DNA of 64,000 bases from Candidatus Kapaibacterium sp. (GTDB lineage: Bacteria > Bacteroidota > Ignavibacteria > Kapaibacteriales > UBA961), in contig JAXLVN010000001.1 of assembly GCA_046328995.1 (NCBI GenBank), positions 39,477-103,476 of the forward strand, read 5' to 3'. The position numbers were made by a program, and so were the translations under genes. The notes under the pieces are model-generated. The model was not told where the DNA came from. It did no database searches and saw only the letters and a program-made list of their open reading frames with translations. Every line of letters begins with the position of its first letter. Positions within the stretch are counted from its first letter, which is position 1. Below, piece after piece: positions 1-64,000 of this stretch.

Positions 1-184
1 GTGATGATACGCTCGTCTAGCGGAGAAGATATCGATGCAGCGTGTGGGCAATTGGCGTTTTCAAAAGTAGCCGAACAGCATGCGGCGGCTGTATCACTAT
101 AATTCATCTCCTGCCTATCGAATCGGACTGCTACTCTACACATCTGCGTCAATAATCGTACTCCCACTTATACAGGTGATCTAC

Positions 185-1129
185 ATGAATGTACTTCGCA
201 ATCTGACAGCTATGCTTGCTTTCGTGCTTGTAAGCGTATTTCCCCTCTCAGCGGCACTCGCGTCCGACTCAACGGATGAGGCGTCGATGGTGCAAAAAAT
301 TGAACCTTCCGACACCAAAAAACACTATGTTCGGCTCAAAAACGGGGATATTCTCACCGGATTTGTTCTTGAAATCATTACCGATGAAAAGGAGGGTGCA
401 GGAATAAAGATCAAAACAGCGATTGGTATTGCTACCATATATGCATCCCAGATTGCGGATATCCGCTTGCTTGAAGAGGCGAATCGCCATACGCACAGAG
501 TGTATATTATGCCGACAGCAGAGCCGATTGGTACCAATCATTTTATCAGTAATTTCGAAGGCGTATTTCTGTATGCCGGTGCAGGATGGAAATTCCTGTC
601 GGTGACTGCAGGACGGACATTTGTGCCGACGGTGCCGGGTTCGGAGCAATTCTCCCTGCTGACGGCAAAAGCAACCGTCTATCAGGGTGACAATGACTAT
701 ATGGCAGGGGGTGTATCGATTGCCCTAGGAGGCAGTCTTGGCTTTTTGAATGCAAAAAATGCTTTGCAGCACATTTTTGGCGCGGCGACGTTTACGATGA
801 CGAAGACCAAGCTCACAGGACTCGTTTTCTATAAGGCAGGGGCGCAGGATTTTTTCACGGCGACGGCCGGCACTCTTGGGAGTGTCAATGTCAAGTATCC
901 GAACGGTGCATTCGGGATAGGAATAGGTATCGATACCAAGCTCAGCGAATGGAATGATTTACGATTTATAGCCGAGGGATGGAACAACGACATCGCTGTT
1001 CCCATGAATGCAGCGGCGCTGCTTGGTATTCGCATAGGGAACACCTCAGTTTCCGCTGATTTTGGAATTGCGGTCTTCCCGGCGCCGGCAATCGTACCCT
1101 GTGTAAGCTTCGCATGGACGCCGTTTTAA
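185..1129 (+). CDS. Hypothetical outer-membrane protein (signal peptide, C-terminal Phe, beta-barrel-like)
   Basis: ORF 80..1129; internal Met at 185 gives MNVLRNLTAMLAFVLVSVFPLSAALA signal peptide; Gly/Ala/Thr-rich alternating strands; terminal ...AWTPF typical of OM beta-barrels. No recognisable family. Confidence 0.45.
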   Translation: MNVLRNLTAMLAFVLVSVFPLSAALASDSTDEASMVQKIEPSDTKKHYVRLKNGDILTGFVLEIITDEKEGAGIKIKTAIGIATIYASQIADIRLLEEANRHTHRVYIMPTAEPIGTNHFISNFEGVFLYAGAGWKFLSVTAGRTFVPTVPGSEQFSLLTAKATVYQGDNDYMAGGVSIALGGSLGFLNAKNALQHIFGAATFTMTKTKLTGLVFYKAGAQDFFTATAGTLGSVNVKYPNGAFGIGIGIDTKLSEWNDLRFIAEGWNNDIAVPMNAAALLGIRIGNTSVSADFGIAVFPAPAIVPCVSFAWTPF

Positions 1130-1224
1130 GTCCTGATTTTCGTTCATTATTTCAATAATCTGAAAAAAAGTTTTGGGTAAATAAAGAAAAGAGTGTATTT
1201 TCGCGCTCTCTAAAACGAGAAAAT

Positions 1225-1297
<73 letters not shown>

Positions 1298-1302
1298 CCC
1301 TA

Positions 1303-1340
1303 AAGCGTTTAATACGAAAGTGTTAAACGCTTTTTTTTAT
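1303..1340 (+). terminator. Rho-independent terminator after tRNA-Phe
   Basis: Hairpin agcgtttaa-tacgaaagtg-ttaaacgct followed by tttttttt. Confidence 0.6.
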
Positions 1341-1372
1341 TGGTAAATTCCGTCCTGTCAGTTGTTTCCCAC

Positions 1373-1547
1373 CGACCATCAACCCTTCCCTCCCAAACAC
1401 GCAACAAGCAAGCATAATGCTCCCGCATTTCCTGAGATTTTGTAAATTTTAGTAGGAAAAGGAAGGTAACTCTATCTGAGGTACGGATGTGAACGTTTCA
1501 GCGGCGAGTGCTGGTGTTTGGTTGTAGTTACCGACCGGACGGGGGAA
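1373..1547 (+). repeat. Conserved ~175-bp intergenic element, copy A1 (cassette-boundary repeat)
   Basis: Shares core cgcatttcctgagattttgtaaattNtagtaggaaaaggaaggtaac...ctatctgaggtacgg...cgtttcagcggcgagtgctggtgtttggttgtag with copies at 3822-4011 and 4524-4718, a 5'-truncated copy at 5697-5808 and a degenerate copy at 2430-2640; ends 38 bp upstream of the next ORF. Confidence 0.7.
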
Positions 1548-1584
1548 TAAACATGACATGTACTATTAATTAGGAGCTGATCAA

Positions 1585-2379
1585 ATGGCAACCTTGTGCA
1601 AAAAAATACTCAGTAGTGCGTTGAGTCTGCTTTTTTTCTTTGTCATCTCATGTACTAAAACAGCTCCTCTCAGAATAAAACAGCCACCATCAACATACCG
1701 AACAGATTGGCATAATAGTTATAAAAACTATACAAATTCATTAGAGGATGCTGCTGAATATATGCCCGGAGATGATGGAGGTGCTATAGGTATGAGAATA
1801 GCTGAAAAGTCACAGCAATTGGTTAATTACCAAAAATTGAAAGCATATATAGATACCATATCAACCCTAAATTCTTGTATAGTGAGAATGTTTAATGAAA
1901 ATATGTATTTTACCACTTTCAATGTATCAAAAAAAAAGATACCATTTGATGGAAAAAAATACCATTTATTTGTAGAAGGGGTTGAATATCCCATGGGGTA
2001 TGTAGATACTTCAGATTGCGTTTGGTTTGTGAAAAACGCAGACAACGTTTTACATTGTATTTATCTCTCTTCCAACGGCGAGGTGCAGGATGAAAAATTG
2101 CCTTATGACAATGCTTTGGAAACCTCTTTACATACAATGCAACGTTGGAAGAAGAGTCGCCAAGTGAGCATTCCCTATGAAAAAAAGTATGGTACGATTG
2201 TGAGCTATTGGGATAAAGGAAACTCATATCATGTATTTTTTCCGTGGATGTGGAATGCTGCTGATTGTGAAAATGGGTGGAAATGTGCAACAAAAGATAC
2301 TTCTGTAAATAATCTGCATTCAGCTATAATGAAATTTCTTTGCATGGCAAAACAAAAGGGTATCGTGGAATCTCAATAG
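1585..2379 (+). CDS. Hypothetical lipoprotein (AT-rich cassette ORF 1)
   Basis: 264-aa ORF with aggag RBS; N-terminus MATLCKKILSSALSLLFFFVISC (lipobox-like ISC); low GC relative to flanks; no recognisable domain. Confidence 0.55.
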   Translation: MATLCKKILSSALSLLFFFVISCTKTAPLRIKQPPSTYRTDWHNSYKNYTNSLEDAAEYMPGDDGGAIGMRIAEKSQQLVNYQKLKAYIDTISTLNSCIVRMFNENMYFTTFNVSKKKIPFDGKKYHLFVEGVEYPMGYVDTSDCVWFVKNADNVLHCIYLSSNGEVQDEKLPYDNALETSLHTMQRWKKSRQVSIPYEKKYGTIVSYWDKGNSYHVFFPWMWNAADCENGWKCATKDTSVNNLHSAIMKFLCMAKQKGIVESQ

Positions 2380-2429
2380 AGAAGGATACAAAAAAATTAG
2401 GACCGTGCATTTCCAGACCGGGCAGTACT

Positions 2430-2640
2430 TTGAGCTGCCCGTCAACACGTACCGCAGAAACGCACTGCACGAAAACATCATCCACCGCTTGCCGCTGAGA
2501 AGCAATAGTATATGGATACGATTTTGTAACTTGTAACCGGTGTAGGAAGTAAATACGTATCCGCAGTTCTGCTGCCCTTGACGTTTCCATAGGCTAGTGT
2601 TGACGGACAGTTGGAAACAACCGACTGGACGGAACCCATA
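2430..2640 (+). repeat. Degenerate copy of the A element (A1')
   Basis: Segments taccgcagaaacgcactgcacgaaaacatcatccaccgcttgccgctgagaagc and gattttgtaacttgtaaccggtgtaggaagtaaa...ggacagttggaaacaaccgactggacgg align with the A-element 5' region and core; ends 14 bp before ORF 2654. Confidence 0.45.
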
Positions 2641-2653
2641 ACCATTATGTAAT

Positions 2654-3202
2654 ATGAAATTTATAGTACTTACATTACTAAGCATTTGTGTTATTACTCA
2701 AGATATAACGCTTCAGTTTTATGAGTATGTGTTAAATGATACCATAAACAGTAGCTTTCTAGTTATTGATATAAAACAAAAATCAATTACTAAAAAAGCA
2801 ATTATCGAAAACACGTACTTAACTCAATATTTTACACTTGCTTTGTCCGATACGTTCAATCGAAAAAGCTATATGAGTATGATGAAAAATAATTTGATTC
2901 ATCATATACCGATTGAGATAAACGATTCCATACTGAAAAATCATCCTGAAATTGTATTTAGTGACATTACACCAACAGAAACTGTGACCGCAAACTCATT
3001 GAAAGGAGTTGATGCCTTTTTAGATATTTATTTCAACAAAAACCGAACGCTGAAATCAAGTAGCTATGGTAGCCAAGTACCTGCTATTATTCAAAAGCTA
3101 TTTGAATGGGGAATAACTACCTATCGTGACCACGAAACACAATTACTATGTTATCATACATTCAAGCCGTTGAAGTATCAACCAAGAACAGGACTGGAAT
3201 AA
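2654..3202 (+). CDS. Hypothetical secreted protein (cassette ORF 2)
   Basis: 182 aa, hydrophobic N-terminus MKFIVLTLLSICVITQ; AT-rich; no recognisable domain. Confidence 0.5.
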   Translation: MKFIVLTLLSICVITQDITLQFYEYVLNDTINSSFLVIDIKQKSITKKAIIENTYLTQYFTLALSDTFNRKSYMSMMKNNLIHHIPIEINDSILKNHPEIVFSDITPTETVTANSLKGVDAFLDIYFNKNRTLKSSSYGSQVPAIIQKLFEWGITTYRDHETQLLCYHTFKPLKYQPRTGLE

Positions 3203-3221
3203 ATCTTATACCCTAAAATAT

Positions 3222-3725
3222 ATGAAACCCTTCATTTATCTATATTCATACATAGCATTTACGGCGTTTTTTATCACTGCTTGCGAGAATAAAACCGAAA
3301 AGGTACCTATTAACCAGAAATCAGAGGTGCTCTTGGGTCACTATGGGGATACGATACAGCTTCGCAGTCCACTTGACAGCTTATTATTGGAATTTGTGGA
3401 ACAAAATCATCTGAATAATATCCATGGTCAACTATATATTAACAAAGTATATCAAGATACCACAGTTATTACCATTGTCTCAAGACAATATATTATTTCT
3501 GAAAGTTCATACGCAGAGCATATATTTGCACATCCATTATTTTATGTAAAAATTAAGAATTGTGTTTTTGATGTTTATACGGGTATTGAAGATGAATTTG
3601 ATTCAAAATTTATATATCCTACGTATGTTCGAGATACTTCAAATTTCATTGTTTGGAGAGTTGATCAGGTCAACGGTCATTTAAAAAGGAATAGAGTAGA
3701 TGATGATATTCCATTCTTTCGTTAG
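3222..3725 (+). CDS. Hypothetical lipoprotein (cassette ORF 3)
   Basis: 167 aa; MKPFIYLYSYIAFTAFFITACENK lipobox-like ITAC; 19-bp gap after ORF2 with no repeat element between them. Confidence 0.5.
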   Translation: MKPFIYLYSYIAFTAFFITACENKTEKVPINQKSEVLLGHYGDTIQLRSPLDSLLLEFVEQNHLNNIHGQLYINKVYQDTTVITIVSRQYIISESSYAEHIFAHPLFYVKIKNCVFDVYTGIEDEFDSKFIYPTYVRDTSNFIVWRVDQVNGHLKRNRVDDDIPFFR

Positions 3726-3821
3726 TGATATTTTGATCTACCTCCAGAATTAGTGGACACTTAGGAAAAGCATTATAGCAAGTATTATCCTATTCAACTT
3801 CTTGACAGCTCAGGTGATTTA

Positions 3822-4011
3822 CCTGACCATCGACACTTCCCGCCGAAACACACTGCAAGCAAGCATCATCCACTGCTAGCAAGTGTAACGCTCCCGCATT
3901 TCCTGAGATTTTGTAAATTGTAGTAGGAAAAGGAAGGTAACCCTATCTGAGGTACGGATGTGCATACGTTTCAGCGGCGAGTGCTGGTGTTTGATTGTAG
4001 AAAGCGTACGG
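3822..4011 (+). repeat. Conserved intergenic element, copy A2
   Basis: Near-identical core to A1/A3 (…cgcatttcctgagattttgtaaattgtagtaggaaaaggaaggtaaccctatctgaggtacggatgtgcatacgtttcagcggcgagtgctggtgtttgattgtagaaagcgtacggac). Confidence 0.7.
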
Positions 4012-4079
4012 ACAAGTATTATTTCAGCTTGTAAATTTAAAACACGTCAACTACAAGATGTTTTAACTAAGAAATTTTT

Positions 4080-4397
4080 ATGGTAAATGATATAAAGTTG
4101 ATGGATAAAATCCAATTACAGAAGTATATTTTTCTTCTTGAGTTGTTAATCACAAAGAAAATTGAAACTGATACTTTTGAGAAATATTTCCTGCAAACTA
4201 GAAGACTTGATAGTTATTGGTTAACCGGTTCTTTTGATCCAATAATAGAAAGAGTTCTGAATACATTTTTTTTAGATGTTGACGAGTACAATCCAGAAAA
4301 TCTATATGATCCAAATGATCAGTATAATATTAATGAAAATGAACTTCTAAAACGTGCAGCAATAGTATTTGTGAAGTTGAAAGATATGATAGGTTAA
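4080..4397 (+). CDS. Hypothetical cytoplasmic protein (cassette ORF 4)
   Basis: 105 aa, no signal peptide, acidic; AT-rich; resembles small immunity-type proteins only by size and context. Confidence 0.45.
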   Translation: MVNDIKLMDKIQLQKYIFLLELLITKKIETDTFEKYFLQTRRLDSYWLTGSFDPIIERVLNTFFLDVDEYNPENLYDPNDQYNINENELLKRAAIVFVKLKDMIG

Positions 4398-4523
4398 AGT
4401 TGGAAATTGAATGTTTTTCCTCTGAACCGTCCGAATAGTGCATTGTGTGATAAAGAAATATCATGCTTCCGTCAGCGGAGAGATCGAACAAAAAGGAGCA
4501 TATTATTTCCTTCCGGTTGGATG

Positions 4524-4718
4524 TTCCCCACCTATCATCATACTACCCGCCGAAACGCTCTACAAACAAGCATCATCCACTGCTTACAACTATAACGCTT
4601 CCGCATTTCCTGAGATTTTGTAAATTGTAGTAGGAAAAGAAAGGTAACCCTATCTGAGGTACGGTGTGCATACGTTTCAGCGGCGAGTGCTGGTGTTTGG
4701 TTGTAGTTACCGACCGGC
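4524..4718 (+). repeat. Conserved intergenic element, copy A3
   Basis: ...cccgccgaaacgctctacaaacaagcatcatccactgcttacaac...cgcatttcctgagattttgtaaattgtagtaggaaaagaaaggtaaccctatctgaggtacggtgtgcatacgtttcagcggcgagtgctggtgtttggttgtagttaccgaccggccagg; 3' end matches A1. Confidence 0.7.
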
Positions 4719-4732
4719 CAGGAAATCTTATT

Positions 4733-4894
4733 GAAGTTGTTTAGGATTATTTTTAGAGCCGATTTTTGGGGTAGAAAACATGCTGACTATGACCGGTATG
4801 CTGTATTTCCAAATGAAAAACAGGCGTCTTAGCCGCCCTCAACTATGGAGGTAAAGCAATGTTTCGCTCTCCGTTGAAAATACTAAACAACTTC
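4733..4894 (+). mobile_element. MITE-like 162-bp element with ~14-bp terminal inverted repeats, copy B1
   Basis: Starts gaagttgtttagga, ends tactaaacaacttc (inverted repeat); almost identical (3 mismatches) to copy at 5356-5517; no coding capacity of its own. Confidence 0.5.
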
Positions 4895-4922
4895 ATTGAT
4901 TATTTAACTTCGCCAATTGATA

Positions 4923-5357
4923 ATGAACGAAAAAAAATCCCAAAAATCGTATATGGAAAAAATCTCTTGGTATTGGAATTTGATTCACTTCTTATTCTTT
5001 AAAATTGATATTTATGCAGCAAAAGTGATAACCAGCCCTATACGATGGTTAGGCAACGCAATAATAAATACAGAACCTTTTAAAAAAAGATTAGAGAAAA
5101 ATGGATCATCGCCGGAAGAATTTACTAAGCAACTTCGTAGTCAAAACGACAACCCAAAGACTAGTAATAGCATTTATATTGCTGGAGGAGTTACAGGAAG
5201 TTTGATTGGATTTACGATTTTTAGCCTTTTTAATTTATTACAGATAATTATCGATGTAAATTTTTTCAAATATATAGTAAATAACGAAATGTACTGGCTC
5301 GTAACTATTTTTGCTTTGACTATACCACCATTGCTTTTCAACCATTCTATTTTATGA
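4923..5357 (+). CDS. Hypothetical membrane protein (cassette ORF 5)
   Basis: ORF track uses TTG at 4917; ATG at 4923 (MNEKKSQKS...); two predicted TM segments (LIGFTIFSLFNLLQIIIDV, WLVTIFALTIPPLLF); flanked by B1 and B2 elements. Confidence 0.45.
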   Translation: MNEKKSQKSYMEKISWYWNLIHFLFFKIDIYAAKVITSPIRWLGNAIINTEPFKKRLEKNGSSPEEFTKQLRSQNDNPKTSNSIYIAGGVTGSLIGFTIFSLFNLLQIIIDVNFFKYIVNNEMYWLVTIFALTIPPLLFNHSIL

Positions 5358-5517
5358 AGTTGTTTAGGATTATTTTTAGAGCCGATTTTTGGGGTAGAAA
5401 ACATGCTGACTATGACCGGTATGCTGTATTTCCAAACGAAAAACAGGCGTCTTAGCCGCCCTCAACTATGGAAGTAAAGCAATGTTTCGCTCTCCGTTGA
5501 AAATCCTAAACAACTTC
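5356..5517 (+). mobile_element. MITE-like 162-bp element, copy B2
   Basis: gaagttgtttagga...tcctaaacaacttc with perfect 14-bp TIR; begins at the stop codon of ORF 4923-5357. Confidence 0.5.
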
Positions 5518-5696
5518 TATATAAAAATGATAAATATTTACAATATTTCAAGAAGTTTAATAAAATGTCAAAAGAGCAGAGAAAGAGGGATTACTGGATA
5601 TCGTTTATCATCGTATTTTCTATGGTAATTTTCATACTGGGCAGTTTCATACTTTATATTCAAGTAAAGCCGGGGTTTAACTAAAAGAATTTTCCC

Positions 5697-5808
5697 TGTT
5701 GTAGTAGGAAAATGGAAGTAAACCCTATCAGAAGCATGAACGTGCATATATTTCAGCAGCAGGTGTTGGCGATTGATTGTAGAAAGCGTACGGACGGGGA
5801 AATAGAAA
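5697..5808 (+). repeat. 5'-truncated, diverged copy of the A element (A4)
   Basis: ttgtagtaggaaaatggaagtaaaccctatcagaagcatgaacgtgcatatatttcagcagcaggtgttggcgattgattgtagaaagcgtacggacgggg aligns to the A core 3' half; 3' end matches A2. Confidence 0.55.
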
Positions 5809-5993
5809 ATTAGAACCGAAAATTATACGTTCCGATATTTCTCAAAACTGCCTTAAAATCCTACCAGGTAGTATGATTGTACATTGCTTTCGATCGCTCT
5901 GTAATTATCCAATAGCGTTTTCTTGGAAAGTGGTACACGCTGATTTGTTGTTGTTTCTGTGCAGATATTCTTATTTTTATCGCTAACAATACA

Positions 5994-7187
5994 GTGGATA
6001 TGACCATGAAATTTCTACTAGTTATACTCTTTACTTTTGTTCTTTCGAATTGTGCTTTTGGGCAACTTCAGCCCTATATGCTCAGTGCGCAAATTGATAG
6101 CCTGCTCCGTGTGGATACCACAGGTTGGAAACACCAAACTGCCGCCGTGAACTACTCAATGATTGGAGCATATATGCAGTCCCTACAAGCCAGGGACAGG
6201 GAATTCCCGAATGCTCGGGGTGCTGAACCAACTCACGAACAACACATGCAGTTCAGTCAATTCACGCCGGTGGATGCGAGAAAGGCAATACTGGAAGAAG
6301 CCACCAAAACGCGCGTACTGATCCTTAATGAAGCGCATCATAACAGTTTGCATCGGATTTTCCTGGCTGACCTCTTACCCGATCTCCATAAACTTGGCTA
6401 TACGTTTATCGGGATGGAAGCGCTCAGTGCTGCCGATACACAATTGCATCGCCGCAAATATCCGGTCATTCAAAGCGGCTATTATACGAAAGAACCGTGT
6501 TTTGGGAATCTTATCAGAGAAGCGCTGGATATTGGATATACGGTGTTTCCGTACGAACAGGATGTTGCCGACAGTGCTCAGGTAAAAGCAGGACGTGAAA
6601 AGGCACAAGCGCTAAACATTGCAACAATCATCAATCGTCATCCGAAGGCAAAAGTACTTCTCTATTGCGGATATGACCACGCTGCAGAAGATACTTTACG
6701 GAATTTCATGGGGTTACCTATGGCAGGGCAACTCAAACTTCTCACCGGAATTGACCCATTTACCATCGACCAAACGGCACTCACCGAATATGTTGTCGTT
6801 GGCAACAGATACCGAAAATTAATACAGGAACGCCATGATGCGGTGTTTGTTGACTCTCAACGACAGTATTTCAACAAAGCTACCTTGCCGAAGAGAATGG
6901 ACTGTAATCTGTACCACCCGAACACAGAATATGAGTATGGCAGACCCACATGGTTGAAAAGAAAAAACACCACATTCGTCCTGCTTCAGGATAAGGTGAA
7001 AATCGACTATCCCTGCCTTATCAAAATATATTTAGCGACCGATGACAAAAGCACTGCCGTACCGATTGACGTGGTGGAAGTCAAATCCGCGAATGAAAAA
7101 GTAGCTTCTGTCATTCTCAAGCGTAGAAAGCACGTAGCAGTCGTCGTCAACGGCAAAGGTGAACAACAAGAATTTCCTGTCAGATAG
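5994..7187 (+). CDS. Hypothetical lipoprotein, possibly ChaN/Tiki-superfamily-like
   Basis: MDMTMKFLLVILFTFVLSNCAFG lipoprotein signal; motifs LILNEAHHNSLHR and LLYCGYDHAAE reminiscent of GExHD-type ChaN/Tiki proteins; family call by eye only. Confidence 0.4.
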   Translation: MDMTMKFLLVILFTFVLSNCAFGQLQPYMLSAQIDSLLRVDTTGWKHQTAAVNYSMIGAYMQSLQARDREFPNARGAEPTHEQHMQFSQFTPVDARKAILEEATKTRVLILNEAHHNSLHRIFLADLLPDLHKLGYTFIGMEALSAADTQLHRRKYPVIQSGYYTKEPCFGNLIREALDIGYTVFPYEQDVADSAQVKAGREKAQALNIATIINRHPKAKVLLYCGYDHAAEDTLRNFMGLPMAGQLKLLTGIDPFTIDQTALTEYVVVGNRYRKLIQERHDAVFVDSQRQYFNKATLPKRMDCNLYHPNTEYEYGRPTWLKRKNTTFVLLQDKVKIDYPCLIKIYLATDDKSTAVPIDVVEVKSANEKVASVILKRRKHVAVVVNGKGEQQEFPVR

Positions 7188-7331
7188 CGTGCATGAGACT
7201 ATCGGAATTGCCGGTGTGTTCGGATGCAGGGAGATATCATTTGCACGCCTAGCTGTTATACTGAATTTGTTCCCATAAATTTCAATTGTGTGTCTATTTT
7301 GATGCAGTAACGCTTTCCTTTTACCCATAGC

Positions 7332-7362
7332 TTTGGAAAAGAATGAAATTATAGTATATTTG
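7332..7362 (+). promoter_or_regulatory. Bacteroidetes-type sigma-A promoter motif (TTTG -33 / TAtaTTTG -7)
   Basis: TTTG at 7332-7335 and TATATTTG at 7355-7362 with 19-bp spacing, ~55 bp upstream of the 7416 start. Confidence 0.4.
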
Positions 7363-7415
7363 TCGTGTTGAATAACTGTTTTCGCTCTATGTTCAATATT
7401 TCCAGGATGTTCACT

Positions 7416-8291
7416 ATGAGAACTCTTCTCCTTATTCTCGCCGTATGCACTCTATTTTCCGGCAAGCTCGTCGCTCAATCCTACCTTTCTCCGCGTGTCG
7501 GTAATGACATTGACCGCATCGAAAAAGAATATTTTGGACTCTTTCCCACAATTAATGGGTTCGTTTCGGCGAAAGCTGTGTCGAAGTCCGAACAATTTAC
7601 GACCCTTACCATTACCACTCACTTCGAGGGGCGCAGAAAAGATACATCCTTGCTCATTGATGCCGGCACAATCGCTAAACTCGCGAAGTATTTCGACAGC
7701 TATGAAACGGTGAGAATGAAGGAAAACACCGTCAACTGGTCTGTTTTTAAAGGAATTGCTGCGGAATCACCGGCGATTAACGATCCATTCCATGAACCCA
7801 TGGAGACGACCATTGAAAGTCTCGACGGAACGAGTATTACGGGTACATTGCTGTGGGCTGAGGACAGTTCGCTTGTATTATGGAAAAGCGAAGAACCCTA
7901 CAATTGGCGAACTCTGGCGCAGAATGCAGGTCCGGTACGTGTCGAGCAGATGAAGCATATTCGCCTCGAGCGTCAGGGTGGATTCACGAGTGGTGCAAAG
8001 ATTGGTGCGTATGCGGGAATTGCGCTTTATATTGTGGGTTTAGGATTGAATTATGAAGATATAAAAATACGAAATTTAGAAAATGTAGCAGGTTATATGT
8101 TCGGAGGTGCTATCCTCACTGCGTGCAGTGCTGTCGCAGGTGGTATTATCGGGTCTATTATTCAGCAGGATTTTCATGCTGATGTCAACGGGAGTATGGA
8201 GAACTATCTACCTCTTGTAGATACCCTTTCCAAATCCTCTGTGATTGAGTCCTATCCGCCGCCGGAATTGGTGCGATTAATTAATAAATAG
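7416..8291 (+). CDS. Hypothetical secreted/membrane protein
   Basis: Internal start MRTLLLILAVCTLFSGKLVAQ (signal peptide); C-terminal Gly-zipper-like TM segments (IGAYAGIALYIVGLGL, GGAILTACSAVAGGIIGSII). Confidence 0.5.
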   Translation: MRTLLLILAVCTLFSGKLVAQSYLSPRVGNDIDRIEKEYFGLFPTINGFVSAKAVSKSEQFTTLTITTHFEGRRKDTSLLIDAGTIAKLAKYFDSYETVRMKENTVNWSVFKGIAAESPAINDPFHEPMETTIESLDGTSITGTLLWAEDSSLVLWKSEEPYNWRTLAQNAGPVRVEQMKHIRLERQGGFTSGAKIGAYAGIALYIVGLGLNYEDIKIRNLENVAGYMFGGAILTACSAVAGGIIGSIIQQDFHADVNGSMENYLPLVDTLSKSSVIESYPPPELVRLINK

Positions 8292-8306
8292 CGAAGGAGA
8301 AAGGAA

Positions 8307-10496
8307 TTACACCATACCTGAACGCTTCCGCAGGAACCATTCAACGGCAAAGAAGAGGAGGGCACTTGCCAGCATCCACGGCAAATTCCAGAGAGCAAAT
8401 TCTGACTTTTGGGTGATTGTACGATCTTTAAATCCGGGGTGTTTTTTCATGTCTTCGAGGAGGGTTGATGCCGTCGCCGGAGTATAGAATTTCCCGCCGG
8501 TGCGCTCAGCCATTTGCCGTAAGAGCTCGGCATTCATCCGAACATTCTGATATTCGAGTGCTATATCGCCTACGCTGAAGCGGCCGTTGTCGGTGCCATA
8601 TGGTTTTTGATTAACGGTCACGCTGCCCGAATATGCATAATCACCTTCCGCAAGTCCATCAATCTGACCGGTATAGCGTCCATTCGAAAGTGGTGTCAGA
8701 TGCACTTCCCGCGACAATTTCCCGCCGGAAATTTTCACCACCACATCCGCATTTTCAATCGGTGCGAGCGTCTGATCATAGACCTGAGCAATGCACTCGA
8801 CTTTCTCGCCGCTTGCATAGAGTTTCTTGCTCGTGCGAATCCGTACGGACTTTTGATTTTCTGTCGTCGTCAGCCATTTGGTGGTGTTTTGCAGGAAAAT
8901 CGAGAGGATATCCGGCATATCCTGACGTCCTTTTGACACTTCAGCAGCTTCGCCTAAAAGCTTCCATCGGTAGAGACCATAGCCGAGAATGGCAACAGAC
9001 TTTTTACCCTGAAACTCACGGGAACTGATAAGAGGTTCGCTCAGCGGTGTCGTATTAACCTTAATCGTCGAAAGCACTTCCGACTCGGGTTTTATTTTGA
9101 CAAACGTTTCGGTGCGGTAAATGGGCGGTAATTGATTCCACAGGTGGGCATCGTCATTAGTACCGGTAATTTTCAGCAGCGAATTCGACAACGCTCTCTG
9201 CGGCACATCGGCGAAGGCGAGAAACTCCTGCGGACGTGAGGAAACAATTGAAAAAGGAAGGTACGGTTCCAAGATTCGTAGCTTGGTATAATCAGTCTGA
9301 AGCGATGCGACAAACAGCAGCGGCTTGCCGCGTTCGCACTCCTGAGCAATCATCTGCACCACGGCAGCAGGAGTCGAGCTGATCGGAAATCCAATTAATA
9401 CAATCGCTTCGGCATCTTTGAGGGATTGAGCGCTTGGCTGTACGTCATAAAATTCAGCGCCCTGCTTTTGGATAAATGCCGTGATGTCAGCACCTTTTTC
9501 TTTGTCTAAGATTGAACGGATAAACGACACATCCGAACTCGGTGCGCCGGCAAAAAGAACGACTTTACGTTTCTGCTTAAGAACGGTGATGAATTCCGAC
9601 AGGGAATTATTTTTAGATGTCAATTCACCGTTTTTGGGAGCAATTGTTGCCGTAAGTTTGTGAATTCCTTCGGTCTTTGGATGATAGTCAAAGAGAGCGG
9701 AATAGGCGGTTTGTTCTCCCCGCAGACGGAGTGTCTGCTCGGCTATCTGAACGCCGTTATCGGACAAAATGAGCTTCGTTTCGGTGCCTTGATCATCTGT
9801 AATGCCGGATGATTTGATGTTTATATTCACCGGCACCGACGCGTCGAGATAGGTAATTTCATTGGTAATAATAGTCTGAATTGCGATGTCTTTGGGTTCG
9901 GACGAGTCACCTATACCTATAATATACAACGGCTTGCCCTGCATCTCAGCTTCATAAAGCGGATTGGCTCCGGTATTAAACGCACCATCGGTTACGAGGA
10001 GTCCTGCCCGGATATTTGCATTTTCGGAGCGTTCTCCCATCCAGCGGATAGCGGCTGCTATATCGGTGAGCTGCCCGTCAAATTTCAGCGAATCGAGGGC
10101 GGTGGCATGAGGAATCGAGAGGACAGTTTCCTGAAATGCTGCGACATCGGCTGCATCATTGATCGAGAGCACATTGGAGGCCGTCAGGGCGGTTTTAAAA
10201 GCATCACGGCGACTGCCGGTAATATCCTTAATTGTCATCGACTGCGAATTATCGAGGAGGACAGCCACATGAGGTACGTCGATGCTTGCCCGCACGAGCG
10301 ATAAAATAGGTTCGAAAAGAGCGATAATGAGTAGCGAAAGAGCAAGCGTACGGAGACTAAGAAGGAGCGCTTTCTTACCGGAGGAAATAGGGGGAATCGT
10401 CGTACGGTAACTATAGAAGGCGAGAGCAAATGCACCGAAGATGGTCAGAGCGACAAACAGCCAAGAACCACTAATACCAAGTGAATATGAATTCAT
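8307..10496 (-). CDS. VWA (von Willebrand factor A) domain-containing membrane protein, BatA-like
   Basis: 729 aa; two N-terminal TM helices, VAVLLDNSQSM VWA-type start motif, C-terminal TM helix (LPWMLASALLFFAVEWFL); architecture typical of Bacteroidetes BatA-like VWA proteins. Confidence 0.55.
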   Translation of the reverse strand: MNSYSLGISGSWLFVALTIFGAFALAFYSYRTTIPPISSGKKALLLSLRTLALSLLIIALFEPILSLVRASIDVPHVAVLLDNSQSMTIKDITGSRRDAFKTALTASNVLSINDAADVAAFQETVLSIPHATALDSLKFDGQLTDIAAAIRWMGERSENANIRAGLLVTDGAFNTGANPLYEAEMQGKPLYIIGIGDSSEPKDIAIQTIITNEITYLDASVPVNINIKSSGITDDQGTETKLILSDNGVQIAEQTLRLRGEQTAYSALFDYHPKTEGIHKLTATIAPKNGELTSKNNSLSEFITVLKQKRKVVLFAGAPSSDVSFIRSILDKEKGADITAFIQKQGAEFYDVQPSAQSLKDAEAIVLIGFPISSTPAAVVQMIAQECERGKPLLFVASLQTDYTKLRILEPYLPFSIVSSRPQEFLAFADVPQRALSNSLLKITGTNDDAHLWNQLPPIYRTETFVKIKPESEVLSTIKVNTTPLSEPLISSREFQGKKSVAILGYGLYRWKLLGEAAEVSKGRQDMPDILSIFLQNTTKWLTTTENQKSVRIRTSKKLYASGEKVECIAQVYDQTLAPIENADVVVKISGGKLSREVHLTPLSNGRYTGQIDGLAEGDYAYSGSVTVNQKPYGTDNGRFSVGDIALEYQNVRMNAELLRQMAERTGGKFYTPATASTLLEDMKKHPGFKDRTITQKSEFALWNLPWMLASALLFFAVEWFLRKRSGMV

Positions 10497-10695
10497 GTAC
10501 TTAAGAGGAATTAACGATAAAGATTAGGGTGAGACTTCAATTTTTGAACCGCCTTCGACGAACGTCACAGAATTGAATTTTAGGCACGAAAAGCCCGAAA
10601 TTAACTTGCTTCTTATGCGAGAAGGTCGTAAGTTCGTACGCTTTTGGTCGAACTCTAAAAACAATTTGCACAAAAAATTACAAACAACAATCCTT

Positions 10696-13221
10696 ATGGC
10701 GAAGAAAAATCCTCCTGAAACACAGAAACCCCATCTCACTTCACTACCCGAGCTTCAACCTTCTCAACTCTCCTGGCGCTGCCCGGAGGACTTATTTTCG
10801 TTTGAAACCACACAAGAGCTGACGCCTATCAAAGGAATCGTCGGTCAGGAGCGGGCAATTGAGGCGATTCGTCTCGGAGCGCAGTTATATTCTCATGGCT
10901 ACAACACGTTCGTCTCCGGTGTATCCGGTACAGGCCGACTCTCAACGGTGAAGAAAATTCTCGATGAAGTAGCGACTTCGACGCCGGTGCTGTTTGATTT
11001 CTGTTATGTGCAAAACTTCGCCACTCCCGACAATCCACGACTCTTGCGTTTTCCTGCCGGGCAGGGCAGACTCTTTTCGAAGGCAATGGACGAGGCGATT
11101 AGTTTTCTGAAGCGGAGAATACCACAACTCTTTGAAGAAGAAGGATTTCAGCAGAAGCGGCTCTCGCTGATTGATTCCTATCAGCAAAAGGAGCAGGATT
11201 TAATCAGTGAGTTTAATATAAAAATACGGCCGAGTGGGTTCGTCCTCGGGCGCATCGAAACCGAAGACGGCATCCCGCAAACCGAGGTATTTCCGATTAT
11301 AAATGGCAAACCGGTCCCGATTTCGGAGATTGATACCCTTGTCAAGGCAAAGAAAATTACGGCTAAAAAAGCGGAAGAATTACGGGAAAAATATGATACA
11401 CTTCATGATGAATTGTATTCCCTTGCGCGGTTAGGGGTGAAATTAATGCAGAAATTCCGCAGCGGACTCATTGAATTCGACACCACATCGGCATCGCTGA
11501 TTACCAAGACTGTTTTTGACGAAATCCGCAATGACTTTCCGGATACGCGGGTCAATGAATACCTGCGGGATGTGGAGAAAGATTTATTGGAGAATTTGGA
11601 AATATTCGAACCTTCCCTCGGGAAACTACCATCAGAAGTCGCTGAAATTAAAGCAGATGAGAATTCCAAGGAGAAATTTGCCGCCTACTCGGTAAATGTG
11701 ATTTTGGATAATTCGCAGAGTAAAGGCGCGCCGGTAATTGTCGAGACAATGCCGACATTTGTGAATTTGCTGGGCACGATTGAGAAGAAATACGACGCCA
11801 ACGGATTCTGGAAAACGGATTTTACAAAGATAAAATCGGGTTCGCTCCTCCGTGCCGATCAGGGCTACCTGGTCGTCAATGCGCTCGACCTTCTGCGTGA
11901 GGAAGGCGCGTGGCAGATTCTCAAGAAAGCACTCTTGTACGGCAAGCTTGAGATTCAGTCGGTGGATACGTATTTCACGATATCGCAGACATTGCTCAAG
12001 CCCGAGCCGATCGAGCTGAACGTAAAGGTCGTGATGATTGGTGATGAAGATTTGTACCGGGCGCTCTATTTTTCAGAGGAAGATTTCAAGAAGATATTTA
12101 AAGTGAATGCGGAGTTTGACTATGAAATTGACCGGTCGGAACATATGATCCGTTACTACGCGCATTTTATTCATAAAATCTGTGACAGTGAAAATTTACT
12201 GCATGCCGATCGGAGCGGTGTGGCGGCTATTGTCGAGTGGGGAGTGGCGCATACCGAGTCGCAGCAGAAGCTGACGCTGCAATTCAGCGATGTCGCCGAT
12301 TTGCTCCGTGAAGCCTCGTATCATGCCCAGTTATCGGGTGGCAGCTCACCTCTTGTAACACGGAAAAGCGTTCAACAGGCGCTGCAAGCGCGCCGCCGTC
12401 GGAATGAAATGCTTGATGAAAAAATCAAACATCAAATCGTTCAGGAAACGCTGATGATCGACACCACCGGTGAGCGCATAGGACAGATTAACGGACTGAC
12501 GGTCTATAGCACGGGATTAATATCATTTGGTAAACCGGCAAGGATCACGTCAAGTGTCGGAGCAGGGGAGTCGAATATTATTAATATAGAGCGTGAAGTG
12601 GAGCTCAGCGGCAGCACGCACGACAAGGGGGTGATGATTTTAGAAGGATTTATGCGGGAGCGCTTCGCTCAGGTGAGACCGTTGACGCTGTCTGCATCGA
12701 TTGCATTCGAACAGAGTTATGGTGGAATTGACGGAGATTCGGCGACGGCTGCCGAGATTATCGTATTGCTGTCCGGACTCTCAAAACTCCCTATAAAGCA
12801 ATCACTTGCCATAACCGGTTCGGTAAATCAAAAGGGCGACATTCAGCCCATCGGCGGCGTCAATGAGAAGATTCAGGGTTTTTTTGAAATCTGTGCCATC
12901 CGTGGACTTCAAGGAGATCAAGGGGTGGTAATTCCTCATCAGAATGTGCAGGATTTGATGCTGTCGGAGGAAGTGATACAGGCAGTGCGGGAGGGTAAAT
13001 TCCATATATATCCCGTGGCCACTATCGAGCAGGCAGCAGAGCGGATGATGGGGTGCTTGGCAGGGAAAATAAATGATGAGTTTTCCTATCCCGAGGGCAC
13101 AATTTACGGACTTGTTGATGCCCGTCTGATTCAATTGCATGCAGCGACGGAGGGCAGCTCGGACAAAGAACCTCCAAAGAAAGCAGGCACAAAACGCAGA
13201 GCACAAACGCAGGCAGAATAA
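10696..13221 (+). CDS. Lon-family (S16) ATP-dependent protease-like protein, LonB/YcbZ-like
   Basis: Start at MAKKNPP; P-loop-like GVSGTGRLS; C-terminal Lon proteolytic domain with catalytic Ser context GIDGDSATAAE and Lys context PIGGVNEKIQG. Confidence 0.6.
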   Translation: MAKKNPPETQKPHLTSLPELQPSQLSWRCPEDLFSFETTQELTPIKGIVGQERAIEAIRLGAQLYSHGYNTFVSGVSGTGRLSTVKKILDEVATSTPVLFDFCYVQNFATPDNPRLLRFPAGQGRLFSKAMDEAISFLKRRIPQLFEEEGFQQKRLSLIDSYQQKEQDLISEFNIKIRPSGFVLGRIETEDGIPQTEVFPIINGKPVPISEIDTLVKAKKITAKKAEELREKYDTLHDELYSLARLGVKLMQKFRSGLIEFDTTSASLITKTVFDEIRNDFPDTRVNEYLRDVEKDLLENLEIFEPSLGKLPSEVAEIKADENSKEKFAAYSVNVILDNSQSKGAPVIVETMPTFVNLLGTIEKKYDANGFWKTDFTKIKSGSLLRADQGYLVVNALDLLREEGAWQILKKALLYGKLEIQSVDTYFTISQTLLKPEPIELNVKVVMIGDEDLYRALYFSEEDFKKIFKVNAEFDYEIDRSEHMIRYYAHFIHKICDSENLLHADRSGVAAIVEWGVAHTESQQKLTLQFSDVADLLREASYHAQLSGGSSPLVTRKSVQQALQARRRRNEMLDEKIKHQIVQETLMIDTTGERIGQINGLTVYSTGLISFGKPARITSSVGAGESNIINIEREVELSGSTHDKGVMILEGFMRERFAQVRPLTLSASIAFEQSYGGIDGDSATAAEIIVLLSGLSKLPIKQSLAITGSVNQKGDIQPIGGVNEKIQGFFEICAIRGLQGDQGVVIPHQNVQDLMLSEEVIQAVREGKFHIYPVATIEQAAERMMGCLAGKINDEFSYPEGTIYGLVDARLIQLHAATEGSSDKEPPKKAGTKRRAQTQAE

Positions 13222-13312
13222 TGACCTCTCTATTAGCGGAAAAAGTGGTAATTTGCTTTTGAAAATGATGTGAAATGTACGTTTTCAACATACTTGATTA
13301 GGGAACATCCGA

Positions 13313-13879
13313 GTGGATATTTATTTAGTACGTCATACTTCCTTAAATGCAGATAAAGCCATCTGCTATGGTCAGTCTGAAGTTCATCTTGCCTCTACTT
13401 TTTTACAAGAAGCAAGCGATACTGCCAAGCTCATCCCCGAGCGTCATAATGCAGTATTTGTTGCTTCACCGGTGCGTCGCTGCGTACAGCTGGCAGAGTA
13501 TCTCAGCCGACGACCACCTATGACCGATAAACGTATTCTGGATCTCAATTTCGGCGATTGGGAGCTCAAGCGATGGGAGCATATCGATCCGGTTGCACTC
13601 GATGCCTGGACTCGAAATGCGGTCCATACCAGCTGTCCCAACGGCGAGTCTTATACCGACCTCTTTACCCGCAGTATTGATTTTTTTGATGAATTGACGG
13701 CCAAAAACCAAAAAGCAGCCGTGATTGTAACCCATGCGAGCGTCATTCGGTGCTTGCTTATGTATGTATTGGCTATTCCGTTCGAACGCTCGTTTGATAT
13801 GAGAATCGCCTATGGCAGTGTGAGCAAAATCAAAATCGAAGACGGTTCGGTGAGTGTCGATTTTATTAATAGAATTTAG
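13313..13879 (+). CDS. Histidine phosphatase family protein (phosphoglycerate mutase-like, CobC-like)
   Basis: N-terminal LVRHTS (RHG-type motif) and second catalytic His in VIVTHASVIRCLL. Confidence 0.6.
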   Translation: MDIYLVRHTSLNADKAICYGQSEVHLASTFLQEASDTAKLIPERHNAVFVASPVRRCVQLAEYLSRRPPMTDKRILDLNFGDWELKRWEHIDPVALDAWTRNAVHTSCPNGESYTDLFTRSIDFFDELTAKNQKAAVIVTHASVIRCLLMYVLAIPFERSFDMRIAYGSVSKIKIEDGSVSVDFINRI

Positions 13880-13893
13880 TATCCCCCCTTACA

Positions 13894-15162
13894 ATGCAAC
13901 ATCTAACCTTCGACGATACGGTTGAGTATTCGACCGGGAAACGACCGATGATGGAGTTATTCGACTGGTCGGTATTCCTGGTCGCAATAATGCTCGTAGC
14001 TCTCGGATTAATATCAATTTACAGCGCGACCTACGACATAAAAATGAGCGTCTATTTTACTAAGCAGCTCCAATATGCTGCCGTAGGACTGACCGTAATG
14101 TTCGGCCTTGCGTTCATGCCCGAACGCTGGCTATCGATTACCGCATTCGGTTCGTATGGTCTCTCAATCCTCCTCCTGATAGCCGTGGTCGTCATGGGGA
14201 AGACGGTCTATGGTTCCAAAAGCTGGCTATATCTTGGTCCCGTCGGCTTTCAGCCGTCGGAGCTGGCCAAAATAGGCACCCTGCTCGCACTTGCCGAATA
14301 TATTTCTCGAAAGGGTGTGGACTTACGCACGATCAGGGATATGGCTACCACCATTGGAATCGTAGCTCTGCCGATTGGGCTGATTATGCTTGAGCCGGAT
14401 TTTGGTTCTGCCTCCGTATTTGCAGCGATGCTTCTTGGCGTGATGCTGTGGGCCGGGGTGGATTTATTCCTGCTTTTTGTTGTGGTCGCCGCTCCTCTTA
14501 TCGTGATATCGGCATTTGTCGGCAAGGTATGGTTCTACTCGATTGCAGCAATCTGCACACTTGGCGCTGTGTTTTTCCGCCGGGGTATTGTCGTTACCGT
14601 CCTTTCCATCGGACTCTTTGTAGGGGTTGGATTCTCCTCAAACTATGTCTATGGCATACTGAAGCCCCACCAAAAGGATCGTATTCTCTCGTTTCTCGAC
14701 CCGGAAACTGACCCTCGGGGCAAGGGCTATAATGTTATTCAATCGGTGATGGCAGTAGGGAGCGGGGGATTGACCGGTAAAGGATTTTTACATGGAACGC
14801 AGACGCAACTGCGTTATATTCCAAAACAATGGACCGATTTTATTTTTTGTGTGCCGACCGAGGAATTTGGTTTTGTCGGTGGCATCCTCGTCATTGGTTT
14901 GCTCGGAATTCTCATCTTTCGTGCCATATCGATTGCTTCTATAGCACATAATAAATTCTCGGCGGTCATCTGCATTGGCGTGGCTACTTTGCTCCTGTTT
15001 CATACGATGGTTAATGTCGGAATGGCGATAGGATTATTCCCGGTGATGGGAATTCCTCTCCCGTTTTTAAGTGCCGGAGGGTCGTCGCTGGTCGTTAATT
15101 TTGCATCCGTCGGGCTGCTGCTCAATGCCTACAGGCTGCGTCAGGCGAAGCAGCGAACGTAA
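13894..15162 (+). CDS. rodA: FtsW/RodA/SpoVE family peptidoglycan glycosyltransferase (likely RodA)
   Basis: 10 TM-type hydrophobic profile; signature GFQPSELAKIGTLLALAEY; no dcw-cluster neighbours, hence RodA rather than FtsW. Start may be downstream (MMELF). Confidence 0.7.
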   Translation: MQHLTFDDTVEYSTGKRPMMELFDWSVFLVAIMLVALGLISIYSATYDIKMSVYFTKQLQYAAVGLTVMFGLAFMPERWLSITAFGSYGLSILLLIAVVVMGKTVYGSKSWLYLGPVGFQPSELAKIGTLLALAEYISRKGVDLRTIRDMATTIGIVALPIGLIMLEPDFGSASVFAAMLLGVMLWAGVDLFLLFVVVAAPLIVISAFVGKVWFYSIAAICTLGAVFFRRGIVVTVLSIGLFVGVGFSSNYVYGILKPHQKDRILSFLDPETDPRGKGYNVIQSVMAVGSGGLTGKGFLHGTQTQLRYIPKQWTDFIFCVPTEEFGFVGGILVIGLLGILIFRAISIASIAHNKFSAVICIGVATLLLFHTMVNVGMAIGLFPVMGIPLPFLSAGGSSLVVNFASVGLLLNAYRLRQAKQRT

Positions 15163-15171
15163 CGGCAGGGC

Positions 15172-15210
15172 ATAAAAAAAGCCCGAGATTAATCTAATAA
15201 CTTCGGGCTT
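15172..15210 (-). terminator. Rho-independent terminator in the RodA / BCCP-like intergenic region
   Basis: Hairpin gcccgag-attaatctaataact-tcgggc preceded on + strand by aaaaaaa (so U-run on minus strand); lies 3' of the minus-strand gene ending at 15315 and just 3' of rodA. Confidence 0.5.
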
Positions 15211-15314
15211 GAGCGTCTTGGCGCGACTCTCAGGGGAGAGATTGCCGCTCAACTCTGCACAAAAATACAACTTTTTCTGAAACTGCCAACACCTTTTCTG
15301 CGCCGGCATAAAAA

Positions 15315-15851
15315 TTATTTTTCATGTTCTTCGGGTTCGATCACACACAGCACCGCACTTTTATCAACGACACTGCCTTCCTGCACGGAAATTCCGGTAA
15401 TAATACCTCCGACCGGTGATTTAATAGAATTCTCCATTTTCATTGCTTCAAGCACAAAAAGCTGCTCGCCTTTCTTTACTTTCTGTCCGGTATGTACGCA
15501 GACGACCTTGATGAGTCCGGGCATAGGGGCAGGAATTTTGGTGACCATCGACTTGCCGCCGAGACCCGAAAGGAGTATCTGATTGTAGCGGTTTTCTTTC
15601 TCGCTCAGCACTTCGAGAGGATAGGAATAGCCCGAGTAAGAGACTATAGGATTGCCCCGACTGTCGAGCTTGACAATCATCGTACGTTCCTGCCGGTCTT
15701 CGCCTGTGATAGTGAGCACCAGAGGATATTCCTGCTCAACCAAACACGCATACTCCCGCCCGTTAGCAAGGGCAGTATGCTCTGAAATTTCAATGGTCAG
15801 CGGCGCGTTCTGCGTGATAAAATCTCCTGTTACATAATGCTTTGCGTTCAT
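15315..15851 (-). CDS. Biotin/lipoyl attachment domain protein (biotin carboxyl carrier-like, MmdC/AccB-like)
   Basis: Start moved to internal MNAKHYV (15851); C-terminal biotinyl domain with EAMKM attachment motif (VLEAMKMENSIKSPVGGIITGISVQEGSVV). Confidence 0.6.
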   Translation of the reverse strand: MNAKHYVTGDFITQNAPLTIEISEHTALANGREYACLVEQEYPLVLTITGEDRQERTMIVKLDSRGNPIVSYSGYSYPLEVLSEKENRYNQILLSGLGGKSMVTKIPAPMPGLIKVVCVHTGQKVKKGEQLFVLEAMKMENSIKSPVGGIITGISVQEGSVVDKSAVLCVIEPEEHEK

Positions 15852-15918
15852 GTATTTCTCGTATATTTGAATGTACCTGATTGTATAAATTATATTTGTA
15901 AACCTACTATCGTCGTGC

Positions 15919-16305
15919 TTGTGCTCTGCGAGCCGAACCGGCGACCCAATTCCCATGACGAGAAAAATTATCGAATCTACCCGGAAAGAACATCGCGATT
16001 TTGATAGTCGCGTCCTCGAAATTGTACAGCAAATTCCCTTCGGCAGAGTCACGACTTATGGTCATATCGCCGCCGCACTCGGCGCAAGGCGTTCATCACG
16101 CATGGTGGGCTATGCACTCAATAATGTCAAAAACCGCGATTTTATTCCGTGCCATCGCGTGATTAATCGTAACGGCGAACTCACCGGTAAGCTCCATTTT
16201 GCTACGCCGACGCTCATGCGTGAGCTCCTCGAAGCCGAGGACGTAGAATTCATCGGCGATGCTGTCAATTTAGAGAAGCATTTGTGGGTGCCGGAAATAC
16301 AGTAG
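15919..16305 (+). CDS. MGMT-family DNA-binding domain protein (methylated-DNA-protein-cysteine methyltransferase C-terminal-like)
   Basis: VTTYGHIAAALG...IPCHRVINRNGELTG (PCHR active-site motif); only ~128 aa, so lacks the N-terminal domain. Confidence 0.55.
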   Translation: MCSASRTGDPIPMTRKIIESTRKEHRDFDSRVLEIVQQIPFGRVTTYGHIAAALGARRSSRMVGYALNNVKNRDFIPCHRVINRNGELTGKLHFATPTLMRELLEAEDVEFIGDAVNLEKHLWVPEIQ

Positions 16306-16310
16306 AAGAA

Positions 16311-18773
16311 TTACCGTGTGACGACCACATTCTGCGACCACATACCTGTTCCGGAGGTAAGCGTGCAGCGATACACACCGGCAGGAAGACTTGAGATATC
16401 AATTACCTGAGAAACAATTCCCTCTATCTGTTGATCAAGTACTCTCACGCCGAGGATGGTCTCAAGCGATACGCGAGCCAGGAGACCCGATGCCGTCCCG
16501 TGGATTGTAAGCGAACCATTCGTACATGGATTGGGAGAAATGCTCCAGGAAGTAGCATCAGTACTATTGGGAGTCTCGACACCGACCGTATTAGAGGTCG
16601 TGAAATTCCATGTATCCGACCATTGACCCCAGAGTCCGCCGATTTTAGCACGTAAGCGCCAGTAATATTTTGTGCTTATATCTAAATTGCTGACCGTCTT
16701 GAGTACAACGAGCAAGAGGGAATCCTGACGGTCGATTGTCGAAAAGTCGCTCGTCGTGGAGAGCTGAAGATGATATAATTCGGCGCCTTGAACTGTCTTC
16801 CAGATTAAATTGGTGGATACCGGTACATTCACCGCTTCATTGCTCGGTGAGGACAGAGTGACTTTACCCGGGATTTCTGCTTCGGTGGTCAAACGTCTGC
16901 TGGCTGACCAATCGCTCCAATGGGTGCCGTCGGACGTCGCCACACGCCAATAATACTCGGTACTGTTGGCAAGAGTGCTGACGGCCTTGGACGTCGTGGT
17001 AATCGTCGAGTCATCGACAAGGAGAGTCGAGAAAATCGACGACGAACTCACCTGCAGGCGGTAATGAGTCGCACTGACGGCAGGAGCCCAGGAGAAGGTA
17101 ACAGAGGTCGAGACATTGGTTGCTTTATCGGCAGGGCTGATGAGTTCGGGAGCAATTAACACAATCTGCGCCTTAAAATCTACGGAGTTCGGCGTGATGT
17201 CTTTGACAATCACGGTTGCTTTCGGCGGCAGAAAACTATAGCCCGTTTTTGTCGGAGTAACGCTATAGGTACCATTAGGTACATTTTCAATGACATAGAC
17301 GCCGTTCGAACCGGTCGTCGCTGACCGTAATCCGTCGCTGACGAGCACACCTTGAAGTGGGATGTCATTGAGGGTAATATAGCCGGTAATCGTATAGGTA
17401 GGGAAGTTATACCGCCCAACAAACACATCGAGTCCTCCCACACTACCGATATCCTTTATCGTGCCGCCTGGGAACGAACATGCATCGCGAAAACCTCCCG
17501 TGACATAGAGATCGCCTCTGGCGTCTGCGATAATACCGTTGCCATTATCATTGAGAGCGCCGCCTGCTCTGCGGGCCCATTGAAGTGCACCGGAATAATT
17601 ATAACAGGCAATAATGACGTCGCTTTTTCCGGCACTAATCAGATCGGGTATATTACTGAGACCGAAATCTGTCTTATCGTAAAAATTACCAATGACATAG
17701 ACATTACCACTCTTGTCGAGCGTGACGCCACGACCCATATCCGCTTCCGTATTACCGACTCTCACCGCGCCTTCGGAAAAGCCGTCGATCGTGTATTTCG
17801 CCAAGAACATTCCACCAAGCTTGAGCGAATAATCGGTGCTGAAAGTCGCCGTGCCTGTATAAAAACCGGTGACAAAGATCGTACCGGTGTCATCGACGGT
17901 AATGGCATTGGGTTCATCATCCGAAGATCCGCCGGCTTTCCGGGCCCATTGCGGTACACCGTCGAGACTGTACTGTGAAACAAAACAGTCATAATTACCG
18001 GCGCTTGTCAGATCCGTAGCCGTTCCACCCGGAAAGGTAGCCGTTCCCCAGAAGAATCCCGCCATGTCGATGAATCCGTTTTTATCAAAACACAATGCCC
18101 GTGCCTCATCATAGGAGGTACCACCGCAGCGCTTAGCCCATAAAGCTTCGCCTGTTGTCGAATATTTTGCGAGAAATATATCCGTCGCGCCGGCAGAAGT
18201 AATCGTTCCGGCTTTGGTACCCGGGAATGTAATTTTATCGGTAAATGCACCTGCTACATAATAGTTACCCTTGTCATCGACAGTGATTCCACGTCCTGCA
18301 TCGTCGGTCGTGCTTCCAAAGCGCTGCACCCATTGTACACTGCCGGCGGAGCTGAGCTTGCAAAGAAAGACATCCGTACCTCCGGCAGACTTAACGGTGT
18401 CTTTGCCGAAGATGGCATTGGTCATAAACGAACCCGTGATGACGAGTGTTCCGCCGGGTTCACAAGCGATCGAATAGCCGATATCTTCTGCCGTGCCGCC
18501 GAAATTCTTCGCCCAGAGGACCGAGCCGTCACTGCTGTATTTTGCCACAAAAATATCACTGTTGCCATTGCTTTTGAGAGTAGTGCCACCGAGAGAGATA
18601 TCATTCGTAAATGTACCAACAACATAGCTGTTACCTGTAGAGTCGAGGGCAATTGACTGGCCTGAATCATCACCGGTCGAGCCGGAAGCGGTCACCCAAC
18701 GCGGGACTACCTGAGCATGGGTAAGGAGGGAAGTAAAGCATATCAATACCGAAAGGAGTAGCAGTTTTTTCAT
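16311..18773 (-). CDS. Cell-surface protein with SBBP-type beta-propeller repeats, Fn3-like domains and T9SS C-terminal sorting domain
   Basis: Start at MKKLLLLSVLICFTSLLTHAQ (18773); repeated ...GxxxDxGxxIxxDxxGNxYVxGxF motifs; Fn3-like HYRLQVS/YYWRV segments; C-terminus ...GVYRCTLTSGTGMWSQNVVVTR typical of T9SS CTD. Confidence 0.6.
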   Translation of the reverse strand: MKKLLLLSVLICFTSLLTHAQVVPRWVTASGSTGDDSGQSIALDSTGNSYVVGTFTNDISLGGTTLKSNGNSDIFVAKYSSDGSVLWAKNFGGTAEDIGYSIACEPGGTLVITGSFMTNAIFGKDTVKSAGGTDVFLCKLSSAGSVQWVQRFGSTTDDAGRGITVDDKGNYYVAGAFTDKITFPGTKAGTITSAGATDIFLAKYSTTGEALWAKRCGGTSYDEARALCFDKNGFIDMAGFFWGTATFPGGTATDLTSAGNYDCFVSQYSLDGVPQWARKAGGSSDDEPNAITVDDTGTIFVTGFYTGTATFSTDYSLKLGGMFLAKYTIDGFSEGAVRVGNTEADMGRGVTLDKSGNVYVIGNFYDKTDFGLSNIPDLISAGKSDVIIACYNYSGALQWARRAGGALNDNGNGIIADARGDLYVTGGFRDACSFPGGTIKDIGSVGGLDVFVGRYNFPTYTITGYITLNDIPLQGVLVSDGLRSATTGSNGVYVIENVPNGTYSVTPTKTGYSFLPPKATVIVKDITPNSVDFKAQIVLIAPELISPADKATNVSTSVTFSWAPAVSATHYRLQVSSSSIFSTLLVDDSTITTTSKAVSTLANSTEYYWRVATSDGTHWSDWSASRRLTTEAEIPGKVTLSSPSNEAVNVPVSTNLIWKTVQGAELYHLQLSTTSDFSTIDRQDSLLLVVLKTVSNLDISTKYYWRLRAKIGGLWGQWSDTWNFTTSNTVGVETPNSTDATSWSISPNPCTNGSLTIHGTASGLLARVSLETILGVRVLDQQIEGIVSQVIDISSLPAGVYRCTLTSGTGMWSQNVVVTR

Positions 18774-18846
18774 AGTGTTAAGAGAAATAATTCTTGTAAA
18801 TGATACTATAGTTGGATTGAGAGTAACCGTGTGTGGATACAGAACC

Positions 18847-19638
18847 TTACTTCCCGCTGAAATTCGGGCTTCTTTTTTCAATAAACGCATTCACGCCTTC
18901 ACTATAGTCGGCAGAGTCTCCGGCGCGTTGCTGATACACCACTTCCATTGCCAGCATTTCATCAAGGGTAGCTGTCATGCCATGGTGCAGCATTTTTTTG
19001 ACGAATCCATAGCTTTGGGTCGGACCCTGTGCGTACTGCAGGGCAATTGCCATCAACGATTCCTGAAATGCTTGGGGATGATAGACATAGTTCACAAGCC
19101 CGAGCTGTAGGGCTTCGTCTGAACCGATCGGCTTATTAAGAGTAGCAAATTCAAATGCCTTTGCATAGCCGAGCATTCGTGGGTAGAAATACGTCGCTCC
19201 GGAGTCGGGCACGAGAGCAATGCCAATGAATGCTTCGACGAGTCGTGCTGATGCACTCATAATGCGCATATCACATGCAAGGGCAAGTGAGAGACCGGCG
19301 CCTGCTGCCACGCCGTTGATACCGGCGATGACGGGCTTCGGGAGGTCACGGATGAAGCGGATAATGGGATTATACCGACGTTCAAGCGAGTCCTGAAGAC
19401 TGCGTTTACCGCCACCTTTGGGCGCGTCTTTCAGGTCTTGTCCGGAGCAGAAAGCGCGACCTGCACCGGTGAGGACGACGCACCGAACGTCATCATTCGT
19501 TGCTGCTTCCGAGAAGGCAGATTGTAATTCCAGCGTCAGGTCTTCGTTGCAGGCATTGAAGACATCCGGCCGGTTCATGGTAATTGTCAAAACGCCGCGA
19601 TCGAGCGTCGTCAGGAGAGTCGTGTACGTAGTATTCAT
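18847..19638 (-). CDS. Enoyl-CoA hydratase/isomerase (crotonase) family protein
   Basis: VLTGAGRAFCSGQDLKD oxyanion-hole region and overall crotonase-fold length (263 aa). Confidence 0.7.
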   Translation of the reverse strand: MNTTYTTLLTTLDRGVLTITMNRPDVFNACNEDLTLELQSAFSEAATNDDVRCVVLTGAGRAFCSGQDLKDAPKGGGKRSLQDSLERRYNPIIRFIRDLPKPVIAGINGVAAGAGLSLALACDMRIMSASARLVEAFIGIALVPDSGATYFYPRMLGYAKAFEFATLNKPIGSDEALQLGLVNYVYHPQAFQESLMAIALQYAQGPTQSYGFVKKMLHHGMTATLDEMLAMEVVYQQRAGDSADYSEGVNAFIEKRSPNFSGK

Positions 19639-19674
19639 GCGTAAGTGTTTTGAAAGTCAATAAAATAATAAGCG

Positions 19675-21729
19675 TTATTCGATTGGATTGCTTACCGTAA
19701 TTTCTACGGTACGGTTATACATTCTTCCTTCAGGGATTTCATTCGGATAGATTGACCCCTGCTCGCCGAGTCCTTGAATTGTTACCTTGCCGCTCGGCAC
19801 AAGATTCTTACCTACAGAGGCAGCCCTGTTTTCGGAGAGTGTTTTGTTGGACGACGTATTACCTTTTCTATCGGTCGATCCTTTAACAGCCACCCGAGAC
19901 GCAGAGGTAATGTCTTCACGAATGTATTTATCTAGTATCCGTAGTTGAGATGAGTTGAGTTTGTCGGAATTATAGTCAAACATTATCAACCGGTATTTGT
20001 TCACATCAAGGTTCCCCACGCGGTTGATTTTCTTTTTTTGAATGGTAAGGAGCTCAACAGGCATTGAATTAGAAGCATATCCCGTCGAATCAACTTCATC
20101 ATGAACTACAAAATTATAGTTTATTGGTGATTCATCCTTCGGTATATTTTTATATTTCTTCTGCGTAGTAAAGTCATAATAGGCCGGAGCAGCGCCGCCG
20201 CCTGACTGATTAACGAGTGGAAGTGAGGGTTGACGGGAGGTTAATTTCCAATCTGTAATAGTCAAATCTGCATCCACACCCATGCGATAGCGGATCGTGG
20301 GAGGGTTCGACTCACGCAGCGTGTCGCGCACGACGACAGGATCGGTAATTTCCGGCATGGATGATTCAATTTCAACACGACTGTTTTCCTGATGACCATC
20401 TTCGGCATCGATGGTAGCTTTTGAGTCGAGTGTGGGTAAGTTTTGAGCTTTTATAGTGATTCGATTGTCAGCTATGCCCCAGGTCTGCGTCAGGTAGCTC
20501 TTTACTGTCTCTGCTCTTTTCTTCGATAATGTGGTATTTCCTGCTTCACCGCGTACATTACTGTTGCATCCAATAAGCGTTATTGTCGCATTCGGATAGG
20601 TCAGTAAACGCCTGCCCAGAATATTAAGCAGATGATAATAGACCTCGAGATTCACCGTGGTGATATCATCGGTAGCTGCATTGGTGAAGAGAAACTGACG
20701 TTCAGGGACAAAGTCCGTCGTCTGATTTTTCCTGAGATTCTTGTACCTCACGGGCAGAGCACTTTCATTTTCATCAAAAAACACATACGGCAAGAGAGGA
20801 TATACCTGTTTGCTGAGGGTTTCTTCCACGGTAATCTTAGCGATATCGACCTCTGTGTTGTCGGCATTGAGCTGCTTTGCATGTACTGTAGCAAAGAGGC
20901 GGTGCTTCTTGGGCTGAAGACCTGCTTGAGAAGAGGCAACGGTAGAAGTAAATGCATAGGTCACTGCTACGCCTGCCCGCACTGCATTCATCGTCCATGT
21001 AGATTGTGCCTGACCTGCTGCGGAGAAATCGACCGGTGAACCAAATGGTAGTATATAACTGATTTCCGGGGAAATCTGCCAAGCATTCGAGAGGGAAATG
21101 TCATAATGCAATCCGGCTTCCGCTGCAAATAAAAGACCGGTCGCATTGGCGATATCACCCTCGGAACTGTTACGCTGATTCGTTTTTGTATCCGAATAGA
21201 CGGCACCCGAAGGCGACAAAAGCTGCTCGTACTGTTCGTATTTCGGGGAAAGCGACAGCAGTCCATGAAACGCTACATCCACGCTAAGCGGTGTGGCTTT
21301 GAGGGGATAATACGACAGCCGTGCCGTAATATCCACCATCGAAAGGTTTGCCTTGAGGTAATGTTCGGAAAATGCATCCACGACTTTGGCTGTGCTGCCC
21401 GAACCGGATAATGCATTGCCTATGAACTCTTGATCGCGGAAAATACCGGTAAAACTCGCATATCCTCCGCGGACCTGTAATGCGAGCTGCGTCGTAAGCG
21501 GGAGCTGATATAACAGTCCGAAATAAGGCGTAGTGCCATTGGCTTTGGTATATTGCGGGCAGCAACTGACAGTACCCGGTAAGGAGGCAAAGTCTGCAGT
21601 GTGACTGTTGAACTGTGCACCGCCAAATATTCCAAATCGGGAAGGCGATGCCTCGCTCACCGATTGCTGTGCGTTGAGTACTAGTACGCTTGAGAAGAAT
21701 GTCAAAAGGACAATTAGGTTGTTTTTCAT
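19675..21729 (-). CDS. Outer-membrane protein with N-terminal beta-barrel and two OmpA-like peptidoglycan-binding domains
   Basis: Signal peptide MKNNLIVLLTFFSSVLVLNAQ; OmpA-like segments ATITLIGCNSNVRGEAGNTTLSKKRAETVKSYL and RVAVKGSTDRKGNTSSNKTLSENRAASVGKNL; paralogous to 33989-36166 and 36177-37475. Confidence 0.6.
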   Translation of the reverse strand: MKNNLIVLLTFFSSVLVLNAQQSVSEASPSRFGIFGGAQFNSHTADFASLPGTVSCCPQYTKANGTTPYFGLLYQLPLTTQLALQVRGGYASFTGIFRDQEFIGNALSGSGSTAKVVDAFSEHYLKANLSMVDITARLSYYPLKATPLSVDVAFHGLLSLSPKYEQYEQLLSPSGAVYSDTKTNQRNSSEGDIANATGLLFAAEAGLHYDISLSNAWQISPEISYILPFGSPVDFSAAGQAQSTWTMNAVRAGVAVTYAFTSTVASSQAGLQPKKHRLFATVHAKQLNADNTEVDIAKITVEETLSKQVYPLLPYVFFDENESALPVRYKNLRKNQTTDFVPERQFLFTNAATDDITTVNLEVYYHLLNILGRRLLTYPNATITLIGCNSNVRGEAGNTTLSKKRAETVKSYLTQTWGIADNRITIKAQNLPTLDSKATIDAEDGHQENSRVEIESSMPEITDPVVVRDTLRESNPPTIRYRMGVDADLTITDWKLTSRQPSLPLVNQSGGGAAPAYYDFTTQKKYKNIPKDESPINYNFVVHDEVDSTGYASNSMPVELLTIQKKKINRVGNLDVNKYRLIMFDYNSDKLNSSQLRILDKYIREDITSASRVAVKGSTDRKGNTSSNKTLSENRAASVGKNLVPSGKVTIQGLGEQGSIYPNEIPEGRMYNRTVEITVSNPIE

Positions 21730-21744
21730 AGGGATAAGGTTAAA

Positions 21745-24700
21745 TTATTTTACAATGACTAATTGTTCGGTCGATACGCCTGCAGCCGTCCGCAGCACTA
21801 TATGATACACACCGCTTTCACGGTTCACTATCACCGGATAGGTGGCAATTTCCTCACCGAGAGCGTCTGATTGTTGCCAGATTGTCGAGTATAATTCATC
21901 GCCTAACGCAGAATATACCGACATCCGCACTTCCTCTCCGCCAAAACGCCGCACCGAAATATTCGATAATCCTGTCGTAGGATTGGGTACCATCGCCAAA
22001 ACCTTCGCACCTTGATTGAACGTCAGCAAACGCTTGCTGCCGGTTGGCAGGAGGCACAGTGAATCGAGCGTCAAGAGACCGTTGCTCGTGTCGGGCGATG
22101 CGATACCCGAACCGCACACCCATTCGATATCACTCATAATCAGATCCGTGAATCCGGGGTCGCCGATGAGCGCCGCGCCGGTGATGTTGAGTAAGACATC
22201 GCCTTGGGAAAGCTGCGTGATGGGCGAACACCGAATCGTCAACTTACGAACGATGACACCATTAGAAGTTTCAGTGGAATTTGATATAATAGAAGCACTT
22301 ACACTACTGACCGAACCCTGAGTAATGGTCGGATTCGGGTCAAATAAATTCTCATTATAGCTGAGGGTAAATTGCATTTCCCGGGGTAAACACTGGAGAT
22401 TCGGAGTAAATTCACCAACCACAACCGGTATGGACAATTTCTTATTACGTGGATCAGAGATGAGAGACGGTATGGTAAACGACGCTGAGGGTGCTTCGTC
22501 CTTGCCGACAGTAATCGACGTCATGATGGTCGTCGCGCAGCCGGTGACTTTGTCGGTCACGGTGAGACTATACTGTGACGATGCCTTCGGAGTCACCACA
22601 GGATTGGCAATGGTGGTATCGTTGAAGTTTTGCGCAGGCGAACCGTCCGCAGACGTCCATTTATAGATAAAATCACTCGGATTGCCGGTGACATTCGCCG
22701 TGAGCTGCACGGACTCGCACTCGCAAATCGTTGGTGGAGTGACAGTTACCACAGGGCAAGGATTGACAATCACCGTCGTAGAGTCACTGCTTTCACAGCC
22801 GTTTGCATCGATAATGCGCACACCGAAGGTCGTCGTCGTTGAGAGTGTATTGAGGATCATTACACTCGAATCGACGCCGTTTTCGCGCTGCAGCTCAATT
22901 CCATTCGATGACCAGATGAAGGAATACGGCGCTCTGCCGCGCGTACCGCGAGCCAGGATTTGATTGCCAAATACCGTGCATTCGCAGAGTACACTCGGAT
23001 TAGGAGTAATAACTGACTTCGGATTCTCAAGAGCGACAATCGTAACGGTGCCGGTCGTCGATTTGCTTTGCGCGCCGCCGTCCTGATCTTTCACGGTGAG
23101 GGAGAGGGTATACGTGCCTGCTGACGTTGGGGTAAAGACCGCTTCGGGTTTTTTGGAGTCATTGTGAACCAAAAACGGATTACTTGCCCACGAATACACA
23201 AATTTCTCACCACAAGTCGATGGTTTACCAAGGGTAATACTTGCGCCGGTACAAATTGTATCAGCGTCACCCGGGAAGACATTCGGCACCGGATCGACGC
23301 ATACATCAATAGTATGGAATGCTGTACATCCATTGGCATCGGTCACGGTAGCGGTAAAGGTCGTCGATTCGAGCGGTCGAGCAAAGACCTTTACTCCTTT
23401 TTTCGGGAAATCATTCACCGGCAGACTCGATGTCCACTCGACATCAAGTGGTGGCTGACCGCCAACGACCCCAGCCGAGAGCTCGACAGAGTCAATTCCA
23501 CGGCAAATTTTCTGCGGACACGGCTTGCTCGATGTCGTTGATATCTTCAACGATTGAGATGTTTTGACGGTCACCGTTCCCGTTGCCGGACAGCCGAATT
23601 TATCCCGAACATTCACTGTGTACGTATAGGTTGCATTACTGTCGGGTAAACTAAGCGTAGGATTCGAAATATTTTTCCCGCTCAGTCCAGAGGCAGGGCT
23701 CCAATCATAGACCATTGCGTCAAGGGGCACGCCGCTGATGTTGACACCGATCGTCTGCGGTTTGGCGACGTCGCAGACAATAACCGTTGCATTTTCTACC
23801 GTTGGACAGGGGACGACGGTCACGACAACGGTATCGAAGGCAACTCGCGCCTGACCGTCGGTTACTTTCAGAATGTAGGTCGTCGTTGAAGTTGGCTTGG
23901 CAGTTGTTCGTGCTGTCGTTGTTGACGTAGGATTAGAGAGTCCGGTCGTCGGAGTCCATTCATATGTATAGGGTTGCACGCCGCATTTTGCTTCGCCGCC
24001 AAGCTGCGCGACGGAGGTGGCATCGCAGGCGCAGATGATTTGATCCGCACTTGGCGGGGCATCGGGTACGGGGCGAACTTCGACGATGAGAGTATAGTCA
24101 AACGAACATTTTTTATTTGGGTTGTTGTCAGTGACGGTAAGTACATAACTTGTCGTAATGTCGGGCTTTACCTGTGTTTCGAGGGTCGTCTGCGAACCAG
24201 TTATCGTGCTCGTGCCGCCGCCTGCTTCTTTCCAGGAGAAGCTATAGGGTGGCACACCTCCGGCGATGGTAATTTTATCACCAATAGTCGTCGGCGGACG
24301 ATTAGGTTCGAGACAGCTAACGATAGGATTATCGGCAGCATTGGCGAAGCTTGGCTTGGGAACGACGGTATAAGTAATTGTAGCAGAATCTTGGCATCCG
24401 TTGGCATCGGTCACGGTGAGCTTGTAGGTGTACGTGCCATCGTTGAGAGTAGAAACGACAAGGGTATTCGCCGTTCGACCGCTGAGGATGAGGGAATCTG
24501 AGGATGAATTGAGTGCAAGCCATTGGAAGGTATACGGTGCTTTGCCGTTGGTAATGGTCGGTTTGAGGTTCGACACCTCACCCGAACACCCAAAAACCGT
24601 CGGGAGTTTCGCAATCGATGGAGGAGTAAAGTAATTGACAGTACATGTCTTAGACGCGATACAACCGCTCGCATCCGTGATAGAAAGGCGATAGGAAAAC

Positions 24701-26523
24701 AGTCCGGCAACATCATGTTTGACGACAAGAGAGTCGGTCGCTTTCGATCCTATAACGCCGTCAGCCCCAACGGCAGACCAAGCGTAGGTATAAGGTGCAT
24801 TCCCACCGGAGACGAGAGAGCGTACTTTCAGCACCGAACTCGGGCAACCGGCTACGGAGTCGATAGTTATCGCGATATTCGTGCGTACGTTGACAATGCT
24901 TTCAACCGTGTCAAACGCGCAGCCGTTCTTTTTTTCGAGAATTAAATTCACGCGGAAGCTGCCCGTATCGGGAAACGATTTGAAGACCGTGACATTCGTC
25001 GCATTACTGATGACCTGACCGTCATGAAAAATCCATTTCCATGAAAGGACGGCGGCTGAGTCCGTTGAAAATCCCCGAAACGCCACCTGACCTCCCGGAC
25101 AGACCACCGTATCGTTCTTCGTGCCGTTGATGAATACCTGTTGATTGATATTATTAATACTTGCGCCGGCGATCATGCCGTAGGAATCCACCTGAGCAAG
25201 TCCGTAAATCGTCGCTGTAAAGCTCCCGCCCGGCGGAGAAACGAGAGTGTGATTACCGGGACTCACGCGGAAAGTAGCAACGGTATAATTCACTCCGTCG
25301 ATCGTGAAATTTGCTGAATTTACCGGAACCCTGGTAGATAGATTCGTGCCGTCAAGCTGTGTAGTTGCAAATTGTGAGGTCGGCGCGACGATACCGGTAT
25401 AGAGGTTCTGCGCCCAGCCGGATTGAGTATTTGGCACAAATGCATTGAACGTAATCCGGTCGATGCGCTGCTCAATCGGGGGGATAAGCATCAGAAACGG
25501 ATCACCGACCCCTGCTGTATAGCCAAAGGTCGAAGACATCGAATATATTGCCACCGATACCGGCTGCGAAGCGCTTAACGACAAGGCAGACGTGACGTTG
25601 GGAAGTTCTAAAAAATTCGCATTGGCTGCAATAGTCAATGTCCCCGGAGCGATAGAAGTGGTAATCGTCGTAGGAATAGCAGTATTAGCAGGAATAATCC
25701 GCACGAGCATTTTGGAAGCCGTGGCAAGAAAGGGAAGGATGAAGTTTTTTCCCCAACTGCTGATGGGCATCATTTGTTCGTATAAATGATCAAAACCCGA
25801 ACTTGCGGAATTATTCGGCAAATTCGTGCGCATGGTGCCCGAGAAGACCGCGACTTTGCCGCAGGAGCCGCCACCCGAACCTATCACTCTGATTTTAGAA
25901 CCGGTTAAGTCGCCGTTCGACTGTGCAAAATACACCTGACCTGCATGTAACGTAATTGTGAATGGTACTCCGGTTGGTCGTGGTGTTCCTAGTAATATCG
26001 GCGCAGTAGGAGTGATTTCCACCACAGTGCTAGTGGCGATACTGACGATGGAGAATTGACTGCCGTCACGGTATTGCGTATTATTGGGTGACGAAAACAC
26101 CCGGTATTCATCATCAAGTGTGGCAATAGGTATGATAATCGCTGCATCGGTGCTCGCGGTCAGTGTGTTGAACGCATAGACCGAAATCGGCTTGGTAGCA
26201 CTGATTCTAATCGACTTATTGGTAATAGAATTACTCTCTAATTTCTGCGGAATCACCGGTATGGTATTACCCATGAGAGTTGTCAGATTGACAAAATCAG
26301 CGGTATTTGCCGATAGACTCCTCGTGACGACTGCACCGGTAGGCAATGTAATGGTCACAAACGATGCCTCGTCCGATGAAAAATAGAGCGCAAGCTGACT
26401 CGGTGTGCTGCTGTTCGGCAGGAATGACATGATAAAGTCAGTCCCTTTAGTTGAGAATTTTTGCGCAGAAAGTGAAGACCATCCGAACAAAAATAGTATG
26501 CACAATGCTACTGTTTTTTTCAT
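21745..26523 (-). CDS. Giant SprB-repeat/Ig-like adhesin-like surface protein with T9SS C-terminal sorting domain (1592 aa)
   Basis: Signal peptide MKKTVALCILFLFGWSSLSAQ; many repeats with GGxAPYTYxW and TDANGC/TDASGC (SprB-repeat-like); C-terminal ~90 aa T9SS CTD (…VYHIVLRTAAGVSTEQLVIVK). Confidence 0.6.
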   Translation of the reverse strand: MKKTVALCILFLFGWSSLSAQKFSTKGTDFIMSFLPNSSTPSQLALYFSSDEASFVTITLPTGAVVTRSLSANTADFVNLTTLMGNTIPVIPQKLESNSITNKSIRISATKPISVYAFNTLTASTDAAIIIPIATLDDEYRVFSSPNNTQYRDGSQFSIVSIATSTVVEITPTAPILLGTPRPTGVPFTITLHAGQVYFAQSNGDLTGSKIRVIGSGGGSCGKVAVFSGTMRTNLPNNSASSGFDHLYEQMMPISSWGKNFILPFLATASKMLVRIIPANTAIPTTITTSIAPGTLTIAANANFLELPNVTSALSLSASQPVSVAIYSMSSTFGYTAGVGDPFLMLIPPIEQRIDRITFNAFVPNTQSGWAQNLYTGIVAPTSQFATTQLDGTNLSTRVPVNSANFTIDGVNYTVATFRVSPGNHTLVSPPGGSFTATIYGLAQVDSYGMIAGASINNINQQVFINGTKNDTVVCPGGQVAFRGFSTDSAAVLSWKWIFHDGQVISNATNVTVFKSFPDTGSFRVNLILEKKNGCAFDTVESIVNVRTNIAITIDSVAGCPSSVLKVRSLVSGGNAPYTYAWSAVGADGVIGSKATDSLVVKHDVAGLFSYRLSITDASGCIASKTCTVNYFTPPSIAKLPTVFGCSGEVSNLKPTITNGKAPYTFQWLALNSSSDSLILSGRTANTLVVSTLNDGTYTYKLTVTDANGCQDSATITYTVVPKPSFANAADNPIVSCLEPNRPPTTIGDKITIAGGVPPYSFSWKEAGGGTSTITGSQTTLETQVKPDITTSYVLTVTDNNPNKKCSFDYTLIVEVRPVPDAPPSADQIICACDATSVAQLGGEAKCGVQPYTYEWTPTTGLSNPTSTTTARTTAKPTSTTTYILKVTDGQARVAFDTVVVTVVPCPTVENATVIVCDVAKPQTIGVNISGVPLDAMVYDWSPASGLSGKNISNPTLSLPDSNATYTYTVNVRDKFGCPATGTVTVKTSQSLKISTTSSKPCPQKICRGIDSVELSAGVVGGQPPLDVEWTSSLPVNDFPKKGVKVFARPLESTTFTATVTDANGCTAFHTIDVCVDPVPNVFPGDADTICTGASITLGKPSTCGEKFVYSWASNPFLVHNDSKKPEAVFTPTSAGTYTLSLTVKDQDGGAQSKSTTGTVTIVALENPKSVITPNPSVLCECTVFGNQILARGTRGRAPYSFIWSSNGIELQRENGVDSSVMILNTLSTTTTFGVRIIDANGCESSDSTTVIVNPCPVVTVTPPTICECESVQLTANVTGNPSDFIYKWTSADGSPAQNFNDTTIANPVVTPKASSQYSLTVTDKVTGCATTIMTSITVGKDEAPSASFTIPSLISDPRNKKLSIPVVVGEFTPNLQCLPREMQFTLSYNENLFDPNPTITQGSVSSVSASIISNSTETSNGVIVRKLTIRCSPITQLSQGDVLLNITGAALIGDPGFTDLIMSDIEWVCGSGIASPDTSNGLLTLDSLCLLPTGSKRLLTFNQGAKVLAMVPNPTTGLSNISVRRFGGEEVRMSVYSALGDELYSTIWQQSDALGEEIATYPVIVNRESGVYHIVLRTAAGVSTEQLVIVK

Positions 26524-26547
26524 AGAACTACATATAAAATAAAAAAA

Positions 26548-29500
26548 TTACTTTACTATTGACAATTTATGTGTGGTTACGTTATACCCCGTTTTCATCA
26601 CCAGATAATACGTTCCGTTTTCAATCGAAGAATTATCGAATTTCAGTATATGATCGCCTGACGGAAGGAACGGATACACGACTTCATCATGTACTCTGCC
26701 GAAAATATCGAGCAGGGTCACTGTACATGCACCTGCAATGCCGATCGAGAGGGAGACGGTGGTCGTTCCGCCACTCGGATTCGGCGCTACCTGTTTTATG
26801 ACATCGGGGGTTGCAAAGCGAATCAATTGTGATGTGCCGCCATCTTTACAGACTTTGATATACACAATACTATCGCGGCAGGCGGGGAACACCTTGCCAT
26901 TGGCATCGGTCCAGATGAATGCCGTCGAGTCGTTGAAGATCAGACTCGTCGAGTCAACATCTGCAAGCTTGACGAGAAACATCAGCGTATCGAGCCGTGG
27001 GTTACCCTGAAAACGGCGCTTTTCCTGCACGTTGAGCGACCAGTAATTGGTGCGTTTGGAGTCCTCGTCATTATACTGTCTGCTGCGCGGCAGCCATTGG
27101 AGCACACGGGAGTCATATTGCATATTTGCGATAAATTTTGTGGCTTTGCTTGCCTGTGGCTGCTCGTCTTTTATCCGTAAATAGACCTGCAGGGTGTCGC
27201 CCGGACTCACCGACAGGGCATTCGGTACCAGTTCAATTTCGGTGATGACCCCGTCCGAAGGGAGGGCAATTCCTTCACCGCTGATGCTGCCTCGTATAAT
27301 TTCCCGGCCGGAATACACGAGGATATCATCGGTAAAGACACCGATTGCTGATGGCGTGAAGTCGATGTTAAAGCTAACCGTTACGCCGGGCGGTATCAGT
27401 CGCGGAAGTGCGTTTTTCTTGAGCGAAAAGACGGTATTTTTGACGATAATAGAGTCGATGATGCGGTCTATGGTACCATCGTTGAGCACTTTGATGGAAT
27501 TGCGAAGCGGGGCATTTCGACCGATGATATTGCTGACGACCTGCTGACCGAAATTCAAGTCAAACACGACGATTTTGGAGGTGTTGACCACTTTGACAAA
27601 CGTAAATGCCGGAGAAGTAGCTGAGCAACCGTTGATCGTACCGCGCACGGAGTATGTACCGTCCGCAGGCGGCGCATACTTCTGCGACGTTGCACCCGTG
27701 ATCGGCGTTCCGTCACTTGCCAGCCATTGATATGTGTCGGCCGGCGTTGCTATAAGTTCATTGCCCGCTTGTGATATAGCAATGCTTGGCGTGGGGTTTA
27801 CGGTGATTTTGATACTGTCGGAACTGCCGACACATCCGTTACTGTCGATGGAACAGAAATACACACCGCTTGTTTTGACCCACAATGTCGCACCAATCGA
27901 GCCGGTTGACCATAGCGGTGCGCCGGAATACGTAGCTTCATTCAGCACCTCGATAAGCGCGCTGTCCCCCTGACAAATGGTCGTACCACCCTTGGCGAGC
28001 AGCTTCGGCGTTGGTCGGTTTTTAATGAATATATCCACGAGAGCGGTATCTCTTTGAGATTTACTGTCTGTGACAATTACTCTGTAGGTGACGGTCGAAG
28101 AAGGAGATACGCTGATGGTAGAATCCGTCGGTGTACCACCGTTGCGAATGTCGGATGGTGTAATGACAGAACCGTCTTTATTCCTCCATGCGAATTGAAA
28201 CGGGGGAGTACCACCGGTTACTTTCACCGTGAGAAGAGTATCGGTAAACCGGCACATAGAGACGCTAGGTGAAGTAAACGAAGCACGAACGCCCGGCTTG
28301 GAGGCAATACCTTCGCCGCGCATGGTCGAAACGATTGTATCGCCGGCTATCGTAACCCATTTCATGGTATCGGCATACACTGATACCGCCGTCGGTATAA
28401 AAGAGATATTGATAAGGGTATCTTTGCCGGCCGGGATCACACGCTTCGCAGTATCCTGTGTGGAAAACGGATCGCCTTGGGTGTTTTGAAGTAATGTCAG
28501 TGCCAGCGGAACTTTACCCGTATTGGTAAGGGTGATATCTTTGGCGTTGTTTGTATTTGTATCAGTTTTCCCAAAATCAAGGGTCGTTGAGATTCCTTTG
28601 GGAATGGATATGGCGAAGAGAGCGTCAGAAGTATCCGACGTCGCGGTGGTGACCTTCGTAAATAGTTGTATGATTCCATTATGTGCTACACCGTTAAAAG
28701 AATTGAACAGACCATATACAATTACTCCGTAATCGTTATTGAGTACTGAGCCTAAAGTATTTGCATTAAAACCTGATCCTTTTGTGAATTCCGGATCGTA
28801 TTTGCCGTCAGGAAATACCCGCACGAAATTCGACACGGGAGAATTGTCATACGAAGTAAAGCTACCGGAAATATAAATTTTACCATCATTTTGTGATGTA
28901 GTACCGTACGCTTTGTTTGATGCATTATCAAAGAGTGAAACGAACGAAGAATCGACAGAACCGTCGGATAGTAAGCGAACGATGTTGATACTCTTAAATC
29001 CATCGTAACCGAATATACCACCACTGTACAGAATTTTCTTATCAGATTGGAGGCTAGCGTATTGAATCCATCCATCAAAACCGGATTTAGTTTTGTAGGT
29101 TGTATCATTGACTCCGTTCGGCAGAAGTTTAAACCCGTTTTTAAATGCACTTCCATTATAGGAAACTCTATTTCCTGCCAGATAGATGAAGTCATCATCG
29201 ATAATCGATGCGTCAACAGTAGAACTAAATCCTGAGCCGGATTGAAATGTATTGTCCAAAGTTCCATCCGGTAAGAGACGGGCTATCCGATTCGCTGTCT
29301 TCGTTCCAAATTTTGTAAACTGACCGATGATAACAATTTTACCGTCAGATTGGAGGCCCATTGAATTGATCTGTTCATCGACACCTTCATTAACGGCAAA
29401 AGTTGGATCGAGTGAACCGTCAAGATTAAGGCGTACCAAACCATGGACGCTTGTTGAATTATAGGTAGTAAAATTACCGGCAACCAAGAGCTTGCCGTCT

Positions 29501-31785
29501 TTTTGCTGCGTAAATAATCTCACGTCAGTGTCGAAACCTGTGCCGATACGGAAGGTGGTGTCGAGCTTGCCATTCGGAAACAATCTGGCAACATTATGCA
29601 CCGGGATACCATTAAAGTAATTAAAATGTCCTCCGACAAGAATCTTTCCATCGCTTTGTTTTGCAACGGATACAACATATCCGTCAACTCCGGTACCAGA
29701 CTTGAAAGTAGTATCAGCTTCACCGGTCAAGCCATTAACACCATCGATTGCTCTCAATAGACACTTGTCAGACTCAATTTTGGGTACTGTCCACACATGC
29801 TCTAATCCAACCGCTTCATCTGTAATCACATGCCAAGAACTTCCACTGTCATCAGAATACTCTAGGCGTACATATGCATCTGCTGCTACTCCCCTCCACC
29901 GCACGGTCACCGTATCTTTCGCTGTAAGTATTTCATTGCCATTAGGATACGTGATGGTGATCTGGGATGCTGCTACCGCCGTTCCTTTCACTTCGGACAT
30001 AATAGTATCACCTGCCTGCGTGATGATAAAGACTTTATCGCCAAACGTCCCGACAGAAGTAGGGGAGAAGGCAATATCGATAATAGAGCTGTCTTTCGAT
30101 CGGGAGATTCCCTTGAGGAAAAAATTCGTATTTTTTTCAAAAAGTACCTCCTGTACCCGTAGAGTCGAGAGTCCCGTGCTGAGGCAAAGCATCGTTTTTT
30201 GCTGTGTAGTGCCAACCGTTGTCTGCCCGAAATCTATCGCCGAAGCTGTGCCCTTAGGAATAGAAATCGTGAAAAATCTATCCGATGTATCAGCGCCTGA
30301 TCCACCGATAATGCGCACTTTACAGCGGCCGCTTTCTGCTTTGGGAACTCTCCAGCGGAACTTCTCGTCTACCCCGTAGGTGGATATCAATTGCCAATCG
30401 ATATTGTTGGCGGTATAATAGATCGCAAGGGTGTCATTGTTCGTAGTGCCCTGCCAGGTGATTTCTGCTGTGTCACCTGAGGCAAGTACTTCACCGCCAT
30501 TGGGATAGGTGAGATCAAATGGTGCAATGGTCGTGAAAGAAAATGTATCGGAGCTCAATGTAGTAATCGATGAGTCAATTACATTTCTACTATATTCGAC
30601 TACTCGCCAATAGTATTTGGTATTGTATTGAAGGGCAGTCGCAGGTGTATAAGTTATACCTTTGGACTGTGGGTACGATGACGGAAATAATACCGATTGA
30701 TTCAAATTCGCAGGTGAAGTGCCATAGTGAAGATAGACTTCATTCGTGTACATACTTTGTATCCAACGAAACGTCGGAAAAACGCTTACCTTGCTCGATT
30801 GATGCGCCGGAAGAGTGAGACTTGCCGGTTTGTAATTCATGATTGAATTGGTATCTGCGTAGAGAACAGGGCTTGTGCCCGCATAGAGCTTTGAGCCCAA
30901 CCCAACCATACATCTGACGATGGCCTTTTTCAGACCGCAGTTTTGCCATGTCGCGCCATTGTCCTTGCTGGAATATACTTCCATTTCATACCCACTTACA
31001 TAGAGAGTAGATCCGATAGAAATTAACGAGACGACATTTAAGGTTGGTTTTGAGATTTGTACCCAGGTTAGTCCATTATTTGTGCTTCGGTATAGTCCGA
31101 CTTTATTGATATTCAGGTCTGCTGAGCCATAGTACGTACCGGCGAATAACGTCGAACCAACATTAGCAATAGCATTGACATATTTACAATTCAATCCATT
31201 ATTTACACTATCAATATGGAGCCACGTTGCACCAAAATCAGTGCTTTTATACATATAATTATCTATGGTGCAAGCATACACCGACGAGCCAATTATTTTA
31301 ACCTTAATGACAAAGCCGAGAACCGATGTTGGCTTCGTCCAACTGGTTCCATTATTACTACTTATATAAATACCATCTCGCGTCCCTGCATACAGCCGAG
31401 TGCCGTCTGTAGTAATCGAAAAGACATAACTGCTTGTAAAAGTACTAACTTTCGTCCAAGTGGTTCCTACATTAGTACTGCTATAAAGTCCTGAAGGTGT
31501 GCCTGCATAAAGCACGGTACCTTTAAATACTAATGAGTAAACGGCGGTATCTGTGAGCCCTGCATTCACATCGACCCAGGTACGCGCTGAGTCGGTACTT
31601 TTCATCACACCGGCGGTATTGGTACCGGCATATAGTACTCCGGCATTTTCGATGAGATCATAACAAAATTCGCCTTGAGGCCCATTCGATTCCGTCCATT
31701 GTGCGTGCACGATCGATGGTGAAAATACAATAGACAAACAAGCAATCAGCACGAGAATTCGATGGTAAGATACTGTAGTTTTCAT
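26548..31785 (-). CDS. Giant BNR/YAGT-repeat, delta-60-repeat and Ig/Fn3-like surface protein with T9SS C-terminal sorting domain (1745 aa)
   Basis: Signal peptide; N-terminal LYAGTxxGxxxSTNxGxTW repeats (BNR/Ycf48-like); block of ~8 repeats SGFDxxVxxxxxQSDGKIxxGGxFxxYNGxxxxxxxRLxxDGSLDxxF (delta-60-like); C-terminus …GTYYLVMKTGYNVTTHKLSIVK (T9SS CTD). Confidence 0.6.
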   Translation of the reverse strand: MKTTVSYHRILVLIACLSIVFSPSIVHAQWTESNGPQGEFCYDLIENAGVLYAGTNTAGVMKSTDSARTWVDVNAGLTDTAVYSLVFKGTVLYAGTPSGLYSSTNVGTTWTKVSTFTSSYVFSITTDGTRLYAGTRDGIYISSNNGTSWTKPTSVLGFVIKVKIIGSSVYACTIDNYMYKSTDFGATWLHIDSVNNGLNCKYVNAIANVGSTLFAGTYYGSADLNINKVGLYRSTNNGLTWVQISKPTLNVVSLISIGSTLYVSGYEMEVYSSKDNGATWQNCGLKKAIVRCMVGLGSKLYAGTSPVLYADTNSIMNYKPASLTLPAHQSSKVSVFPTFRWIQSMYTNEVYLHYGTSPANLNQSVLFPSSYPQSKGITYTPATALQYNTKYYWRVVEYSRNVIDSSITTLSSDTFSFTTIAPFDLTYPNGGEVLASGDTAEITWQGTTNNDTLAIYYTANNIDWQLISTYGVDEKFRWRVPKAESGRCKVRIIGGSGADTSDRFFTISIPKGTASAIDFGQTTVGTTQQKTMLCLSTGLSTLRVQEVLFEKNTNFFLKGISRSKDSSIIDIAFSPTSVGTFGDKVFIITQAGDTIMSEVKGTAVAASQITITYPNGNEILTAKDTVTVRWRGVAADAYVRLEYSDDSGSSWHVITDEAVGLEHVWTVPKIESDKCLLRAIDGVNGLTGEADTTFKSGTGVDGYVVSVAKQSDGKILVGGHFNYFNGIPVHNVARLFPNGKLDTTFRIGTGFDTDVRLFTQQKDGKLLVAGNFTTYNSTSVHGLVRLNLDGSLDPTFAVNEGVDEQINSMGLQSDGKIVIIGQFTKFGTKTANRIARLLPDGTLDNTFQSGSGFSSTVDASIIDDDFIYLAGNRVSYNGSAFKNGFKLLPNGVNDTTYKTKSGFDGWIQYASLQSDKKILYSGGIFGYDGFKSINIVRLLSDGSVDSSFVSLFDNASNKAYGTTSQNDGKIYISGSFTSYDNSPVSNFVRVFPDGKYDPEFTKGSGFNANTLGSVLNNDYGVIVYGLFNSFNGVAHNGIIQLFTKVTTATSDTSDALFAISIPKGISTTLDFGKTDTNTNNAKDITLTNTGKVPLALTLLQNTQGDPFSTQDTAKRVIPAGKDTLINISFIPTAVSVYADTMKWVTIAGDTIVSTMRGEGIASKPGVRASFTSPSVSMCRFTDTLLTVKVTGGTPPFQFAWRNKDGSVITPSDIRNGGTPTDSTISVSPSSTVTYRVIVTDSKSQRDTALVDIFIKNRPTPKLLAKGGTTICQGDSALIEVLNEATYSGAPLWSTGSIGATLWVKTSGVYFCSIDSNGCVGSSDSIKITVNPTPSIAISQAGNELIATPADTYQWLASDGTPITGATSQKYAPPADGTYSVRGTINGCSATSPAFTFVKVVNTSKIVVFDLNFGQQVVSNIIGRNAPLRNSIKVLNDGTIDRIIDSIIVKNTVFSLKKNALPRLIPPGVTVSFNIDFTPSAIGVFTDDILVYSGREIIRGSISGEGIALPSDGVITEIELVPNALSVSPGDTLQVYLRIKDEQPQASKATKFIANMQYDSRVLQWLPRSRQYNDEDSKRTNYWSLNVQEKRRFQGNPRLDTLMFLVKLADVDSTSLIFNDSTAFIWTDANGKVFPACRDSIVYIKVCKDGGTSQLIRFATPDVIKQVAPNPSGGTTTVSLSIGIAGACTVTLLDIFGRVHDEVVYPFLPSGDHILKFDNSSIENGTYYLVMKTGYNVTTHKLSIVK

Positions 31786-31830
31786 AATAGGTTATGATAG
31801 AAATAAGGAGAGTCAAATATTCTCAGTATG

Positions 31831-32727
31831 TTATTTTGTAGTTTGAAATTTTTCAAGGAAATTCTTAACTGCATTCTTATAAATATCAACTGTTGGATGT
31901 AGTTTCATGCATGTTGAATACGATTCTAATGCAGCACTATACAGTTTCCGATCTTCATACCAGGCGCCGAGTATATACCACGAGAGCGCTTTCGAAGGAG
32001 AAAAGTCCACTTCTTCCTTGAGCTGCGTTCGCTCTCTGTCTAAGCGAAGTGCTTCATCTTCATCAAGATACATGATGCATGCAGGTGCCGAACCCGACGA
32101 GGCTAGTGATGAATTCGACACACTCCAATAATAGCATACTCCGCGCTTGAATTCACGTATGTCACTCGACAGATTGAGGGTAAGCGCTGTGTCCCTGAGT
32201 TTCTTGGAATAGACCACGATGCCACGTTCATCGGTCAGTTTTACCTCGAAATTTTCTGCTTTATCGGCATGCCATTGTAATGTTACTGTCGGCGTAAGTA
32301 CTTTGGTATCAAATGGAAAATGCACTTTCACCGCGCCGGCATTCCGCACGATCGAGCCGACGAGGTCAGCCTGCGGACCTGTTTTCATGGCTTGATTCAC
32401 AAAATTGCTGATTTTTTGAAGTGAACTAATATTCTTGGCTTTTTTCGTCGGCTTGAGTTCGTAACTTCCTTTTTTATCATATTCTACAAGCACACTTTCA
32501 CTGCTGATGAATGTTGCATAGGCATTGGCGGCGAGTCTGATTTTGGTGTAGGAGGGCAGCTCGACGGTAGGGTACACGCGGAACCATGTCTTCGTGCCGG
32601 GCTTCTGTCCCTCGACCACACCTTGTGTCATCAAGACTTTGAAGATAGACTCTTGCGCCGCTGCAGTCATCGACATACTGACGCACAGGCAGCAGAGCCA
32701 TACAGGGATACAGGCAGGTAATTTCAT
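31831..32727 (-). CDS. Hypothetical secreted protein (Fn3-like middle, TPR-like C-terminus)
   Basis: Signal peptide MKLPACIPVWLCCLCVSMSMTAAAQ; start overlaps upstream CHASE2 gene stop by 4 nt (ATGA). Confidence 0.5.
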   Translation of the reverse strand: MKLPACIPVWLCCLCVSMSMTAAAQESIFKVLMTQGVVEGQKPGTKTWFRVYPTVELPSYTKIRLAANAYATFISSESVLVEYDKKGSYELKPTKKAKNISSLQKISNFVNQAMKTGPQADLVGSIVRNAGAVKVHFPFDTKVLTPTVTLQWHADKAENFEVKLTDERGIVVYSKKLRDTALTLNLSSDIREFKRGVCYYWSVSNSSLASSGSAPACIMYLDEDEALRLDRERTQLKEEVDFSPSKALSWYILGAWYEDRKLYSAALESYSTCMKLHPTVDIYKNAVKNFLEKFQTTK

Positions 32728-33983
32728 CGTTTTTTCTTTCTTCCTTTCCGAGAAGGCCGAGGAGCGATCACGGGTGGATGCGCTCCCGAAGGCAGCTCTT
32801 GTTGTGAAGTACTGCGTTTTTTTTGTTTTGAATACTTTCTCGCTGCTAATGCACTGGCATATATCTGATATCCATCGGCGGCAAGCGCGACCGATAAGGT
32901 CGCAAGTGCGCTGTCGAAATGATATCGGAAATAATCGAAACAGACAATGACCAAAAAGAGAAGCAAGATAATGGTAGTAATCTGCAATGTCTTTGAAATC
33001 AAGTCATAGTAGTTGGGGAATTTGTCGTCGATGAGCGTAAACAGGAGGATAACAATCCAACAAAACGCCCACGATACCACGACATTGACCGCCGTGCTCA
33101 TGGAGTTCACGTAGTCCCGATGTATTATCATCGACAAAACATTAGCATGAATTTCTACTCCAAACATATCAGGAAATGACTTACCTGCATAGCGCTTGTT
33201 CACGGGTGTGAAATACCGGTCATCATATGAATTCCGATCGTTTAAATGTTCGCCGAGGTAGCCGAAGAGAACAATTTTACCCGTCATAAAGTCAATGCTG
33301 ATACTCGTATCGAGCACCTGAGGGAAATCGACCCGTACAAATGAATTAAGTTTTTGATAATTAATTGATTCCGTTTGATTATTCCTCTCGCGGAGATACG
33401 CCACATCCTCGGGCGATATCAGCGCTGCAATCTGTACGGCGAATGCACAATGCTCTTGCGTGCCGACGTTTTCAAAAGGCGTCACCGTCCGAATAGTACG
33501 ATACGTACCGACGGCAGAGGGGAAATTAACATACCCCGATTTTTTGGGACGTAATGAATCATGGGTGATACCCGGAATTGAGCCCACGGGGCTATCCTCC
33601 TCCCGTGTCAGCTGCTCAGCAAGCACAATATTGTCGTAGTCGTTGAACGTACGTACAAGACTCATCGTCTCCTCGGGGGACACGTCCCGTAAAAACATCG
33701 CATCGACGGCCGCAAGTTTCGGTCGGATGGACATCACCCGCCGAATGACGGCTGCAATTTCTGATCGGTTGAGAGCACCGATATTGACAATCACGATATT
33801 GGTGTCAATACGTTTCGGTGCCTCGTCCAAGAGCTGAGAATACACAATATCCGTCAGCTCAAAATCCTTGAATGCCTGCTGCAATGGATCAAAAAAATCC
33901 GAATTAATCGGCAGGGAATTAATGACAAAGAGCACCCCGAAAATAAGTGTCGTCAACAGCGCGCTATGAAAGATACGATTCAT
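32724..33983 (-). CDS. CHASE2 domain-containing membrane protein without cytoplasmic output domain
   Basis: N-terminal TM, then CHASE2-like conserved blocks (IVIVNIG, AAVDAMF, IVLAEQL, KIVLFGYLGE, FGVEIHANVLSMII), then 3 C-terminal TM helices and only a short basic tail (SRKGRKKKR). Confidence 0.6.
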   Translation of the reverse strand: MNRIFHSALLTTLIFGVLFVINSLPINSDFFDPLQQAFKDFELTDIVYSQLLDEAPKRIDTNIVIVNIGALNRSEIAAVIRRVMSIRPKLAAVDAMFLRDVSPEETMSLVRTFNDYDNIVLAEQLTREEDSPVGSIPGITHDSLRPKKSGYVNFPSAVGTYRTIRTVTPFENVGTQEHCAFAVQIAALISPEDVAYLRERNNQTESINYQKLNSFVRVDFPQVLDTSISIDFMTGKIVLFGYLGEHLNDRNSYDDRYFTPVNKRYAGKSFPDMFGVEIHANVLSMIIHRDYVNSMSTAVNVVVSWAFCWIVILLFTLIDDKFPNYYDLISKTLQITTIILLLFLVIVCFDYFRYHFDSALATLSVALAADGYQIYASALAARKYSKQKKRSTSQQELPSGAHPPVIAPRPSRKGRKKKR

Positions 33984-33988
33984 AGAAG

Positions 33989-36166
33989 TTACTTACGGTT
34001 ATCGGTTTCGATAATAATACGTACGATCCGATTATAAAACCGTCCCTCGGGGAGGTCATTTTTGTACGTCTCGGATATGCCGTCACCCCGTACTTCACTA
34101 ATATTCTCTTTTGGCAGCAGGGCAGCGATACTTTCGGCACGTTTGAGCGAAAGTGCTTTGTTGTATTCCTGACTGCCGATATTATCGGTATAGCCGACTA
34201 TCCGCACGACAGATTGAGAGGTTATTCTTTTTGACACTTCGGCAATTGTCTGCCTGCTGATGGCACTGAGCTCGGTACTGTTGATATCGAAGAGCAGAAC
34301 ATCAACGATATCCACATATTTATCCGGAATTTTTTGACGTTCTTTCTCTTCCGGCGAGACCTGCTTTACCTTTAAATTCAGCGTCGTCGCCGTGCGTGGG
34401 ATCACCCCTTTGGCATTCGAGACGACAAAATCATAATACAAATCACCTTGAGAGATCGGCAGGTTCGCGATCGATTTCCATGAAAAATCGAACGTATGAG
34501 GCACGATGTCGTTGAAGTTTTCTTTTTTGATAAATAATTGAGAATTCTGACCTTCCGCCGATTGCTTGAGTTCAAAATACCCTCCGGTCAGCGCAAAGGG
34601 AGACTTCACGGTCGAATAATATGTCAGGCGCTCCGGCTCGACTTCACGGTCAAGTTCTATTGTCGCAATAGGATCAAATAAAGACTGCTCATCGCTCATC
34701 AGCTCGACTCTCCGATTTTCCTGGCGGGCTTTTTCTTCTGTGGTACTACCATTTATCGACGCGGGCTTGGGAGGGAGTTCGCCGGCTACGACCACGAGCC
34801 GTTCATCCGGAATCTTCCAGGTATCCTGAAAGTATTTTTTGACAATGAGTGCCCTGTCATTGGCAATTTCTTTCCCGTTCGGCTCGATGCCGTCGGTATA
34901 TCCTGCAATCGTCAGCACAGCATTCGGCTTTTGCGTCAAGCGTTTACCGACAATATTGAGCACGTCGTTATAGAGTGCCAGAGGTTTGGACTTGACTTTG
35001 GCGACCGTCTTTTCAATCTTATACTGATCGCGAAGAGTGGGGTCGATAAATGAATAAGCATCCGATATTTCACTGGCCGACGGGAAGTAAAAGATATAGG
35101 GCAGTATGGGTTTAAGAATAGTTTTTCTGAATTGCTGCACCGTAATTTCAAGTCCCGGATACGAGCGTCGTGTGCCATTGGAATAGACACCAACCACACT
35201 GTCAATTTCGGCAAGGGTGACCGTCGAGATACATTCGCATTTGTTGGTCGTCGGATTCATTTTCAGCTGTTGGTCATCTTTGCAGAGCAGTACTGGCACA
35301 CAATCATTTCCCTCTAATACCGGTAGATAGCACTGAGGGCAATTATTCTCGGCAAAGACCGTAGGCGTCACCGAGTACCGAAGCGATAGGCCGGCATAGA
35401 GTCCGCTCATTTTCCAGGTACCGTTATCCCGCAGACCGGACGATACATCCGTAATGCCGAATGAATAGAAGAGTTCCGGAGTGAGCAACGTGCTGCCATT
35501 GAGATTAGCAGCAATATCATAGCTCAGGCCGAGAATACCGGATAGTTGGAGTGCATTCAGTGCAGGGAGCGTACCTTGAGTGGTATTTCTTTCTTTGGAA
35601 TAAATGCCCTCGGCAGCGTTATAAAAATACGCATTCGAAGGATTGGAGACGGTTTCACTCTGGCGGTAGCTGCTGTAGAAGATGTAGTCTGTCTTTACCC
35701 CGCCCATGATGGAGAATCGATTGGTAATACGATATCCCGGCATGGCAAGTAGGGTAGCATTGGCAATTTTTGCCGATATAGCATACTCAAATGCTCCGGT
35801 AACAGCCAGATTACCATTGCTGTTATCATTAAAAATCGTCGTATGCGTTTGGCGAAGCGTCGCACCGTGGTACTGAATGCCGAGGCGTGCATCAAGGATC
35901 CATTTATTATCGCTCGAGAGTGGAAAGACGAGGAGTCCGCCGGCTGCAAAACCTATTCCGGACTGTGATGCCGCATCGCTGAAGTTATCCGGGCAGCAAA
36001 AGGCTATATCATTAAATTTTGCAAAATTCGCATGATGTATGTCAAGACCACCCTGAGCATATACTCCATAGCGTAAGTACTGTAGGGTATCCGTCTTGGG
36101 AGCAGTCTGAGCGTTGAGATGGAGGACACATACGAGAAATGCCGACACAAGTACCAATAATTTCAT
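33989..36166 (-). CDS. Outer-membrane protein with beta-barrel and two OmpA-like domains
   Basis: Start moved to MKLLVLVSAFLVCVLHLNAQ (36166), which removes overlap with upstream gene; OmpA-like blocks AVLTIAGYTDGIEPNGKEIANDRALIVKKYF and VRIVGYTDNIGSQEYNKALSLKRAESIAALL. Confidence 0.6.
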   Translation of the reverse strand: MKLLVLVSAFLVCVLHLNAQTAPKTDTLQYLRYGVYAQGGLDIHHANFAKFNDIAFCCPDNFSDAASQSGIGFAAGGLLVFPLSSDNKWILDARLGIQYHGATLRQTHTTIFNDNSNGNLAVTGAFEYAISAKIANATLLAMPGYRITNRFSIMGGVKTDYIFYSSYRQSETVSNPSNAYFYNAAEGIYSKERNTTQGTLPALNALQLSGILGLSYDIAANLNGSTLLTPELFYSFGITDVSSGLRDNGTWKMSGLYAGLSLRYSVTPTVFAENNCPQCYLPVLEGNDCVPVLLCKDDQQLKMNPTTNKCECISTVTLAEIDSVVGVYSNGTRRSYPGLEITVQQFRKTILKPILPYIFYFPSASEISDAYSFIDPTLRDQYKIEKTVAKVKSKPLALYNDVLNIVGKRLTQKPNAVLTIAGYTDGIEPNGKEIANDRALIVKKYFQDTWKIPDERLVVVAGELPPKPASINGSTTEEKARQENRRVELMSDEQSLFDPIATIELDREVEPERLTYYSTVKSPFALTGGYFELKQSAEGQNSQLFIKKENFNDIVPHTFDFSWKSIANLPISQGDLYYDFVVSNAKGVIPRTATTLNLKVKQVSPEEKERQKIPDKYVDIVDVLLFDINSTELSAISRQTIAEVSKRITSQSVVRIVGYTDNIGSQEYNKALSLKRAESIAALLPKENISEVRGDGISETYKNDLPEGRFYNRIVRIIIETDNRK

Positions 36167-36176
36167 AGAGTTCTTT

Positions 36177-37475
36177 CTATCTGTTACTAATAGAATTTTC
36201 AATTTCAATTTGAACAGTACGGCAGTACATTCGAGATTCGGGTGTTTTCCATTCGTCTTTGAAGAGGTCTTTTTCGCCATTGCCAATGCTCCGAATATGG
36301 TCTTGCTGAATGATACCTTTAAATCGTTCGATGACATAGGCCATAATATTCTCGGCCCGTGCTACCGAACGCAGGCGATTGCGTTCATCATCACCAATTT
36401 CATCGGCATAGCCATTAATCGTCACCTTCGAGCTCGGCAGCAGGCGGCCTTTTTCATATATAATTTCAATAATTTTCCGGTGATAATCCGTAAGAAGATT
36501 CGAATTGAAATCGAAAAGTATGAGGTTGAATCGATGGAGTTCTTTCCCGGCAATTTTCAGAGTTTTTTTCTTAAACAATGTCTGCTGCTCTACTTGAATA
36601 TTACTGACGGCGCTTACTTGTTGTCGGTTCGTATTATCGGTGGTATAGAGTCTGAACTCTATTTGCTGTTCGGTCTTCGGTTGATGTTCCACATCTTCTT
36701 CTATATTCCAGAGATACATCGGCGGCAGATCGGTGCCTTCGCGTCTGAAAAGCAGGCTGTCCTCTGTGAGCTGCCATGCTTTCAAATCATGGCGTACAAT
36801 ACGTTCACGCTGATCGCAATCGATCTGGAATTCTATCATCGGCGGCGTCATGCGTATCTGTACATCACGGATTTCGACCGGACGGAGTATTTTCCAGTCC
36901 GCGACGAGCTCGACGCGTCTGTTCTCCGTATACGAGGCCTCTGTATATTCCGACTGTGCCGTAATAGACGGCTTTTCCGGCAGGCCGCGGGCACGTATGA
37001 CCAAGCGTGCTGAATCGATACCCCAAACAGTAAGAAAATACGTACGAATCGATTGTGCCCGAAGTAGGGCGATGGTGTCGAGTTCCATACCATCGGTACA
37101 CCCGATAATCTGCATCGTATCGAGTGGATTGTCGCGTAGTCTCTTGCCGACGATATTGAGAATGTACCGGTAGGCGTACAGTGGGGTAATGGATTGAGGA
37201 AGGTTGTTTTCATTGAAATACTTAGCTTCAGCAGGAGTTAACTTTTTATACCTGCCTACCTGCAGATCGACTGAGTCTTTTTCAAAAAAAATATACGGCA
37301 GGAGAGGCAAGAGGGTAATTGCTTCCACTTCTTCACGGAGCACGGTAATAACGGGTTCTCGGTTACCTTTTTCATCCACTCCGACAGCCGAAACTCTTGC
37401 ATCTGTCTGAGATACAAGCAGTGGAGGAAGCGCGCAGGAGAGTAGCAAGGCAATCGTAGTACAAAATCTAATCAT
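36177..37475 (-). CDS. OmpA-family lipoprotein with two OmpA-like domains
   Basis: Start at MIRFCTTIALLLSCA (lipobox LLSC); OmpA-like blocks MQIIGCTDGMELDTIALLRAQSIRTYF and VTINGYADEIGDDERNRLRSVARAENIMAYV. Confidence 0.6.
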   Translation of the reverse strand: MIRFCTTIALLLSCALPPLLVSQTDARVSAVGVDEKGNREPVITVLREEVEAITLLPLLPYIFFEKDSVDLQVGRYKKLTPAEAKYFNENNLPQSITPLYAYRYILNIVGKRLRDNPLDTMQIIGCTDGMELDTIALLRAQSIRTYFLTVWGIDSARLVIRARGLPEKPSITAQSEYTEASYTENRRVELVADWKILRPVEIRDVQIRMTPPMIEFQIDCDQRERIVRHDLKAWQLTEDSLLFRREGTDLPPMYLWNIEEDVEHQPKTEQQIEFRLYTTDNTNRQQVSAVSNIQVEQQTLFKKKTLKIAGKELHRFNLILFDFNSNLLTDYHRKIIEIIYEKGRLLPSSKVTINGYADEIGDDERNRLRSVARAENIMAYVIERFKGIIQQDHIRSIGNGEKDLFKDEWKTPESRMYCRTVQIEIENSISNR

Positions 37476-37491
37476 AGGCCTGATTATTTTA

Positions 37492-40400
37492 CTATAACTG
37501 TGTAAGAATAAACCCATCTGTATCATCCGAGCGGAATATCGGGGTCTGATTAATCTGCAATTCCGTTTTTAATTTTTTGACCCGTTTTTGTATGTAGTCC
37601 TGAAGACTCGTCAGAGAAATCTGCCGGTCTTCGAGCGAGGCGGCTCGCCCGTTGAGCCCCTCAAGCAGTGCTGTCGTAAAAATTCCGTGCTGCAGACTAT
37701 CGACCTCTCGGGCAAATTGACTGCTAAGAGCCGATGACATCAGGTAAACACCTGAATTTCTTGGTAATTGACGTAAGAATTTGGTGGCTCCGGACTGTTC
37801 CTCAGCAAGCGTTGTCGTCAATGCACCCGCGTGGCAGGCATCGAGTATGAGTGCTTTCTTTTCACATTTAATATTCAAAAACAGTGCTTGAAGGCGACGA
37901 GTGGAAAGTCCGGATTGTCGCAAAAGATTCTCCGCTGACATCGACTCAATTTCATGAGTAATGAGATAGAAATCCTGATTGGTACCTGCGGTCGTCAGAG
38001 CGCCATGTCCGGCAAAATAAAAGATAAACCGGTCATTGGGCCGGATGACGGTAGCGACTTCCACAAATGCTGCTACAATGGAGGTGACGGTCGCCTGTTC
38101 ATTCATCAGCTGACGAACCGTGACCGTCGAATACTCGCTCTGTGAGAATTTATTCTTGAGGGTCAACGAAAGGCTTTTCGCATCATTCTCGGCATACTTG
38201 AGGTTATACGAATTGTTTTTGTACGTACTTACCCCGACAGCGATGACATAGAGGTTCGGCTTGGATTCTACGCGCTGATTCGACAATACCGATAGTGTAT
38301 CGGAATACTCAACTCCGTCAGCAGATACGCAGACGACTCTCAGCAAATTCTTACCGGGAAAGAGATGTATGGGGACGGTTTGAAAGTCGCGTACCCGGCT
38401 CCGTTCAATCGTCAACTGCGGGCTACCATTGTTGCTGATACGAATGCTGTAGATGGTGTCTTCGATATTGGTAAGTTCGAACGTCAGTAAAAGTTCTTCT
38501 GTATCAAATATCCGTGCAATCGCCGGCGAGAGAATACGAATGGTGGGGATTTTTTTGCTGCTTGCAAGAGTGACCATCGCAGCAGGAGCGTCAGCCCGAG
38601 CGCCGAGGCACCGGGAGAGAATTCCCGGCTTCTCAAGTACTGAAATGTAATTTTCCAGAGGTAAGGAATGGTTGTCTCGGACGATATTCACAGCCCCTAC
38701 GCCAGAAGACGAAGCATCAAAATAGCCTTCCGGCGAGACGGCAATCCATTGTCCTCGACCGATAGTAACGAGCTTGATAACGGGTAGTAGGTTGGCCGGG
38801 TCCATGAGAACGCAAGTGCCGACATTATTGATGGTGGCTATGTAATTGTTCAACGGGACGATATCGACATCCCACACATTCGTAAAGGTAGCCGAAGACA
38901 CTCGTACCGGTTTGCCGTCAGAGGACCAAAGACGTGTGGAGTTGTCCTTGCTGCAACTGACAAGCAGGCGGCGACGGGGAGAGCCCGGATCGTGGATCCA
39001 TCGAAGTTTATTAACTCGGTCAGTATGCCCGACACAGCGTTGCTCAATAGAATGTATACTATTCGAGCGGATACCGATATCACCGTTCGAATAGCCGATG
39101 GCAAGCGAATTTGACGTTGTATCCCATTGGCAGGTCGTGATGGATCGGTCATTGGAAGATACACTGTCAAGGAGGGATAGGGTGCTCGTATTCCATTGAT
39201 AAATCATATGTTTGTCAGTCGTTATCACCCACCGGGATGATACACTGAGTGACAGCTGAGGCGACGTGGTATGTATCTGAAGGAGCAGCTGCCGGGTATC
39301 AGCATTCCACATATTCATCGTGCCGTTGGCATGGAGCGATATAAATCGATTTGTTCCGGGGATGAATTCTAGGGCGGTCACTGCAGAAAGAGAGGTCCCA
39401 AGGGGAAGAAGACTATCCTGGGTCAAGAGCAGTACCGAAGCATTCGATGAACCAATGCCGATGGCAAGGATGTCACCGGCAGAATTATACGAAAGGTGAT
39501 AGCCGGCACCGCTTTTCTCCGGTAACGGATAATAACCGCATGTACCACTAAGATAATCCCACACCCATACGTCATAGTTCTGATTTAATGTAGCCAATGA
39601 ATGTGCGCCTGCGGCTACTGCACGAGGTATCGAATTACTTCCTGATGGCGTCGGTAGTTCACGCATCCCGGCACGCGAGAGCCATTGCAGCTTCCCGGTT
39701 CGGGTACCGACGACCATATTTCCACTTTCAATTGCAATGGCACAGGTAGCTGTTTGGTTGGAAAACGAACTCCGGCGACGTGTTAATGGATCTACTGAAA
39801 TGACAGTACCTTGGTTAGATACTATGCTGAAAATTTTCTCTTCGGCATTGAATGTCGCAGTGAGTAGTTTGCCAAGCTGAAGCGGTTTCCACGGTTCGTC
39901 AGTTGCGTCCTGACGCGAGATGGAAATCCTGCCGATCATGCCTGCTTCATCAATCCATACGAGAGTTTGATCGTCGAGTCGTCCGATGGACATTATTTTG
40001 GAGGAACTGACAGAATGGATCCTGAGGGTACGTTTGGTGGGAATATCAAGCACTATTATTTCACCTGCACTCGTGCCGCATGCAAGGTGCTGCCAGCTGT
40101 CATATCCGAGCATCGCACTGACGTCACCTCCTGCACGAGGTATGTCTATCGTCGAGCTTTCGCGGAGTGTCTTGGTTGCATCAAAAAAATGGATCGATTT
40201 TTCTCGTTCCAGGGCCACGGCAACGGAATTCTGATAGGGGTCATCGCTATAGGTAACTGCAACGACATTTTCACCGACCGGAGCTGAGCTTTCGAGTTCA
40301 CCGGTGAATAAATTCCATAACATTACAGTGCCGTCACGGCTCCCGCTCACGAGATTTTTACCTTCGGGCTGAATCCCGATAGCAGTGACATTATGATGAT

Positions 40401-40701
40401 GACCTTGTAAAATATGGAGCAATCGACCGAATTCCTGCCCGGAATTCGAACTCCAAACACGGATAAGATTATCATTACTCGCAGTAATGACCTGATGCGT
40501 AAGTGCCGAGTGAAGGATTGCGGTAATCGTTGAGGTGTGGTCTGATTGTACGACTACTTTGAACGTACTCTCCTGTGCAGACCCTGTAGTGCCTACTGTG
40601 AGCAGCAGAAGCAGCAGACTAGCTACCCAGACTGAGAATGTACATTCTGAGTGATAAGTAAATTTATGTGGACGAACTCTCAAAATGTAACGTAAACTCA
40701 T
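37492..40701 (-). CDS. Secreted WD40-repeat protein fused to C-terminal caspase-family (peptidase C14 / CHAT-like, clan CD) protease domain
   Basis: Signal peptide …SLLLLLLTVGTTGSAQ; WD40-like units (NLIRVWSSNSGQ, GSRDGTVMLWNLFTGE, SCSKDNSTRLWSSDGKPV); C-terminal caspase signature with His in RFIFYFAGHGAL and Cys in KALILDACHAGAL, preceded by YVIAVGVSTYKN...YAENDA. Confidence 0.65.
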   Translation of the reverse strand: MSLRYILRVRPHKFTYHSECTFSVWVASLLLLLLTVGTTGSAQESTFKVVVQSDHTSTITAILHSALTHQVITASNDNLIRVWSSNSGQEFGRLLHILQGHHHNVTAIGIQPEGKNLVSGSRDGTVMLWNLFTGELESSAPVGENVVAVTYSDDPYQNSVAVALEREKSIHFFDATKTLRESSTIDIPRAGGDVSAMLGYDSWQHLACGTSAGEIIVLDIPTKRTLRIHSVSSSKIMSIGRLDDQTLVWIDEAGMIGRISISRQDATDEPWKPLQLGKLLTATFNAEEKIFSIVSNQGTVISVDPLTRRRSSFSNQTATCAIAIESGNMVVGTRTGKLQWLSRAGMRELPTPSGSNSIPRAVAAGAHSLATLNQNYDVWVWDYLSGTCGYYPLPEKSGAGYHLSYNSAGDILAIGIGSSNASVLLLTQDSLLPLGTSLSAVTALEFIPGTNRFISLHANGTMNMWNADTRQLLLQIHTTSPQLSLSVSSRWVITTDKHMIYQWNTSTLSLLDSVSSNDRSITTCQWDTTSNSLAIGYSNGDIGIRSNSIHSIEQRCVGHTDRVNKLRWIHDPGSPRRRLLVSCSKDNSTRLWSSDGKPVRVSSATFTNVWDVDIVPLNNYIATINNVGTCVLMDPANLLPVIKLVTIGRGQWIAVSPEGYFDASSSGVGAVNIVRDNHSLPLENYISVLEKPGILSRCLGARADAPAAMVTLASSKKIPTIRILSPAIARIFDTEELLLTFELTNIEDTIYSIRISNNGSPQLTIERSRVRDFQTVPIHLFPGKNLLRVVCVSADGVEYSDTLSVLSNQRVESKPNLYVIAVGVSTYKNNSYNLKYAENDAKSLSLTLKNKFSQSEYSTVTVRQLMNEQATVTSIVAAFVEVATVIRPNDRFIFYFAGHGALTTAGTNQDFYLITHEIESMSAENLLRQSGLSTRRLQALFLNIKCEKKALILDACHAGALTTTLAEEQSGATKFLRQLPRNSGVYLMSSALSSQFAREVDSLQHGIFTTALLEGLNGRAASLEDRQISLTSLQDYIQKRVKKLKTELQINQTPIFRSDDTDGFILTQL

Positions 40702-40731
40702 GCAAAATAATCAATAAATGGAATTATACAT

Positions 40732-40745
40732 GAACGTGCACGTTC
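40732..40745. promoter_or_regulatory. Perfect 14-bp palindrome GAACGTGCACGTTC in promoter region of the caspase-WD40 gene cluster
   Basis: gaacgtg|cacgttc, centred ~38 bp upstream of the 40701 start codon (minus strand). Confidence 0.35.
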
Positions 40746-40800
40746 GTAAGCCATCATCTTCTATTCACCATGAGTACAATCATCAAGTCACATGGAATAT

Positions 40801-41469
40801 TTACCTTTTCCGAACGATTGCACGAATATACGGAATATTTTTTTTAATCGAGAAGTTCTCATGATCGGTGCTCGGTAAATGCCAATCTACATCTGTGGCA
40901 TACGTAAATTCGAACCCTCCATGCGCCGCAAGTACCTCCTGCTGATACGCATCAACCTCAGGAACATCGGTCATGAGATAGAGGCAGCCATCGGGTCGGA
41001 GCACACGATGAATTTCTGCGACAAGAGCAGCATTGAATGCTCGCCGCTTATGATGCTTTTTCTTGTGCCAGGGATCGGGGAAAAAGTAACACACGGCTGT
41101 GACTGACTCTGAGGTCACAAAAGGTAAGCCGTTAGTAGTATTATACCATTCGACTCCGGCATTCGGTAATTGCTCACCCTTGATAATGCTGTCTATCCAT
41201 TCGACTGCCTGCTTGCGCACCTCTACTCCAAAAATATTGACATCAGGATGGCGCAGCGCATATTCAAGAAGAAATCCACCTCTCCCGCAGCCAATATCCA
41301 ATACACCGGGGGGGCGACCATCGGCAAAATATGCTGACCAGTTCACCTCCGGTAATACCGGCGGATAATACCGGGGAAGTACTTTGAATTCATGAAAGGG
41401 TACATACAAATTCGGCGACGTATGATGCCGCATTCGGGGAGTAGGGTATTTTTTGTAGTCTATGTTCAT
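40801..41469 (-). CDS. trmB: tRNA (guanine-N7)-methyltransferase
   Basis: SAM-binding LDIGCGRGGFLLEYA and conserved FPDPWHKKKHHKRR motif. Confidence 0.75.
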   Translation of the reverse strand: MNIDYKKYPTPRMRHHTSPNLYVPFHEFKVLPRYYPPVLPEVNWSAYFADGRPPGVLDIGCGRGGFLLEYALRHPDVNIFGVEVRKQAVEWIDSIIKGEQLPNAGVEWYNTTNGLPFVTSESVTAVCYFFPDPWHKKKHHKRRAFNAALVAEIHRVLRPDGCLYLMTDVPEVDAYQQEVLAAHGGFEFTYATDVDWHLPSTDHENFSIKKNIPYIRAIVRKR

Positions 41470-41473
41470 ACTG

Positions 41474-42322
41474 CTAAAGAGAATACGATGCTGTGAAGCG
41501 ATTCCTGTTGATACTATTCCTCTGCCGACGCTCCTGCTCGGAAATGTACGGAACTGATTCCAATTGATGATAAAAGGCCAGATGTCTGTCTGTAGTACTG
41601 ATGTACCGGGTTATTGAATTACATACTCGATCTTTTGTGCTTTGTACCGTCTTGTGGTCTTGGCCGAACCATTCATCCGGTACGTCTGCAATACACGATG
41701 CCAGGTCGAGCGTTCGCAACGTGACCAATTCACGCTCGATCATTTCATCCGATAGATGAGCACGATACAAAGGATTCTGCCGAAGTGCCTGCCGCACTGC
41801 CATCGATCCCCCGTAGTCTTTTGCCTGTATCGCCCCCATAATCATAAAGGATGCTTCATAGTCGATGGAATATTCCGAGTCACCGATAAGGAGAATATTC
41901 GTATTGGAAAACGACCTATCGACATTGAGCGTAATCAAATCAAAAATAAACAAGCGAGTACGCGACGAAGACGTTAGCTGTAAAAGCTCTTCACCTTCGA
42001 CATCCTTTGCCTCCGGAAAATACGGCGAAGCACTGTTAATGCCATAACTTTTACGAATTAAGTCCCGAACTTCCGCATCGACTGCCGACACATCGGCGCG
42101 CTCATCGACAATGATTCTTCCTGTGGGCAGGATCGGAAGTCCGAGAGCAAGACCAATTGCCCGGCAAACGGCATCGCCTATCGCAGCTGTCGGACTGCTG
42201 AGCCCGCCGCTGAGCTTGATGAAGACAGAATTGCCGTCGGAATCTAAGGCGGTAATCGGACGTGAAGAACCTTTTTTTACAACGGATAAGACTCGTTGGG
42301 TAAACCTCATTGCAGCTTCCAT
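41474..42322 (-). CDS. HipA_C-like / atypical kinase-fold protein (hypothetical)
   Basis: FIKLSGG glycine-rich region and catalytic-loop-like LNVDRSFSNTNILL (DxxxxN) reminiscent of HipA/CtkA kinases; weak by-eye assignment. Confidence 0.3.
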   Translation of the reverse strand: MEAAMRFTQRVLSVVKKGSSRPITALDSDGNSVFIKLSGGLSSPTAAIGDAVCRAIGLALGLPILPTGRIIVDERADVSAVDAEVRDLIRKSYGINSASPYFPEAKDVEGEELLQLTSSSRTRLFIFDLITLNVDRSFSNTNILLIGDSEYSIDYEASFMIMGAIQAKDYGGSMAVRQALRQNPLYRAHLSDEMIERELVTLRTLDLASCIADVPDEWFGQDHKTVQSTKDRVCNSITRYISTTDRHLAFYHQLESVPYISEQERRQRNSINRNRFTASYSL

Positions 42323-42327
42323 AACGA

Positions 42328-42987
42328 CTATTGTTTCAGTCCCATCACCATGCCGTCGCCGACCGGTAAAAAGCAGGATGTGAGTGCAGGATGATCGGCA
42401 ATAGCACGATTAAACTGCTGAATTCCTTTGACGTTATGAGGTTCGAACTCCGGCTCGCTATCAGCGACATATCCCCAGGCAAGGGCATTATCACCGGCAA
42501 TGACTCCTCCGGCACGAAGGAGAGGCACGCTAAGCTCAAGATACTTTAAATACTGAGGTTTATCGGCATCAATAAAGACAAAGTCGAACATAAAATCCGG
42601 AGTATATTTCAACAGAAATTCTGCTGCGTTGCCTTCATAGACGGTGATTTTGTCTGACAGTCCTGCTTCTTGTGCTTTGGTGCGGATAAATTCACAGAAC
42701 GCAGGGTTCAGCTCCAGACAGATGACTTTACCGCCATCCGGGAGTGCGCGTGCCATCGTGATGGCCGAGTATCCGGCGAGGGAACCGATTTCAAGGACAT
42801 ATCGGGCGTTCATTGCCTTCAGAAAAAGTTGTAAAAATGCACCCTGAGCACCTCCGATACAAATATCAGGAATGGAATTTGCGGCAGCATCACGATTCAG
42901 CTGCGTCAGAAATGCATCTTCAGAGGAAAAATTTTCTTCGATGTACTGGGCAAGCTCTGCGGTTAAGTATGTTGCTTTTACAGCCAT
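42328..42987 (-). CDS. Class I SAM-dependent O-methyltransferase (family 3, caffeoyl-CoA OMT-like)
   Basis: VLEIGSLAGYSAITMA...GKVICLELNP...FDFVFIDADKPQYLKY motifs. Confidence 0.7.
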   Translation of the reverse strand: MAVKATYLTAELAQYIEENFSSEDAFLTQLNRDAAANSIPDICIGGAQGAFLQLFLKAMNARYVLEIGSLAGYSAITMARALPDGGKVICLELNPAFCEFIRTKAQEAGLSDKITVYEGNAAEFLLKYTPDFMFDFVFIDADKPQYLKYLELSVPLLRAGGVIAGDNALAWGYVADSEPEFEPHNVKGIQQFNRAIADHPALTSCFLPVGDGMVMGLKQ

Positions 42988-43161
42988 TTGAGTCTCTTTC
43001 AGATAGAATGAGGAATGTTATTATTCGGCAAAATACGGTGAAATGGGGTTATGAACAAACTTCACCGGAGAATTTACCGCCCTATTTCCCGCGTTGATAG
43101 CCTGCTTCGCCGTATATTTGCAAAGATTTTACATATATTATAGTCGATACAACTACCCGAA

Positions 43162-46100
43162 ATGACAGAAGAAACCATCGTACAACACATCAAAGAAGAT
43201 GAGGAAAAGTCCAGAAAGAAGGGCATTATCTTCTTCCTCTGGCGCGTCATCCGCGGGCTGATGGTCTGGTCATTTTTGCTTGTCCTGCTGTTGAGTCTTT
43301 CGGTGATAATACTGAGTCAGACGGAGAGTTTTCGTCGGTGGGCCGCTCCTCATATTCAAGGTATTGTCAACGATCAGTTAGTCGGAAGGATAGAATTTTC
43401 AGATTTTGAGATTAGTATTCTTGAGGGCCTGGTCTTTCATGATGTGCGGGTACTTGCAGCAGGAGATACAGTGCTCGCTACGCGGAAAATCACACTCGGT
43501 TATGATTTAGAACGCTTGTTTTCTAATGAAATATACGTTACGACCCTGACAATCGAAACACCACGGATCAAGATTCTCCGTTCGATGGACAGCATATGGA
43601 ATGTCAGTAAAATTGCCAAGCCATCGACCGATACCACACCTGCCAATCCTTTTACCTGGAAAATCCATGCCTATAATATTGCTCTTCAGGGTGGTACAAT
43701 AACGGTTTATGACTCGACGCTCATGGTAGGTACGGCGCCCGAAGGAGCTCTCGATTTTTCGCATCTGCACCTTTGGAATGTGCACCTTGGACTCTCGGCA
43801 GATGCGTCGATTGCACAAAAAGACTTCGCAGTATCGCTCTACAAGCTGTCTTTTGATGAAGCAACAGGGTTGTCTGTCAAAGAATTGTCGTGTAAAGCTA
43901 CCGTAAATACGAAGGGAGTGGACCTTCGGGCACTCCGGTATGTCACAGCCGACTCCAAGCTCGTGCTATCGGCTCATGCCGACTCGTTGAATATATTCGA
44001 AGGTGATGTCGGTGAGAAATTCATCAGAACGCCTTTGTCGCTCGAATTGGATGCCGATTCGTTACATACGAAAGATTTGTTGAGATTTTTACCGTATGCA
44101 GGTGTCTATGGCACCTATAAGCTCTCTCTCAAAGCGCAGGGCACATTACCCCTGCTGAGCATTGATAAACTGCTGGTCGAATCGCCGACATCGCGACTGC
44201 AGGCCACCGGCAGACTTCGACATTTAGATCATCCCGAGAAGCTGTCCTTTCAGGCAACAGTCATAAAATCATTTATTAATTACAATGAATTACAGGCGAG
44301 TGCGCAGTCATTGTATTTACCTAAGCTTGATTTTCTCGGTACCGTGCGCCTGACCAAAGCATCGATTGATGCATTGCCGTCGGATTCGTTGGCAATTTAT
44401 GCCGATGCAATGACTGCCTCGGGTAAAGTCACCGGAGATCTGACCCTTTTCCTCCGTGATACACTTACGTATAGGGGTAATCTGCAGGCAACAAATATTA
44501 ATCTTGCCACGATAACGAAGAATACATCCCTTGAAAGCGCGATCAATGCTCATATCGATATCCATGGCAAAGGGATTATGCTCGGCGAACTCGATGCGTT
44601 TGCAACCATTGAATCCCTGAATTCTACTTTCGCCGGCCGTCACTGGAGTAAAATGTATTTTTCGGGAGGCAGCCACGGTCAGGGAATTGTGAATATCGAT
44701 TCGCTGCTGCTCGATGTGGCTGAGAAATTACCCGAACCCGACAGTCTCGCCTATGACCCTTTTGCCGAAAAAATCCCGTCGCAGGTTTTTACCGGTTCCG
44801 GAATGGTGGACTTGCGCAATGTGCAGAACCCACGGTATCACATTACCGGGAATTTTGAACATTTCCCGCTCGCAAAACTCCTTGATAATACGGCATTTCC
44901 ACGCATGATTGGTGCAAATTTTATGATCAATGGCAGTGGATTCCATCCTGATAGCTTAGAAGGAAAGTATCATTTTCAATTTAGAGAATTGACCTTTCCC
45001 GACCGTACGTTTTTGCCGTGGAAGCTGCAAGTGGATATCAATCGAGATTTTCTGTCCCGAGAACGCACGATAGACATTCAATCGCCAATCATCAGCGGAA
45101 AAGTGGTCGGATGGTTTACCCTTGATGATTTGATTCGAGAAAGCAGCTCTCAGGGGAAAATTGTTGCTCAATTCTTACAGCATAAAATTCCAATTCTAAC
45201 GGCATCAATTGGCGGAGCCAAACTCTCGGCACCCGATGCACCGCTAGACTATCTTCATGCAAGACGACCGCTCGATGTGCGGTTTGACATCAATGTGCGC
45301 GATATTACACCTGTAAATGTACTCCTCGGTAAAGATTTGACGCTTGATATCAAGGCAGGAATTCATGGCGCAATGAAGGCAGATTCAATGCAGTCGTTGA
45401 CTGAGTTGAATGACATAACGATTGAAAATTCAAGACTTATAGCAAGTGGAACGACGATTCAGTCAGATAAAATTCAGACGTCGGCACGCGTGCTGCTTCG
45501 GCATACAGGTTCACTCACGGAGGTTAGCAAACTCGTATTGACGACCCGCTGTGACTCCATGCTCTACATTGATGATGCCGTACTTTACCGGCCTTCAGTC
45601 CACCTTGACTATTCATCCGGCCAAATGGCGCTATCAGCATCAGGGGTACTGAATAATGAGATTTCCGGTGCTATTTCCGGCACATTGAATTTTCGGGATT
45701 CTGTCGTTGATTTTGCTCTCGATACGCTCAATGTGGGTTTTGGGGGAATGAAGTGGCAATCCTACAAAATATCCACCGGCAGCTTTACGCATCAGGGAGT
45801 GCAGGTGTCTAAGTTGGAAATGCGCCGTAAAAATGCCGAACGGGTTGAATTTAAGGGGCTTATATCAGATAGTCATTTTAAGGATTTTACCGTTAGTCTG
45901 CACGAGTTCCCCCTGCGTGAGCTCACCAAATTTCAATTTATTGATGATGATACGAAGCTATTGTTAAAAACACTCGAGGGTGAGGCGACGGTTCTGCAGA
46001 TTGATTTGAACGGTACGTATAAAAAGCCGATTATCAGTTGTACCGGTCAATTCGATAATCTCGCCTATAATGGAATTGCCATCGGTAATCAAACATTGAA

Positions 46101-47844
46101 TCTCCGGCATCAGGATTCGATTATTACAGGGAGTTTGGAAATTACGAACCCAAAGGTATCGGGCGCTCCGCAGGTACTGCGCATAGGGGTAGAGCAATTA
46201 CCTCTCAACTGTGCTTTTGCAGACGTTGAGCACCGCCTAAGCAAGACCGATCCGTTGATTATTACCGGGAAGGCAAATTCGCTCTCGATGGGTGTTTTTG
46301 CTCCGTTTATCCCGGGGATTACCAAGCTTCAGGGATTTGCAGATGCTGAAATTACGGTCGAAGGCATTGCACCGAACATTCACTACGGCGGTACAGCTTC
46401 CCTGAAAGACGCAAATTTTGTCGTTCAAAGCACGAATATCAAGTATTTTGCAGACGGGAAAATGTCGTTGAAAAACAACGAAGTAATCATCGAAAAGATG
46501 AATCTCAAGAATGATGAAGTACGCGATCTTCGCGGCGGTAAAGCAGAAATTGACGGTAGGATAATCCTGAAGGATTTTTCAATTGATTCTCTTGACCTCT
46601 CTATACGATCCCGTAAAATCTTACTGCTCAGCTCGGCATCAGCCGCAACGAGTCCTACCTTGTACGGCAAATTTATAATCTCGACAGGGTCGAATCCCTT
46701 GCACTTTTTCGGAACGTTGGAGAAGCCCTTTTTACGCGGTGATGTTAATATTGAAGATGCAATGCTTACCTTTCCTCCTGATAAGCAGCTGAAGGTATCG
46801 GCATCGACATTCCACTATATCGTCGATACATCGAAAGGGAAAGTGACGATGAAAGTGACGCAGGATACGCTATCAATTCCTATACAGAATACGACACCCA
46901 CACCTCAAGCTACTGTGAACTTGTCCGAGAGCAATAAAACGCAGAAGAAGCGCCGTGGTCCGGGAATCAATGAGTTAATCGATTATGATGTCTATGTTAA
47001 AATTCCGGGTAACTTCGGATTAAAAATGATCTTAGGACAATTTGACCAGCTCGAGGCGAATCTTGGCCCGAGGGATCGTTCCATTCCTCTCCATTATGTG
47101 CAGCCACCACTCGGCGGACCGAAGCTGTATGGTGATATTATAGTGAAAGAAGGTTCTAAGTATAAATTCTTTAAAATATTTGACGCTACCGGCAGCTTAC
47201 AGTTCACCACCGGTGCTATCGACAACCCGGAGTTAAACATCACGGCGATGTACAAAGGGCAACGAATTAAAGAATCCATCCGCGAAAATTACACGGTTGA
47301 TCTCTCGATTACCGGTTCGAAGAGAGTACCAAATGTTTCCATTAGTTATACAATCGACGGTCAGCCGGGTACCGGAGACTCTACCAAATTGAGAAGTGAT
47401 GGCATATCGATGCTGCTTGTCGGGAAAAAAATTTCCGAACTCAAACCGGGGCAAAGCAGTGGTGATCTGCTCAATCTCATGAATGAAATATCAAGCGGTA
47501 TATCGGGTGTGGCGTCGAATCAGCTCTCGAGTTTGCTGCAAGGTACCGGTGTTTTTACGGATGCTCAGATTGATTTTGTCGGTGGGTTGAAGGATTTATC
47601 GTCGGCGAGACTCAGTCTCAGCGGGCAGCTGTTCGGGAATGTATCCTGGCGTCTCGGCGGTACACTCGGGGATATGTCTGCTAATAGTCAATTTAGTATC
47701 GACTTACCGGGAAGCCTTTTAGGTAATTATGACCTACTGAATAATGTCATGTTACAGCTGACACGCACGATTAATACCTCCAATACGACAAGTCGTCAGC
47801 AAAAAGATTGGGAAATCAAGCCGGGGATTCGATATTCCTTTTAA
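43162..47844 (+). CDS. tamB: Translocation and assembly module protein TamB (AsmA-like, DUF490 C-terminus)
   Basis: 1560 aa; single N-terminal TM anchor (…MVWSFLLVLLLSLSVIIL); beta-rich repetitive body; C-terminal …KDWEIKPGIRYSF typical of TamB/DUF490. Confidence 0.7.
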   Translation: MTEETIVQHIKEDEEKSRKKGIIFFLWRVIRGLMVWSFLLVLLLSLSVIILSQTESFRRWAAPHIQGIVNDQLVGRIEFSDFEISILEGLVFHDVRVLAAGDTVLATRKITLGYDLERLFSNEIYVTTLTIETPRIKILRSMDSIWNVSKIAKPSTDTTPANPFTWKIHAYNIALQGGTITVYDSTLMVGTAPEGALDFSHLHLWNVHLGLSADASIAQKDFAVSLYKLSFDEATGLSVKELSCKATVNTKGVDLRALRYVTADSKLVLSAHADSLNIFEGDVGEKFIRTPLSLELDADSLHTKDLLRFLPYAGVYGTYKLSLKAQGTLPLLSIDKLLVESPTSRLQATGRLRHLDHPEKLSFQATVIKSFINYNELQASAQSLYLPKLDFLGTVRLTKASIDALPSDSLAIYADAMTASGKVTGDLTLFLRDTLTYRGNLQATNINLATITKNTSLESAINAHIDIHGKGIMLGELDAFATIESLNSTFAGRHWSKMYFSGGSHGQGIVNIDSLLLDVAEKLPEPDSLAYDPFAEKIPSQVFTGSGMVDLRNVQNPRYHITGNFEHFPLAKLLDNTAFPRMIGANFMINGSGFHPDSLEGKYHFQFRELTFPDRTFLPWKLQVDINRDFLSRERTIDIQSPIISGKVVGWFTLDDLIRESSSQGKIVAQFLQHKIPILTASIGGAKLSAPDAPLDYLHARRPLDVRFDINVRDITPVNVLLGKDLTLDIKAGIHGAMKADSMQSLTELNDITIENSRLIASGTTIQSDKIQTSARVLLRHTGSLTEVSKLVLTTRCDSMLYIDDAVLYRPSVHLDYSSGQMALSASGVLNNEISGAISGTLNFRDSVVDFALDTLNVGFGGMKWQSYKISTGSFTHQGVQVSKLEMRRKNAERVEFKGLISDSHFKDFTVSLHEFPLRELTKFQFIDDDTKLLLKTLEGEATVLQIDLNGTYKKPIISCTGQFDNLAYNGIAIGNQTLNLRHQDSIITGSLEITNPKVSGAPQVLRIGVEQLPLNCAFADVEHRLSKTDPLIITGKANSLSMGVFAPFIPGITKLQGFADAEITVEGIAPNIHYGGTASLKDANFVVQSTNIKYFADGKMSLKNNEVIIEKMNLKNDEVRDLRGGKAEIDGRIILKDFSIDSLDLSIRSRKILLLSSASAATSPTLYGKFIISTGSNPLHFFGTLEKPFLRGDVNIEDAMLTFPPDKQLKVSASTFHYIVDTSKGKVTMKVTQDTLSIPIQNTTPTPQATVNLSESNKTQKKRRGPGINELIDYDVYVKIPGNFGLKMILGQFDQLEANLGPRDRSIPLHYVQPPLGGPKLYGDIIVKEGSKYKFFKIFDATGSLQFTTGAIDNPELNITAMYKGQRIKESIRENYTVDLSITGSKRVPNVSISYTIDGQPGTGDSTKLRSDGISMLLVGKKISELKPGQSSGDLLNLMNEISSGISGVASNQLSSLLQGTGVFTDAQIDFVGGLKDLSSARLSLSGQLFGNVSWRLGGTLGDMSANSQFSIDLPGSLLGNYDLLNNVMLQLTRTINTSNTTSRQQKDWEIKPGIRYSF

Positions 47845-47845
47845 T

Positions 47846-47878
47846 GAAAAAAAAGTCGCTTGACAAATGTCAAACGAC
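47846..47878 (-). terminator. Terminator between tamB and response-regulator gene
   Basis: A-run then hairpin gtcgcttgaca-aa-tgtcaaacgac on + strand (hairpin followed by U-run in minus orientation), immediately 3' of the minus-strand regulator gene. Confidence 0.45.
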
Positions 47879-47937
47879 TGATGGGAGAGAGAAGAGAAAC
47901 GCGCATGCTGGGTCATACAAGTCCGGCGGCCCTGAGG

Positions 47938-48639
47938 CTATTTTTTATTGGCAAGGATACTAAGCTTGTAGCCGGTTCCGTGAATATTGACAATTTCGAC
48001 CGAGCGGTCTTCTTTCATATATTTACGGAGCTTCGTGATAAAGACATCCATACTCCGGCCGTTGAAATAGCTGTCATTACCCCATATTTGCTTGAGAGCC
48101 ACTTCACGACGCAGCACATTATTTTTATACTGACACAAGAGCTTGAGCAGGTCGGCCTCCTTGCTTGTCAGCGGCTGCTGTTTGACACCAATTTGAAGGA
48201 GTCGTTGCTGATAGTCAAACGAATATTCACCTACCGTAAACTGATCTTCTTCCATCACATTCGCTGTACCGTTTTGACATCTGCGCAGCACGGCCTGTAT
48301 CCTGCACAGCAGCTCATCGGCACTGAACGGCTTGGTGACATAGTCATCGGCACCAATGCTGAATCCCTCGATTTTGTCCTCTTTCATCCCTTTTGCTGTC
48401 AGGAAAATAATCGGAATCGTACGATTAATGGTGCGAATTTGTCCGGCTAATTCAAAACCGTCCTTTTTGGGCATCATCACGTCGAGTACGCAGAGGTCAA
48501 ACTGTCCTTTGTTGTACTCGTCCCAGCCAAGCTCACCGTCGGCCGCGAGCGTTACTTTATAGCCTTTGAGCTGTAAATATTCTTGTAAAATAGAACCAAG
48601 ATTTGCATCATCTTCGACTAATAAAATACTGCTTTCCAT
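47938..48639 (-). CDS. OmpR/PhoB-family response regulator (receiver + winged-helix)
   Basis: LLVEDDANLGSIL...DLCVLDVMMPKKDGFEL receiver domain; C-terminal winged-helix (…FITKLRKYMK…TGYKL). Confidence 0.8.
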   Translation of the reverse strand: MESSILLVEDDANLGSILQEYLQLKGYKVTLAADGELGWDEYNKGQFDLCVLDVMMPKKDGFELAGQIRTINRTIPIIFLTAKGMKEDKIEGFSIGADDYVTKPFSADELLCRIQAVLRRCQNGTANVMEEDQFTVGEYSFDYQQRLLQIGVKQQPLTSKEADLLKLLCQYKNNVLRREVALKQIWGNDSYFNGRSMDVFITKLRKYMKEDRSVEIVNIHGTGYKLSILANKK

Positions 48640-48675
48640 AGATAATACTCGTGTAAACGTTTAATAAATATGTGA

Positions 48676-50781
48676 TTATAAATAGCTCTGAAATGGTATG
48701 TATAGTTCAAACAAACTACCTTTTCCGAGTTCGCTATGCACCGAAACTTTACCGCCGTGCGCCTCGATCATGGACTTGACATAGCTTAGTCCGAGACCGA
48801 ATCCCTTGACATCGTGACGGTTACCGGTAGGGACGCGGTAGAATCGCTCGAAGACCCTGCGTTGCTGTTCACGATTCATGCCGATTCCATTATCCTGTAT
48901 TGCGATGACAATGCCGTCGCAGGTATTGCGTGTCGAGACGGTAATGATAGGTTGCTGAGGAGAATATTTATTGGCATTATCAAGCAAATTGTGGAGAATG
49001 TTGCTGATATGTGCTTCATCAGCGAAGAGATACGAGCGTTCGGATTCTAAATTGCAATAGATTGCACCGCCTTTTTTCTCGACCTGCATCGAGATATGCT
49101 GTACTGCAGAGAGAATAGATTGATGAATATCCATTTCGCGACGGTTGATAGTGAATTTACCTTTTTCGAGAGCAGCTGCCTGTAGGATCAACTCTACTTG
49201 CTTGCCGAGACGCTTGTTCTCATCAAAAATCACATTGACGAAACGTGAGCGGCGCTCTTCGCTTGCAGCGATAGTATCATCACGAAGGGCTTCGCTGGCC
49301 AAAGAAATTGTTGCAATCGGTGTCTGAAATTCGTGGGTCATGTTGTTGATGAAATCCGTCTTGAGGTCTGTAAGCTTTTTCTGCCGCACCAACGCAATGA
49401 CCGTGAATCCGAACGTACCGATGATAATCGAAAGAAATACTCCCGACGACGCCATCAATGCCCATAACGATTGCAAAATATAGGACTTTTGGTCAGGAAA
49501 GAATACCCTGAGTGAGTAGTGTTTGGGTAGGATGTCATTCGGGAACATCGTCGCGGTATAGACACTCGATTTTGTTTCTCTCCGCACGGTCGGTGTATTT
49601 GCGAGCAAGACCGAGTCATTCTTTTCAAGAAGGACTGCATATTCACAGTTAAGGAGAATACCTTTATTGCGCATGTTCTGCTGGAGCAGTGAGTCTAAAC
49701 GCGATGGCTGTACTCTATCCTGGAGTGTTTTCATCTCACTGAGCTCGCAGACAAGCTTTACGGCTACATCACTGAATTGCTCCACTTTACGGGAAATTTT
49801 CTTGGCTTTTTCTTCAGTATTCGAGGTTTTTTTAGACTTTCTGACGACCGAAGGCTTTGATGCAGCGACCGTTGCTACCTCGTCGTCGCTTTCGGGATGA
49901 TCCTCGATATTCATCCATATATCAGGTTCATTTTGCTCGAGATGCAAGATGACATTCTGAACAATATTATTTTTCTGTGAGTTCACGCATTGCTGCAATG
50001 AGTCGCGTACTTCGCTCCGGCTTGCGCTTCGGCTACGTGTATTACCAAAAATTACTCTCCCGTTTTGAGTCAATATCTGGAATGAATTATTACCGACGCC
50101 GAAGGTTAGTGTCTTGGTCATCGAATCACTCGTTTGCGATTGAAGTCTTTTTACGCGAACTCGGAGTGCAGAATCCTGCTTCCACATGTTTTTTTGTGCA
50201 GCAGCGAGTACCCGCTGATTTTCCTGCATTTGTTGCGTAGCTGCAGAGGAGGTCCAGATGGCATTATCTGTCATCATATAGGAAAATTGACGTTCAGCAG
50301 CGTTTTGTTCGAGAAGTGCGGTATTGTTTTTATCAGATTGATTAATTTGCGTGAATAAATGTGCGTTTTTCGTATGCGACGACTGAGCACGGGCAGTGAT
50401 TTCAACCGGCATTGTCGCAGGCGTATGACTGTCAAAGGGAGAAGAGGAGATATGTTGATACTGCGAAGCAGGTAGTGGGCGAGAAACGATTTCCGGTGGT
50501 GTCGGAGGCTGCACGGGGCGCTTTTTTACTTTTGGAAGTGGATTCACCGGGGTAAAGTTACGAAGTGTGTCGGTAGGTGTCAGCTCCTGTCTGACAGCAC
50601 TGGCTGATTCCTGAATCTCGAGAGTGTGAACAATACTTCCTAGCGCATCGGTCACATTTTGTGCAAATCGCTCTTCTTTGACATGAATGGCAGTGTCGAT
50701 CCAATAGAGCTGTACTCCAATTAACCCCAACAGGGCTAAGGACATGGCAGCAACGATACCGTAAATTCTTTTTGTAGTCAT
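48676..50781 (-). CDS. Sensor histidine kinase (two-component partner of 47938-48639)
   Basis: N-terminal TM, long periplasmic region, second TM (LMASSGVFLSIIIGTFGFTVIAL), HisKA H-box MTHEFQTPIATISL, HATPase motifs DNGIGM, GFGLGLSYV. Confidence 0.75.
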   Translation of the reverse strand: MTTKRIYGIVAAMSLALLGLIGVQLYWIDTAIHVKEERFAQNVTDALGSIVHTLEIQESASAVRQELTPTDTLRNFTPVNPLPKVKKRPVQPPTPPEIVSRPLPASQYQHISSSPFDSHTPATMPVEITARAQSSHTKNAHLFTQINQSDKNNTALLEQNAAERQFSYMMTDNAIWTSSAATQQMQENQRVLAAAQKNMWKQDSALRVRVKRLQSQTSDSMTKTLTFGVGNNSFQILTQNGRVIFGNTRSRSASRSEVRDSLQQCVNSQKNNIVQNVILHLEQNEPDIWMNIEDHPESDDEVATVAASKPSVVRKSKKTSNTEEKAKKISRKVEQFSDVAVKLVCELSEMKTLQDRVQPSRLDSLLQQNMRNKGILLNCEYAVLLEKNDSVLLANTPTVRRETKSSVYTATMFPNDILPKHYSLRVFFPDQKSYILQSLWALMASSGVFLSIIIGTFGFTVIALVRQKKLTDLKTDFINNMTHEFQTPIATISLASEALRDDTIAASEERRSRFVNVIFDENKRLGKQVELILQAAALEKGKFTINRREMDIHQSILSAVQHISMQVEKKGGAIYCNLESERSYLFADEAHISNILHNLLDNANKYSPQQPIITVSTRNTCDGIVIAIQDNGIGMNREQQRRVFERFYRVPTGNRHDVKGFGLGLSYVKSMIEAHGGKVSVHSELGKGSLFELYIPFQSYL

Positions 50782-51000
50782 GATTCGTACGACGCAATTG
50801 TAGTTGAAATTGAATTCTGGAACTGCAAAAATACGTGCTTACCGTTTGTTGTGACAGGTCTTTAACACAACATTAACATACTCGATTCAGTTTTTTAAAT
50901 TGTCCACATTATAGACGTTTTGCCTGAGGAATTCCTGACGTTTACTATGACGAAAGGTTTCGTTTAGACTGTTTACTCTATCAAAAAGTTACAATTCCCC

Positions 51001-51336
51001 ATGAAATATATCATAGACCCACGGGTAAAAAGTAGTATTCAGAATGAACTCATTACTGCTCAAGTGGCATTATCCGAGGGAAATGACGGCAAAGCACGAG
51101 TTGCGGCCCGGAGGGTTGTCGTTGCCGTCATGCAAGAGGTGTTCGGTGCGAATCTCGGTGTAGAATTTACCTCCTCGGCTGCTCTTGAGTACCTTGCCAA
51201 GACCATGGATTTTCCGGAAACGGTACGTTCGGCTGCCACGCGGTTACAGGGAGGATTACGCGCAAAAATCGAAGGGAACGTCTATTCCGAAAATCCAATC
51301 GACGATGCTGAGATTATTATTCGGTATTTTAGTTAA
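51001..51336 (+). CDS. Hypothetical small protein
   Basis: 111-aa ORF, no signal peptide, no recognisable motif. Confidence 0.35.
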   Translation: MKYIIDPRVKSSIQNELITAQVALSEGNDGKARVAARRVVVAVMQEVFGANLGVEFTSSAALEYLAKTMDFPETVRSAATRLQGGLRAKIEGNVYSENPIDDAEIIIRYFS

Positions 51337-51440
51337 ATTTGTATAAATTGAGTGTACAGACGGTAGAATATATTTCAAAATCATGCGCACTGAGCCGTGA
51401 ATGTCACGCGTGAATGTCGCATACTATTCCACATATATCT

Positions 51441-51983
51441 ATGATGAAGTCGTATTATCTTGCCCTCGTTCTCTTTTTGTGTGTATCTTCTTTCATGATG
51501 AGTCAGGAGCGTACCTATACCGTCGGACAGCCGATTGAGCACACGAAGAAAGTAGAAGACCCAAAGCTGAATCTAAGCGTAACACCGAAAAATAATAAGT
51601 GGAAAGCAGGAAAAGCCGTCAAGCTGAAACTCAAAATTAAAATCCCTAAAAAATGGCATCTGTACGGGACCGAACTGCAGGAAAATAAAGATGGTATCGG
51701 ACCTCAGCCCACTGAAATTACCCTCAAAGACTCGATGCCGACACTCAGCCTAGGCACGATAACTCCTCCAAAAACACATGTCGAGTATGATGAAGGATTC
51801 GAAATGGACGTCAAAACCATCGAAGGAGAGGTGACAATTGACCTGCCAATTACCATATCAGCAGATGCGGCAGCCGGAAAATATACGTCCATCGTAGCTG
51901 TGTATTTCCAAATGTGCGACGGAAAAACATGTCTCACACCTCACGAAGAAACAGTCTCGTTCGAATACGAAATTGTCAAATGA
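51441..51983 (+). CDS. DsbD N-terminal (alpha) domain-like secreted protein
   Basis: Start at MMKSYYLALVLFLCVSSFMMSQE signal; C-terminal YFQMCDGKTCLTPHE resembles the DsbD-alpha Cys pair; similar to N-terminus of the adjacent full-length DsbD. Confidence 0.45.
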   Translation: MMKSYYLALVLFLCVSSFMMSQERTYTVGQPIEHTKKVEDPKLNLSVTPKNNKWKAGKAVKLKLKIKIPKKWHLYGTELQENKDGIGPQPTEITLKDSMPTLSLGTITPPKTHVEYDEGFEMDVKTIEGEVTIDLPITISADAAAGKYTSIVAVYFQMCDGKTCLTPHEETVSFEYEIVK

Positions 51984-52025
51984 TACATCGTCGATTTGCA
52001 TAACCCTTGAATATCCTACACGTTT

Positions 52026-54176
52026 ATGAAAAAATATCTTCTATTGAGCGTAATCGTTATTACCTCTCTCTGTACTCTTTCTAGCTCACCGATGCAGATT
52101 GTCGAGCGGGCGAAATTCTCCCTGTCAACCAAAGCCCCCCGCGAACTCAAGCTCAAAGTAGGCGATACCGTCAGCGTGCCCCTCACGATTACCATCGATA
52201 AGGGATGGCATGCATATGATATGCAGCAAGAAGAGAGAAATAAGAAATCTCCGATGGGTATGGGTCCAATGGCGTTGTCCGTAAGTCAGCGTAAATCACC
52301 CAACTTTAAAATTGGCAAAGTACTAGCACCAAAATCAGAAATAAGCTATGACTCTACCTTTGAAGTCAAAATAGGGGAATATCATGGCAAAATTGACCTA
52401 CAGATTCCGGTTATTGCCAAGCGAACCCTCAAAATCGGCTCGTATAACGATTCAATTGAAGTGAATATTCAAGTCTGTAATATTGAAGGTATTTGTACAA
52501 ATCTCATCAAGCTATTCCCAATAAAATTAGTCATTACCGCAGAATCGGTCGGAGCCGTTGCTGAGCCCGAACCTGCTGCTCCAAGTGTTTCTTCAAATTC
52601 TCCAAATGTCACAACGGCACACAGCGGCACACACCTTTGTAATGACCAATCCTGCGACTGCAACTGTGACCTTTGCAAAGCCGCCCGAAAGGCGAATGAT
52701 TCAACAAAAGCAGCTACTGCAAAGAATACTACAACTTCGACAACTACGACAAAGCAAGGTGGCTCAACCAATACTGATACTGAATCGCAAAAAGCAATTA
52801 AAGACGTAAAGAAAAAAGGAGTTTGGTCGTTCTTATGGTTCGCTATGACCGCCGGAGCTGCAGCTTTGCTCACACCGTGCGTATTCCCAATGGTTCCGAT
52901 AACGGTGTCGTTCTTTACCAAACGTTCCGAAAAAGAAAAGGCACGCGGACTGCGTGACTCGATAGTCTATGCTCTTGGAATTATTGGTACTTTTACCGGA
53001 TTGGGCATTCTTTTGGCTGTATTATTGGGAGCCGCAGGGATTCAGGATTTTGCTGCCAACCCATGGGTAAATGTTGGTATCGCCGTAATATTTCTGGTTT
53101 TTGCGATGAACTTATTCGGTGCATTTGAAATTCAGATCCCAACGTCAGTTCTGAACAAACTGAATTTGGCGTCAACCGGAAGTGGACTTACCAGCGTCCT
53201 TTTGATGGGACTTACGTTCTCATTAACCAGCTTTACCTGTACTGTTCCATTTGTGGGCTCAGCTCTCATCGCTGCGGCTGATGGTGAATGGTTCTATCCA
53301 ATCATCGGAATGCTTGGCTTCTCAGGCACATTTGCGATTCCATTCTTCCTGCTTGCATTATTTCCTTCGAAGTTATCGAAATTACCCAAAGCCGGCGGCT
53401 GGATGAACAACATGAAAGTCGTCATGGGTTTTCTCGAAATTGCCGCTGCCATGAAATTCATCAGCAATTTTGAAATGGCTTGGAAATGGGGAATTCTTCC
53501 ACGGGAAATGTTCCTTTCTGTCTGGATCGGAAGTAGTATTTTAATTGTTATCTATGTGCTTGGTGTCTATCGCCTTAAACTTGACTCCCCAGTGTCCAAC
53601 GTGAGCGCATTCCGTATCGTATGGGCTATCTTTTTTGCGACAATTACGCTCTACCTCATGACCGGTTTGTTTGGTGGTAAATCACTTGGTACATTGGAAG
53701 CATTTTTACCTTTACCATCCCCTCAGTACGAAGAAATAACCAAAGGCAAGAAACAGCAACCAAGCTCCAAACCAACCGGTAACACAAACGCTGCACAAAT
53801 GAATGTACAGCAAGAAGAGCATTGGTTTTCAAATTATAAAGATGCTCTTGCTGAAGCTAAAAAATTGAATAAACCCATATTTATTGATTTTACCGGTGTT
53901 TTCTGTACAAATTGCCGATGGATGGAAAGGAATATATTTACTAAACCAGAAGTTAATTCTTTGATGAGTGATTTAGTTCGTGTACGACTTTATACTGATC
54001 AACAAACAGATGAGGATAAATGGAATAAAAACATGATGATGACGAGGTTCAATTCCATCGAATTACCGCTTTACGCTATCGTCAGTCCGGATGATAAAAT
54101 ACTAGAAACGCAATCATTTACAAAAGATCAAGCAGAGTTTATTGAGTTTATTAATAAAGGTTCGGGAAAGAAATAA
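52026..54176 (+). CDS. dsbD: Thiol:disulfide interchange protein DsbD-family (alpha domain + TM core + thioredoxin-like domain)
   Basis: N-terminal VCNIEGICTNL; TM core with conserved Cys (LLTPCVFPMVPI, FTCTVPFVGS); C-terminal thioredoxin-like FIDFTGVFCTNCRWMERN (CxxC). Confidence 0.7.
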   Translation: MKKYLLLSVIVITSLCTLSSSPMQIVERAKFSLSTKAPRELKLKVGDTVSVPLTITIDKGWHAYDMQQEERNKKSPMGMGPMALSVSQRKSPNFKIGKVLAPKSEISYDSTFEVKIGEYHGKIDLQIPVIAKRTLKIGSYNDSIEVNIQVCNIEGICTNLIKLFPIKLVITAESVGAVAEPEPAAPSVSSNSPNVTTAHSGTHLCNDQSCDCNCDLCKAARKANDSTKAATAKNTTTSTTTTKQGGSTNTDTESQKAIKDVKKKGVWSFLWFAMTAGAAALLTPCVFPMVPITVSFFTKRSEKEKARGLRDSIVYALGIIGTFTGLGILLAVLLGAAGIQDFAANPWVNVGIAVIFLVFAMNLFGAFEIQIPTSVLNKLNLASTGSGLTSVLLMGLTFSLTSFTCTVPFVGSALIAAADGEWFYPIIGMLGFSGTFAIPFFLLALFPSKLSKLPKAGGWMNNMKVVMGFLEIAAAMKFISNFEMAWKWGILPREMFLSVWIGSSILIVIYVLGVYRLKLDSPVSNVSAFRIVWAIFFATITLYLMTGLFGGKSLGTLEAFLPLPSPQYEEITKGKKQQPSSKPTGNTNAAQMNVQQEEHWFSNYKDALAEAKKLNKPIFIDFTGVFCTNCRWMERNIFTKPEVNSLMSDLVRVRLYTDQQTDEDKWNKNMMMTRFNSIELPLYAIVSPDDKILETQSFTKDQAEFIEFINKGSGKK

Positions 54177-54199
54177 TCATTAACCCATAAGGAAAACCC

Positions 54200-54508
54200 A
54201 TGACAGATATCTTTACCTCGCTCAGCAGTCATATTGAAATGGTGTATATCATTATCCTCTCGATATTTGTGGGGATTGAAGTGATATCGAAGGTTCCTGC
54301 CGTCCTCCACACGCCGCTCATGTCCGGCGCTAATGCCATTCACGGTGTGGTGATTGTCGGCGCGATTATCGTCATGGGGCATGCCGAAAGCCATAATATC
54401 CTCGCTCTCGTTCTCGGATTCCTCGCCGTCGTCCTCGGTACACTCAATGTAGTAGGAGGATTCGTGGTGACTGACCGGATGCTCGAGATGTTTAAGAAGA
54501 AGAAGTAA
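54200..54508 (+). CDS. NAD(P) transhydrogenase alpha subunit part 2 (PntAB-like small membrane subunit)
   Basis: 102 aa, 3 TM; VPAVLHTPLMSGANAIHGVVIVGAII matches PntAB/PntA C-terminal membrane segment; no dI or beta subunit genes adjacent. Confidence 0.5.
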   Translation: MTDIFTSLSSHIEMVYIIILSIFVGIEVISKVPAVLHTPLMSGANAIHGVVIVGAIIVMGHAESHNILALVLGFLAVVLGTLNVVGGFVVTDRMLEMFKKKK

Positions 54509-54532
54509 TTACCAGGAATACGCGATAGACAA

Positions 54533-54578
54533 AAGCCTCATTACGAATGCGTAATGAGGCTTTTTTATTGGTAGGAAT
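54533..54578 (+). terminator. Rho-independent terminator
   Basis: Perfect hairpin gcctcattacg-aat-gcgtaatgaggc followed by ttttttatt. Confidence 0.75.
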
Positions 54579-54654
54579 GACGGAACATTTTTATGGGTCT
54601 CTGACAATTTTTGTGGTACCGATTAATGAATGTCCAAAATTGTATGTTGCAACA

Positions 54655-54756
54655 GTCCCATCGGGACGATATATTGGTAGAAAACGAGATTCTGATATGC
54701 CACAAAGTCCCGTAGGGACGATATATCAATTCTATAAAGTTTTGTCCCTACAGGAC
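54655..54756. repeat. Three GTCCC-N3-GGGAC-type palindromes (two followed by GATATAT) in convergent intergenic region
   Basis: gtcccatcgggac (54655-54667)+gatatat, gtcccgtagggac (54707-54719)+gatatat, gtccctacaggac (54744-54756). Confidence 0.5.
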
Positions 54757-54892
54757 TTACTCGTGCATTCGTCCTCATTTTCTACCTATATGTCATCGCT
54801 AACGCGATTGAGGAGGACGATGAGTCTGTAGCAATTCAACCACAAAAATTGTCAAAGAACCATTTTTAATTCTATAATAGTTGCGAAGTAAA

Positions 54893-57316
54893 TTATTCAA
54901 CCCGAAAAACTCCATAACAGTCGAGCAGAGTGCCGTGTTTTACGGTATAACTATACGTTCCTGCCTGTAAAGAAAGGACGATTGCAGACACACCGTCTCC
55001 GATAGTACTTGTGCATATTCGTTGACCTAGAATTGAATACACTTCCAGACGTGCATCCGGAGAATTCTTCAGGCAATCGAGAGCGAGAACGCTATTATTT
55101 CCTTGATGTGTAAATACTTGAATGATGGGGTGATCCGATGCGTTAAATTCTTCAGCAGTCGATGTTCCAAGAGTGAGAGTAAGGTAAATTGTACTATCGC
55201 AACCATTCGACGTACGAACATGCTGCACATACGTTCCGGATGATGTATAGGTCACTCCGTTCAATGTGAAGGTACCTGTAGAAGTGATGTTCAGCTCGGA
55301 GGAAGTCGCAGGATGAACAGTAATTTCCGTCGAATCCTGATTGCTGCATCCGTTGCTGTCTGTGTAGGTATAGTAAATTCTCTTTTTTCCAGCGCCTCCA
55401 AGCGTAGGATTAAACATTCCTTCATAGACTCCCTTGCCCGAATACGTACCACCAAGCGGACTGCCGCCGGTCAACTTGATGGGGGCAGCATCAACGCATA
55501 TTGCTTTTGGTGCATCGGTAGAAAATGTAACCTTTGGTTTGGGAAGTACTGTGAAATATGCAGAATCAGAATTCGATAACCCATTGGCATCCGTGAAGGT
55601 ATAAAGAATCTTCCATTGTCCATGTCCCACTTGAGACGGATAAAAATATCCATCCATGACACCCATTCCTGAATAAATGCCCCCGATCGGTGTTCCACCG
55701 GTTAGCTTTACTCGATCACTTCCACTACAAACAGCTTGTAATGATGCTGATGAATATTTGACAACCGGCGGAGTGTTCGTGGTCTTGGTATATTGTACTA
55801 CCAGTATGCTCATTGGTGGGAGAGAATACACTCCATTCGCATCCGGTGCTATTGTAGATTCTGAAATTACTTCGGCAGTAAGCCCGGTTGTGGTAAGGAT
55901 TTTGGAAGCAATTATTGAATAGCCGTTCATCCCGCTGAGTTGAAAGGGAATCGTCGAAGTCTTGTCACGATTCATAGTAATGACATTGACTTTTGAAGCA
56001 TCACTTGTCGCAAATGCGCTACTGCGAACAGAGTAGGGATTGTTATCCGAAGCAGTAGGCGAACTCGACGTGACAGATAGTGAATTATCTAACATCAGCG
56101 AACTCAGTCTCTTATACATAGCAGCAACCGGCATTAAGGTAAAGCTCCCATCAGAATTTTTACGAATTGGATGCCATATACTGCTCGTCATCCCATAGAC
56201 CCAATAATTCGAGCGTTCGAGATTTGAAATCTGACTCATCGCCAGAATCAATTCAGTGGTCATGTGCGCGCCTTGCCATTGCATCGCCAGATCTTGTTCG
56301 GCTTGCGTGGGCGGGGGAGTCGCCGGAATATAATGCGCCTGATCACCCATGATTAACACATATCCCTTTGATTTTGCCGCTATTGCGAGTTCTTTAATAC
56401 GTTTTTCGGCGGTGTTGACGCCTTGCGGCACTGTACCATTCACGACTTGTTCGGTAAGAAACGCATGGGCATTAATCGCGTATATTTTACCGGCGAGCTG
56501 CGAAGAATTCAGCACCGTCGTCACCCACGAAGAATTTGCATTCGCCGGTACGGTCACCGAAATCTGTATTGTCGGATCGATACTGCGCATAGCATCAATA
56601 ATCGGGATAATTGTTGATACATACCCGTTTACGCCATTACTTCCAAATTCACCCGATGTATAAGGTTCATTCCCCATATTCCATATCTTAATACCATACG
56701 GTTCCGGATGCCCATTGACCGCCCGCATTGCTGCCCAGTCGGTGCCACCACCCGGATTGGAGCCGTCATTCGGTGCATTGGCATATTCCACCCAATCGGC
56801 GTTGTGCATTGCTACATTTGCGAGCGCGCCTAACTGTTGGAGGGAAGTCAGGTTAGGAGTTGATTTGTCATAAATCGGCACCATAATTTGCACATCACGC
56901 GGATGAACCCCACGGGCAGCGGTCATCGCCATGAATTCATCGAATCCAAATTCCAAGACTTGCGGTGTGGTAGAAATTGGTCCCAGTATTTGTTGGGGAA
57001 TTCTGCTTTGAATTGGTCCTATAGACTTTTTCCAGTCGAATCCAACGGTAATTCCATTGGCAGGATAGCGCAGGGTGGACATCGGGAAGTCTTTGAATAA
57101 TGAATCAATTCCCGGAATAAATGTTCCCTTGGTAGTGTGATACCCAAGTAACCCGTTTTGAGACGACAAGCTCGACCGGCAGTCATAGGTAATTCCAAGT
57201 AACAGTTTGGGATTATTCATAATTACCGATTGAGTGTTCACCGTAGTCGTAGCCATTTGAGAATAGCACAGTGACGGTAGAGATAGAAAAAGGGCGATGA
57301 GGAGAATACCTCGCAT
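54893..57316 (-). CDS. GH51-like glycoside hydrolase (alpha-L-arabinofuranosidase-like) with Ig-like repeats and T9SS C-terminal sorting domain
   Basis: Start at MRGILLIALFLSLPSLCYSQ; LRYPANG…ADWVEYAN…AVNGHPEPYGIKIWNMGNEPY follows the GH51 RYPGG…VEYxN…HGxPEPYxIKYWxIGNE pattern; C-terminal …GTLLDCYGVFRVE CTD. Confidence 0.55.
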   Translation of the reverse strand: MRGILLIALFLSLPSLCYSQMATTTVNTQSVIMNNPKLLLGITYDCRSSLSSQNGLLGYHTTKGTFIPGIDSLFKDFPMSTLRYPANGITVGFDWKKSIGPIQSRIPQQILGPISTTPQVLEFGFDEFMAMTAARGVHPRDVQIMVPIYDKSTPNLTSLQQLGALANVAMHNADWVEYANAPNDGSNPGGGTDWAAMRAVNGHPEPYGIKIWNMGNEPYTSGEFGSNGVNGYVSTIIPIIDAMRSIDPTIQISVTVPANANSSWVTTVLNSSQLAGKIYAINAHAFLTEQVVNGTVPQGVNTAEKRIKELAIAAKSKGYVLIMGDQAHYIPATPPPTQAEQDLAMQWQGAHMTTELILAMSQISNLERSNYWVYGMTSSIWHPIRKNSDGSFTLMPVAAMYKRLSSLMLDNSLSVTSSSPTASDNNPYSVRSSAFATSDASKVNVITMNRDKTSTIPFQLSGMNGYSIIASKILTTTGLTAEVISESTIAPDANGVYSLPPMSILVVQYTKTTNTPPVVKYSSASLQAVCSGSDRVKLTGGTPIGGIYSGMGVMDGYFYPSQVGHGQWKILYTFTDANGLSNSDSAYFTVLPKPKVTFSTDAPKAICVDAAPIKLTGGSPLGGTYSGKGVYEGMFNPTLGGAGKKRIYYTYTDSNGCSNQDSTEITVHPATSSELNITSTGTFTLNGVTYTSSGTYVQHVRTSNGCDSTIYLTLTLGTSTAEEFNASDHPIIQVFTHQGNNSVLALDCLKNSPDARLEVYSILGQRICTSTIGDGVSAIVLSLQAGTYSYTVKHGTLLDCYGVFRVE

Positions 57317-57634
57317 CGTTGATGATAGATGGTAGAATAGAGTATTCATAGTAGTATATGGTATTGTAGTTAACAAAATGTGTGACCGACGATAGCACCT
57401 TCTCATAATAAATCGTGCACACAATGCTCATAGTTATAGCAGACGAACAGTACGATTTCCTTTCATTTCGCGCGCTTCCGAAAGTTCAATCGCTGACGTT
57501 ACTTGTTGAGAAGAAAGGTGACTGAGAAAATTCCGTTACAACATTATTCTAAAAAACTTTATCTCCCCCACAGAATTGAGTATTTTTGTAACCATATATC
57601 TACATTCAATATTTTTGACGCATTTCTACCTCCT

Positions 57635-59653
57635 ATGAAACATTCAACTACTCCTTCTTCGGACATAGATTCTCATCAAACATCAACTGCATTATCTGCT
57701 CTCCGCGAGGCAATAGCCGAACTCGAAAAACACTTCCACCCGCAGTCCAAAGCCATTTTGGATGGATGGGAAGCGAAGAAACAGAATTATAAGAATGAGA
57801 ATTTCAGCTATTTTGTGCGTGGGAAAGAAATTAAAGTGGCGAATTTCACCGAATCGCTCTCTCATAGCCAAATCCCCAAAATCGCCGTTCCCAAGTTCGA
57901 AAACTGGGGCGATATCCTCGAATGGTCCATGAAAGAAAACTTCCCGGGTGAATTTCCCTATACAGCCGGTGTGTTTCCGTTCAAACGTCAGGGCGAAGAC
58001 CCAACCCGGATGTTCGCCGGTGAAGGCGGTCCCGAGCGTACGAACAGACGTTTCCACTATGTCAGCAAAGGCATGCCCGCAGCGCGCTTATCGACAGCGT
58101 TTGATAGTGTGACGCTCTATGGCGAAGACCCCGATGAGCGTCCGGATATTTATGGCAAAGTGGGGAATTCAGGTGTGTCAATTGCGACTCTGGACGATGC
58201 AAAAAAACTCTATTCGGGGTTCGATCTCTGCGCGCCTACGACCTCTGTTTCGATGACCATTAATGGTCCTGCTCCGATGCTCCTCGCATTTTTTATGAAT
58301 GCAGCCATCGACCAACAATGCGAGAAGTATATACTAGAGAATAACTTACAAGATGAAATAAATGGTAAAATCGATGCAATCTTTGCCGCCAAAGGGCAAT
58401 CGCGTCCTATCTATCGGAATGTAGCAGCCCAAGGCGAAGAATTACCGGAAGGGAATAATGGTCTCGGACTGATGCTGCTTGGTGTGACGGGCGATCAGGT
58501 ATTGCCGGCAGATGTGTATGCCGAATGCAAAACGCGCGCGCTGCAATCGGTGCGCGGAACTGTCCAAGCCGATATTTTAAAAGAAGATCAGGCGCAGAAC
58601 ACATGTATTTTCTCAACGGAATTCGCGCTGCGCATGATGGGCGACATGCAGCAGTATTTCATCGACAAAAGTGTGCGGAATTTCTATTCGGTGTCGATTT
58701 CGGGATATCATATTGCTGAGGCAGGTGCGAATCCTATTACACAGCTTGCGCTTACGTTGTCGAATGGGTTCACGTATGTCGAGTATTATCTCTCACGTGG
58801 GATGAAGATTGATGATTTTGCGCCAAACTTATCCTTCTTTTTCTCGAATGGAATTGATCCGGAATATTCGGTGATCGGTCGTGTGGCGCGGAGGATATGG
58901 GCACGCGCGATGAAACACCGCTACGGCGGCAATGAAAGATCTCAAATGCTGAAGTATCATATTCAGACATCAGGACGTTCACTCCACGCACAGGAGATAG
59001 ATTTCAATGACATACGTACAACACTTCAAGCTCTCTATGCAATTTATGACAATTGTAATTCGCTTCATACCAATGCATATGACGAGGCAATTACGACACC
59101 GACGGAAGAGTCCGTACGCCGCGCGGTAGCGATTCAGCTCATTATTAATCGTGAACTGGGACTTGCCAAAAATGAAAATCCACTGCAGGGTTCGTTTATT
59201 ATCGAGGAGTTAACAGATTTAGTTGAAGAAGCGGTACTTACAGAATTCACCAGAATAGCAGAACGCGGTGGCGTACTCGGCGCGATGGAAACGATGTATC
59301 AGCGGAATAAAATTCAGGAAGAATCACTCTATTACGAAACACTGAAACACACGGGCGAATATCCAATCATCGGTGTGAATACCTTCCTGAGTTCGACCGG
59401 CTCGCCGACCATACTCCCGAAAGAAGTGATTCGCTCGACCGATGAAGAAAAGCAACAGCAAATCACCAATCTCCGCGCGTTCCAAAGCCGCAATGCAGAT
59501 TCCCTCGCCGGCGCGCTGCAATCCCTGAAAACAACAGCAGTCCAAAACGCTAATATCTTCGCCGCACTCATGGAAGCGGCCAAGGTATGTTCGCTTGGGC
59601 AAATGTCGGGCGCGTTGTATTCGGTGGGTGGGCAGTATCGGAGGAACATGTGA
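57635..59653 (+). CDS. Methylmalonyl-CoA mutase-family catalytic (substrate-binding TIM-barrel) subunit lacking a B12-binding domain
   Basis: Start moved to MKHSTTPSS; [18 protein letters not shown]…[17 protein letters not shown]…[15 protein letters not shown]…[16 protein letters not shown] matches MCM/ICM large-subunit motifs; protein ends at the point where MutB-type proteins continue into the B12-binding domain. Confidence 0.6.
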
Positions 59654-59712
59654 TGGAATAATAATTGAAACAAATATCTGTAATTCTTTCACTTATAGAC
59701 TAGTTATACACC

Positions 59713-60189
59713 ATGAAACTACACCTAACAATCGCAAGCATTCTCATTATGATGGCATGTACTTCGCAAAACCTTTTGGCAAGTGAACCGAGGATTTACA
59801 TCAATCCGGGTGTGAAATTTGGCTATAGTTTTGGTGAAAAAGGTGGCTTTACGTATGGTCTTGATGTGAGTATTACCAGTACGTTTACTGATAGTTTTAG
59901 TCCATTCTGGGCAGGAATTGTATTTACTACCAATAAGCGTAAAGGCAAACATAGTATCCATTATGGCGTACAAGCGAGCTATTTGGGTTTTGGAATGGAA
60001 GTTGGCCCAACGTATGTAAATGACTATGGAAAAATGTACTCCGGGTATAGTGTTACTACATTCGGAGGATTTGTTATTATCCCATACTACACCTATTCCA
60101 GGTTTGATAAGGATTCGCTTACGAATCACGAAATAGGAACGTATGTAAAAATGCCCATTTTAATTATGGGTGAAAGCTTTAGATTTTAA
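59713..60189 (+). CDS. Hypothetical small secreted/outer-membrane protein
   Basis: MKLHLTIASILIMMACTSQNLLASE signal peptide; Gly/Tyr-rich beta-strand-like sequence; terminal …ESFRF. Confidence 0.4.
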   Translation: MKLHLTIASILIMMACTSQNLLASEPRIYINPGVKFGYSFGEKGGFTYGLDVSITSTFTDSFSPFWAGIVFTTNKRKGKHSIHYGVQASYLGFGMEVGPTYVNDYGKMYSGYSVTTFGGFVIIPYYTYSRFDKDSLTNHEIGTYVKMPILIMGESFRF

Positions 60190-60251
60190 CATCTAGTAAA
60201 GACCAGTCCTGATAAAAAGAGCCGAACTGTTATTCATTCTCATTTGCCTCC

Positions 60252-60722
60252 ATGCCTACACATCCACAACCCAATCCTCCTCTCCACACCTTCGGCACTC
60301 CACCGCCAGACGGACTTTGTGCAACCCGGGAAGCAGTCTATGCCGTTGTACGGGAAAAGGATATGATCGCAGCCGTGCAGACTGCACGCGGGTATTTCCT
60401 GCCCGGTGGAGGAGTCGAAGACAACGAAACCGTGATCGAAGCATTGGTGCGGGAAGTGTTTGAAGAACTCGGCTGGGCGATTATTATTCATGACCCGCTT
60501 CCTGTGGTGCAGCAATATCTGTTTTCAGCGGCGAAGCAACAGCATATTCTGACGACGGCACGGTTTTTTAATGCAACGTTTTGCGCCGAGATATGCGAAC
60601 CTCTCGAAGATGACCACAAGCTTGTCTGGCTACATCAATCGGAGGCCGAAGAAATGCTGTTTACCGAGTCGATGCGGTGGGCGGTGAAGCAGATGGGAAT
60701 TCGGTTTTTTTTCAACACGTAG
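60252..60722 (+). CDS. NUDIX hydrolase
   Basis: Nudix box GGGVEDNETVIEALVREVFEELGW. Confidence 0.7.
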   Translation: MPTHPQPNPPLHTFGTPPPDGLCATREAVYAVVREKDMIAAVQTARGYFLPGGGVEDNETVIEALVREVFEELGWAIIIHDPLPVVQQYLFSAAKQQHILTTARFFNATFCAEICEPLEDDHKLVWLHQSEAEEMLFTESMRWAVKQMGIRFFFNT

Positions 60723-60900
60723 AGACGCAAAATCTTGCGTCTCTACAGGATAGGCGGATTATCATTTCCCGTCCTGTCGGTTGGAAACAACCAACCGAAC
60801 CGGAATTCGGTTTTTTTCTACACGTAGAGACGCAAAATCTTGCGTCTCTACAGGATAGGCGGATTATCATTTCCTTCGGTCGGTTGTAGCAACCGACCGT
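60696..60900 (+). repeat. Tandem ~105-bp repeat (2 units), each with a 12-bp-stem hairpin, overlapping the NUDIX stop codon
   Basis: Units cacgtagagacgcaaaatcttgcgtctctacaggataggcggattatcatttcc at 60716-60769 and 60821-60874 (identical); each contains hairpin gtagagacgcaa-aatc-ttgcgtctctac; extra hairpins cggttgg-aaacaa-ccaaccg and cggtcggtt-gtagc-aaccgaccg. Confidence 0.7.
60789..60815 (+). terminator. Putative rho-independent terminator inside the tandem repeat
   Basis: aaccgaa-ccggaa-ttcggtt followed by ttttt. Confidence 0.4.
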
Positions 60901-60959
60901 ACGGGAAATTCGTTATTTCATTGATCATTAAAGAATTATATTTCTCTTACAAGGTGCGT

Positions 60960-62279
60960 ATGATAAAACCAAGCCTGCGTTTGTTTGATCTGGTGATGAT
61001 TGTCGTTTCGATGGTCATCGGCATCGGAATTTTTCGGAATCCAGCGATTATCGCTGCAAGTGCGGGTAGTGAAACAATCTTCTACAGCGCGTGGATTGTA
61101 GGCGCTATTGTCAGCATTTGCGGCGCGCTGACGTTTTCGGAGATTGGTTCACGTTTGCCGGTTGCGGGTGGGTATTTTACGATGTTCACCGTGTGCTATT
61201 CTCCGCGGGTTGCGTTTATGCTGATATGGACGTATATCCTTTTGAATGCAGGAGCTACGGCAGCGGTAGCGTTTACGGGAGCACAATATATTACACCGGT
61301 TATTTTGCCGGGAATGGCGCCGGGAATGGGAGAAAAACTTGTTTTTTGGGGAATAATGCTGCTCCTTTTCGGTATTAATTTCCTTGGAATTCGGCTCGGT
61401 GCCGCCGCGCAGAATATGCTGAGTGTGATCAAAATAATTTTAATGTTAATTTTCATTTCTGCGATTTTCTTTTTGCCGGAAAGCGTTTCCGGTCAACCAC
61501 TTGCCGCATCATCTGTGCCTGCCGGAAATATCCTGTCTATGCTTGGCGTGAGCTTGATTGCAGTGTTTTTTAGCTATGGCGGCTATCAGAATACATCCAA
61601 TCTTGGCGGGGATGTCGAGAACCCTCAAAAGAATATTCCACGAGGAATTATCATCGCCATTTCGGTGGTGATGGTGCTGTATCTGCTGATTAATTATGTG
61701 TATGTGACGGCGCTTGGATTCGAGAATCTCAAAACTTCGCCTTTAGTTGCTGCTGATTTGGCGACTATCTTGTTTGGTAAAGCAGGGGCAACGTTTGCAT
61801 CAGTTGCTATATTTATATCAGTCTTAGGGTTTATTAATACATCGCTTTTGTTTAATCCGCGCGTGCTGTATGCAATGGCGGAGGATGGAATTTTACCGGG
61901 GATTTTCAAGAAAGTACATGAGAAAAAACAGGTGCAGGAATTCGCGTTAGTGTTCTTTACGGGACTTGTGATTCTGATGTTCGTCCTGCTGCAATCCTAC
62001 AACAACCTCCTGAATTATGTCATGTTTAACGATACCATTTCTCTCGCACTCGCCGCGATGTGTATCTTCATTCTGCGGAAGAAAAAGGTAGGCAATGACA
62101 CGCCGGGCTATCGCGTGCAGTGGTTCCCAATTATTCCAGCGATATTTATTCTCATGCAACTCAGCGTAACGGCGAATGTCGTGTATTCCGATCCCATGAA
62201 TTCCCTCATTGGGTGCGCGGTGATGTTGTGCGGGTATCCGATGTATTCGATGTTGAAAAAAGTATCCACGAAGTCCTGA
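60960..62279 (+). CDS. APC-family amino acid permease
   Basis: Start at MIKPSLRLFDLVMIVVSMVIGIGIFRNP (typical APC N-terminus); ~12 TM helices. Confidence 0.7.
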   Translation: MIKPSLRLFDLVMIVVSMVIGIGIFRNPAIIAASAGSETIFYSAWIVGAIVSICGALTFSEIGSRLPVAGGYFTMFTVCYSPRVAFMLIWTYILLNAGATAAVAFTGAQYITPVILPGMAPGMGEKLVFWGIMLLLFGINFLGIRLGAAAQNMLSVIKIILMLIFISAIFFLPESVSGQPLAASSVPAGNILSMLGVSLIAVFFSYGGYQNTSNLGGDVENPQKNIPRGIIIAISVVMVLYLLINYVYVTALGFENLKTSPLVAADLATILFGKAGATFASVAIFISVLGFINTSLLFNPRVLYAMAEDGILPGIFKKVHEKKQVQEFALVFFTGLVILMFVLLQSYNNLLNYVMFNDTISLALAAMCIFILRKKKVGNDTPGYRVQWFPIIPAIFILMQLSVTANVVYSDPMNSLIGCAVMLCGYPMYSMLKKVSTKS

Positions 62280-62338
62280 AATATTACCGGTGCTCATGCA
62301 CTAACAGTATATAATATCAATTCCTTACCATCACAACT

Positions 62339-63046
62339 ATGGAAAATGAACAACAACCTTCGCCCAAAGAAATAAGCCCCTTGTCACAGTTCCGGCATCC
62401 GTTAGAGTGGAATGATGAACCGCTCATTATTGCCGACTCGTCGGTCTATCGAACGATATGGTATGACCCTCTCTCCACATTTCGAGTATTATTACAAGCG
62501 CGGAATTCGGACTGGGTGACAGGGCAGACGACACTGCTTTTTGTCTTTGGAGGAATAATAAGATCGATTAATAAAGTCGATGTATCACTGAAAGATGGTG
62601 AGAATTCAGGAGTTTCAGGAAAAGTAATTTTGGCAATCATCAGCGGTGCATTGCTTGGGTGGATTTTCTTTATTGTGTATGCGGGTTTGCTCTGTTGGAC
62701 CGGAAACAAACTGTTGCGTGGAAATGCTGAAGAAAGAGACTATAAAACCATTCTTGCATGGTCAATTGTACCCATGATTGTAGCGTTAATCTTTACCCTG
62801 ATTCGCGTCTTGGTTTTGGACCGTTATCCGGAGTTTGGGCTGCTTTCCTTGCTGACAATGATTCCGGAAGTTGTGCTTGATGCTTGGGCTGTCGTATTGC
62901 TCGTTCGAGGGATAAAATTGATACAATCATTCTCCACACTCAAGGCGATAGTCAATATTCTGCTTCCGGGTGTGCTGTTTCTTGCGGTGATATTTGGTAT
63001 CGGATATCTGTTCGATCTCGCTTTTGGACCACGTAGTATTGAATAA
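62339..63046 (+). CDS. Yip1-like multi-pass membrane protein (paralog 1)
   Basis: Soluble N-terminus then 5 TM helices; YDPLSTFRVLL motif shared with next gene (FHPKVTFQRLL). Confidence 0.45.
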   Translation: MENEQQPSPKEISPLSQFRHPLEWNDEPLIIADSSVYRTIWYDPLSTFRVLLQARNSDWVTGQTTLLFVFGGIIRSINKVDVSLKDGENSGVSGKVILAIISGALLGWIFFIVYAGLLCWTGNKLLRGNAEERDYKTILAWSIVPMIVALIFTLIRVLVLDRYPEFGLLSLLTMIPEVVLDAWAVVLLVRGIKLIQSFSTLKAIVNILLPGVLFLAVIFGIGYLFDLAFGPRSIE

Positions 63047-63089
63047 ATTCAGAGAGTTCGTTTAAATTTTACACATTGAGGAATACATC

Positions 63090-63905
63090 ATGGAAATCAA
63101 TACTCCCGATGAAGAATTGCACTATCCTACCTCCAACGACACGAACGATAGCGAGCACCTATCGGACGAACCCACCGTTGAACCTGAAGAACATCTCTTA
63201 GAGACCGAAGAGGAAGACGTTCAGGAAGTGTCATTTACCAAGCATATTTATAGTGATATACTGTTCCATCCCAAAGTCACGTTTCAGCGTTTGCTCGCGG
63301 TGAATGGGAGCGTATGGGTAAAGAAGAGGGTACTATTGCTACTGCTCCTCGTGTGCATCCCACAAGCTTTTACTGTTAGCCATGCTACCGATAAATTTGC
63401 TGATATGAATTTGTATTATGCAGTCAAAGGGTATCTAGGATACTATGGATTTAACATCCTAAAGAATATAGCTATTAGCGCATGTGTTTATACTTTTGTT
63501 ATACTGTTGTTTCTTGTGGTCGGGCGTAAAGTTCTCGATCGTGATGTCAAATTCAGGGACTATTCGACAATAGTAGCATGGGCGCACATACCGGCTATTG
63601 TAGCTAATTTTGTGGTTCTTGGGATTCAAACTATTGTTAGTAAAATATTTACTGCAGAATATTATCTCACCCATGCAGTAGATTCTACGGTGACAACCGT
63701 AAAGGCGATATTGGTTTCGAGCATTTTGATAAAATTGGCGTTCTGGCTATGGTCAATCTATCTTGTTGGGTATGGAATTAATGTCCTTTACTCCTTCCGT
63801 TTACGAGAAACCTTATCTACTATTATCATTTTAATATTATTTGTCATCGCGCTTATGGTACTAGGTGCTAATCTTTCTCCATATTTATTCACGACATCTT
63901 TTTGA
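63090..63905 (+). CDS. Yip1-like multi-pass membrane protein (paralog 2) with acidic N-terminal extension
   Basis: Acidic N-terminus (EPTVEPEEHLLETEEEDVQE), then 5 TM helices with same topology/motifs as 62339-63046. Confidence 0.45.
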   Translation: MEINTPDEELHYPTSNDTNDSEHLSDEPTVEPEEHLLETEEEDVQEVSFTKHIYSDILFHPKVTFQRLLAVNGSVWVKKRVLLLLLLVCIPQAFTVSHATDKFADMNLYYAVKGYLGYYGFNILKNIAISACVYTFVILLFLVVGRKVLDRDVKFRDYSTIVAWAHIPAIVANFVVLGIQTIVSKIFTAEYYLTHAVDSTVTTVKAILVSSILIKLAFWLWSIYLVGYGINVLYSFRLRETLSTIIILILFVIALMVLGANLSPYLFTTSF

Positions 63906-63919
63906 TAAGAGGTACGCTG

Positions 63920-64000
63920 ATGATCCACTTCACCCATGGCGACCTACTCCACACTCCCGATCCATTCATCGCACAAGGCGTGGCTGTGGGGTCGCAGGAA
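63920..64000 (+). CDS. Partial CDS (5' end), possible TARG1/OARD1-like macro domain protein
   Basis: MIHFTHGDLLHTPDPFIAQGVAVGSQE resembles the GDLF…SLAHCIS N-terminal pattern of TARG1-type macro domains; runs off window end. Confidence 0.3.
   Translation, partial: MIHFTHGDLLHTPDPFIAQGVAVGSQE

Follow-up and report, generated by a model that had tools for sequence, protein, structure and literature searches.

The genes that lie 3' of the tRNA-Phe gene in a Candidatus Kapaibacterium genome are read here, with a probability of about 55%, as a lineage-specific polyimmunity islet in which cassettes would be gained and lost by recombination at a repeated non-coding element. Strains (L004) and sister species (L001) carry different sets of cassettes, and the breakpoints of these differences coincide with the element or fall within it. 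The window analyzed is a 64-kb stretch of a 1.58-Mb contig, and all scans described below cover this window unless stated otherwise.

Layout of the Locus

On its left side the variable locus is anchored by the tRNA-Phe (GAA) gene, located by ARAGORN at 1224-1300 on the + strand (Rfam tRNA, 72.7 bits). A promoter motif scan placed a Bacteroidota-type promoter, TTTG-N20-TATTTTCG, ahead of it at 1172-1203, and a terminator scan placed the terminator hairpin of the tRNA at 1302-1333 (+). Downstream lie five AT-rich ORFs, all on the same strand, and a non-coding element that occurs five times, always in the same orientation. In array order the ORFs encode 264, 182, 167, 105, and 146 aa, as the original prediction stated, and they form four cassette units with five genes, the element copies numbering one more than the cassettes. 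The drop in GC content claimed after the tRNA is also real, since the cargo ORFs have a GC of 0.28-0.36 vs. 0.44-0.50 for the elements and 0.467 for the remaining window. One element had been assigned to each cassette gene; the copies do sit at cassette boundaries, but ORF2 and ORF3, separated by a gap of 19 bp, share a single copy.

The same tRNA-Phe is flanked by different content in the relatives L001, L002, L010, and L013, and a tyrosine integrase occupies this site in more distant relatives (L013 and L014), which identifies the site as a hotspot. The general picture stands: small AT-rich genes of one orientation, unrelated to each other, lie at a tRNA hotspot, and a conserved repeat marks cassette boundaries. 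On the right flank, the gene at 5994..7187 (+) encodes a 397-aa lipoprotein, has a host-like GC of 0.457, and is probably not a cassette. Its product shows a weak ChaN/Tiki-like match in Pfam (PF04187, 21.3 bits, below the cutoff of 27.7).

Cassette Genes

ORF1 (1585..2379, +) encodes a 264-aa predicted lipoprotein with the lipobox VISC and is a candidate orphan immunity protein. Its homologues fall into only six clusters, all from Kapabacteria or Ignavibacteria. One of them, P0058, shares 63% identity with ORF1 and is encoded 34 nt behind a gene for an RHS-repeat protein, which carries PVVYSDPSGL in its C-terminus followed by a HEMTH-containing tip. Homology between the P0058 locus and the window begins about 25 nt ahead of the ATG, and the toxin stop codon is located where the window has the element end. 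ORF2 (2654..3202, +), which opens a cassette of two genes, likewise encodes a candidate orphan immunity protein; it has 182 aa and an N-terminal helix of the signal or anchor type. Its family comprises 82 representative clusters, and the member P0144, in the Rhs orphan array L020, starts 10 nt after a 102-aa Peptidase_M91-like HExxH toxin tip (HEFASH). The AlphaFold model of ORF2 has a pLDDT of 92.7 and found no match in the PDB. The second gene of this cassette, ORF3 (3222..3725, +), encodes a 167-aa predicted lipoprotein (lipobox ITAC) and is always linked to ORF2, as seen in five independent short contigs (L004 and L006-L008). The product of ORF4 (4080..4397, +) is cytoplasmic, has 105 aa, and belongs to the colicin-D/ImmD-like immunity family; it matches Pfam PF09204 Colicin_immun with an E-value of 4.9e-13 (49.9 bits, cutoff 22). 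ORF5 (4917..5684, +; likely start ATG at 4923) encodes a multi-pass membrane protein.

The suspected immunity function is thus backed by immunity-type evidence for three of the five genes (ORF1, ORF2, and ORF4), with one neighbourhood each for ORF1 and ORF2; it is not extended to ORF3 and ORF5, which, like ORF1, have no family match in Pfam, NCBIfam, or PADLOC. Among the 41 ORFs of the window scanned against Pfam, no toxin, Rhs, or recombinase gene was found.

The array has also been invaded by a MITE of repeat family D2 (98% identity), which is unrelated to the boundary element and has the inverted repeats GAAGTTGTTTAGG/CCTAAACAACTTC. Copy 1 (4733..4894, +), 162 bp long, lies 6 bp past the fourth element copy and is flanked by a 3-bp target duplication, ATT; its empty site is visible in L001. 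Copy 2 (5356-5517) lies inside ORF5, flanked by the TAT duplicates at 5353-5355 and 5518-5520, and truncates this ORF at 146 aa through a stop at 5355-5357. Once the MITE is removed, the reconstructed ORF5 is intact with 200 aa. In total, this MITE with clear target duplications accounts for at least three insertions at the locus.

The Repeat Element

The element copies were delimited by a repeat-family search (families D1, D3, and D4) and an nhmmer profile. Five + strand copies of the element, earlier described as about 175 bp long, were recovered in this way; their 5' boundaries are 15-25 bp wider than described, because the element begins at a terminal ATTTCC motif. The first copy, c1 (1347-1554, +; nhmmer 1343-1554, E 7e-61), retains the ancestral terminal inverted repeat TTCCGTCCTGTCAGTTGTTTCCCACCGACCATCAAC in its left arm, has two internal deletions in its right arm, and is kept at the equivalent position in the relative L002. 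The divergent subtype c2 (2411-2640, +; nhmmer 2408-2648, E 5e-62) retains the full ancestral inverted repeat in its right arm, ending in GTTGACGGACAGTTGGAAACAACCGACTGGACGGAA. The copy c3 (3807-4022, +; nhmmer 3797-4028, E 3e-73) has a variant 3' end, GATTGTAGAAAGCGTACGGAC, in common with c5, and c4 (4505-4726, +; nhmmer 4504-4730, E 2e-68) runs from ATTTCCTTCCGGTTGG to CCGACCGGCCAGGAAAT. The 5'-truncated c5 (5697-5801, +; nhmmer 5698-5801, E 1.3e-17) consists of the right half only (profile positions 125-227), begins 12 bp past the ORF5 stop codon, and forms the right end of the array, with the same junction in the independent metagenome contig L003. A copy had been claimed to precede the lipoprotein gene at 5994; c5 is indeed there, but it is only half an element, and about 190 bp separate its end from that gene. 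Full copies measure 208-230 bp, and pairwise identity is 87-90% among c1, c3, and c4, 70-74% to c2, and 75-84% to c5. The best-conserved part is the central block GATTTTGTAAnTTGTA.

The element could be taken for an ordinary MITE whose repeated transposition into accessory, AT-rich DNA placed it beside cassettes by coincidence. Terminal inverted repeats of about 45 nt, a length of about 220 bp, and the lack of coding capacity fit this idea, as do the D2 insertions, by which the locus was demonstrably struck. However, none of the copies shows a target-site duplication, and all of them sit at cassette boundaries and never within an ORF, unlike the true MITE that disrupts ORF5. The five copies share one orientation within 4.5 kb, and the nhmmer profile gave no further significant hit in the window's remaining 58 kb. 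When 185,579 species genomes and 241 million metagenome records were scanned for the pattern of the element, matches came from the tRNA-Phe locus only (L001, L002, and L003); within the L001 genome it is confined to one contig, and none was found in viral contigs, plasmids, or phages. Coincidental transposition is thus very improbable. The confinement to one locus in the window and in these public scans, together with the variable content described below, also contradicts the scenario of a genome-wide REP with invariant gene content, which had been named as the one that would undo the original prediction.

Differences in Cassette Content Between Strains and Species

Differences in cassette content, as expected for shuffling, were found in both comparisons. 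The strain contig L004 is 99% identical to the window over 2.4 kb, yet has another cassette upstream of c2, its homology starting at the left terminus of the c2 element. In the sister species L001, different cassettes of 89, 202, and 181 aa stand beside the shared ORF2, here a pseudogene (94.7% identical), and the shared ORF5 (97.4%), of which the 5' part is 97% identical and lacks MITE copy 1. The core flank is 85.8% identical to the window, so that the two genomes resemble each other more in the shared cassettes than in core sequence, the latter represented by a single gene for an outer-membrane-like, possibly fast-evolving protein. The position of ORF3 is taken in L001 by the unrelated 181-aa ORF, so that the boundary behind ORF2 is a cassette boundary without any element. 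The ORF4 cassette is absent from L001, where a single full element is left, a hybrid with a c3-like 5' part and a c4-like 3' part; both breakpoints of this presence/absence difference lie inside elements.

Between its cassettes, L001 retains internally deleted mini-elements of about 45-50 bp in which both termini are kept, the left terminus being joined to the right arm AACAAC-N5-GGACGG. The chance expectation of this right-arm motif is 0.11 per 64 kb, and the remnant is what remains ahead of the L001 cassettes. Taken together, the breakpoints are scattered over the left terminus (c2 and c3), the centre (c5), and the right arm (L001 mini-elements).

Inverted Repeats, Folding, and Transcription

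The element ends are terminal inverted repeats of about 45 nt. The left arm of c1 and the reverse complement of the right arm of c2 are identical at 39 of 44 positions (z 15-23). The short 3' palindrome noticed earlier (GGTTG..CGACC, helix 7 of the consensus fold) does exist and belongs to these larger repeats, which had been missed. Their retention in full and mini copies hints at recognition by a protein, for which plain homologous recombination has no need.

Such ends invite a reading as attC-like sites of an integron-like platform, in which a recombinase encoded elsewhere or lost would recognize the arms, perhaps as a fold of single-stranded DNA, and insert or excise circular cassettes, with c1 beside the tRNA as the primary attachment site. 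Imperfect inverted repeats flanking a centre of variable length (208-230 bp in full copies vs. about 45-50 bp in mini-elements), the uniform orientation, one element more than cassettes, the ORF4 cassette with both breakpoints within elements, and the tyrosine integrase at the same tRNA-Phe in L013 and L014 all speak for it. Known attC sites, however, are about 57-141 bp long, shorter than the copies here, and no RYYYAAC/GTTRRRY boxes are found at the element termini. The arms of a single copy are poorly complementary (z 0.7-4.9). Consensus folding gives weak structures on either strand alike, and its covariation terms are positive. Single-stranded DNA folding is weak as well (z -1.0 to -1.7), and attC identity, including the attC-like hairpin suggested earlier, is therefore not supported. 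Breakpoints at the left terminus, the centre, or the right arm define no single crossover point. The claim that the window lacks a tyrosine recombinase or integrase was confirmed by scans of its ORFs, and none lies within 10 kb upstream in the relative L009. We regard site-specific capture of this kind as decidedly unlikely, and with no tyrosine recombinase there, membership of integrons or of the rAID-1 class is not supported.

The element could instead serve mainly in expression, as a promoter and/or 5' leader of which a copy stands before each cassette so that AT-rich foreign genes are transcribed and translated independently, its role in recombination being incidental. The terminator behind the tRNA lies upstream of the array, which therefore requires its own promoter. 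The element has the same orientation as the ORFs, c1, c2, and c3 end 14-64 bp ahead of the start codons of ORF1, ORF2, and ORF4, the right-arm remnant persists before cassettes in L001, and the central block is the best-conserved part. Against this, the Bacteroidota-type motif TTTG-N17-23-TAnnTTTG, present ahead of the tRNA, occurs in no element copy, so that the promoter option raised earlier is not supported, and a sigma-70 scan places no site inside any copy. The element matches no Rfam family and has no strand-specific structure, its inverted-repeat symmetry is unexpected for a promoter or leader, ORF3 lacks a separate copy, and c5 is a half copy distant from the next gene. A role mainly in expression is accordingly unlikely.

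Comparison With Known Systems

The recombinase-associated acquired interbacterial defence (rAID-1) clusters of Bacteroidales (Ross et al., bioRxiv 10.1101/471110; PMC12247911) are, like the present locus, co-oriented arrays of 100-300-codon genes that include orphan immunity genes, with cargo GC far under host GC, repetitive intergenic sequence, and strain-variable content, and both hosts belong to the wider Bacteroidota. The Kapaibacterium array, however, has no XerD-like recombinase at its 5' end or in the window and is anchored at tRNA-Phe instead. Its host belongs to Kapabacteria rather than Bacteroidales, its repeat is about 220 bp long with terminal inverted repeats rather than a short motif, and the array is small. 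The locus cannot be classed as a rAID-1 system.

Orphan immunity arrays also arise in the T6SS clusters of Vibrio cholerae, through sequential displacement and homologous recombination (Kirchberger et al., 2017; PMC5361080). Both kinds of array accumulate immunity genes without effectors and differ between close strains, and for both recombination through conserved flanks is proposed and no integrase was found. The Vibrio arrays, in contrast, follow an active effector-immunity module within a T6SS cluster, and their conserved handles are coding (vgrG or effector 5' parts), whereas the handle here is a dedicated non-coding repeat and the locus has no nearby toxin or secretion-system gene.

Like the Kapaibacterium locus, integrons hold promoterless-looking cassettes of one orientation, split by imperfect-palindrome repeats, and in sedentary chromosomal integrons the repeats of one array resemble each other. 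CALINs, reportedly defined by Cury et al. in 2016 as clusters of attC sites lacking an integrase, also have no integrase nearby. The element described here differs from these in being longer than any known attC site, in lacking a stable hairpin and R''/R' core boxes, and in its variable breakpoints and host-like rather than cassette-like composition. Closer in content are the polyimmunity loci of polymorphic toxin systems, said to have been described by Zhang et al. in Biology Direct in 2012, a paper that 10.1101/471110 lists as its reference 21. In both, immunity genes of unrelated families are grouped without an adjacent toxin gene, and their homologues adjoin Rhs-type toxins elsewhere. The repeat element and the tRNA anchoring lie outside the polyimmunity definition, and two of the five genes here have no immunity evidence.

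A Model for the Array

In the polyimmunity islet proposed here, co-oriented element copies would act as the substrate for deletion, swapping, and addition of cassettes. The likeliest route would be homologous recombination between array copies and with incoming copy-bearing DNA, supplemented by illegitimate deletion, and this route would need no recombinase encoded in cis. We infer homologous recombination rather than catalysis by an unlinked site-specific enzyme. Homologous recombination between repeats covers deletion and swapping, not the first capture of a new gene. Each cassette, with its one or two AT-rich genes, would most likely neutralize toxins delivered by competitors, candidates being Rhs-type metallopeptidase tips and colicin-D-like tRNases, and the array genes would in this way protect the cell.

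Organization of the Cassette Array

The tRNA-Phe (GAA) gene at 1224–1300, identified with ARAGORN and Rfam, lies downstream of an outer-membrane-like gene and RlmN, and is followed on its 3′ side by a terminator with a 14-bp stem (1302–1333). Past the terminator, five plus-strand ORFs of 264, 182, 167, 105, and 146 aa were found: ORF1 (1585–2379), ORF2 (2654–3202), ORF3 (3222–3725), ORF4 (4080–4397), and ORF5 (4917–5684), with ORF2 and ORF3 forming one two-gene cassette. A repeat search of the window returned the direct-repeat families D1, D3, and D4, which overlap one another and all fall within 1364–5798. An nhmmer profile built from the window's own copies of this repeat (hereafter the element) located five plus-strand copies, c1 (1343–1554; E = 7e-61), c2 (2408–2648; E = 5e-62), c3 (3797–4028; E = 3e-73), c4 (4504–4730; E = 2e-68), and c5 (5698–5801; E = 1e-17), the last being the right half of the element only; no significant further copy was found in the other 58 kb of the window. 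The copies c1, c3, and c4 are mutually 87–90% identical, c2 is a divergent subtype with about 70–74% identity to the other copies, and c5 has 75–84%. The GC content of the cargo ORFs is 0.28–0.36, unlike that of the element copies (0.44–0.50), which resembles the rest of the window (0.467). The original prediction of an array of AT-rich ORFs accompanied by a conserved repeat is thus borne out by the five ORFs, the five nhmmer copies, and the GC contrast, with slightly wider element boundaries.

Structure of the Element

Full copies of the element are 208–230 bp long, and their alignments show the termini 5′-ATTTCC...GGAAAT-3′ and a very highly conserved central block, GATTTTGTAAnTTGTA...GGAAG...TATC...CGTTTC. 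Unexpectedly, the first ~55 positions of the nhmmer profile matched the reverse strand of the element's own 3′ end, because the arms are inverted repeats. When reverse-complemented, the c2 right arm agrees with the c1 left arm at 39 of 44 positions (z = 15–23 against shuffles), and it likewise matches the left arm of the copy in L002, a related metagenome contig. Based on this complementarity, the ancestral element had terminal inverted repeats of ~45 nt, TTCCGTCCTGTCGGTTGTTTCCnACnGACCnTCAAC, with the consensus TTCCGTCCTGTCGGTTGTTTCC. Within each present-day copy the arms have drifted or lost some of their sequence, and within-copy complementarity is weak (z = 0.7–4.9). The best-kept pair, c1 left (1347–1390) and c2 right (2596–2640), belongs to two different copies and brackets ORF1; it is positioned as the outer boundaries of a composite unit would be, which may only reflect arms that escaped deletion. 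The element is a non-coding repeat with inverted-repeat symmetry at the DNA level. Descent of the element from the end of an Rhs core, as happens in orphan Rhs-CT arrays, was also considered and was rejected because the immunity start codons are only 14–64 bp away, no reading frame is conserved, and the symmetry is that of an inverted repeat.

The original prediction had left three functions for the element, namely a small RNA, an attC-like recombination site, and a promoter or leader, and the structure and motif tests gave none of them clear support. Single-copy RNA and ssDNA folds were unremarkable (z = 0 to −1.7). The RNAalifold consensus energies were weak and similar for the two strands, and the covariation terms were positive; about 90% of the cells in the pair count were paired, with only five double changes that amount to about one c2-versus-rest event, on a structure derived from the same alignment. 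In an Rfam scan of 1–9000 at E ≤ 1, the tRNA was the sole match, and no family was returned for the element. The attC sites are 57–141 nt long, with R″-L″/L′-R′ boxes and a stable imperfect ssDNA hairpin. The element differs from them, and hence from integron and CALIN arrays, in its length, in its weakly complementary arms, in the end-to-end pairing of full copies as ssDNA, which reaches a z of only −1.0 to −1.7, and in having no GTTRRRY box at its 3′ terminus. Scans for sigma-70 sites and for Bacteroidota-type promoter motifs found neither inside any element copy; the tRNA-Phe gene has a good Bacteroidota-type promoter, TTTG-N20-TATTTTCG, at 1172–1203. Since the folds, the Rfam scan, and the promoter scans were all unremarkable or negative, neither a structured RNA, nor a stable attC-like hairpin, nor a recognizable promoter is demonstrable for the element. 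It could still act as a transcription or leader module, possibly alongside a role in recombination, but the motif scans give such a module no support.

Distribution of the Element

Degenerate exact patterns of the element's right core were scanned against public data. Among 185,579 species-representative genomes one contig carried the element (L001, "Bacteroidota bacterium MAG_525," JBPOHH01, the locus of a sister species), and among 241 million metagenome records there were two (L002 and a second related contig, L003). No Bacteroidales genome matched in the species-genome scan, and scans of viral contigs, plasmids, and phages likewise gave no match. The nhmmer profile did not find the element in the distant relatives L010, L013, and L014. 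All three public matches come from one locus, that of tRNA-Phe, in the window's own lineage or in sister lineages, so that public genome and metagenome data give no sign of a widespread REP or MITE. Samples in which the locus occurs are ERZ27248705, ERZ27268158, SRR1027651, SRR14234068, SRR14234082, and SRR26348423. The L003 contig (WBZP01221240.1, 1–580) is 98.5% identical to the window over 545 bp, covering c5 and the start of a 397-aa gene, and then switches to non-window sequence part-way through that gene, probably as an assembly chimera.

MITEs are small non-coding units bounded by terminal inverted repeats; they duplicate their target sites and are dispersed as numerous copies of either orientation. 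The terminal inverted repeats, small size, and lack of coding capacity of the element would suit an ordinary MITE, but its copies have one orientation and one locus, both in the window and in the public scans, and no target-site duplication was found at any copy by alignment and sequence, which makes this origin unlikely. A 162-bp MITE unrelated to the element is present in two copies (4733–4894 and 5356–5517; 98% identical), with the inverted repeats GAAGTTGTTTAGG/CCTAAACAACTTC and the 3-bp target duplications ATT and TAT. Its second copy interrupts ORF5, leaving 146 aa versus 200 aa in the intact form. The sister-species locus is an empty site for the first copy, and a further copy end lies beside a different cassette at 1–66 of L004, a metagenome contig of the same species from another sample. 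Far from the array, two 64-bp direct repeats (60706–60769 and 60811–60874; 98% identical, 105 bp apart) are found at the 5′ end of an amino-acid permease gene (60840–62279), each holding a perfect 28-nt hairpin, GTAGAGACGCAAAATCTTGCGTCTCTAC; the element profile gave weak, non-significant matches beside them (E = 0.0015–0.05).

Cassette Genes and Their Relatives

With E = 4.9e-13 and a score that clears the gathering cutoff by a wide margin, the 105-aa product of ORF4 matches the Pfam family PF09204, "bacterial self-protective colicin-like immunity." For ORF1 and ORF2, the evidence comes from the surroundings of their relatives. An Rhs toxin followed by an adjacent small gene is the canonical Rhs toxin-immunity arrangement. 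For ORF1, a lipoprotein of 264 aa, only six clusters of homologues were found. The homologue in L018 (63% identical) begins 34 nt past the end of an RHS-repeat protein (≥1,100 aa) that contains the core-end motif PVVYSDPSGL and, at its C terminus, a HEMTH-bearing tip. Homology between L018 and the window starts about 25 nt 5′ of the start codon of the ORF1 homologue, and the toxin stop codon occupies the position of the end of c1 in the window. ORF2 (182 aa) belongs to an unannotated family of about 80 representative clusters; in L020, one member follows a Peptidase_M91-like fragment of 102 aa (motif HEFASH) at a distance of 10 nt. This fragment is one of the orphan toxin tips that, together with small genes, form an array behind an RHS_repeat and DUF6443 protein, and L020 is a typical orphan toxin/immunity array. 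At 1–8789 of this contig (GCA_048222695.1, JBAMLB010005684.1), the co-oriented array after the Rhs protein includes CHAP-domain and Peptidase_M91-like tips, small unannotated genes, and a MORN_2 protein, and the contig ends in another RHS fragment.

The predicted model of ORF2 is confident (pLDDT 92.7) and has no PDB counterpart; that of ORF1 was set aside as too poor (pLDDT 54.9). No meaningful match came from PDB sequence searches using ORF4 or the ORF2 profile, NCBIfam and PADLOC returned nothing for the cassette proteins, and no family could be assigned by Pfam, NCBIfam, or PADLOC to the lipoprotein ORF3 or the membrane protein ORF5. Among the 41 window ORFs, Pfam found no toxin, Rhs, secretion-system, or recombinase gene. 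Because of the ORF4 match, the Rhs tips beside relatives of ORF1 and ORF2, and the lack of a toxin among these 41 ORFs, three of the five genes (ORF1, ORF2, and ORF4) are best interpreted as orphan immunity genes, and the whole cluster as a polyimmunity locus, in keeping with the immunity cargo that had been proposed. A HipA_2-like kinase gene (41474–42322; Pfam E = 2e-14), flanked by two methyltransferase genes, is unrelated to the array.

Variation of Cassette Content Between Genomes

Variation in cassette content at the tRNA-Phe locus, anticipated in the original prediction, is seen between genomes, since both L004 and L001 differ from the window. L004 is 99% identical to the window over 2.4 kb, and has a 123-aa membrane-protein cassette upstream of c2, where the window has ORF1; the homology begins at the left terminus of c2. 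L001 shares 85.8% identity with the window in the outer-membrane-like gene of the core flank. Its tRNA-Phe is followed by an 89-aa ORF, a 202-aa ORF, an ORF2 pseudogene (94.7% identical), a 181-aa ORF where the window has ORF3, one full element, and ORF5 (97.4% identical), and both ORF1 and ORF4 are missing. The 202-aa cassette was guessed to be SUKH-like, for which Pfam gave no backing. The single full element of L001 resembles c3 at the informative sites of its 5′ half and c4 at its 3′ end, and such a hybrid, judged from these sites, is what element-element recombination that removed or introduced the ORF4 cassette would leave behind. Between the other cassettes of L001 are mini-elements of ~45–50 bp, consisting of the left terminus and the right arm AACAAC-N5-GGACGG, a motif whose chance expectation is only 0.11 per 64 kb. 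The breakpoints coincide with the element and have no fixed position in it, falling at the left terminus (c2 and c3), the center (c5), or the right arm (the L001 mini-elements).

In the other relatives, L002 is about 76–80% identical to the window and collinear with it through tRNA, element, and ORF1, and L010, with a single small ORF past tRNA-Phe and an N-gap directly after, is uninformative. Two further relatives, L013 and L014, carry a 414-aa tyrosine integrase (11279–12523 in each) directly 3′ of the same tRNA-Phe, with Arm-DNA-bind_5 and Phage_integrase domains in weak precomputed matches; their flanking outer-membrane-like protein is 64% identical, and both contigs end about 500 bp past the integrase. 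Because of this integrase, the tRNA-Phe site is an integration hotspot in this clade.

Comparison With Known Systems

In integrons, intI is adjacent to the array, together with attI and the Pc promoter. In the present case, Pfam gave no Phage_integrase-family match among the 41 window ORFs, hence there is no intI, and no recombinase was found in the 10 kb upstream in the relative L009, taken as a proxy for the region 5′ of the window; the check for an integrase raised by the integron-like layout was accordingly negative over these stretches. A tRNA-integrated genomic island carries an integrase gene and ends, on its far side, in a directly repeated copy of the tRNA 3′ end. The locus has neither, as no second tRNA-Phe 3′ end was found in the window with up to three mismatches allowed, and differs in this from the integrase-bearing L013 and L014. 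Polyimmunity loci bring together immunity genes from more than one family with no cognate toxin gene beside them, as this locus does, with three different families that have immunity evidence and no toxin domain found in the window.

The rAID-1 clusters are defined by an array that begins at its 5′ end with a XerD-like tyrosine recombinase gene (≥44% identity to BF9343_RS08045), at least two co-directional downstream genes with a GC content of ≤41%, conserved or repetitive intergenic motifs, and orphan immunity genes in the cargo (Ross et al., 10.1101/471110). The five co-directional ORFs satisfy the GC rule, and the cargo includes orphan immunity genes (ORF4 and the ORF1 and ORF2 families). 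An intergenic repeat is present, which does not imply resemblance to rAID-1's own motifs. The defining XerD-like recombinase is missing among the 41 window ORFs, so the locus is not a rAID-1 member. By analogy, it would work like the Bacteroidales rAID-1 clusters and polyimmunity loci. The orphan immunity arrays of Vibrio cholerae are driven by recombination, as is proposed for this locus, which differs from them in being detached from toxin and secretion genes and in using a dedicated non-coding repeat (PMC5361080).

Turnover of Cassettes and Implications

The best-supported account of cassette turnover is deletion and swapping through the homology of co-oriented element copies. These copies would supply the homology by which cassettes are deleted or swapped inside the array, and could recombine with incoming DNA from related strains, leading to cassette exchange. 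The hybrid, truncated, and mini copies fit this account, as does the closeness of the cassettes shared by the window and L001, which are 95–97% identical versus about 86% at the single core gene compared. The account does not explain how a new gene is first placed between two copies, nor the persistence of both termini even in the mini copies, which leaves room for an unlinked enzyme that recognizes the arms. On our estimate, it is improbable that the element is a cassette recombination site analogous but unrelated to attC, served by an unlinked Kapabacteria recombinase or transposase, in a tRNA-anchored, integron-like capture platform dedicated to immunity. If such an enzyme acts, its recognition of the arms would account for the survival of both termini in the full and ~45-bp mini copies.

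Three candidate immunity families are flagged (ORF1, ORF2, and the L001 cassettes), one of them with a confident predicted fold that has no PDB match. Most known orphan immunity arrays come from gut Bacteroidales (AID/rAID) and Proteobacteria, and the same strategy is seen here in an uncultured environmental lineage, the Kapabacteria. The locus has a distinct repeat with inverted-repeat ends at the cassette boundaries and no recombinase in cis. Since its natural variants (hybrid, truncated, and mini copies) already expose the breakpoints, the locus is a compact test case for distinguishing repeat-mediated homologous recombination alone from an unrecognized trans-acting enzyme.

Follow-up and report, generated by a model that had tools for sequence, protein, structure and literature searches.

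What are the two near-identical 162-nt units that lie close together in the window, by which we mean the whole stretch of DNA analyzed here (64,000 nucleotides from Candidatus Kapaibacterium sp.), and how are they related to the membrane-protein ORF between them? An earlier note on this DNA described them as a pair of MITE-like elements flanking one cassette ORF. In our view, held with a probability of about 0.9, the 162-nt repeats are a MITE that has inserted twice, independently, and that is served by an IS5-family transposase encoded elsewhere. Comparison of the two copies showed 3 mismatches in 162 nt, at element positions 82, 118, and 150, and the borders of both copies were sharp, with the likeness ending abruptly on each side, in agreement with the intervals 4733-4894 and 5356-5517 and with the three differences originally reported. 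The copies are in direct orientation, with their starts 623 nt apart and 461 nt between them. In copy 2 the ends form a perfect terminal inverted repeat (TIR) of 16 nt (GAAGTTGTTTAGGATT / AATCCTAAACAACTTC), and in copy 1 the right TIR carries a single mismatch (15/16), the terminus being TACTAAACAACTTC instead of TCCTAAACAACTTC. The units are thus TIR-bearing, as had been described, but the inverted repeat does not reach to about 30 bp as was then claimed; it is confined to 16 nt, and at element positions 17-30 the ends are complementary at only 4/14. A search with the TIR 16-mer allowing up to 3 mismatches yielded five matches in the window versus 0.76 expected, four of which were the termini of the two copies. 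The longest frame inside the 162-nt element has approximately 24 codons, and the units, earlier judged non-coding, have no transposase coding capacity. The coordinates of the features are collected in Table 1.

Table 1. Features of the two insertion sites and the surrounding array in the window.
Feature	Position	Strand	Remarks
MITE copy 1	4733..4894	.	162 nt; direct repeat D2 and alignment A1; absent in L001/L002
MITE copy 2	5356..5517	.	162 nt; orientation as copy 1; inside the 198-aa ORF; absent in L001/L002
Left TIR, copy 1	4733..4748	+	GAAGTTGTTTAGGATT
Right TIR, copy 1	4879..4894	-	AATACTAAACAACTTC, 1 mismatch
Left TIR, copy 2	5356..5371	+	Pair I8: 16 nt, 100% complementary
Right TIR, copy 2	5502..5517	-	Pair I8
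TSD ATT, site 1 left	4730..4732	.	ATT single in L001/L002, on both sides of the element in the window
TSD ATT, site 1 right	4895..4897	.	L001/L002 empty-site comparison
TSD TAT, site 2 left	5353..5355	.	Empty-site comparison; TAT single there
TSD TAT, site 2 right	5518..5520	.	Empty-site comparison
5' fragment of split gene	4923..5357	+	144 codons, then TGA made at the insertion junction
3' fragment of split gene	5521..5684	+	54 codons, among them those of the last predicted membrane helix; TAA at 5682-5684
R1	1345-1545		Array repeat
R2	2428-2640		Array repeat
R3	3815-4018		Array repeat
R4	4520..4724	+	Directly upstream of copy 1; repeat families D1, D3, D4; alignments A3, A5
R5	about 5690-5798		Array repeat
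tRNA-Phe	1224-1300		Array begins directly 3'

The insertion sites were examined in two public contigs of sister strains, L001 (an activated-sludge contig from ENA, 3363 nt) and L002 (a Logan contig, 906 nt), both of which align collinearly with window 4597-7546 at 96-98% identity and lack both elements. Positions 1-140, 136-596, and 591-2622 of L001 aligned to window 4597-4734, 4895-5355, and 5515-7546, respectively. At site 1 the two contigs read CTT-ATT-GATT, with ATT occurring once where the window has it twice, and at site 2 they read TATTT-TAT-ATAAAAATG, with TAT occurring once where the window again has it twice. The target-site duplications (TSDs) proposed as a check were therefore found at each copy, 3 bp in length, as ATT and TAT. 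Because each copy has a separate TSD, two separate transposition events are indicated: copies 1 and 2 are two independent insertions, without a cassette-flanking role as a pair. Of the recent duplication or insertion first suggested, the insertion is borne out by the empty sites and TSDs, and a local duplication is not, as the sister strains have neither copy. Formally, the history could also be read the other way around, with both elements lost by precise excision in the L001/L002 lineage instead of gained in the lineage of the window.

Two simpler histories of the pair were weighed against these data. A local tandem or segmental duplication of the 162 nt, without transposition, would account for two copies of the same orientation only 623 nt apart, but the sister strains would then be expected to lack one copy and not both, each copy has TIRs and a 3-bp TSD of its own, and the element is also present in unrelated contexts, while an IS with a transposase has these TIRs at its ends (see below); we give this history almost no credence. 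The pair might also be a composite transposon-like unit, whose outer TIRs move the intervening DNA, or which arrived as one ORF-carrying block. Direct copies 461 nt apart with outer TIRs available (pair I4, arms 4729-4748 / 5502-5521) would suit such a unit. However, each copy has its own TSD and the outer flanks differ (ATT at the left, TAT at the right), the intervening DNA is a resident gene that MITE-free strains carry at the same position, and the block holds a truncated gene only and was not found again in another context, contig L127 (described below) being the same locus. A composite unit is accordingly very improbable.

The resident gene encodes a membrane protein of 198 aa. Copy 1 is located in the 5' leader of its ORF, 10 nt downstream of repeat R4 and 28 nt upstream of the ATG (4923), and copy 2 interrupts the ORF, which is intact in the sister strains. 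Deletion of copy 2 and one TAT in silico joined ORF 4923-5355 in frame to 5521-5684, giving 198 aa, and the reconstructed protein had a single match in a large protein collection, the uninterrupted 198-aa protein P0001 (97% identity, 100% coverage), which is encoded on L001 and L002. The junction TGA takes its T from the end of the target and its GA from the start of the element, and the cut-off 54 codons include a strongly hydrophobic stretch, WISFIIVFSMVIFILGSFILYI, as read directly from the sequence. The second copy thus does begin at the stop codon of ORF 4923-5357, as noted before, but instead of a complete cassette ORF, it represents the 5' three-quarters of the 198-aa ORF. The identical 144-aa product has also been called on contig L127, and for annotation, ORF 4923-5357 and the small frame downstream are to be read as two halves of one gene, now probably a pseudogene. 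From these structures we infer an inactivation of the gene, as well as a possible effect of the insertions on expression.

Copies beyond these two, whose count had been called for, were found in public sequences. In a set of genomes, one per species, 89 loci with the TIR GAAGTTGTTTAGGATTWT were detected, only one of which, L076 from a Bacteroidota MAG, has the 162-nt element; this copy is 94% identical and is bordered by TAT at either end, and an unrelated 505-aa gene follows 58 nt downstream. In JGI metagenomes, the 26-nt left end had one match, L114, where a 99% identical copy with an unrelated flank runs off the end of the contig; since this was the only match, the 162-nt subfamily is rare in these metagenomes. 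A scan of viral contigs with the TIR 16-mer gave 22 single hits and no paired ones, consistent with chance. Filled alleles of the locus itself were represented by three contigs, and the samples containing them are ERZ27268179, ERZ27248705, and SRR26348420/22/23. L134 (99.99% identical to the window) begins inside copy 2, at window 5492, and L135 (99.1% identical) stops inside copy 1, at window 4872; contigs breaking inside the element are expected for a repeat. L127 contains copy 1 and the first 26 nt of copy 2, and its left flank ends ...GAGGGGTTAAATAT (...AAATAT) directly before the element. At its start, L135 carries the right end of another copy, followed by TATGAATAAG..., the beginning of a 123-aa ORF absent from the window. 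L127 1-135 and L135 1-75 represent the two sides of a third insertion site, with TAT as its TSD, which in the sister strain's version of the array directly precedes the start codon of the cassette ORF for 123 aa. Five insertion sites of the 162-nt element were therefore found (two in the window, L076, L114, and the third array site of L127/L135), 3/5 of them within this array of approximately 5 kb. The possibility that only two copies exist, as a local tandem duplication, is thereby removed by copies at unrelated sites and by TIRs conserved elsewhere.

Two solitary TIR-like sequences were also observed. One, GAAGTTGAATAGGATA, is located at window 3786-3801 (-) with 3 mismatches, between ORF 3222-3725 and R3; the other, GAAGTTCTTTAGTATTAT, is located at L135 427-444, and its start falls inside the stop codon of the 123-aa ORF, a placement like that of copy 2. 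Each may have been left behind by an older insertion or may match by chance alone.

As for an autonomous parent with a transposase, which the earlier note had proposed to look for, an IS5-family IS with identical TIRs was found in L032, L123, and L124 and is a candidate partner of the MITE. In L032, a Candidatus Kapaibacterium MAG, positions 3748-4679 comprise a 932-bp element with TAT flanks, the identical 16-nt TIRs, and a 275-codon transposase frame interrupted by one in-frame TAA. With the TAA read as Gln, this transposase had the domains DUF4096 and DDE_Tnp_1 (53.9 and 51.9 bits, both above their Pfam cut-offs of 34.3 and 23, respectively) and scored 129 bits, against a cut-off of 110 bits, on the NCBIfam model NF033580 ("IS5 family transposase"). 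Many intact relatives, with 64-84% identity, were present in the protein collection. Among them, P0006 (277 aa) is encoded in 935-bp elements (L123 369-1303 and L124 98-1032) with exactly the same 16-nt TIRs, and P0003 and P0010 are encoded in elements of 931-932 bp with a one-base difference in their TIRs; the partner transposases scored 122-131 bits on NF033580, with P0006, P0003, and P0010 all above 110. Likeness between the MITE and the IS is confined to the terminal 16-18 nt (18 nt at the right end), and the interiors are unrelated. With only these terminal nucleotides in common, the MITE is not a plain internal-deletion derivative of the IS copies found, a situation that is common among MITEs.

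The flanks of the IS copies match in L032 (TAT) and L126 (AAT). In L121, L123, and L124 the flanks are A/T-rich triplets that are unequal on the two sides, and in L120 the right flank is unrelated. ATT is found both as the left flank of L123 and as the right flank of L124, which suggests that the unequal flanks may result from assemblies crossing between copies. Side by side with these, we observed an ORF at L123 1377-1910, beside the intact IS, that is IS30-like when judged by eye from an HWEIDTV motif, and an IS copy without a left TIR at L125 1-145, which is either truncated or chimeric.

No match to the partner transposase was detected by tblastn in the 64-kb window, and a sequence search of the PDB with the transposase found no relative. 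The nearest transposases on annotated plasmids (Cytophagales) were 47-49% identical, and ISBf6 of Bacteroides fragilis had 42% amino-acid identity; with at most 49% identity to any transposase on annotated plasmids, the partner IS is regarded as new. As for its host, the IS in L124 adjoins an EF-Ts gene whose 90% cluster is named Candidatus Kapaibacterium sp., the transposase clusters include members of Kapabacteria and Ignavibacteria MAGs, and a Lon-like protein of the window (10696-13221) is 100% identical to an NCBI protein of a Candidatus Kapaibacterium sp. MAG. On these matches, and on the Kapaibacterium label of L032, the partner IS and the MITE of the window belong to the same lineage, Candidatus Kapaibacterium. 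The IS resembles IS5-family IS of Bacteroidota in its short TIRs starting with GA and its one transposase with DUF4096 and DDE_Tnp_1. Target duplications of 2-3 bp are made by the ISL2 and IS1031 groups. The size of the partner IS, its single ORF, and its 3-bp TSD are compatible with ISL2 or IS1031 (sizes from PMC3196728). In particular, its 932-935 bp and 275-277 aa place it in the same size class as the IS5/ISL2-group elements ISCaa2/3/6 of Amoebophilus, which measure 914-991 bp and have 275-aa transposases (PMC3196728).

The same 16-nt TIRs also bound approximately 40 small elements of 100-174 nt (100, 148, 160, and 174), mostly in Emticicia and a few in MAGs. Among the 39 with readable flanks, 23 had a perfect 3-bp TSD, versus 2/39 in a shifted control, and 16 had none; ATT and AAT were the commonest triplets. 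On this excess over the control, a 3-bp TSD is a trait of the TIR family. The interior of the 162-nt element had at most 59% identity to the Emticicia-type elements or the IS, versus a maximum of 57% for shuffled sequences, and BLAST hits were limited to the termini. The small elements (L028-L113) occupy many loci per genome, in Emticicia soli ZZ-4, Emticicia sp. C21, E. agri, and other hosts, and no transposase of this family was present in the stretches fetched around them. One MITE-rich MAG is labelled Cyanobium sp. NIES-981, a label that is odd beside the otherwise Bacteroidota hosts.

Taken together, the empty sites with 3-bp TSDs, the copies at other loci, and the IS with the same TIRs all favor the original description of the units as MITE-like, non-autonomous, and recent. 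Each copy reached its site in a separate transposition event during the recent past of this Candidatus Kapaibacterium strain, and each insertion duplicated 3 bp of an A/T-rich target. In the mechanism that we propose, an IS5-family DDE transposase, encoded by a 932-935 bp IS (275-277 aa) elsewhere in the genome or community, would bind the TIRs of the MITE in trans, excise or copy it, and insert it through cuts staggered by 3 bp. A preference for A/T-rich triplets may favor the low-GC array in which the window copies are located. That this particular transposase would move this MITE in trans is suggested by the identity of the TIRs, the equal length of the TSDs, and the common host lineage.

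The element shares with those bacterial MITEs that derive from IS elements or are served by them a length of about 100-300 nt, the lack of a transposase gene, TIRs, a short TSD, and several copies, as well as insertion sites both in genes and in their leaders and copies that some strains have and others lack. Correia elements of Neisseria and RUP of Streptococcus pneumoniae are examples of such MITEs, and they typically occur in hundreds of copies. The 162-nt subfamily, in contrast, was found at 5 insertion sites only, and its interior is unrelated to the partner IS. It is also unrelated in sequence to the Correia elements, to RUP, and to the MITEs of Porphyromonas gingivalis, a cited bacterial example (PMC4596501). 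Our general understanding of MITEs and IS5 elements is unchanged by this locus, as the 162-nt MITE and its partner IS are new but their kind is already known. Its value is that a MITE has been caught in the act in an uncultured lineage, the Kapaibacteria of activated sludge, with both filled and empty alleles in public metagenomes and with a freshly inactivated gene and a candidate partner IS within one case. The insertions can be used as strain markers, and the 162-nt repeat is of concern for assembly, as it breaks short-read contigs.

We also considered whether the repeats might be a structured regulatory RNA or a host repeat of the cassette array, such as a riboswitch, a small RNA, or a REP-like sequence. 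Folding of the element, one of the checks proposed earlier, did show that both strands fold well (-49.9 / -47.9 kcal/mol, z-scores -4.3 / -4.9), and weak terminator-like hairpins of 5-7 bp were present on both strands. However, a 16-bp stem, in which the TIRs pair with each other, dominates the fold and explains the z-scores, so that these are not evidence of RNA function and the strong fold lends such a function no support. Furthermore, the homologous cassette of the sister strains is present without the element, copy 2 destroys a coding frame, and promoter-like sites in the region (18) were as numerous as expected (18.3). An Rfam scan of 1-8000 at E<=1 gave no match in the elements or the R repeats, the only hits being tRNA-Phe and a chance lncRNA. 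We therefore consider a regulatory RNA or host repeat extremely improbable. An integron attC or cassette-boundary element was likewise rejected, because the unit is absent from the same cassette in L001/L002 and one copy is inside a coding frame.

The array that received the MITE occupies window 1330-5800, a run of co-directional low-GC ORFs of approximately 4.5 kb, in which a conserved repeat R (approximately 180-200 nt, five copies) precedes each ORF or ORF group. The GC content is 30-39% over most of 1500-6000 (41% in one 500-nt window) versus approximately 47% outside. One array ORF, 4080-4397, matched Colicin_immun (PF09204, E=4.9e-13). Upstream of the array are tRNA-Phe and a 349-aa ORF with no Pfam hit, followed by genes for RlmN, a histidine kinase, a PNP oxidase, an aminotransferase, and a tRNA synthetase. 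No recombinase, XerD-like or integron integrase, was detected among the ORFs scanned in the window or the 10 kb upstream, with no Phage_integrase hit. Folds of single R sequences, examined as attC-like hairpins, were no better than those of shuffled sequences, and in the alignment fold of four R copies the ends pair weakly, as a long-range helix with five compensatory pairs. The array resembles integron cassette arrays and the rAID-1 (recombinase-associated acquired interbacterial defence) arrays of Bacteroidales in its co-directional low-GC ORFs, repeated intergenic sequence, and immunity gene (bioRxiv 10.1101/471110). Unlike rAID-1 and integron arrays, it is without their defining enzyme and abuts tRNA-Phe, and it differs from rAID-1 further in that R is approximately 180-200 nt long and its sequence is well conserved, although its consensus hairpin is weak, and in that its host belongs to the Kapaibacteria and not the Bacteroidales. 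This repeat-delimited, recombinase-less cassette array is a more unusual object than the MITE. Its content also varies between close strains: in L135 1-480, compared with window 1585-2417, a 123-aa cassette ORF replaces the 264-aa ORF 1585-2379 of the window, the contig being 99% identical over 2418-4872.

Recombination between MITE copies could bear on this variation, in that the copies might act mainly as portable homology through which array cassettes are deleted or swapped, the first suggestion of the earlier note; this would be a consequence of the MITE and not an alternative identity. The contig L127 (sample ERZ27268179) joins the left flank of the third site, which consists of a different R copy and a 35-nt leader, to a MITE that matches copy 1 exactly, together with the right flank of copy 1, and its flanking triplets are unequal (TAT versus ATT). 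The third site, seen in L135, belongs to the 123-aa cassette that is absent from the window, and cassette content differs among strains that are 99% identical elsewhere. On the other hand, L127 is a contig of 787 nt that was assembled with k=141, the identity between copies may extend beyond 141 nt, and a chimeric path explains the junction equally well, so that the hybrid junction could be either a true product of recombination between MITE copies or a chimera of the assembly. In addition, both copies in the window have intact matching TSDs, which indicates that no recombination has passed through them. We regard such a main role as unlikely on present evidence. A stronger version of the idea, that the MITE, by inserting again and again in the A/T-rich cassettes, supplies portable homology and perhaps transposase-made breaks to delete, swap, or silence cassettes and so substitutes for the missing integrase, is hinted at by 3/5 of the sites being in the array, the L127 junction, the TIR-like remnant in L135, and the strain-variable cassettes; we consider it speculative and quite improbable, and the reading that we retain is that of a MITE with two independent insertions.

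Outside the array, the window contains a 64-nt direct repeat (60706-60769 / 60811-60874, 98% identical) just upstream of an amino-acid permease gene. The repeat contains a perfect hairpin, GTAGAGACGCAAAATCTTGCGTCTCTAC, and each 64-nt copy is followed by a motif like the 3' end of R (GGTTG...ACCGAC), at 60774-60796 (-) and 60879-60904.

Follow-up and report, generated by a model that had tools for sequence, protein, structure and literature searches.

In Magnetospirillum, the gene for MtxA (MGR_0208; structure PDB 4Z29) adjoins a CHASE2 adenylate cyclase gene (PMC4439547). The 'BiofilmReg' operon of Burkholderia and P. aeruginosa encodes a LysM-FecR protein and a CHASE2 histidine kinase (PMC5192318), and a cluster of Nostoc punctiforme encodes WD40, CHASE2 and DUF928 proteins (PMC5587647). 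In Sinorhizobium meliloti, the CHASE2 cyclases CyaD1, CyaD2 and CyaK perceive a protein signal, plant uL2, via the outer-membrane barrel NsrA (PMC13001267). Among bacterial metacaspases, WD40 is the commonest accessory domain, and OmpA domains are found in 14 metacaspase operons (PMC3501461). Genomic island 15 of Psychroflexus torquis encodes four WD40-metacaspases, several putatively secreted (signal-peptide) products and a CHASE2 family protein (PMC3914696). Here we analysed a stretch of 64,000 nucleotides from Candidatus Kapaibacterium sp. (hereafter the window), in which an output-less CHASE2 gene and a gene for an MtxA-like protein lie in a block with genes for an exported WD40-caspase, OmpA-like proteins and giant surface proteins.

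The block comprises eight minus-strand genes, G1 to G8, spanning positions 19675-40701. ORF calls reproduced exactly the spacings of an initial annotation of this DNA (16, 10, 5, -4, 45, 24 and 15 bp), and they also located the two genes that it had placed after G8, a crotonase gene (18847-19638) and an SBBP/T9SS protein gene (16311-18773). Its cluster start at 40745 was corrected to 40701, because an in-frame TGA lies at 40711-40713, beyond the start of G1. All eight products carry a signal peptide, a lipobox or TM helices (sequence reading and AF2 models), and the description of a tight co-directional block of envelope proteins is borne out by ORF calls, domains and export signals. The genes flanking the cluster are housekeeping genes. 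Terminator and promoter scans placed nothing in the intergenic gaps, their output overall being at chance level.

G4 (32724-33983; 419 aa) encodes a CHASE2 membrane protein. As previously described, it has no output domain: CHASE2 (PF05226) scores 67.3 bits against a Pfam cutoff of 26.3, and Pfam and NCBIfam revealed no second domain and no kinase, cyclase or GGDEF/EAL transmitter. TM1 is followed by an alpha/beta domain in the periplasm and then by a group of three TM helices, after which the protein ends in about 30 aa of basic tail; its AF2 model (pLDDT 79) has helices at 2-23, 297-321, 323-352 and 359-394. At least 597 relatives are present in GTDB species genomes. The CHASE2 ORFs at the surveyed loci measure 390-586 aa (median 416) and therefore have no space for an output domain.

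G5 (31831-32727; 298 aa), whose start overlaps the stop of G4 by 4 bp, comprises a signal peptide, an N-terminal beta domain, a flexible linker, an Ig-like domain and two TPR repeats. The best match of its model, which is of medium confidence (pLDDT 73, built on 8 sequences), is MtxA, a secreted protein of magnetotactic bacteria; at about 300 aa, G5 is predicted to be secreted, and the C-terminal part of the model has an Ig-like and TPR fold of the MtxA type. The full G5 profile aligned to MtxA over residues 122-289 at a non-significant E = 0.065; when the Ig-like stretch or the N-terminal domain was used as a profile by itself, there was no hit. No family in Pfam or NCBIfam matched G5, and neither the FecR nor the DUF928 model fits.

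The initial annotation had passed over G5 as a small secreted protein, yet it is a near-obligate partner of the CHASE2 gene. Of 84 loci from Bacteroidota, Ignavibacteria and Chlorobiota, 79 have a G5-like gene next to a CHASE2 gene without output domain, and in 73 the gap is at most 150 bp. The gap computed from longest-ORF starts is -4 in 11 loci, a count that does not measure an overlap like that of the window, which the same formula gives as -5; the window-type overlap, in which the CHASE2 stop has its last base three bases after the G5-like start, is readable at several loci. The output-less CHASE2 gene and the MtxA-like gene are an old two-gene core, widespread in the Bacteroidota/Chlorobiota group, often translationally coupled and yet unstudied, and the cluster described here is a lineage-specific extension of this pair.

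G1 (37492-40701; 1069 aa) encodes an exported protein with an N-terminal hydrophobic signal, two WD40 beta-propellers (WD40 match of 70 bits in Pfam), an Ig-like linker domain and a C-terminal caspase domain. It is a predicted protease, in agreement with its earlier assignment: the Peptidase_C14 model (PF00656) matches residues 820-1059 with 60.7 bits (cutoff 21.4), and the catalytic dyad is intact, with His899 in FAGHG and Cys956 in DACHAG. The same dyad is kept in all 7 caspase sequences whose aligned segments cover both motifs; three further segments are partial domains. Elsewhere, an exported caspase or TPR-CHAT gene lies within 6 kb of the pair in 17 of the 84 loci, 7 of them with a caspase gene within 6 kb and 10 with a TPR-CHAT gene within 4 kb, and these proteases differ in family, architecture and orientation. 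A clear N-terminal signal-like hydrophobic segment was present in 15 of 16 sampled proteases, the exception being that of locus L013, where the longest-ORF N-terminus is ambiguous. The association of CHASE2 with caspase-fold proteases, described as known by the initial annotation, recurs independently in other lineages.

Direct observations are the anatomy of the genes, their export signals, the catalytic residues, the synteny and the recurrent protease association. Our best reading, to which we assign a probability of roughly 40%, is a periplasmic CHASE2/MtxA-like receptor with exported proteolysis as its output. In the periplasm, the MtxA-like protein would combine with the CHASE2 domain into a receptor or scaffold, the CHASE2 protein having either lost its cytoplasmic output domain or always been without one. 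Lacking a cytoplasmic transmitter, such a receptor would have an extracytoplasmic output: it would control how active an exported caspase-fold cysteine protease is, how it is tethered or which substrates it can reach, the protease here being the WD40-caspase. The three OmpA-like paralogues, one lipoprotein and two outer-membrane barrels, may be a lineage addition that probably anchors these components to outer membrane and peptidoglycan; this would resemble NsrA, the outer-membrane barrel that Sinorhizobium CHASE2 cyclases need for sensing a protein signal. A second addition would be the two T9SS surface giants, as candidate substrates or co-expressed cargo. Physical interaction, the direction of control and the substrates are what we infer here.

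The OmpA-like trio consists of G2 (36177-37475; 432 aa), a lipoprotein with the lipobox LLSC, G3 (33989-36166; 725 aa), with an outer-membrane beta-barrel (OMP_b-brl_2) and two OmpA domains in Pfam, and G8 (19675-21729; 684 aa). Alignment revealed a double OmpA-like module common to all three, about 400 aa long in G2, and OmpA (PF00691) scores 51.1, 70.4 and 69.1 bits in G2, G3 and G8, respectively (Pfam cutoff 27.2). For G8, annotated as a barrel protein with two OmpA domains, both OmpA domains were recovered and the N-terminal region is barrel-like in aligning to the G3 barrel, but it has no Pfam barrel match. The C-terminal OmpA domains contain the motifs TD.xG...N..LS..RA and NR.VE, with the D...R pattern typical of peptidoglycan binding, and are predicted to bind peptidoglycan. 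Pfam and NCBIfam identified no ShlB, POTRA or haemagglutinin domain in any of the eight proteins, OMP_b-brl_2 being the only model for the G3/G8 barrels; a two-partner-secretion partner is absent from the cluster. This trio of paralogues with the double OmpA-like module is confined to the Kapaibacterium clade.

Four other Kapaibacteriaceae-like contigs (L088, L001, L090 and L002), whose loci end before the position of G8, have the genes G1-G7 in the same order, so that the homologous genes are syntenic rather than scattered. Identity to the window is highest for G2 (77-85%), the most conserved gene of the cluster, and amounts to 67-79% for G3, 58-77% for CHASE2 and 40-63% for G1. The upstream genes differ between contigs, with a TrmB side in some and an Amidase_3/tRNA-U5-methyltransferase side in others; since the G1-G7 order is intact nonetheless, the block moves as a unit, and its recurrence in four other contigs makes the arrangement more than chance. 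The region is thus a real block of envelope genes, conserved among Kapaibacteriaceae-like bacteria.

This block could still be a composite neighbourhood, in which a self-contained CHASE2/MtxA-like pair has caspase and OmpA genes and T9SS giants merely co-located, perhaps co-transcribed, in one lineage, and we regard this as a real but lesser possibility. The pair is solitary among housekeeping genes in about 80% of loci, so a neighbouring protease cannot be needed for its basic function. OmpA-like genes and the G6/G7 giants accompany the pair in one family-level clade only (Kapaibacterium), and since this linkage spans modest divergence, shared descent could explain the synteny. T9SS-CTD genes, common in these genomes with three in the window alone, directly flank the pair in just 7 of 84 loci (background about 1-2% of other ORFs). 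Against mere co-location, the protease association is found again in at least six families that are unrelated, where both the order of the genes and the type of protease vary, G1-G7 stays whole while its flanks differ, and gaps of 5-16 bp together with an overlap of 4 bp are usual in operons whose genes are functionally coupled.

G6 (26548-31785; 1745 aa) is a predicted T9SS cargo protein with a putative type A CTD. It contains an Asp-box propeller with six legible Asp-box motifs, delta-60/DUF5122 repeats and choice-of-anchor-D Ig domains. G7 (21745-26523; 1592 aa) is a surface protein dominated at its N-terminus by IgGFc_binding (PF17517; 162.8 bits); it also carries PKD and SprB repeats and probably a T9SS CTD. 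The earlier domain list was largely upheld by Pfam and NCBIfam, lacking this dominant domain of G7 and the double module of G2. A T9SS CTD had been assigned to both giants: in NCBIfam that of G6 scores above the cutoff (TIGR04183, 26.2 bits, cutoff 23) but in Pfam below it (PF18962, 22.2 vs 27), and that of G7 is marginal, just under both cutoffs (22.2 vs 23; Pfam 20.7 vs 27).

The initial annotation had proposed a module acting on, or controlled by, these giants, which overstates a linkage found in one clade and in few of the surveyed flanks. In its specific form, G1 would be a dedicated processing or attachment peptidase for G6 and G7, much like the clan-CD sortase PorU, and would be regulated or anchored by CHASE2/G5 and the OmpA-like proteins. 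The clan CD fold is common to caspases and PorU (family C25), and G6 and G7 come next after G5, at gaps of 45 and 24 bp, as they do in every related contig long enough: a G6 orthologue occupies the matching position in L001, L002, L088 and L090, and a G7 orthologue comes after it in L001 and L002. In addition, a T9SS-CTD protein gene lies downstream of the caspase gene at the Ignavibacteriaceae locus L065. Nevertheless, outside the clade the pair and its proteases usually have no adjacent T9SS cargo, and G6 and G7 evolve fast with shifting domain content, the L002 G6 having Omp28 and no delta-60 repeats. G1 itself has no T9SS CTD and would need to act in the periplasm before its cargo reach the surface. 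We consider this dedicated role unlikely, and a link of the cluster to T9SS cargo, drawn from synteny, is speculation.

Caspase-fold proteases have roles in several bacterial defence systems, and the cluster might be an envelope-level suicide or anti-phage module whose caspase is an executioner freed on envelope damage or infection. The closest NCBIfam caspase model to G1 is NF047832 ('caspase, EACC1-associated type'), but its 87 bits fall under the cutoff of 140. In PADLOC, G1 gives weak single-model matches, to the 'caspase' model (E = 5.7e-12) and to HEAT-ARM_XIII, and G3/G8 weakly match ZorB/MotB-type models; no PADLOC system model fits the other cluster genes in a scan that covered all but G6 and G7. 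Among the eight genes, Pfam and NCBIfam found neither an NTPase or EACC partner nor a gasdermin or any other effector, G1 is exported whereas known defence caspases and CHAT proteases are cytoplasmic, and the flanks are of the housekeeping kind, all of which makes a defence role improbable. We give the least weight of all to the output-less CHASE2 protein being a transporter-like or translocon-accessory membrane protein that aids export or assembly of large envelope proteins, since the alignment spans only about a quarter of the protein, probably a helical bundle, Foldseek returned no significant match (all E > 0.9), and CHASE2 has four TM helices against six in RND-type repeats. Elsewhere CHASE2 is fused to kinases and cyclases, which points to signalling (PMC13001267).

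A periplasmic receptor with exported proteolysis as its output can be set beside the described systems. MtxA is encoded next to a CHASE2 gene, as is G5; however, the Magnetospirillum CHASE2 protein has a cyclase output and mtxA comes first, whereas here there is no output and G5 follows CHASE2. Sequence similarity between MtxA and G5 is not significant, and their N-terminal domains are not detectably related. In BiofilmReg and in Nostoc, as here, a CHASE2 gene lies beside a gene for a periplasmic signal-peptide protein; the Burkholderia LysM-FecR partner binds peptidoglycan, a parallel to the OmpA-like proteins, and the Nostoc neighbours include WD40 proteins. In contrast, the CHASE2 protein of at least Burkholderia has a kinase output with a response regulator, and G5 matches the model of neither partner family. 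The S. meliloti system likewise combines CHASE2 with an outer-membrane barrel, as G4 is here combined with G3 and G8, but its output is cAMP, whereas here there is none. For the OmpA operons of the metacaspase survey, neither a CHASE2/MtxA-like pair nor T9SS cargo is reported (PMC3501461). Island 15 of P. torquis, known from genome annotation only, shares with our cluster a WD40-metacaspase and CHASE2 combination in Bacteroidota; it spans 35 kb with its four metacaspases, a LytTR regulator and transposase flanks, and the OmpA-like trio and T9SS giants are not reported there (PMC3914696). The combination, presented by the initial annotation as new, is therefore made of parts that are less so, given the OmpA domains of metacaspase operons (PMC3501461) and the WD40-metacaspases and CHASE2 protein of P. 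torquis (PMC3914696), and the cluster is a variant on known associations.

CHASE2 is a common sensor domain, which in other systems passes its signal to kinases and cyclases. The more general of our new findings is a near-universal pairing, across Bacteroidota and Chlorobiota, of a CHASE2 gene devoid of an output domain with a gene for a secreted protein resembling MtxA of magnetotactic bacteria; in the window, these genes are G4 (32724-33983) and G5 (31831-32727). Scanning the CHASE2 alignment against one genome per GTDB species turned up over 597 relatives, and the 80 top-ranking loci all belong to Bacteroidota, Ignavibacteria, Chlorobiota or Kapaibacteria. ORFs were called in the loci and searched with HMMs that started from the proteins of the window and were refined by iteration; the counts below refer to 84 non-redundant loci. 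A G5-like gene adjoins the CHASE2 gene in 79 of these 84; it lies downstream and co-directionally in 76 of the 79, and the intervening gap is at most 150 bp in 73 loci. The computed gap is -4 in 11 loci, a figure based on longest-ORF starts that is not a count of overlaps, since the window's own 4-bp overlap comes out as -5 by the same formula. Ten loci hold a tandem or second G5-like copy, and the gene is missing from five of the 84, two of which end too early to show it. Because the CHASE2 ORFs are 390-586 aa long in all loci, none has an output domain. The polar residues D45, N67, D94, D255, N262, D272, H279 and N281 are invariant within the CHASE2 ectodomain (residues ~45-295) and are candidate ligand- or metal-site residues; PDB searches turned up no solved CHASE2 structure. 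An output-less CHASE2 protein and its secreted MtxA-like partner appear to constitute a simple, testable unit, and cultivated Cytophagales carrying the bare pair (Fulvivirga, Marinoscillum, Marivirga, Hymenobacter and Flammeovirga) are candidate organisms for studying CHASE2 partner function.

Some loci elaborate on this arrangement. Second G5-like genes (for example in loci L018, L024, L034, L053, L066, L068, L084 and L085) occur mostly in Cyclobacteriaceae and other Cytophagales, and most of these loci have both copies in direct tandem, whereas one ORF separates them in the Saprospiraceae locus L045. In other Ignavibacteria and Kapaibacteria (L010:10001-13806 and its equivalents L014, L049 and L058), the pair is followed by a co-directional short ORF and an ORF of ~325 aa. 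These encode an NfeD protein and an SPFH/Band-7 protein, respectively, in L010, the one scanned locus of this group, and ORFs of the same sizes occupy the same positions in the other three. Pairs of NfeD and SPFH proteins are membrane scaffolds with frequent links to proteolysis in the membrane.

G5 belongs to a large but unnamed family, as an exhaustive search matched 4377 representative proteins at E <= 1e-3, including many full-length proteins of 300-350 aa as well as giants that contain the Ig-like middle domain alone, in repeats. This family becomes visible only by exhaustive search of representatives; a word-indexed homologue search with the family alignment recovered only 9 proteins. 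In the representative library, the middle domain (residues ~127-212 of G5) occurs as 5-32 tandem repeats in giants of up to 6486 aa. The full G5 profile matched MtxA marginally (E = 0.065) and domain-only profiles gave no match to it; as sequence support is only marginal, we call G5 "MtxA-like" and not an "MtxA homologue". We also considered a FecR-like or DUF928-like identity for G5. No such Pfam match was found for six full-length members and 20 N-terminal domains at E values up to 5-10, and the N-terminal profile retrieved nothing from the PDB. At the level of sequence, both identities were rejected.

Discussion of caspase homologues in bacteria has centred on cytoplasmic enzymes of cell death or defence. 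We found caspase-fold proteases near the pair in 17 of 84 loci (20%), and the repeated recruitment of exported members of this fold to the pair is likewise new. Seven loci have C14 caspase genes no more than 6 kb from the pair; they come from Kapaibacterium-like genomes, Saprospiraceae (two WD40-caspases), Ignavibacteriaceae (an Ig-caspase) and a Bacteroidia MAG (a caspase-DUF4384 protein). Another ten loci have TPR-CHAT genes at a distance of up to 4 kb; their sources are Hymenobacter, Imperialibacter, Cyclobacteriaceae, Salibacteraceae, Crocinitomicaceae, Catalimonadaceae and an unclassified Bacteroidota MAG. All but one of 16 sampled proteases have a clear N-terminal signal-like segment, the exception being the CHAT gene of L013, whose longest-ORF N-terminus is unclear. 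Gene order and orientation relative to the pair vary between loci, and in about 80% of loci the pair stands amid housekeeping genes with no protease neighbour. Our chief reason for proposing that exported cysteine proteases work with the pair is this recurrent linkage, whatever the architecture, and it points to exported proteases of the caspase fold as one output of the pair. A defence system is improbable; PADLOC gave no defence-system match.

The Ignavibacteriaceae loci (L065:9968-19448, L070, L072 and L083) share a conserved cluster peculiar to them, made up of a CHASE2 gene, an S9 peptidase gene in one locus, a G5-like gene, a papain-like C1 peptidase gene, an ORF of ~160 aa without matches and an Ig-domain caspase gene. 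The C1 peptidase of L083 shows a weak, sub-threshold DUF4384 match, and a T9SS-CTD protein gene follows the caspase gene in L065.

In Candidatus Kapaibacterium, which NCBI taxonomy places in the Bacteroidota family Kapaibacteriaceae, the pair is embedded in a cluster of eight minus-strand ORFs (G1-G8, 19675-40701) with gaps of 16, 10, 5, -4, 45, 24 and 15 bp. The initial annotation had begun the cluster at 40745, which an in-frame stop just upstream of the ATG at 40701 precludes, while its domain assignments were borne out by Pfam and NCBIfam scans. In G1 (37492-40701), two WD40 propellers are combined with a Peptidase_C14 domain at the C-terminus. The lipoprotein G2 belongs to the OmpA family, G3 carries an OMP_b-brl_2 barrel and two OmpA domains, and G8 (19675-21729) has two OmpA domains. 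CHASE2 is the only domain of G4, and G5 is without a family match in these scans. Of the two giant proteins, G6 has Asp-box, delta-60, choice-of-anchor-D and T9SS CTD matches, and G7 has IgGFc_binding and PKD/SprB repeat matches with a marginal CTD. The G1 caspase domain found no match among PDB sequences; its dyad, His899 and Cys956, was checked by alignment instead and is intact and conserved. Alignment also identifies a double OmpA-like module of ~400 aa common to the paralogues G2, G3 and G8. Each of the eight products has a signal peptide, a lipobox or TM helices, as read from the sequences and an AF2 model.

The tiny gaps and the 4-bp G4/G5 overlap favour co-transcription of the cluster. 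Consensus scans are uninformative for or against an operon. Sigma-70-type promoter-like sites, by a consensus that may not fit this phylum, numbered 45 against 29.4 in shuffles (sd 5.1) in 18500-38400 and 10 against 7.6, near chance, in 38400-43200, with no signal in the cluster gaps. Terminator-like sites (18 against 18.7 in shuffles) and the Bacteroidetes -7 motif TAnnTTTG (49 against 43) were at chance, and neither occurred in the gaps of the cluster.

Four further contigs, L088, L001, L090 and L002, have the gene order G1-G2-G3-G4-G5-G6(-G7) as well. CHASE2 identity to the window is 77%, 71-73%, 64% and 58% in these contigs, respectively. Genes upstream of G1 vary among them, so the G1-G7 block holds together as one unit. 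Its best-conserved members are the OmpA-like G2 and G3 (67-85% identity), and G1 (40-63%), G6 (34-60%) and G7 (57-69%) diverge faster. A metagenome scan with G8 for its position after G7 elsewhere returned a single irrelevant fragment. In L001, from the Ignavibacteria MAG GCA_016720145, the G2 orthologue (6510-7808) is called as two genes of 143 and 224 aa; as it aligns as a single 430-aa product at 81% identity, a frameshift, assembly error or pseudogene is likely.

Housekeeping genes flank the cluster: on one side those for TrmB, a HipA_2-like kinase, an O-methyltransferase and TamB, and on the other those for a crotonase, an SBBP T9SS protein and a biotin carrier. The kinase gene (41474-42322; PF20613, E = 2.3e-14) lies upstream of the cluster, with the O-methyltransferase and TrmB genes as its neighbours; L088 has it too, and L001 lacks it at this position. 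Farther away, a plus-strand tRNA gene (1225-1297) precedes a low-GC stretch (0.34-0.37 against ~0.47 elsewhere) of small ORFs without family matches, except for a plus-strand colicin-like immunity protein gene (4080-4397; PF09204, E = 4.9e-13). The region 1225-6000 appears to be a small island next to the tRNA gene that carries orphan immunity genes.

Among the 84 loci, co-directional OmpA-like genes accompany the pair in the Kapaibacterium clade only. In seven loci, spread over four or five lineages, T9SS-CTD genes directly flank it, which is weakly above what cargo-rich genomes show as background. The idea of G6 and G7 processing by the caspase therefore comes down to clade-level synteny. 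The OmpA/T9SS operon is also of lesser general weight, being confined to one poorly studied lineage.

Since the cluster has no transmitter, the simplest model is that the CHASE2 ectodomain and G5 would form a periplasmic receptor or scaffold. Its effect would be exerted in the periplasm, with the exported WD40-caspase as the leading candidate for the output, and the OmpA-like barrel and lipoprotein paralogues may tie this apparatus to both outer membrane and peptidoglycan. We infer all interaction steps of this model. In its fullest form, it would make CHASE2-only and MtxA-like proteins a widespread, unrecognised extracytoplasmic signalling device of Bacteroidota and Chlorobiota, read out by regulated periplasmic proteolysis through exported proteases of the caspase fold (C14 or CHAT; in some cases papain-like) with no cytoplasmic second messenger or phosphorelay, and wired in Kapaibacteriaceae to peptidoglycan-anchored OmpA-like proteins, processing or controlling T9SS giants. 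We regard this full reading as speculative, with a probability of roughly one in five.

Elements of this organization have precedents. OmpA domains occur in 14 metacaspase operons (PMC3501461), and WD40-metacaspases of Psychroflexus torquis are clustered with a CHASE2 protein and several putatively secreted products (PMC3914696); the eight-gene combination is new and confined to one lineage. Our literature searches, whose results were dominated by unrelated matches, returned no paper on the cyanobacterial CHAT/CHASE2/TPS arrangement. A LysM-FecR protein is the secreted partner beside CHASE2 in Burkholderia and Pseudomonas (PMC5192318), DUF928 and WD40 proteins lie beside CHASE2 in Nostoc (PMC5587647), and the CHASE2 cyclases of S. 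meliloti sense a protein signal via the outer-membrane barrel NsrA (PMC13001267). MtxA was described as a secreted protein of ~313 aa 'without homologues', its gene being followed by that of a CHASE2 adenylate cyclase (PMC4439547). G5 and MtxA are alike in size, export, domain order and genomic partner, and by structure and gene context MtxA may thus gain its first relatives outside magnetotactic bacteria.
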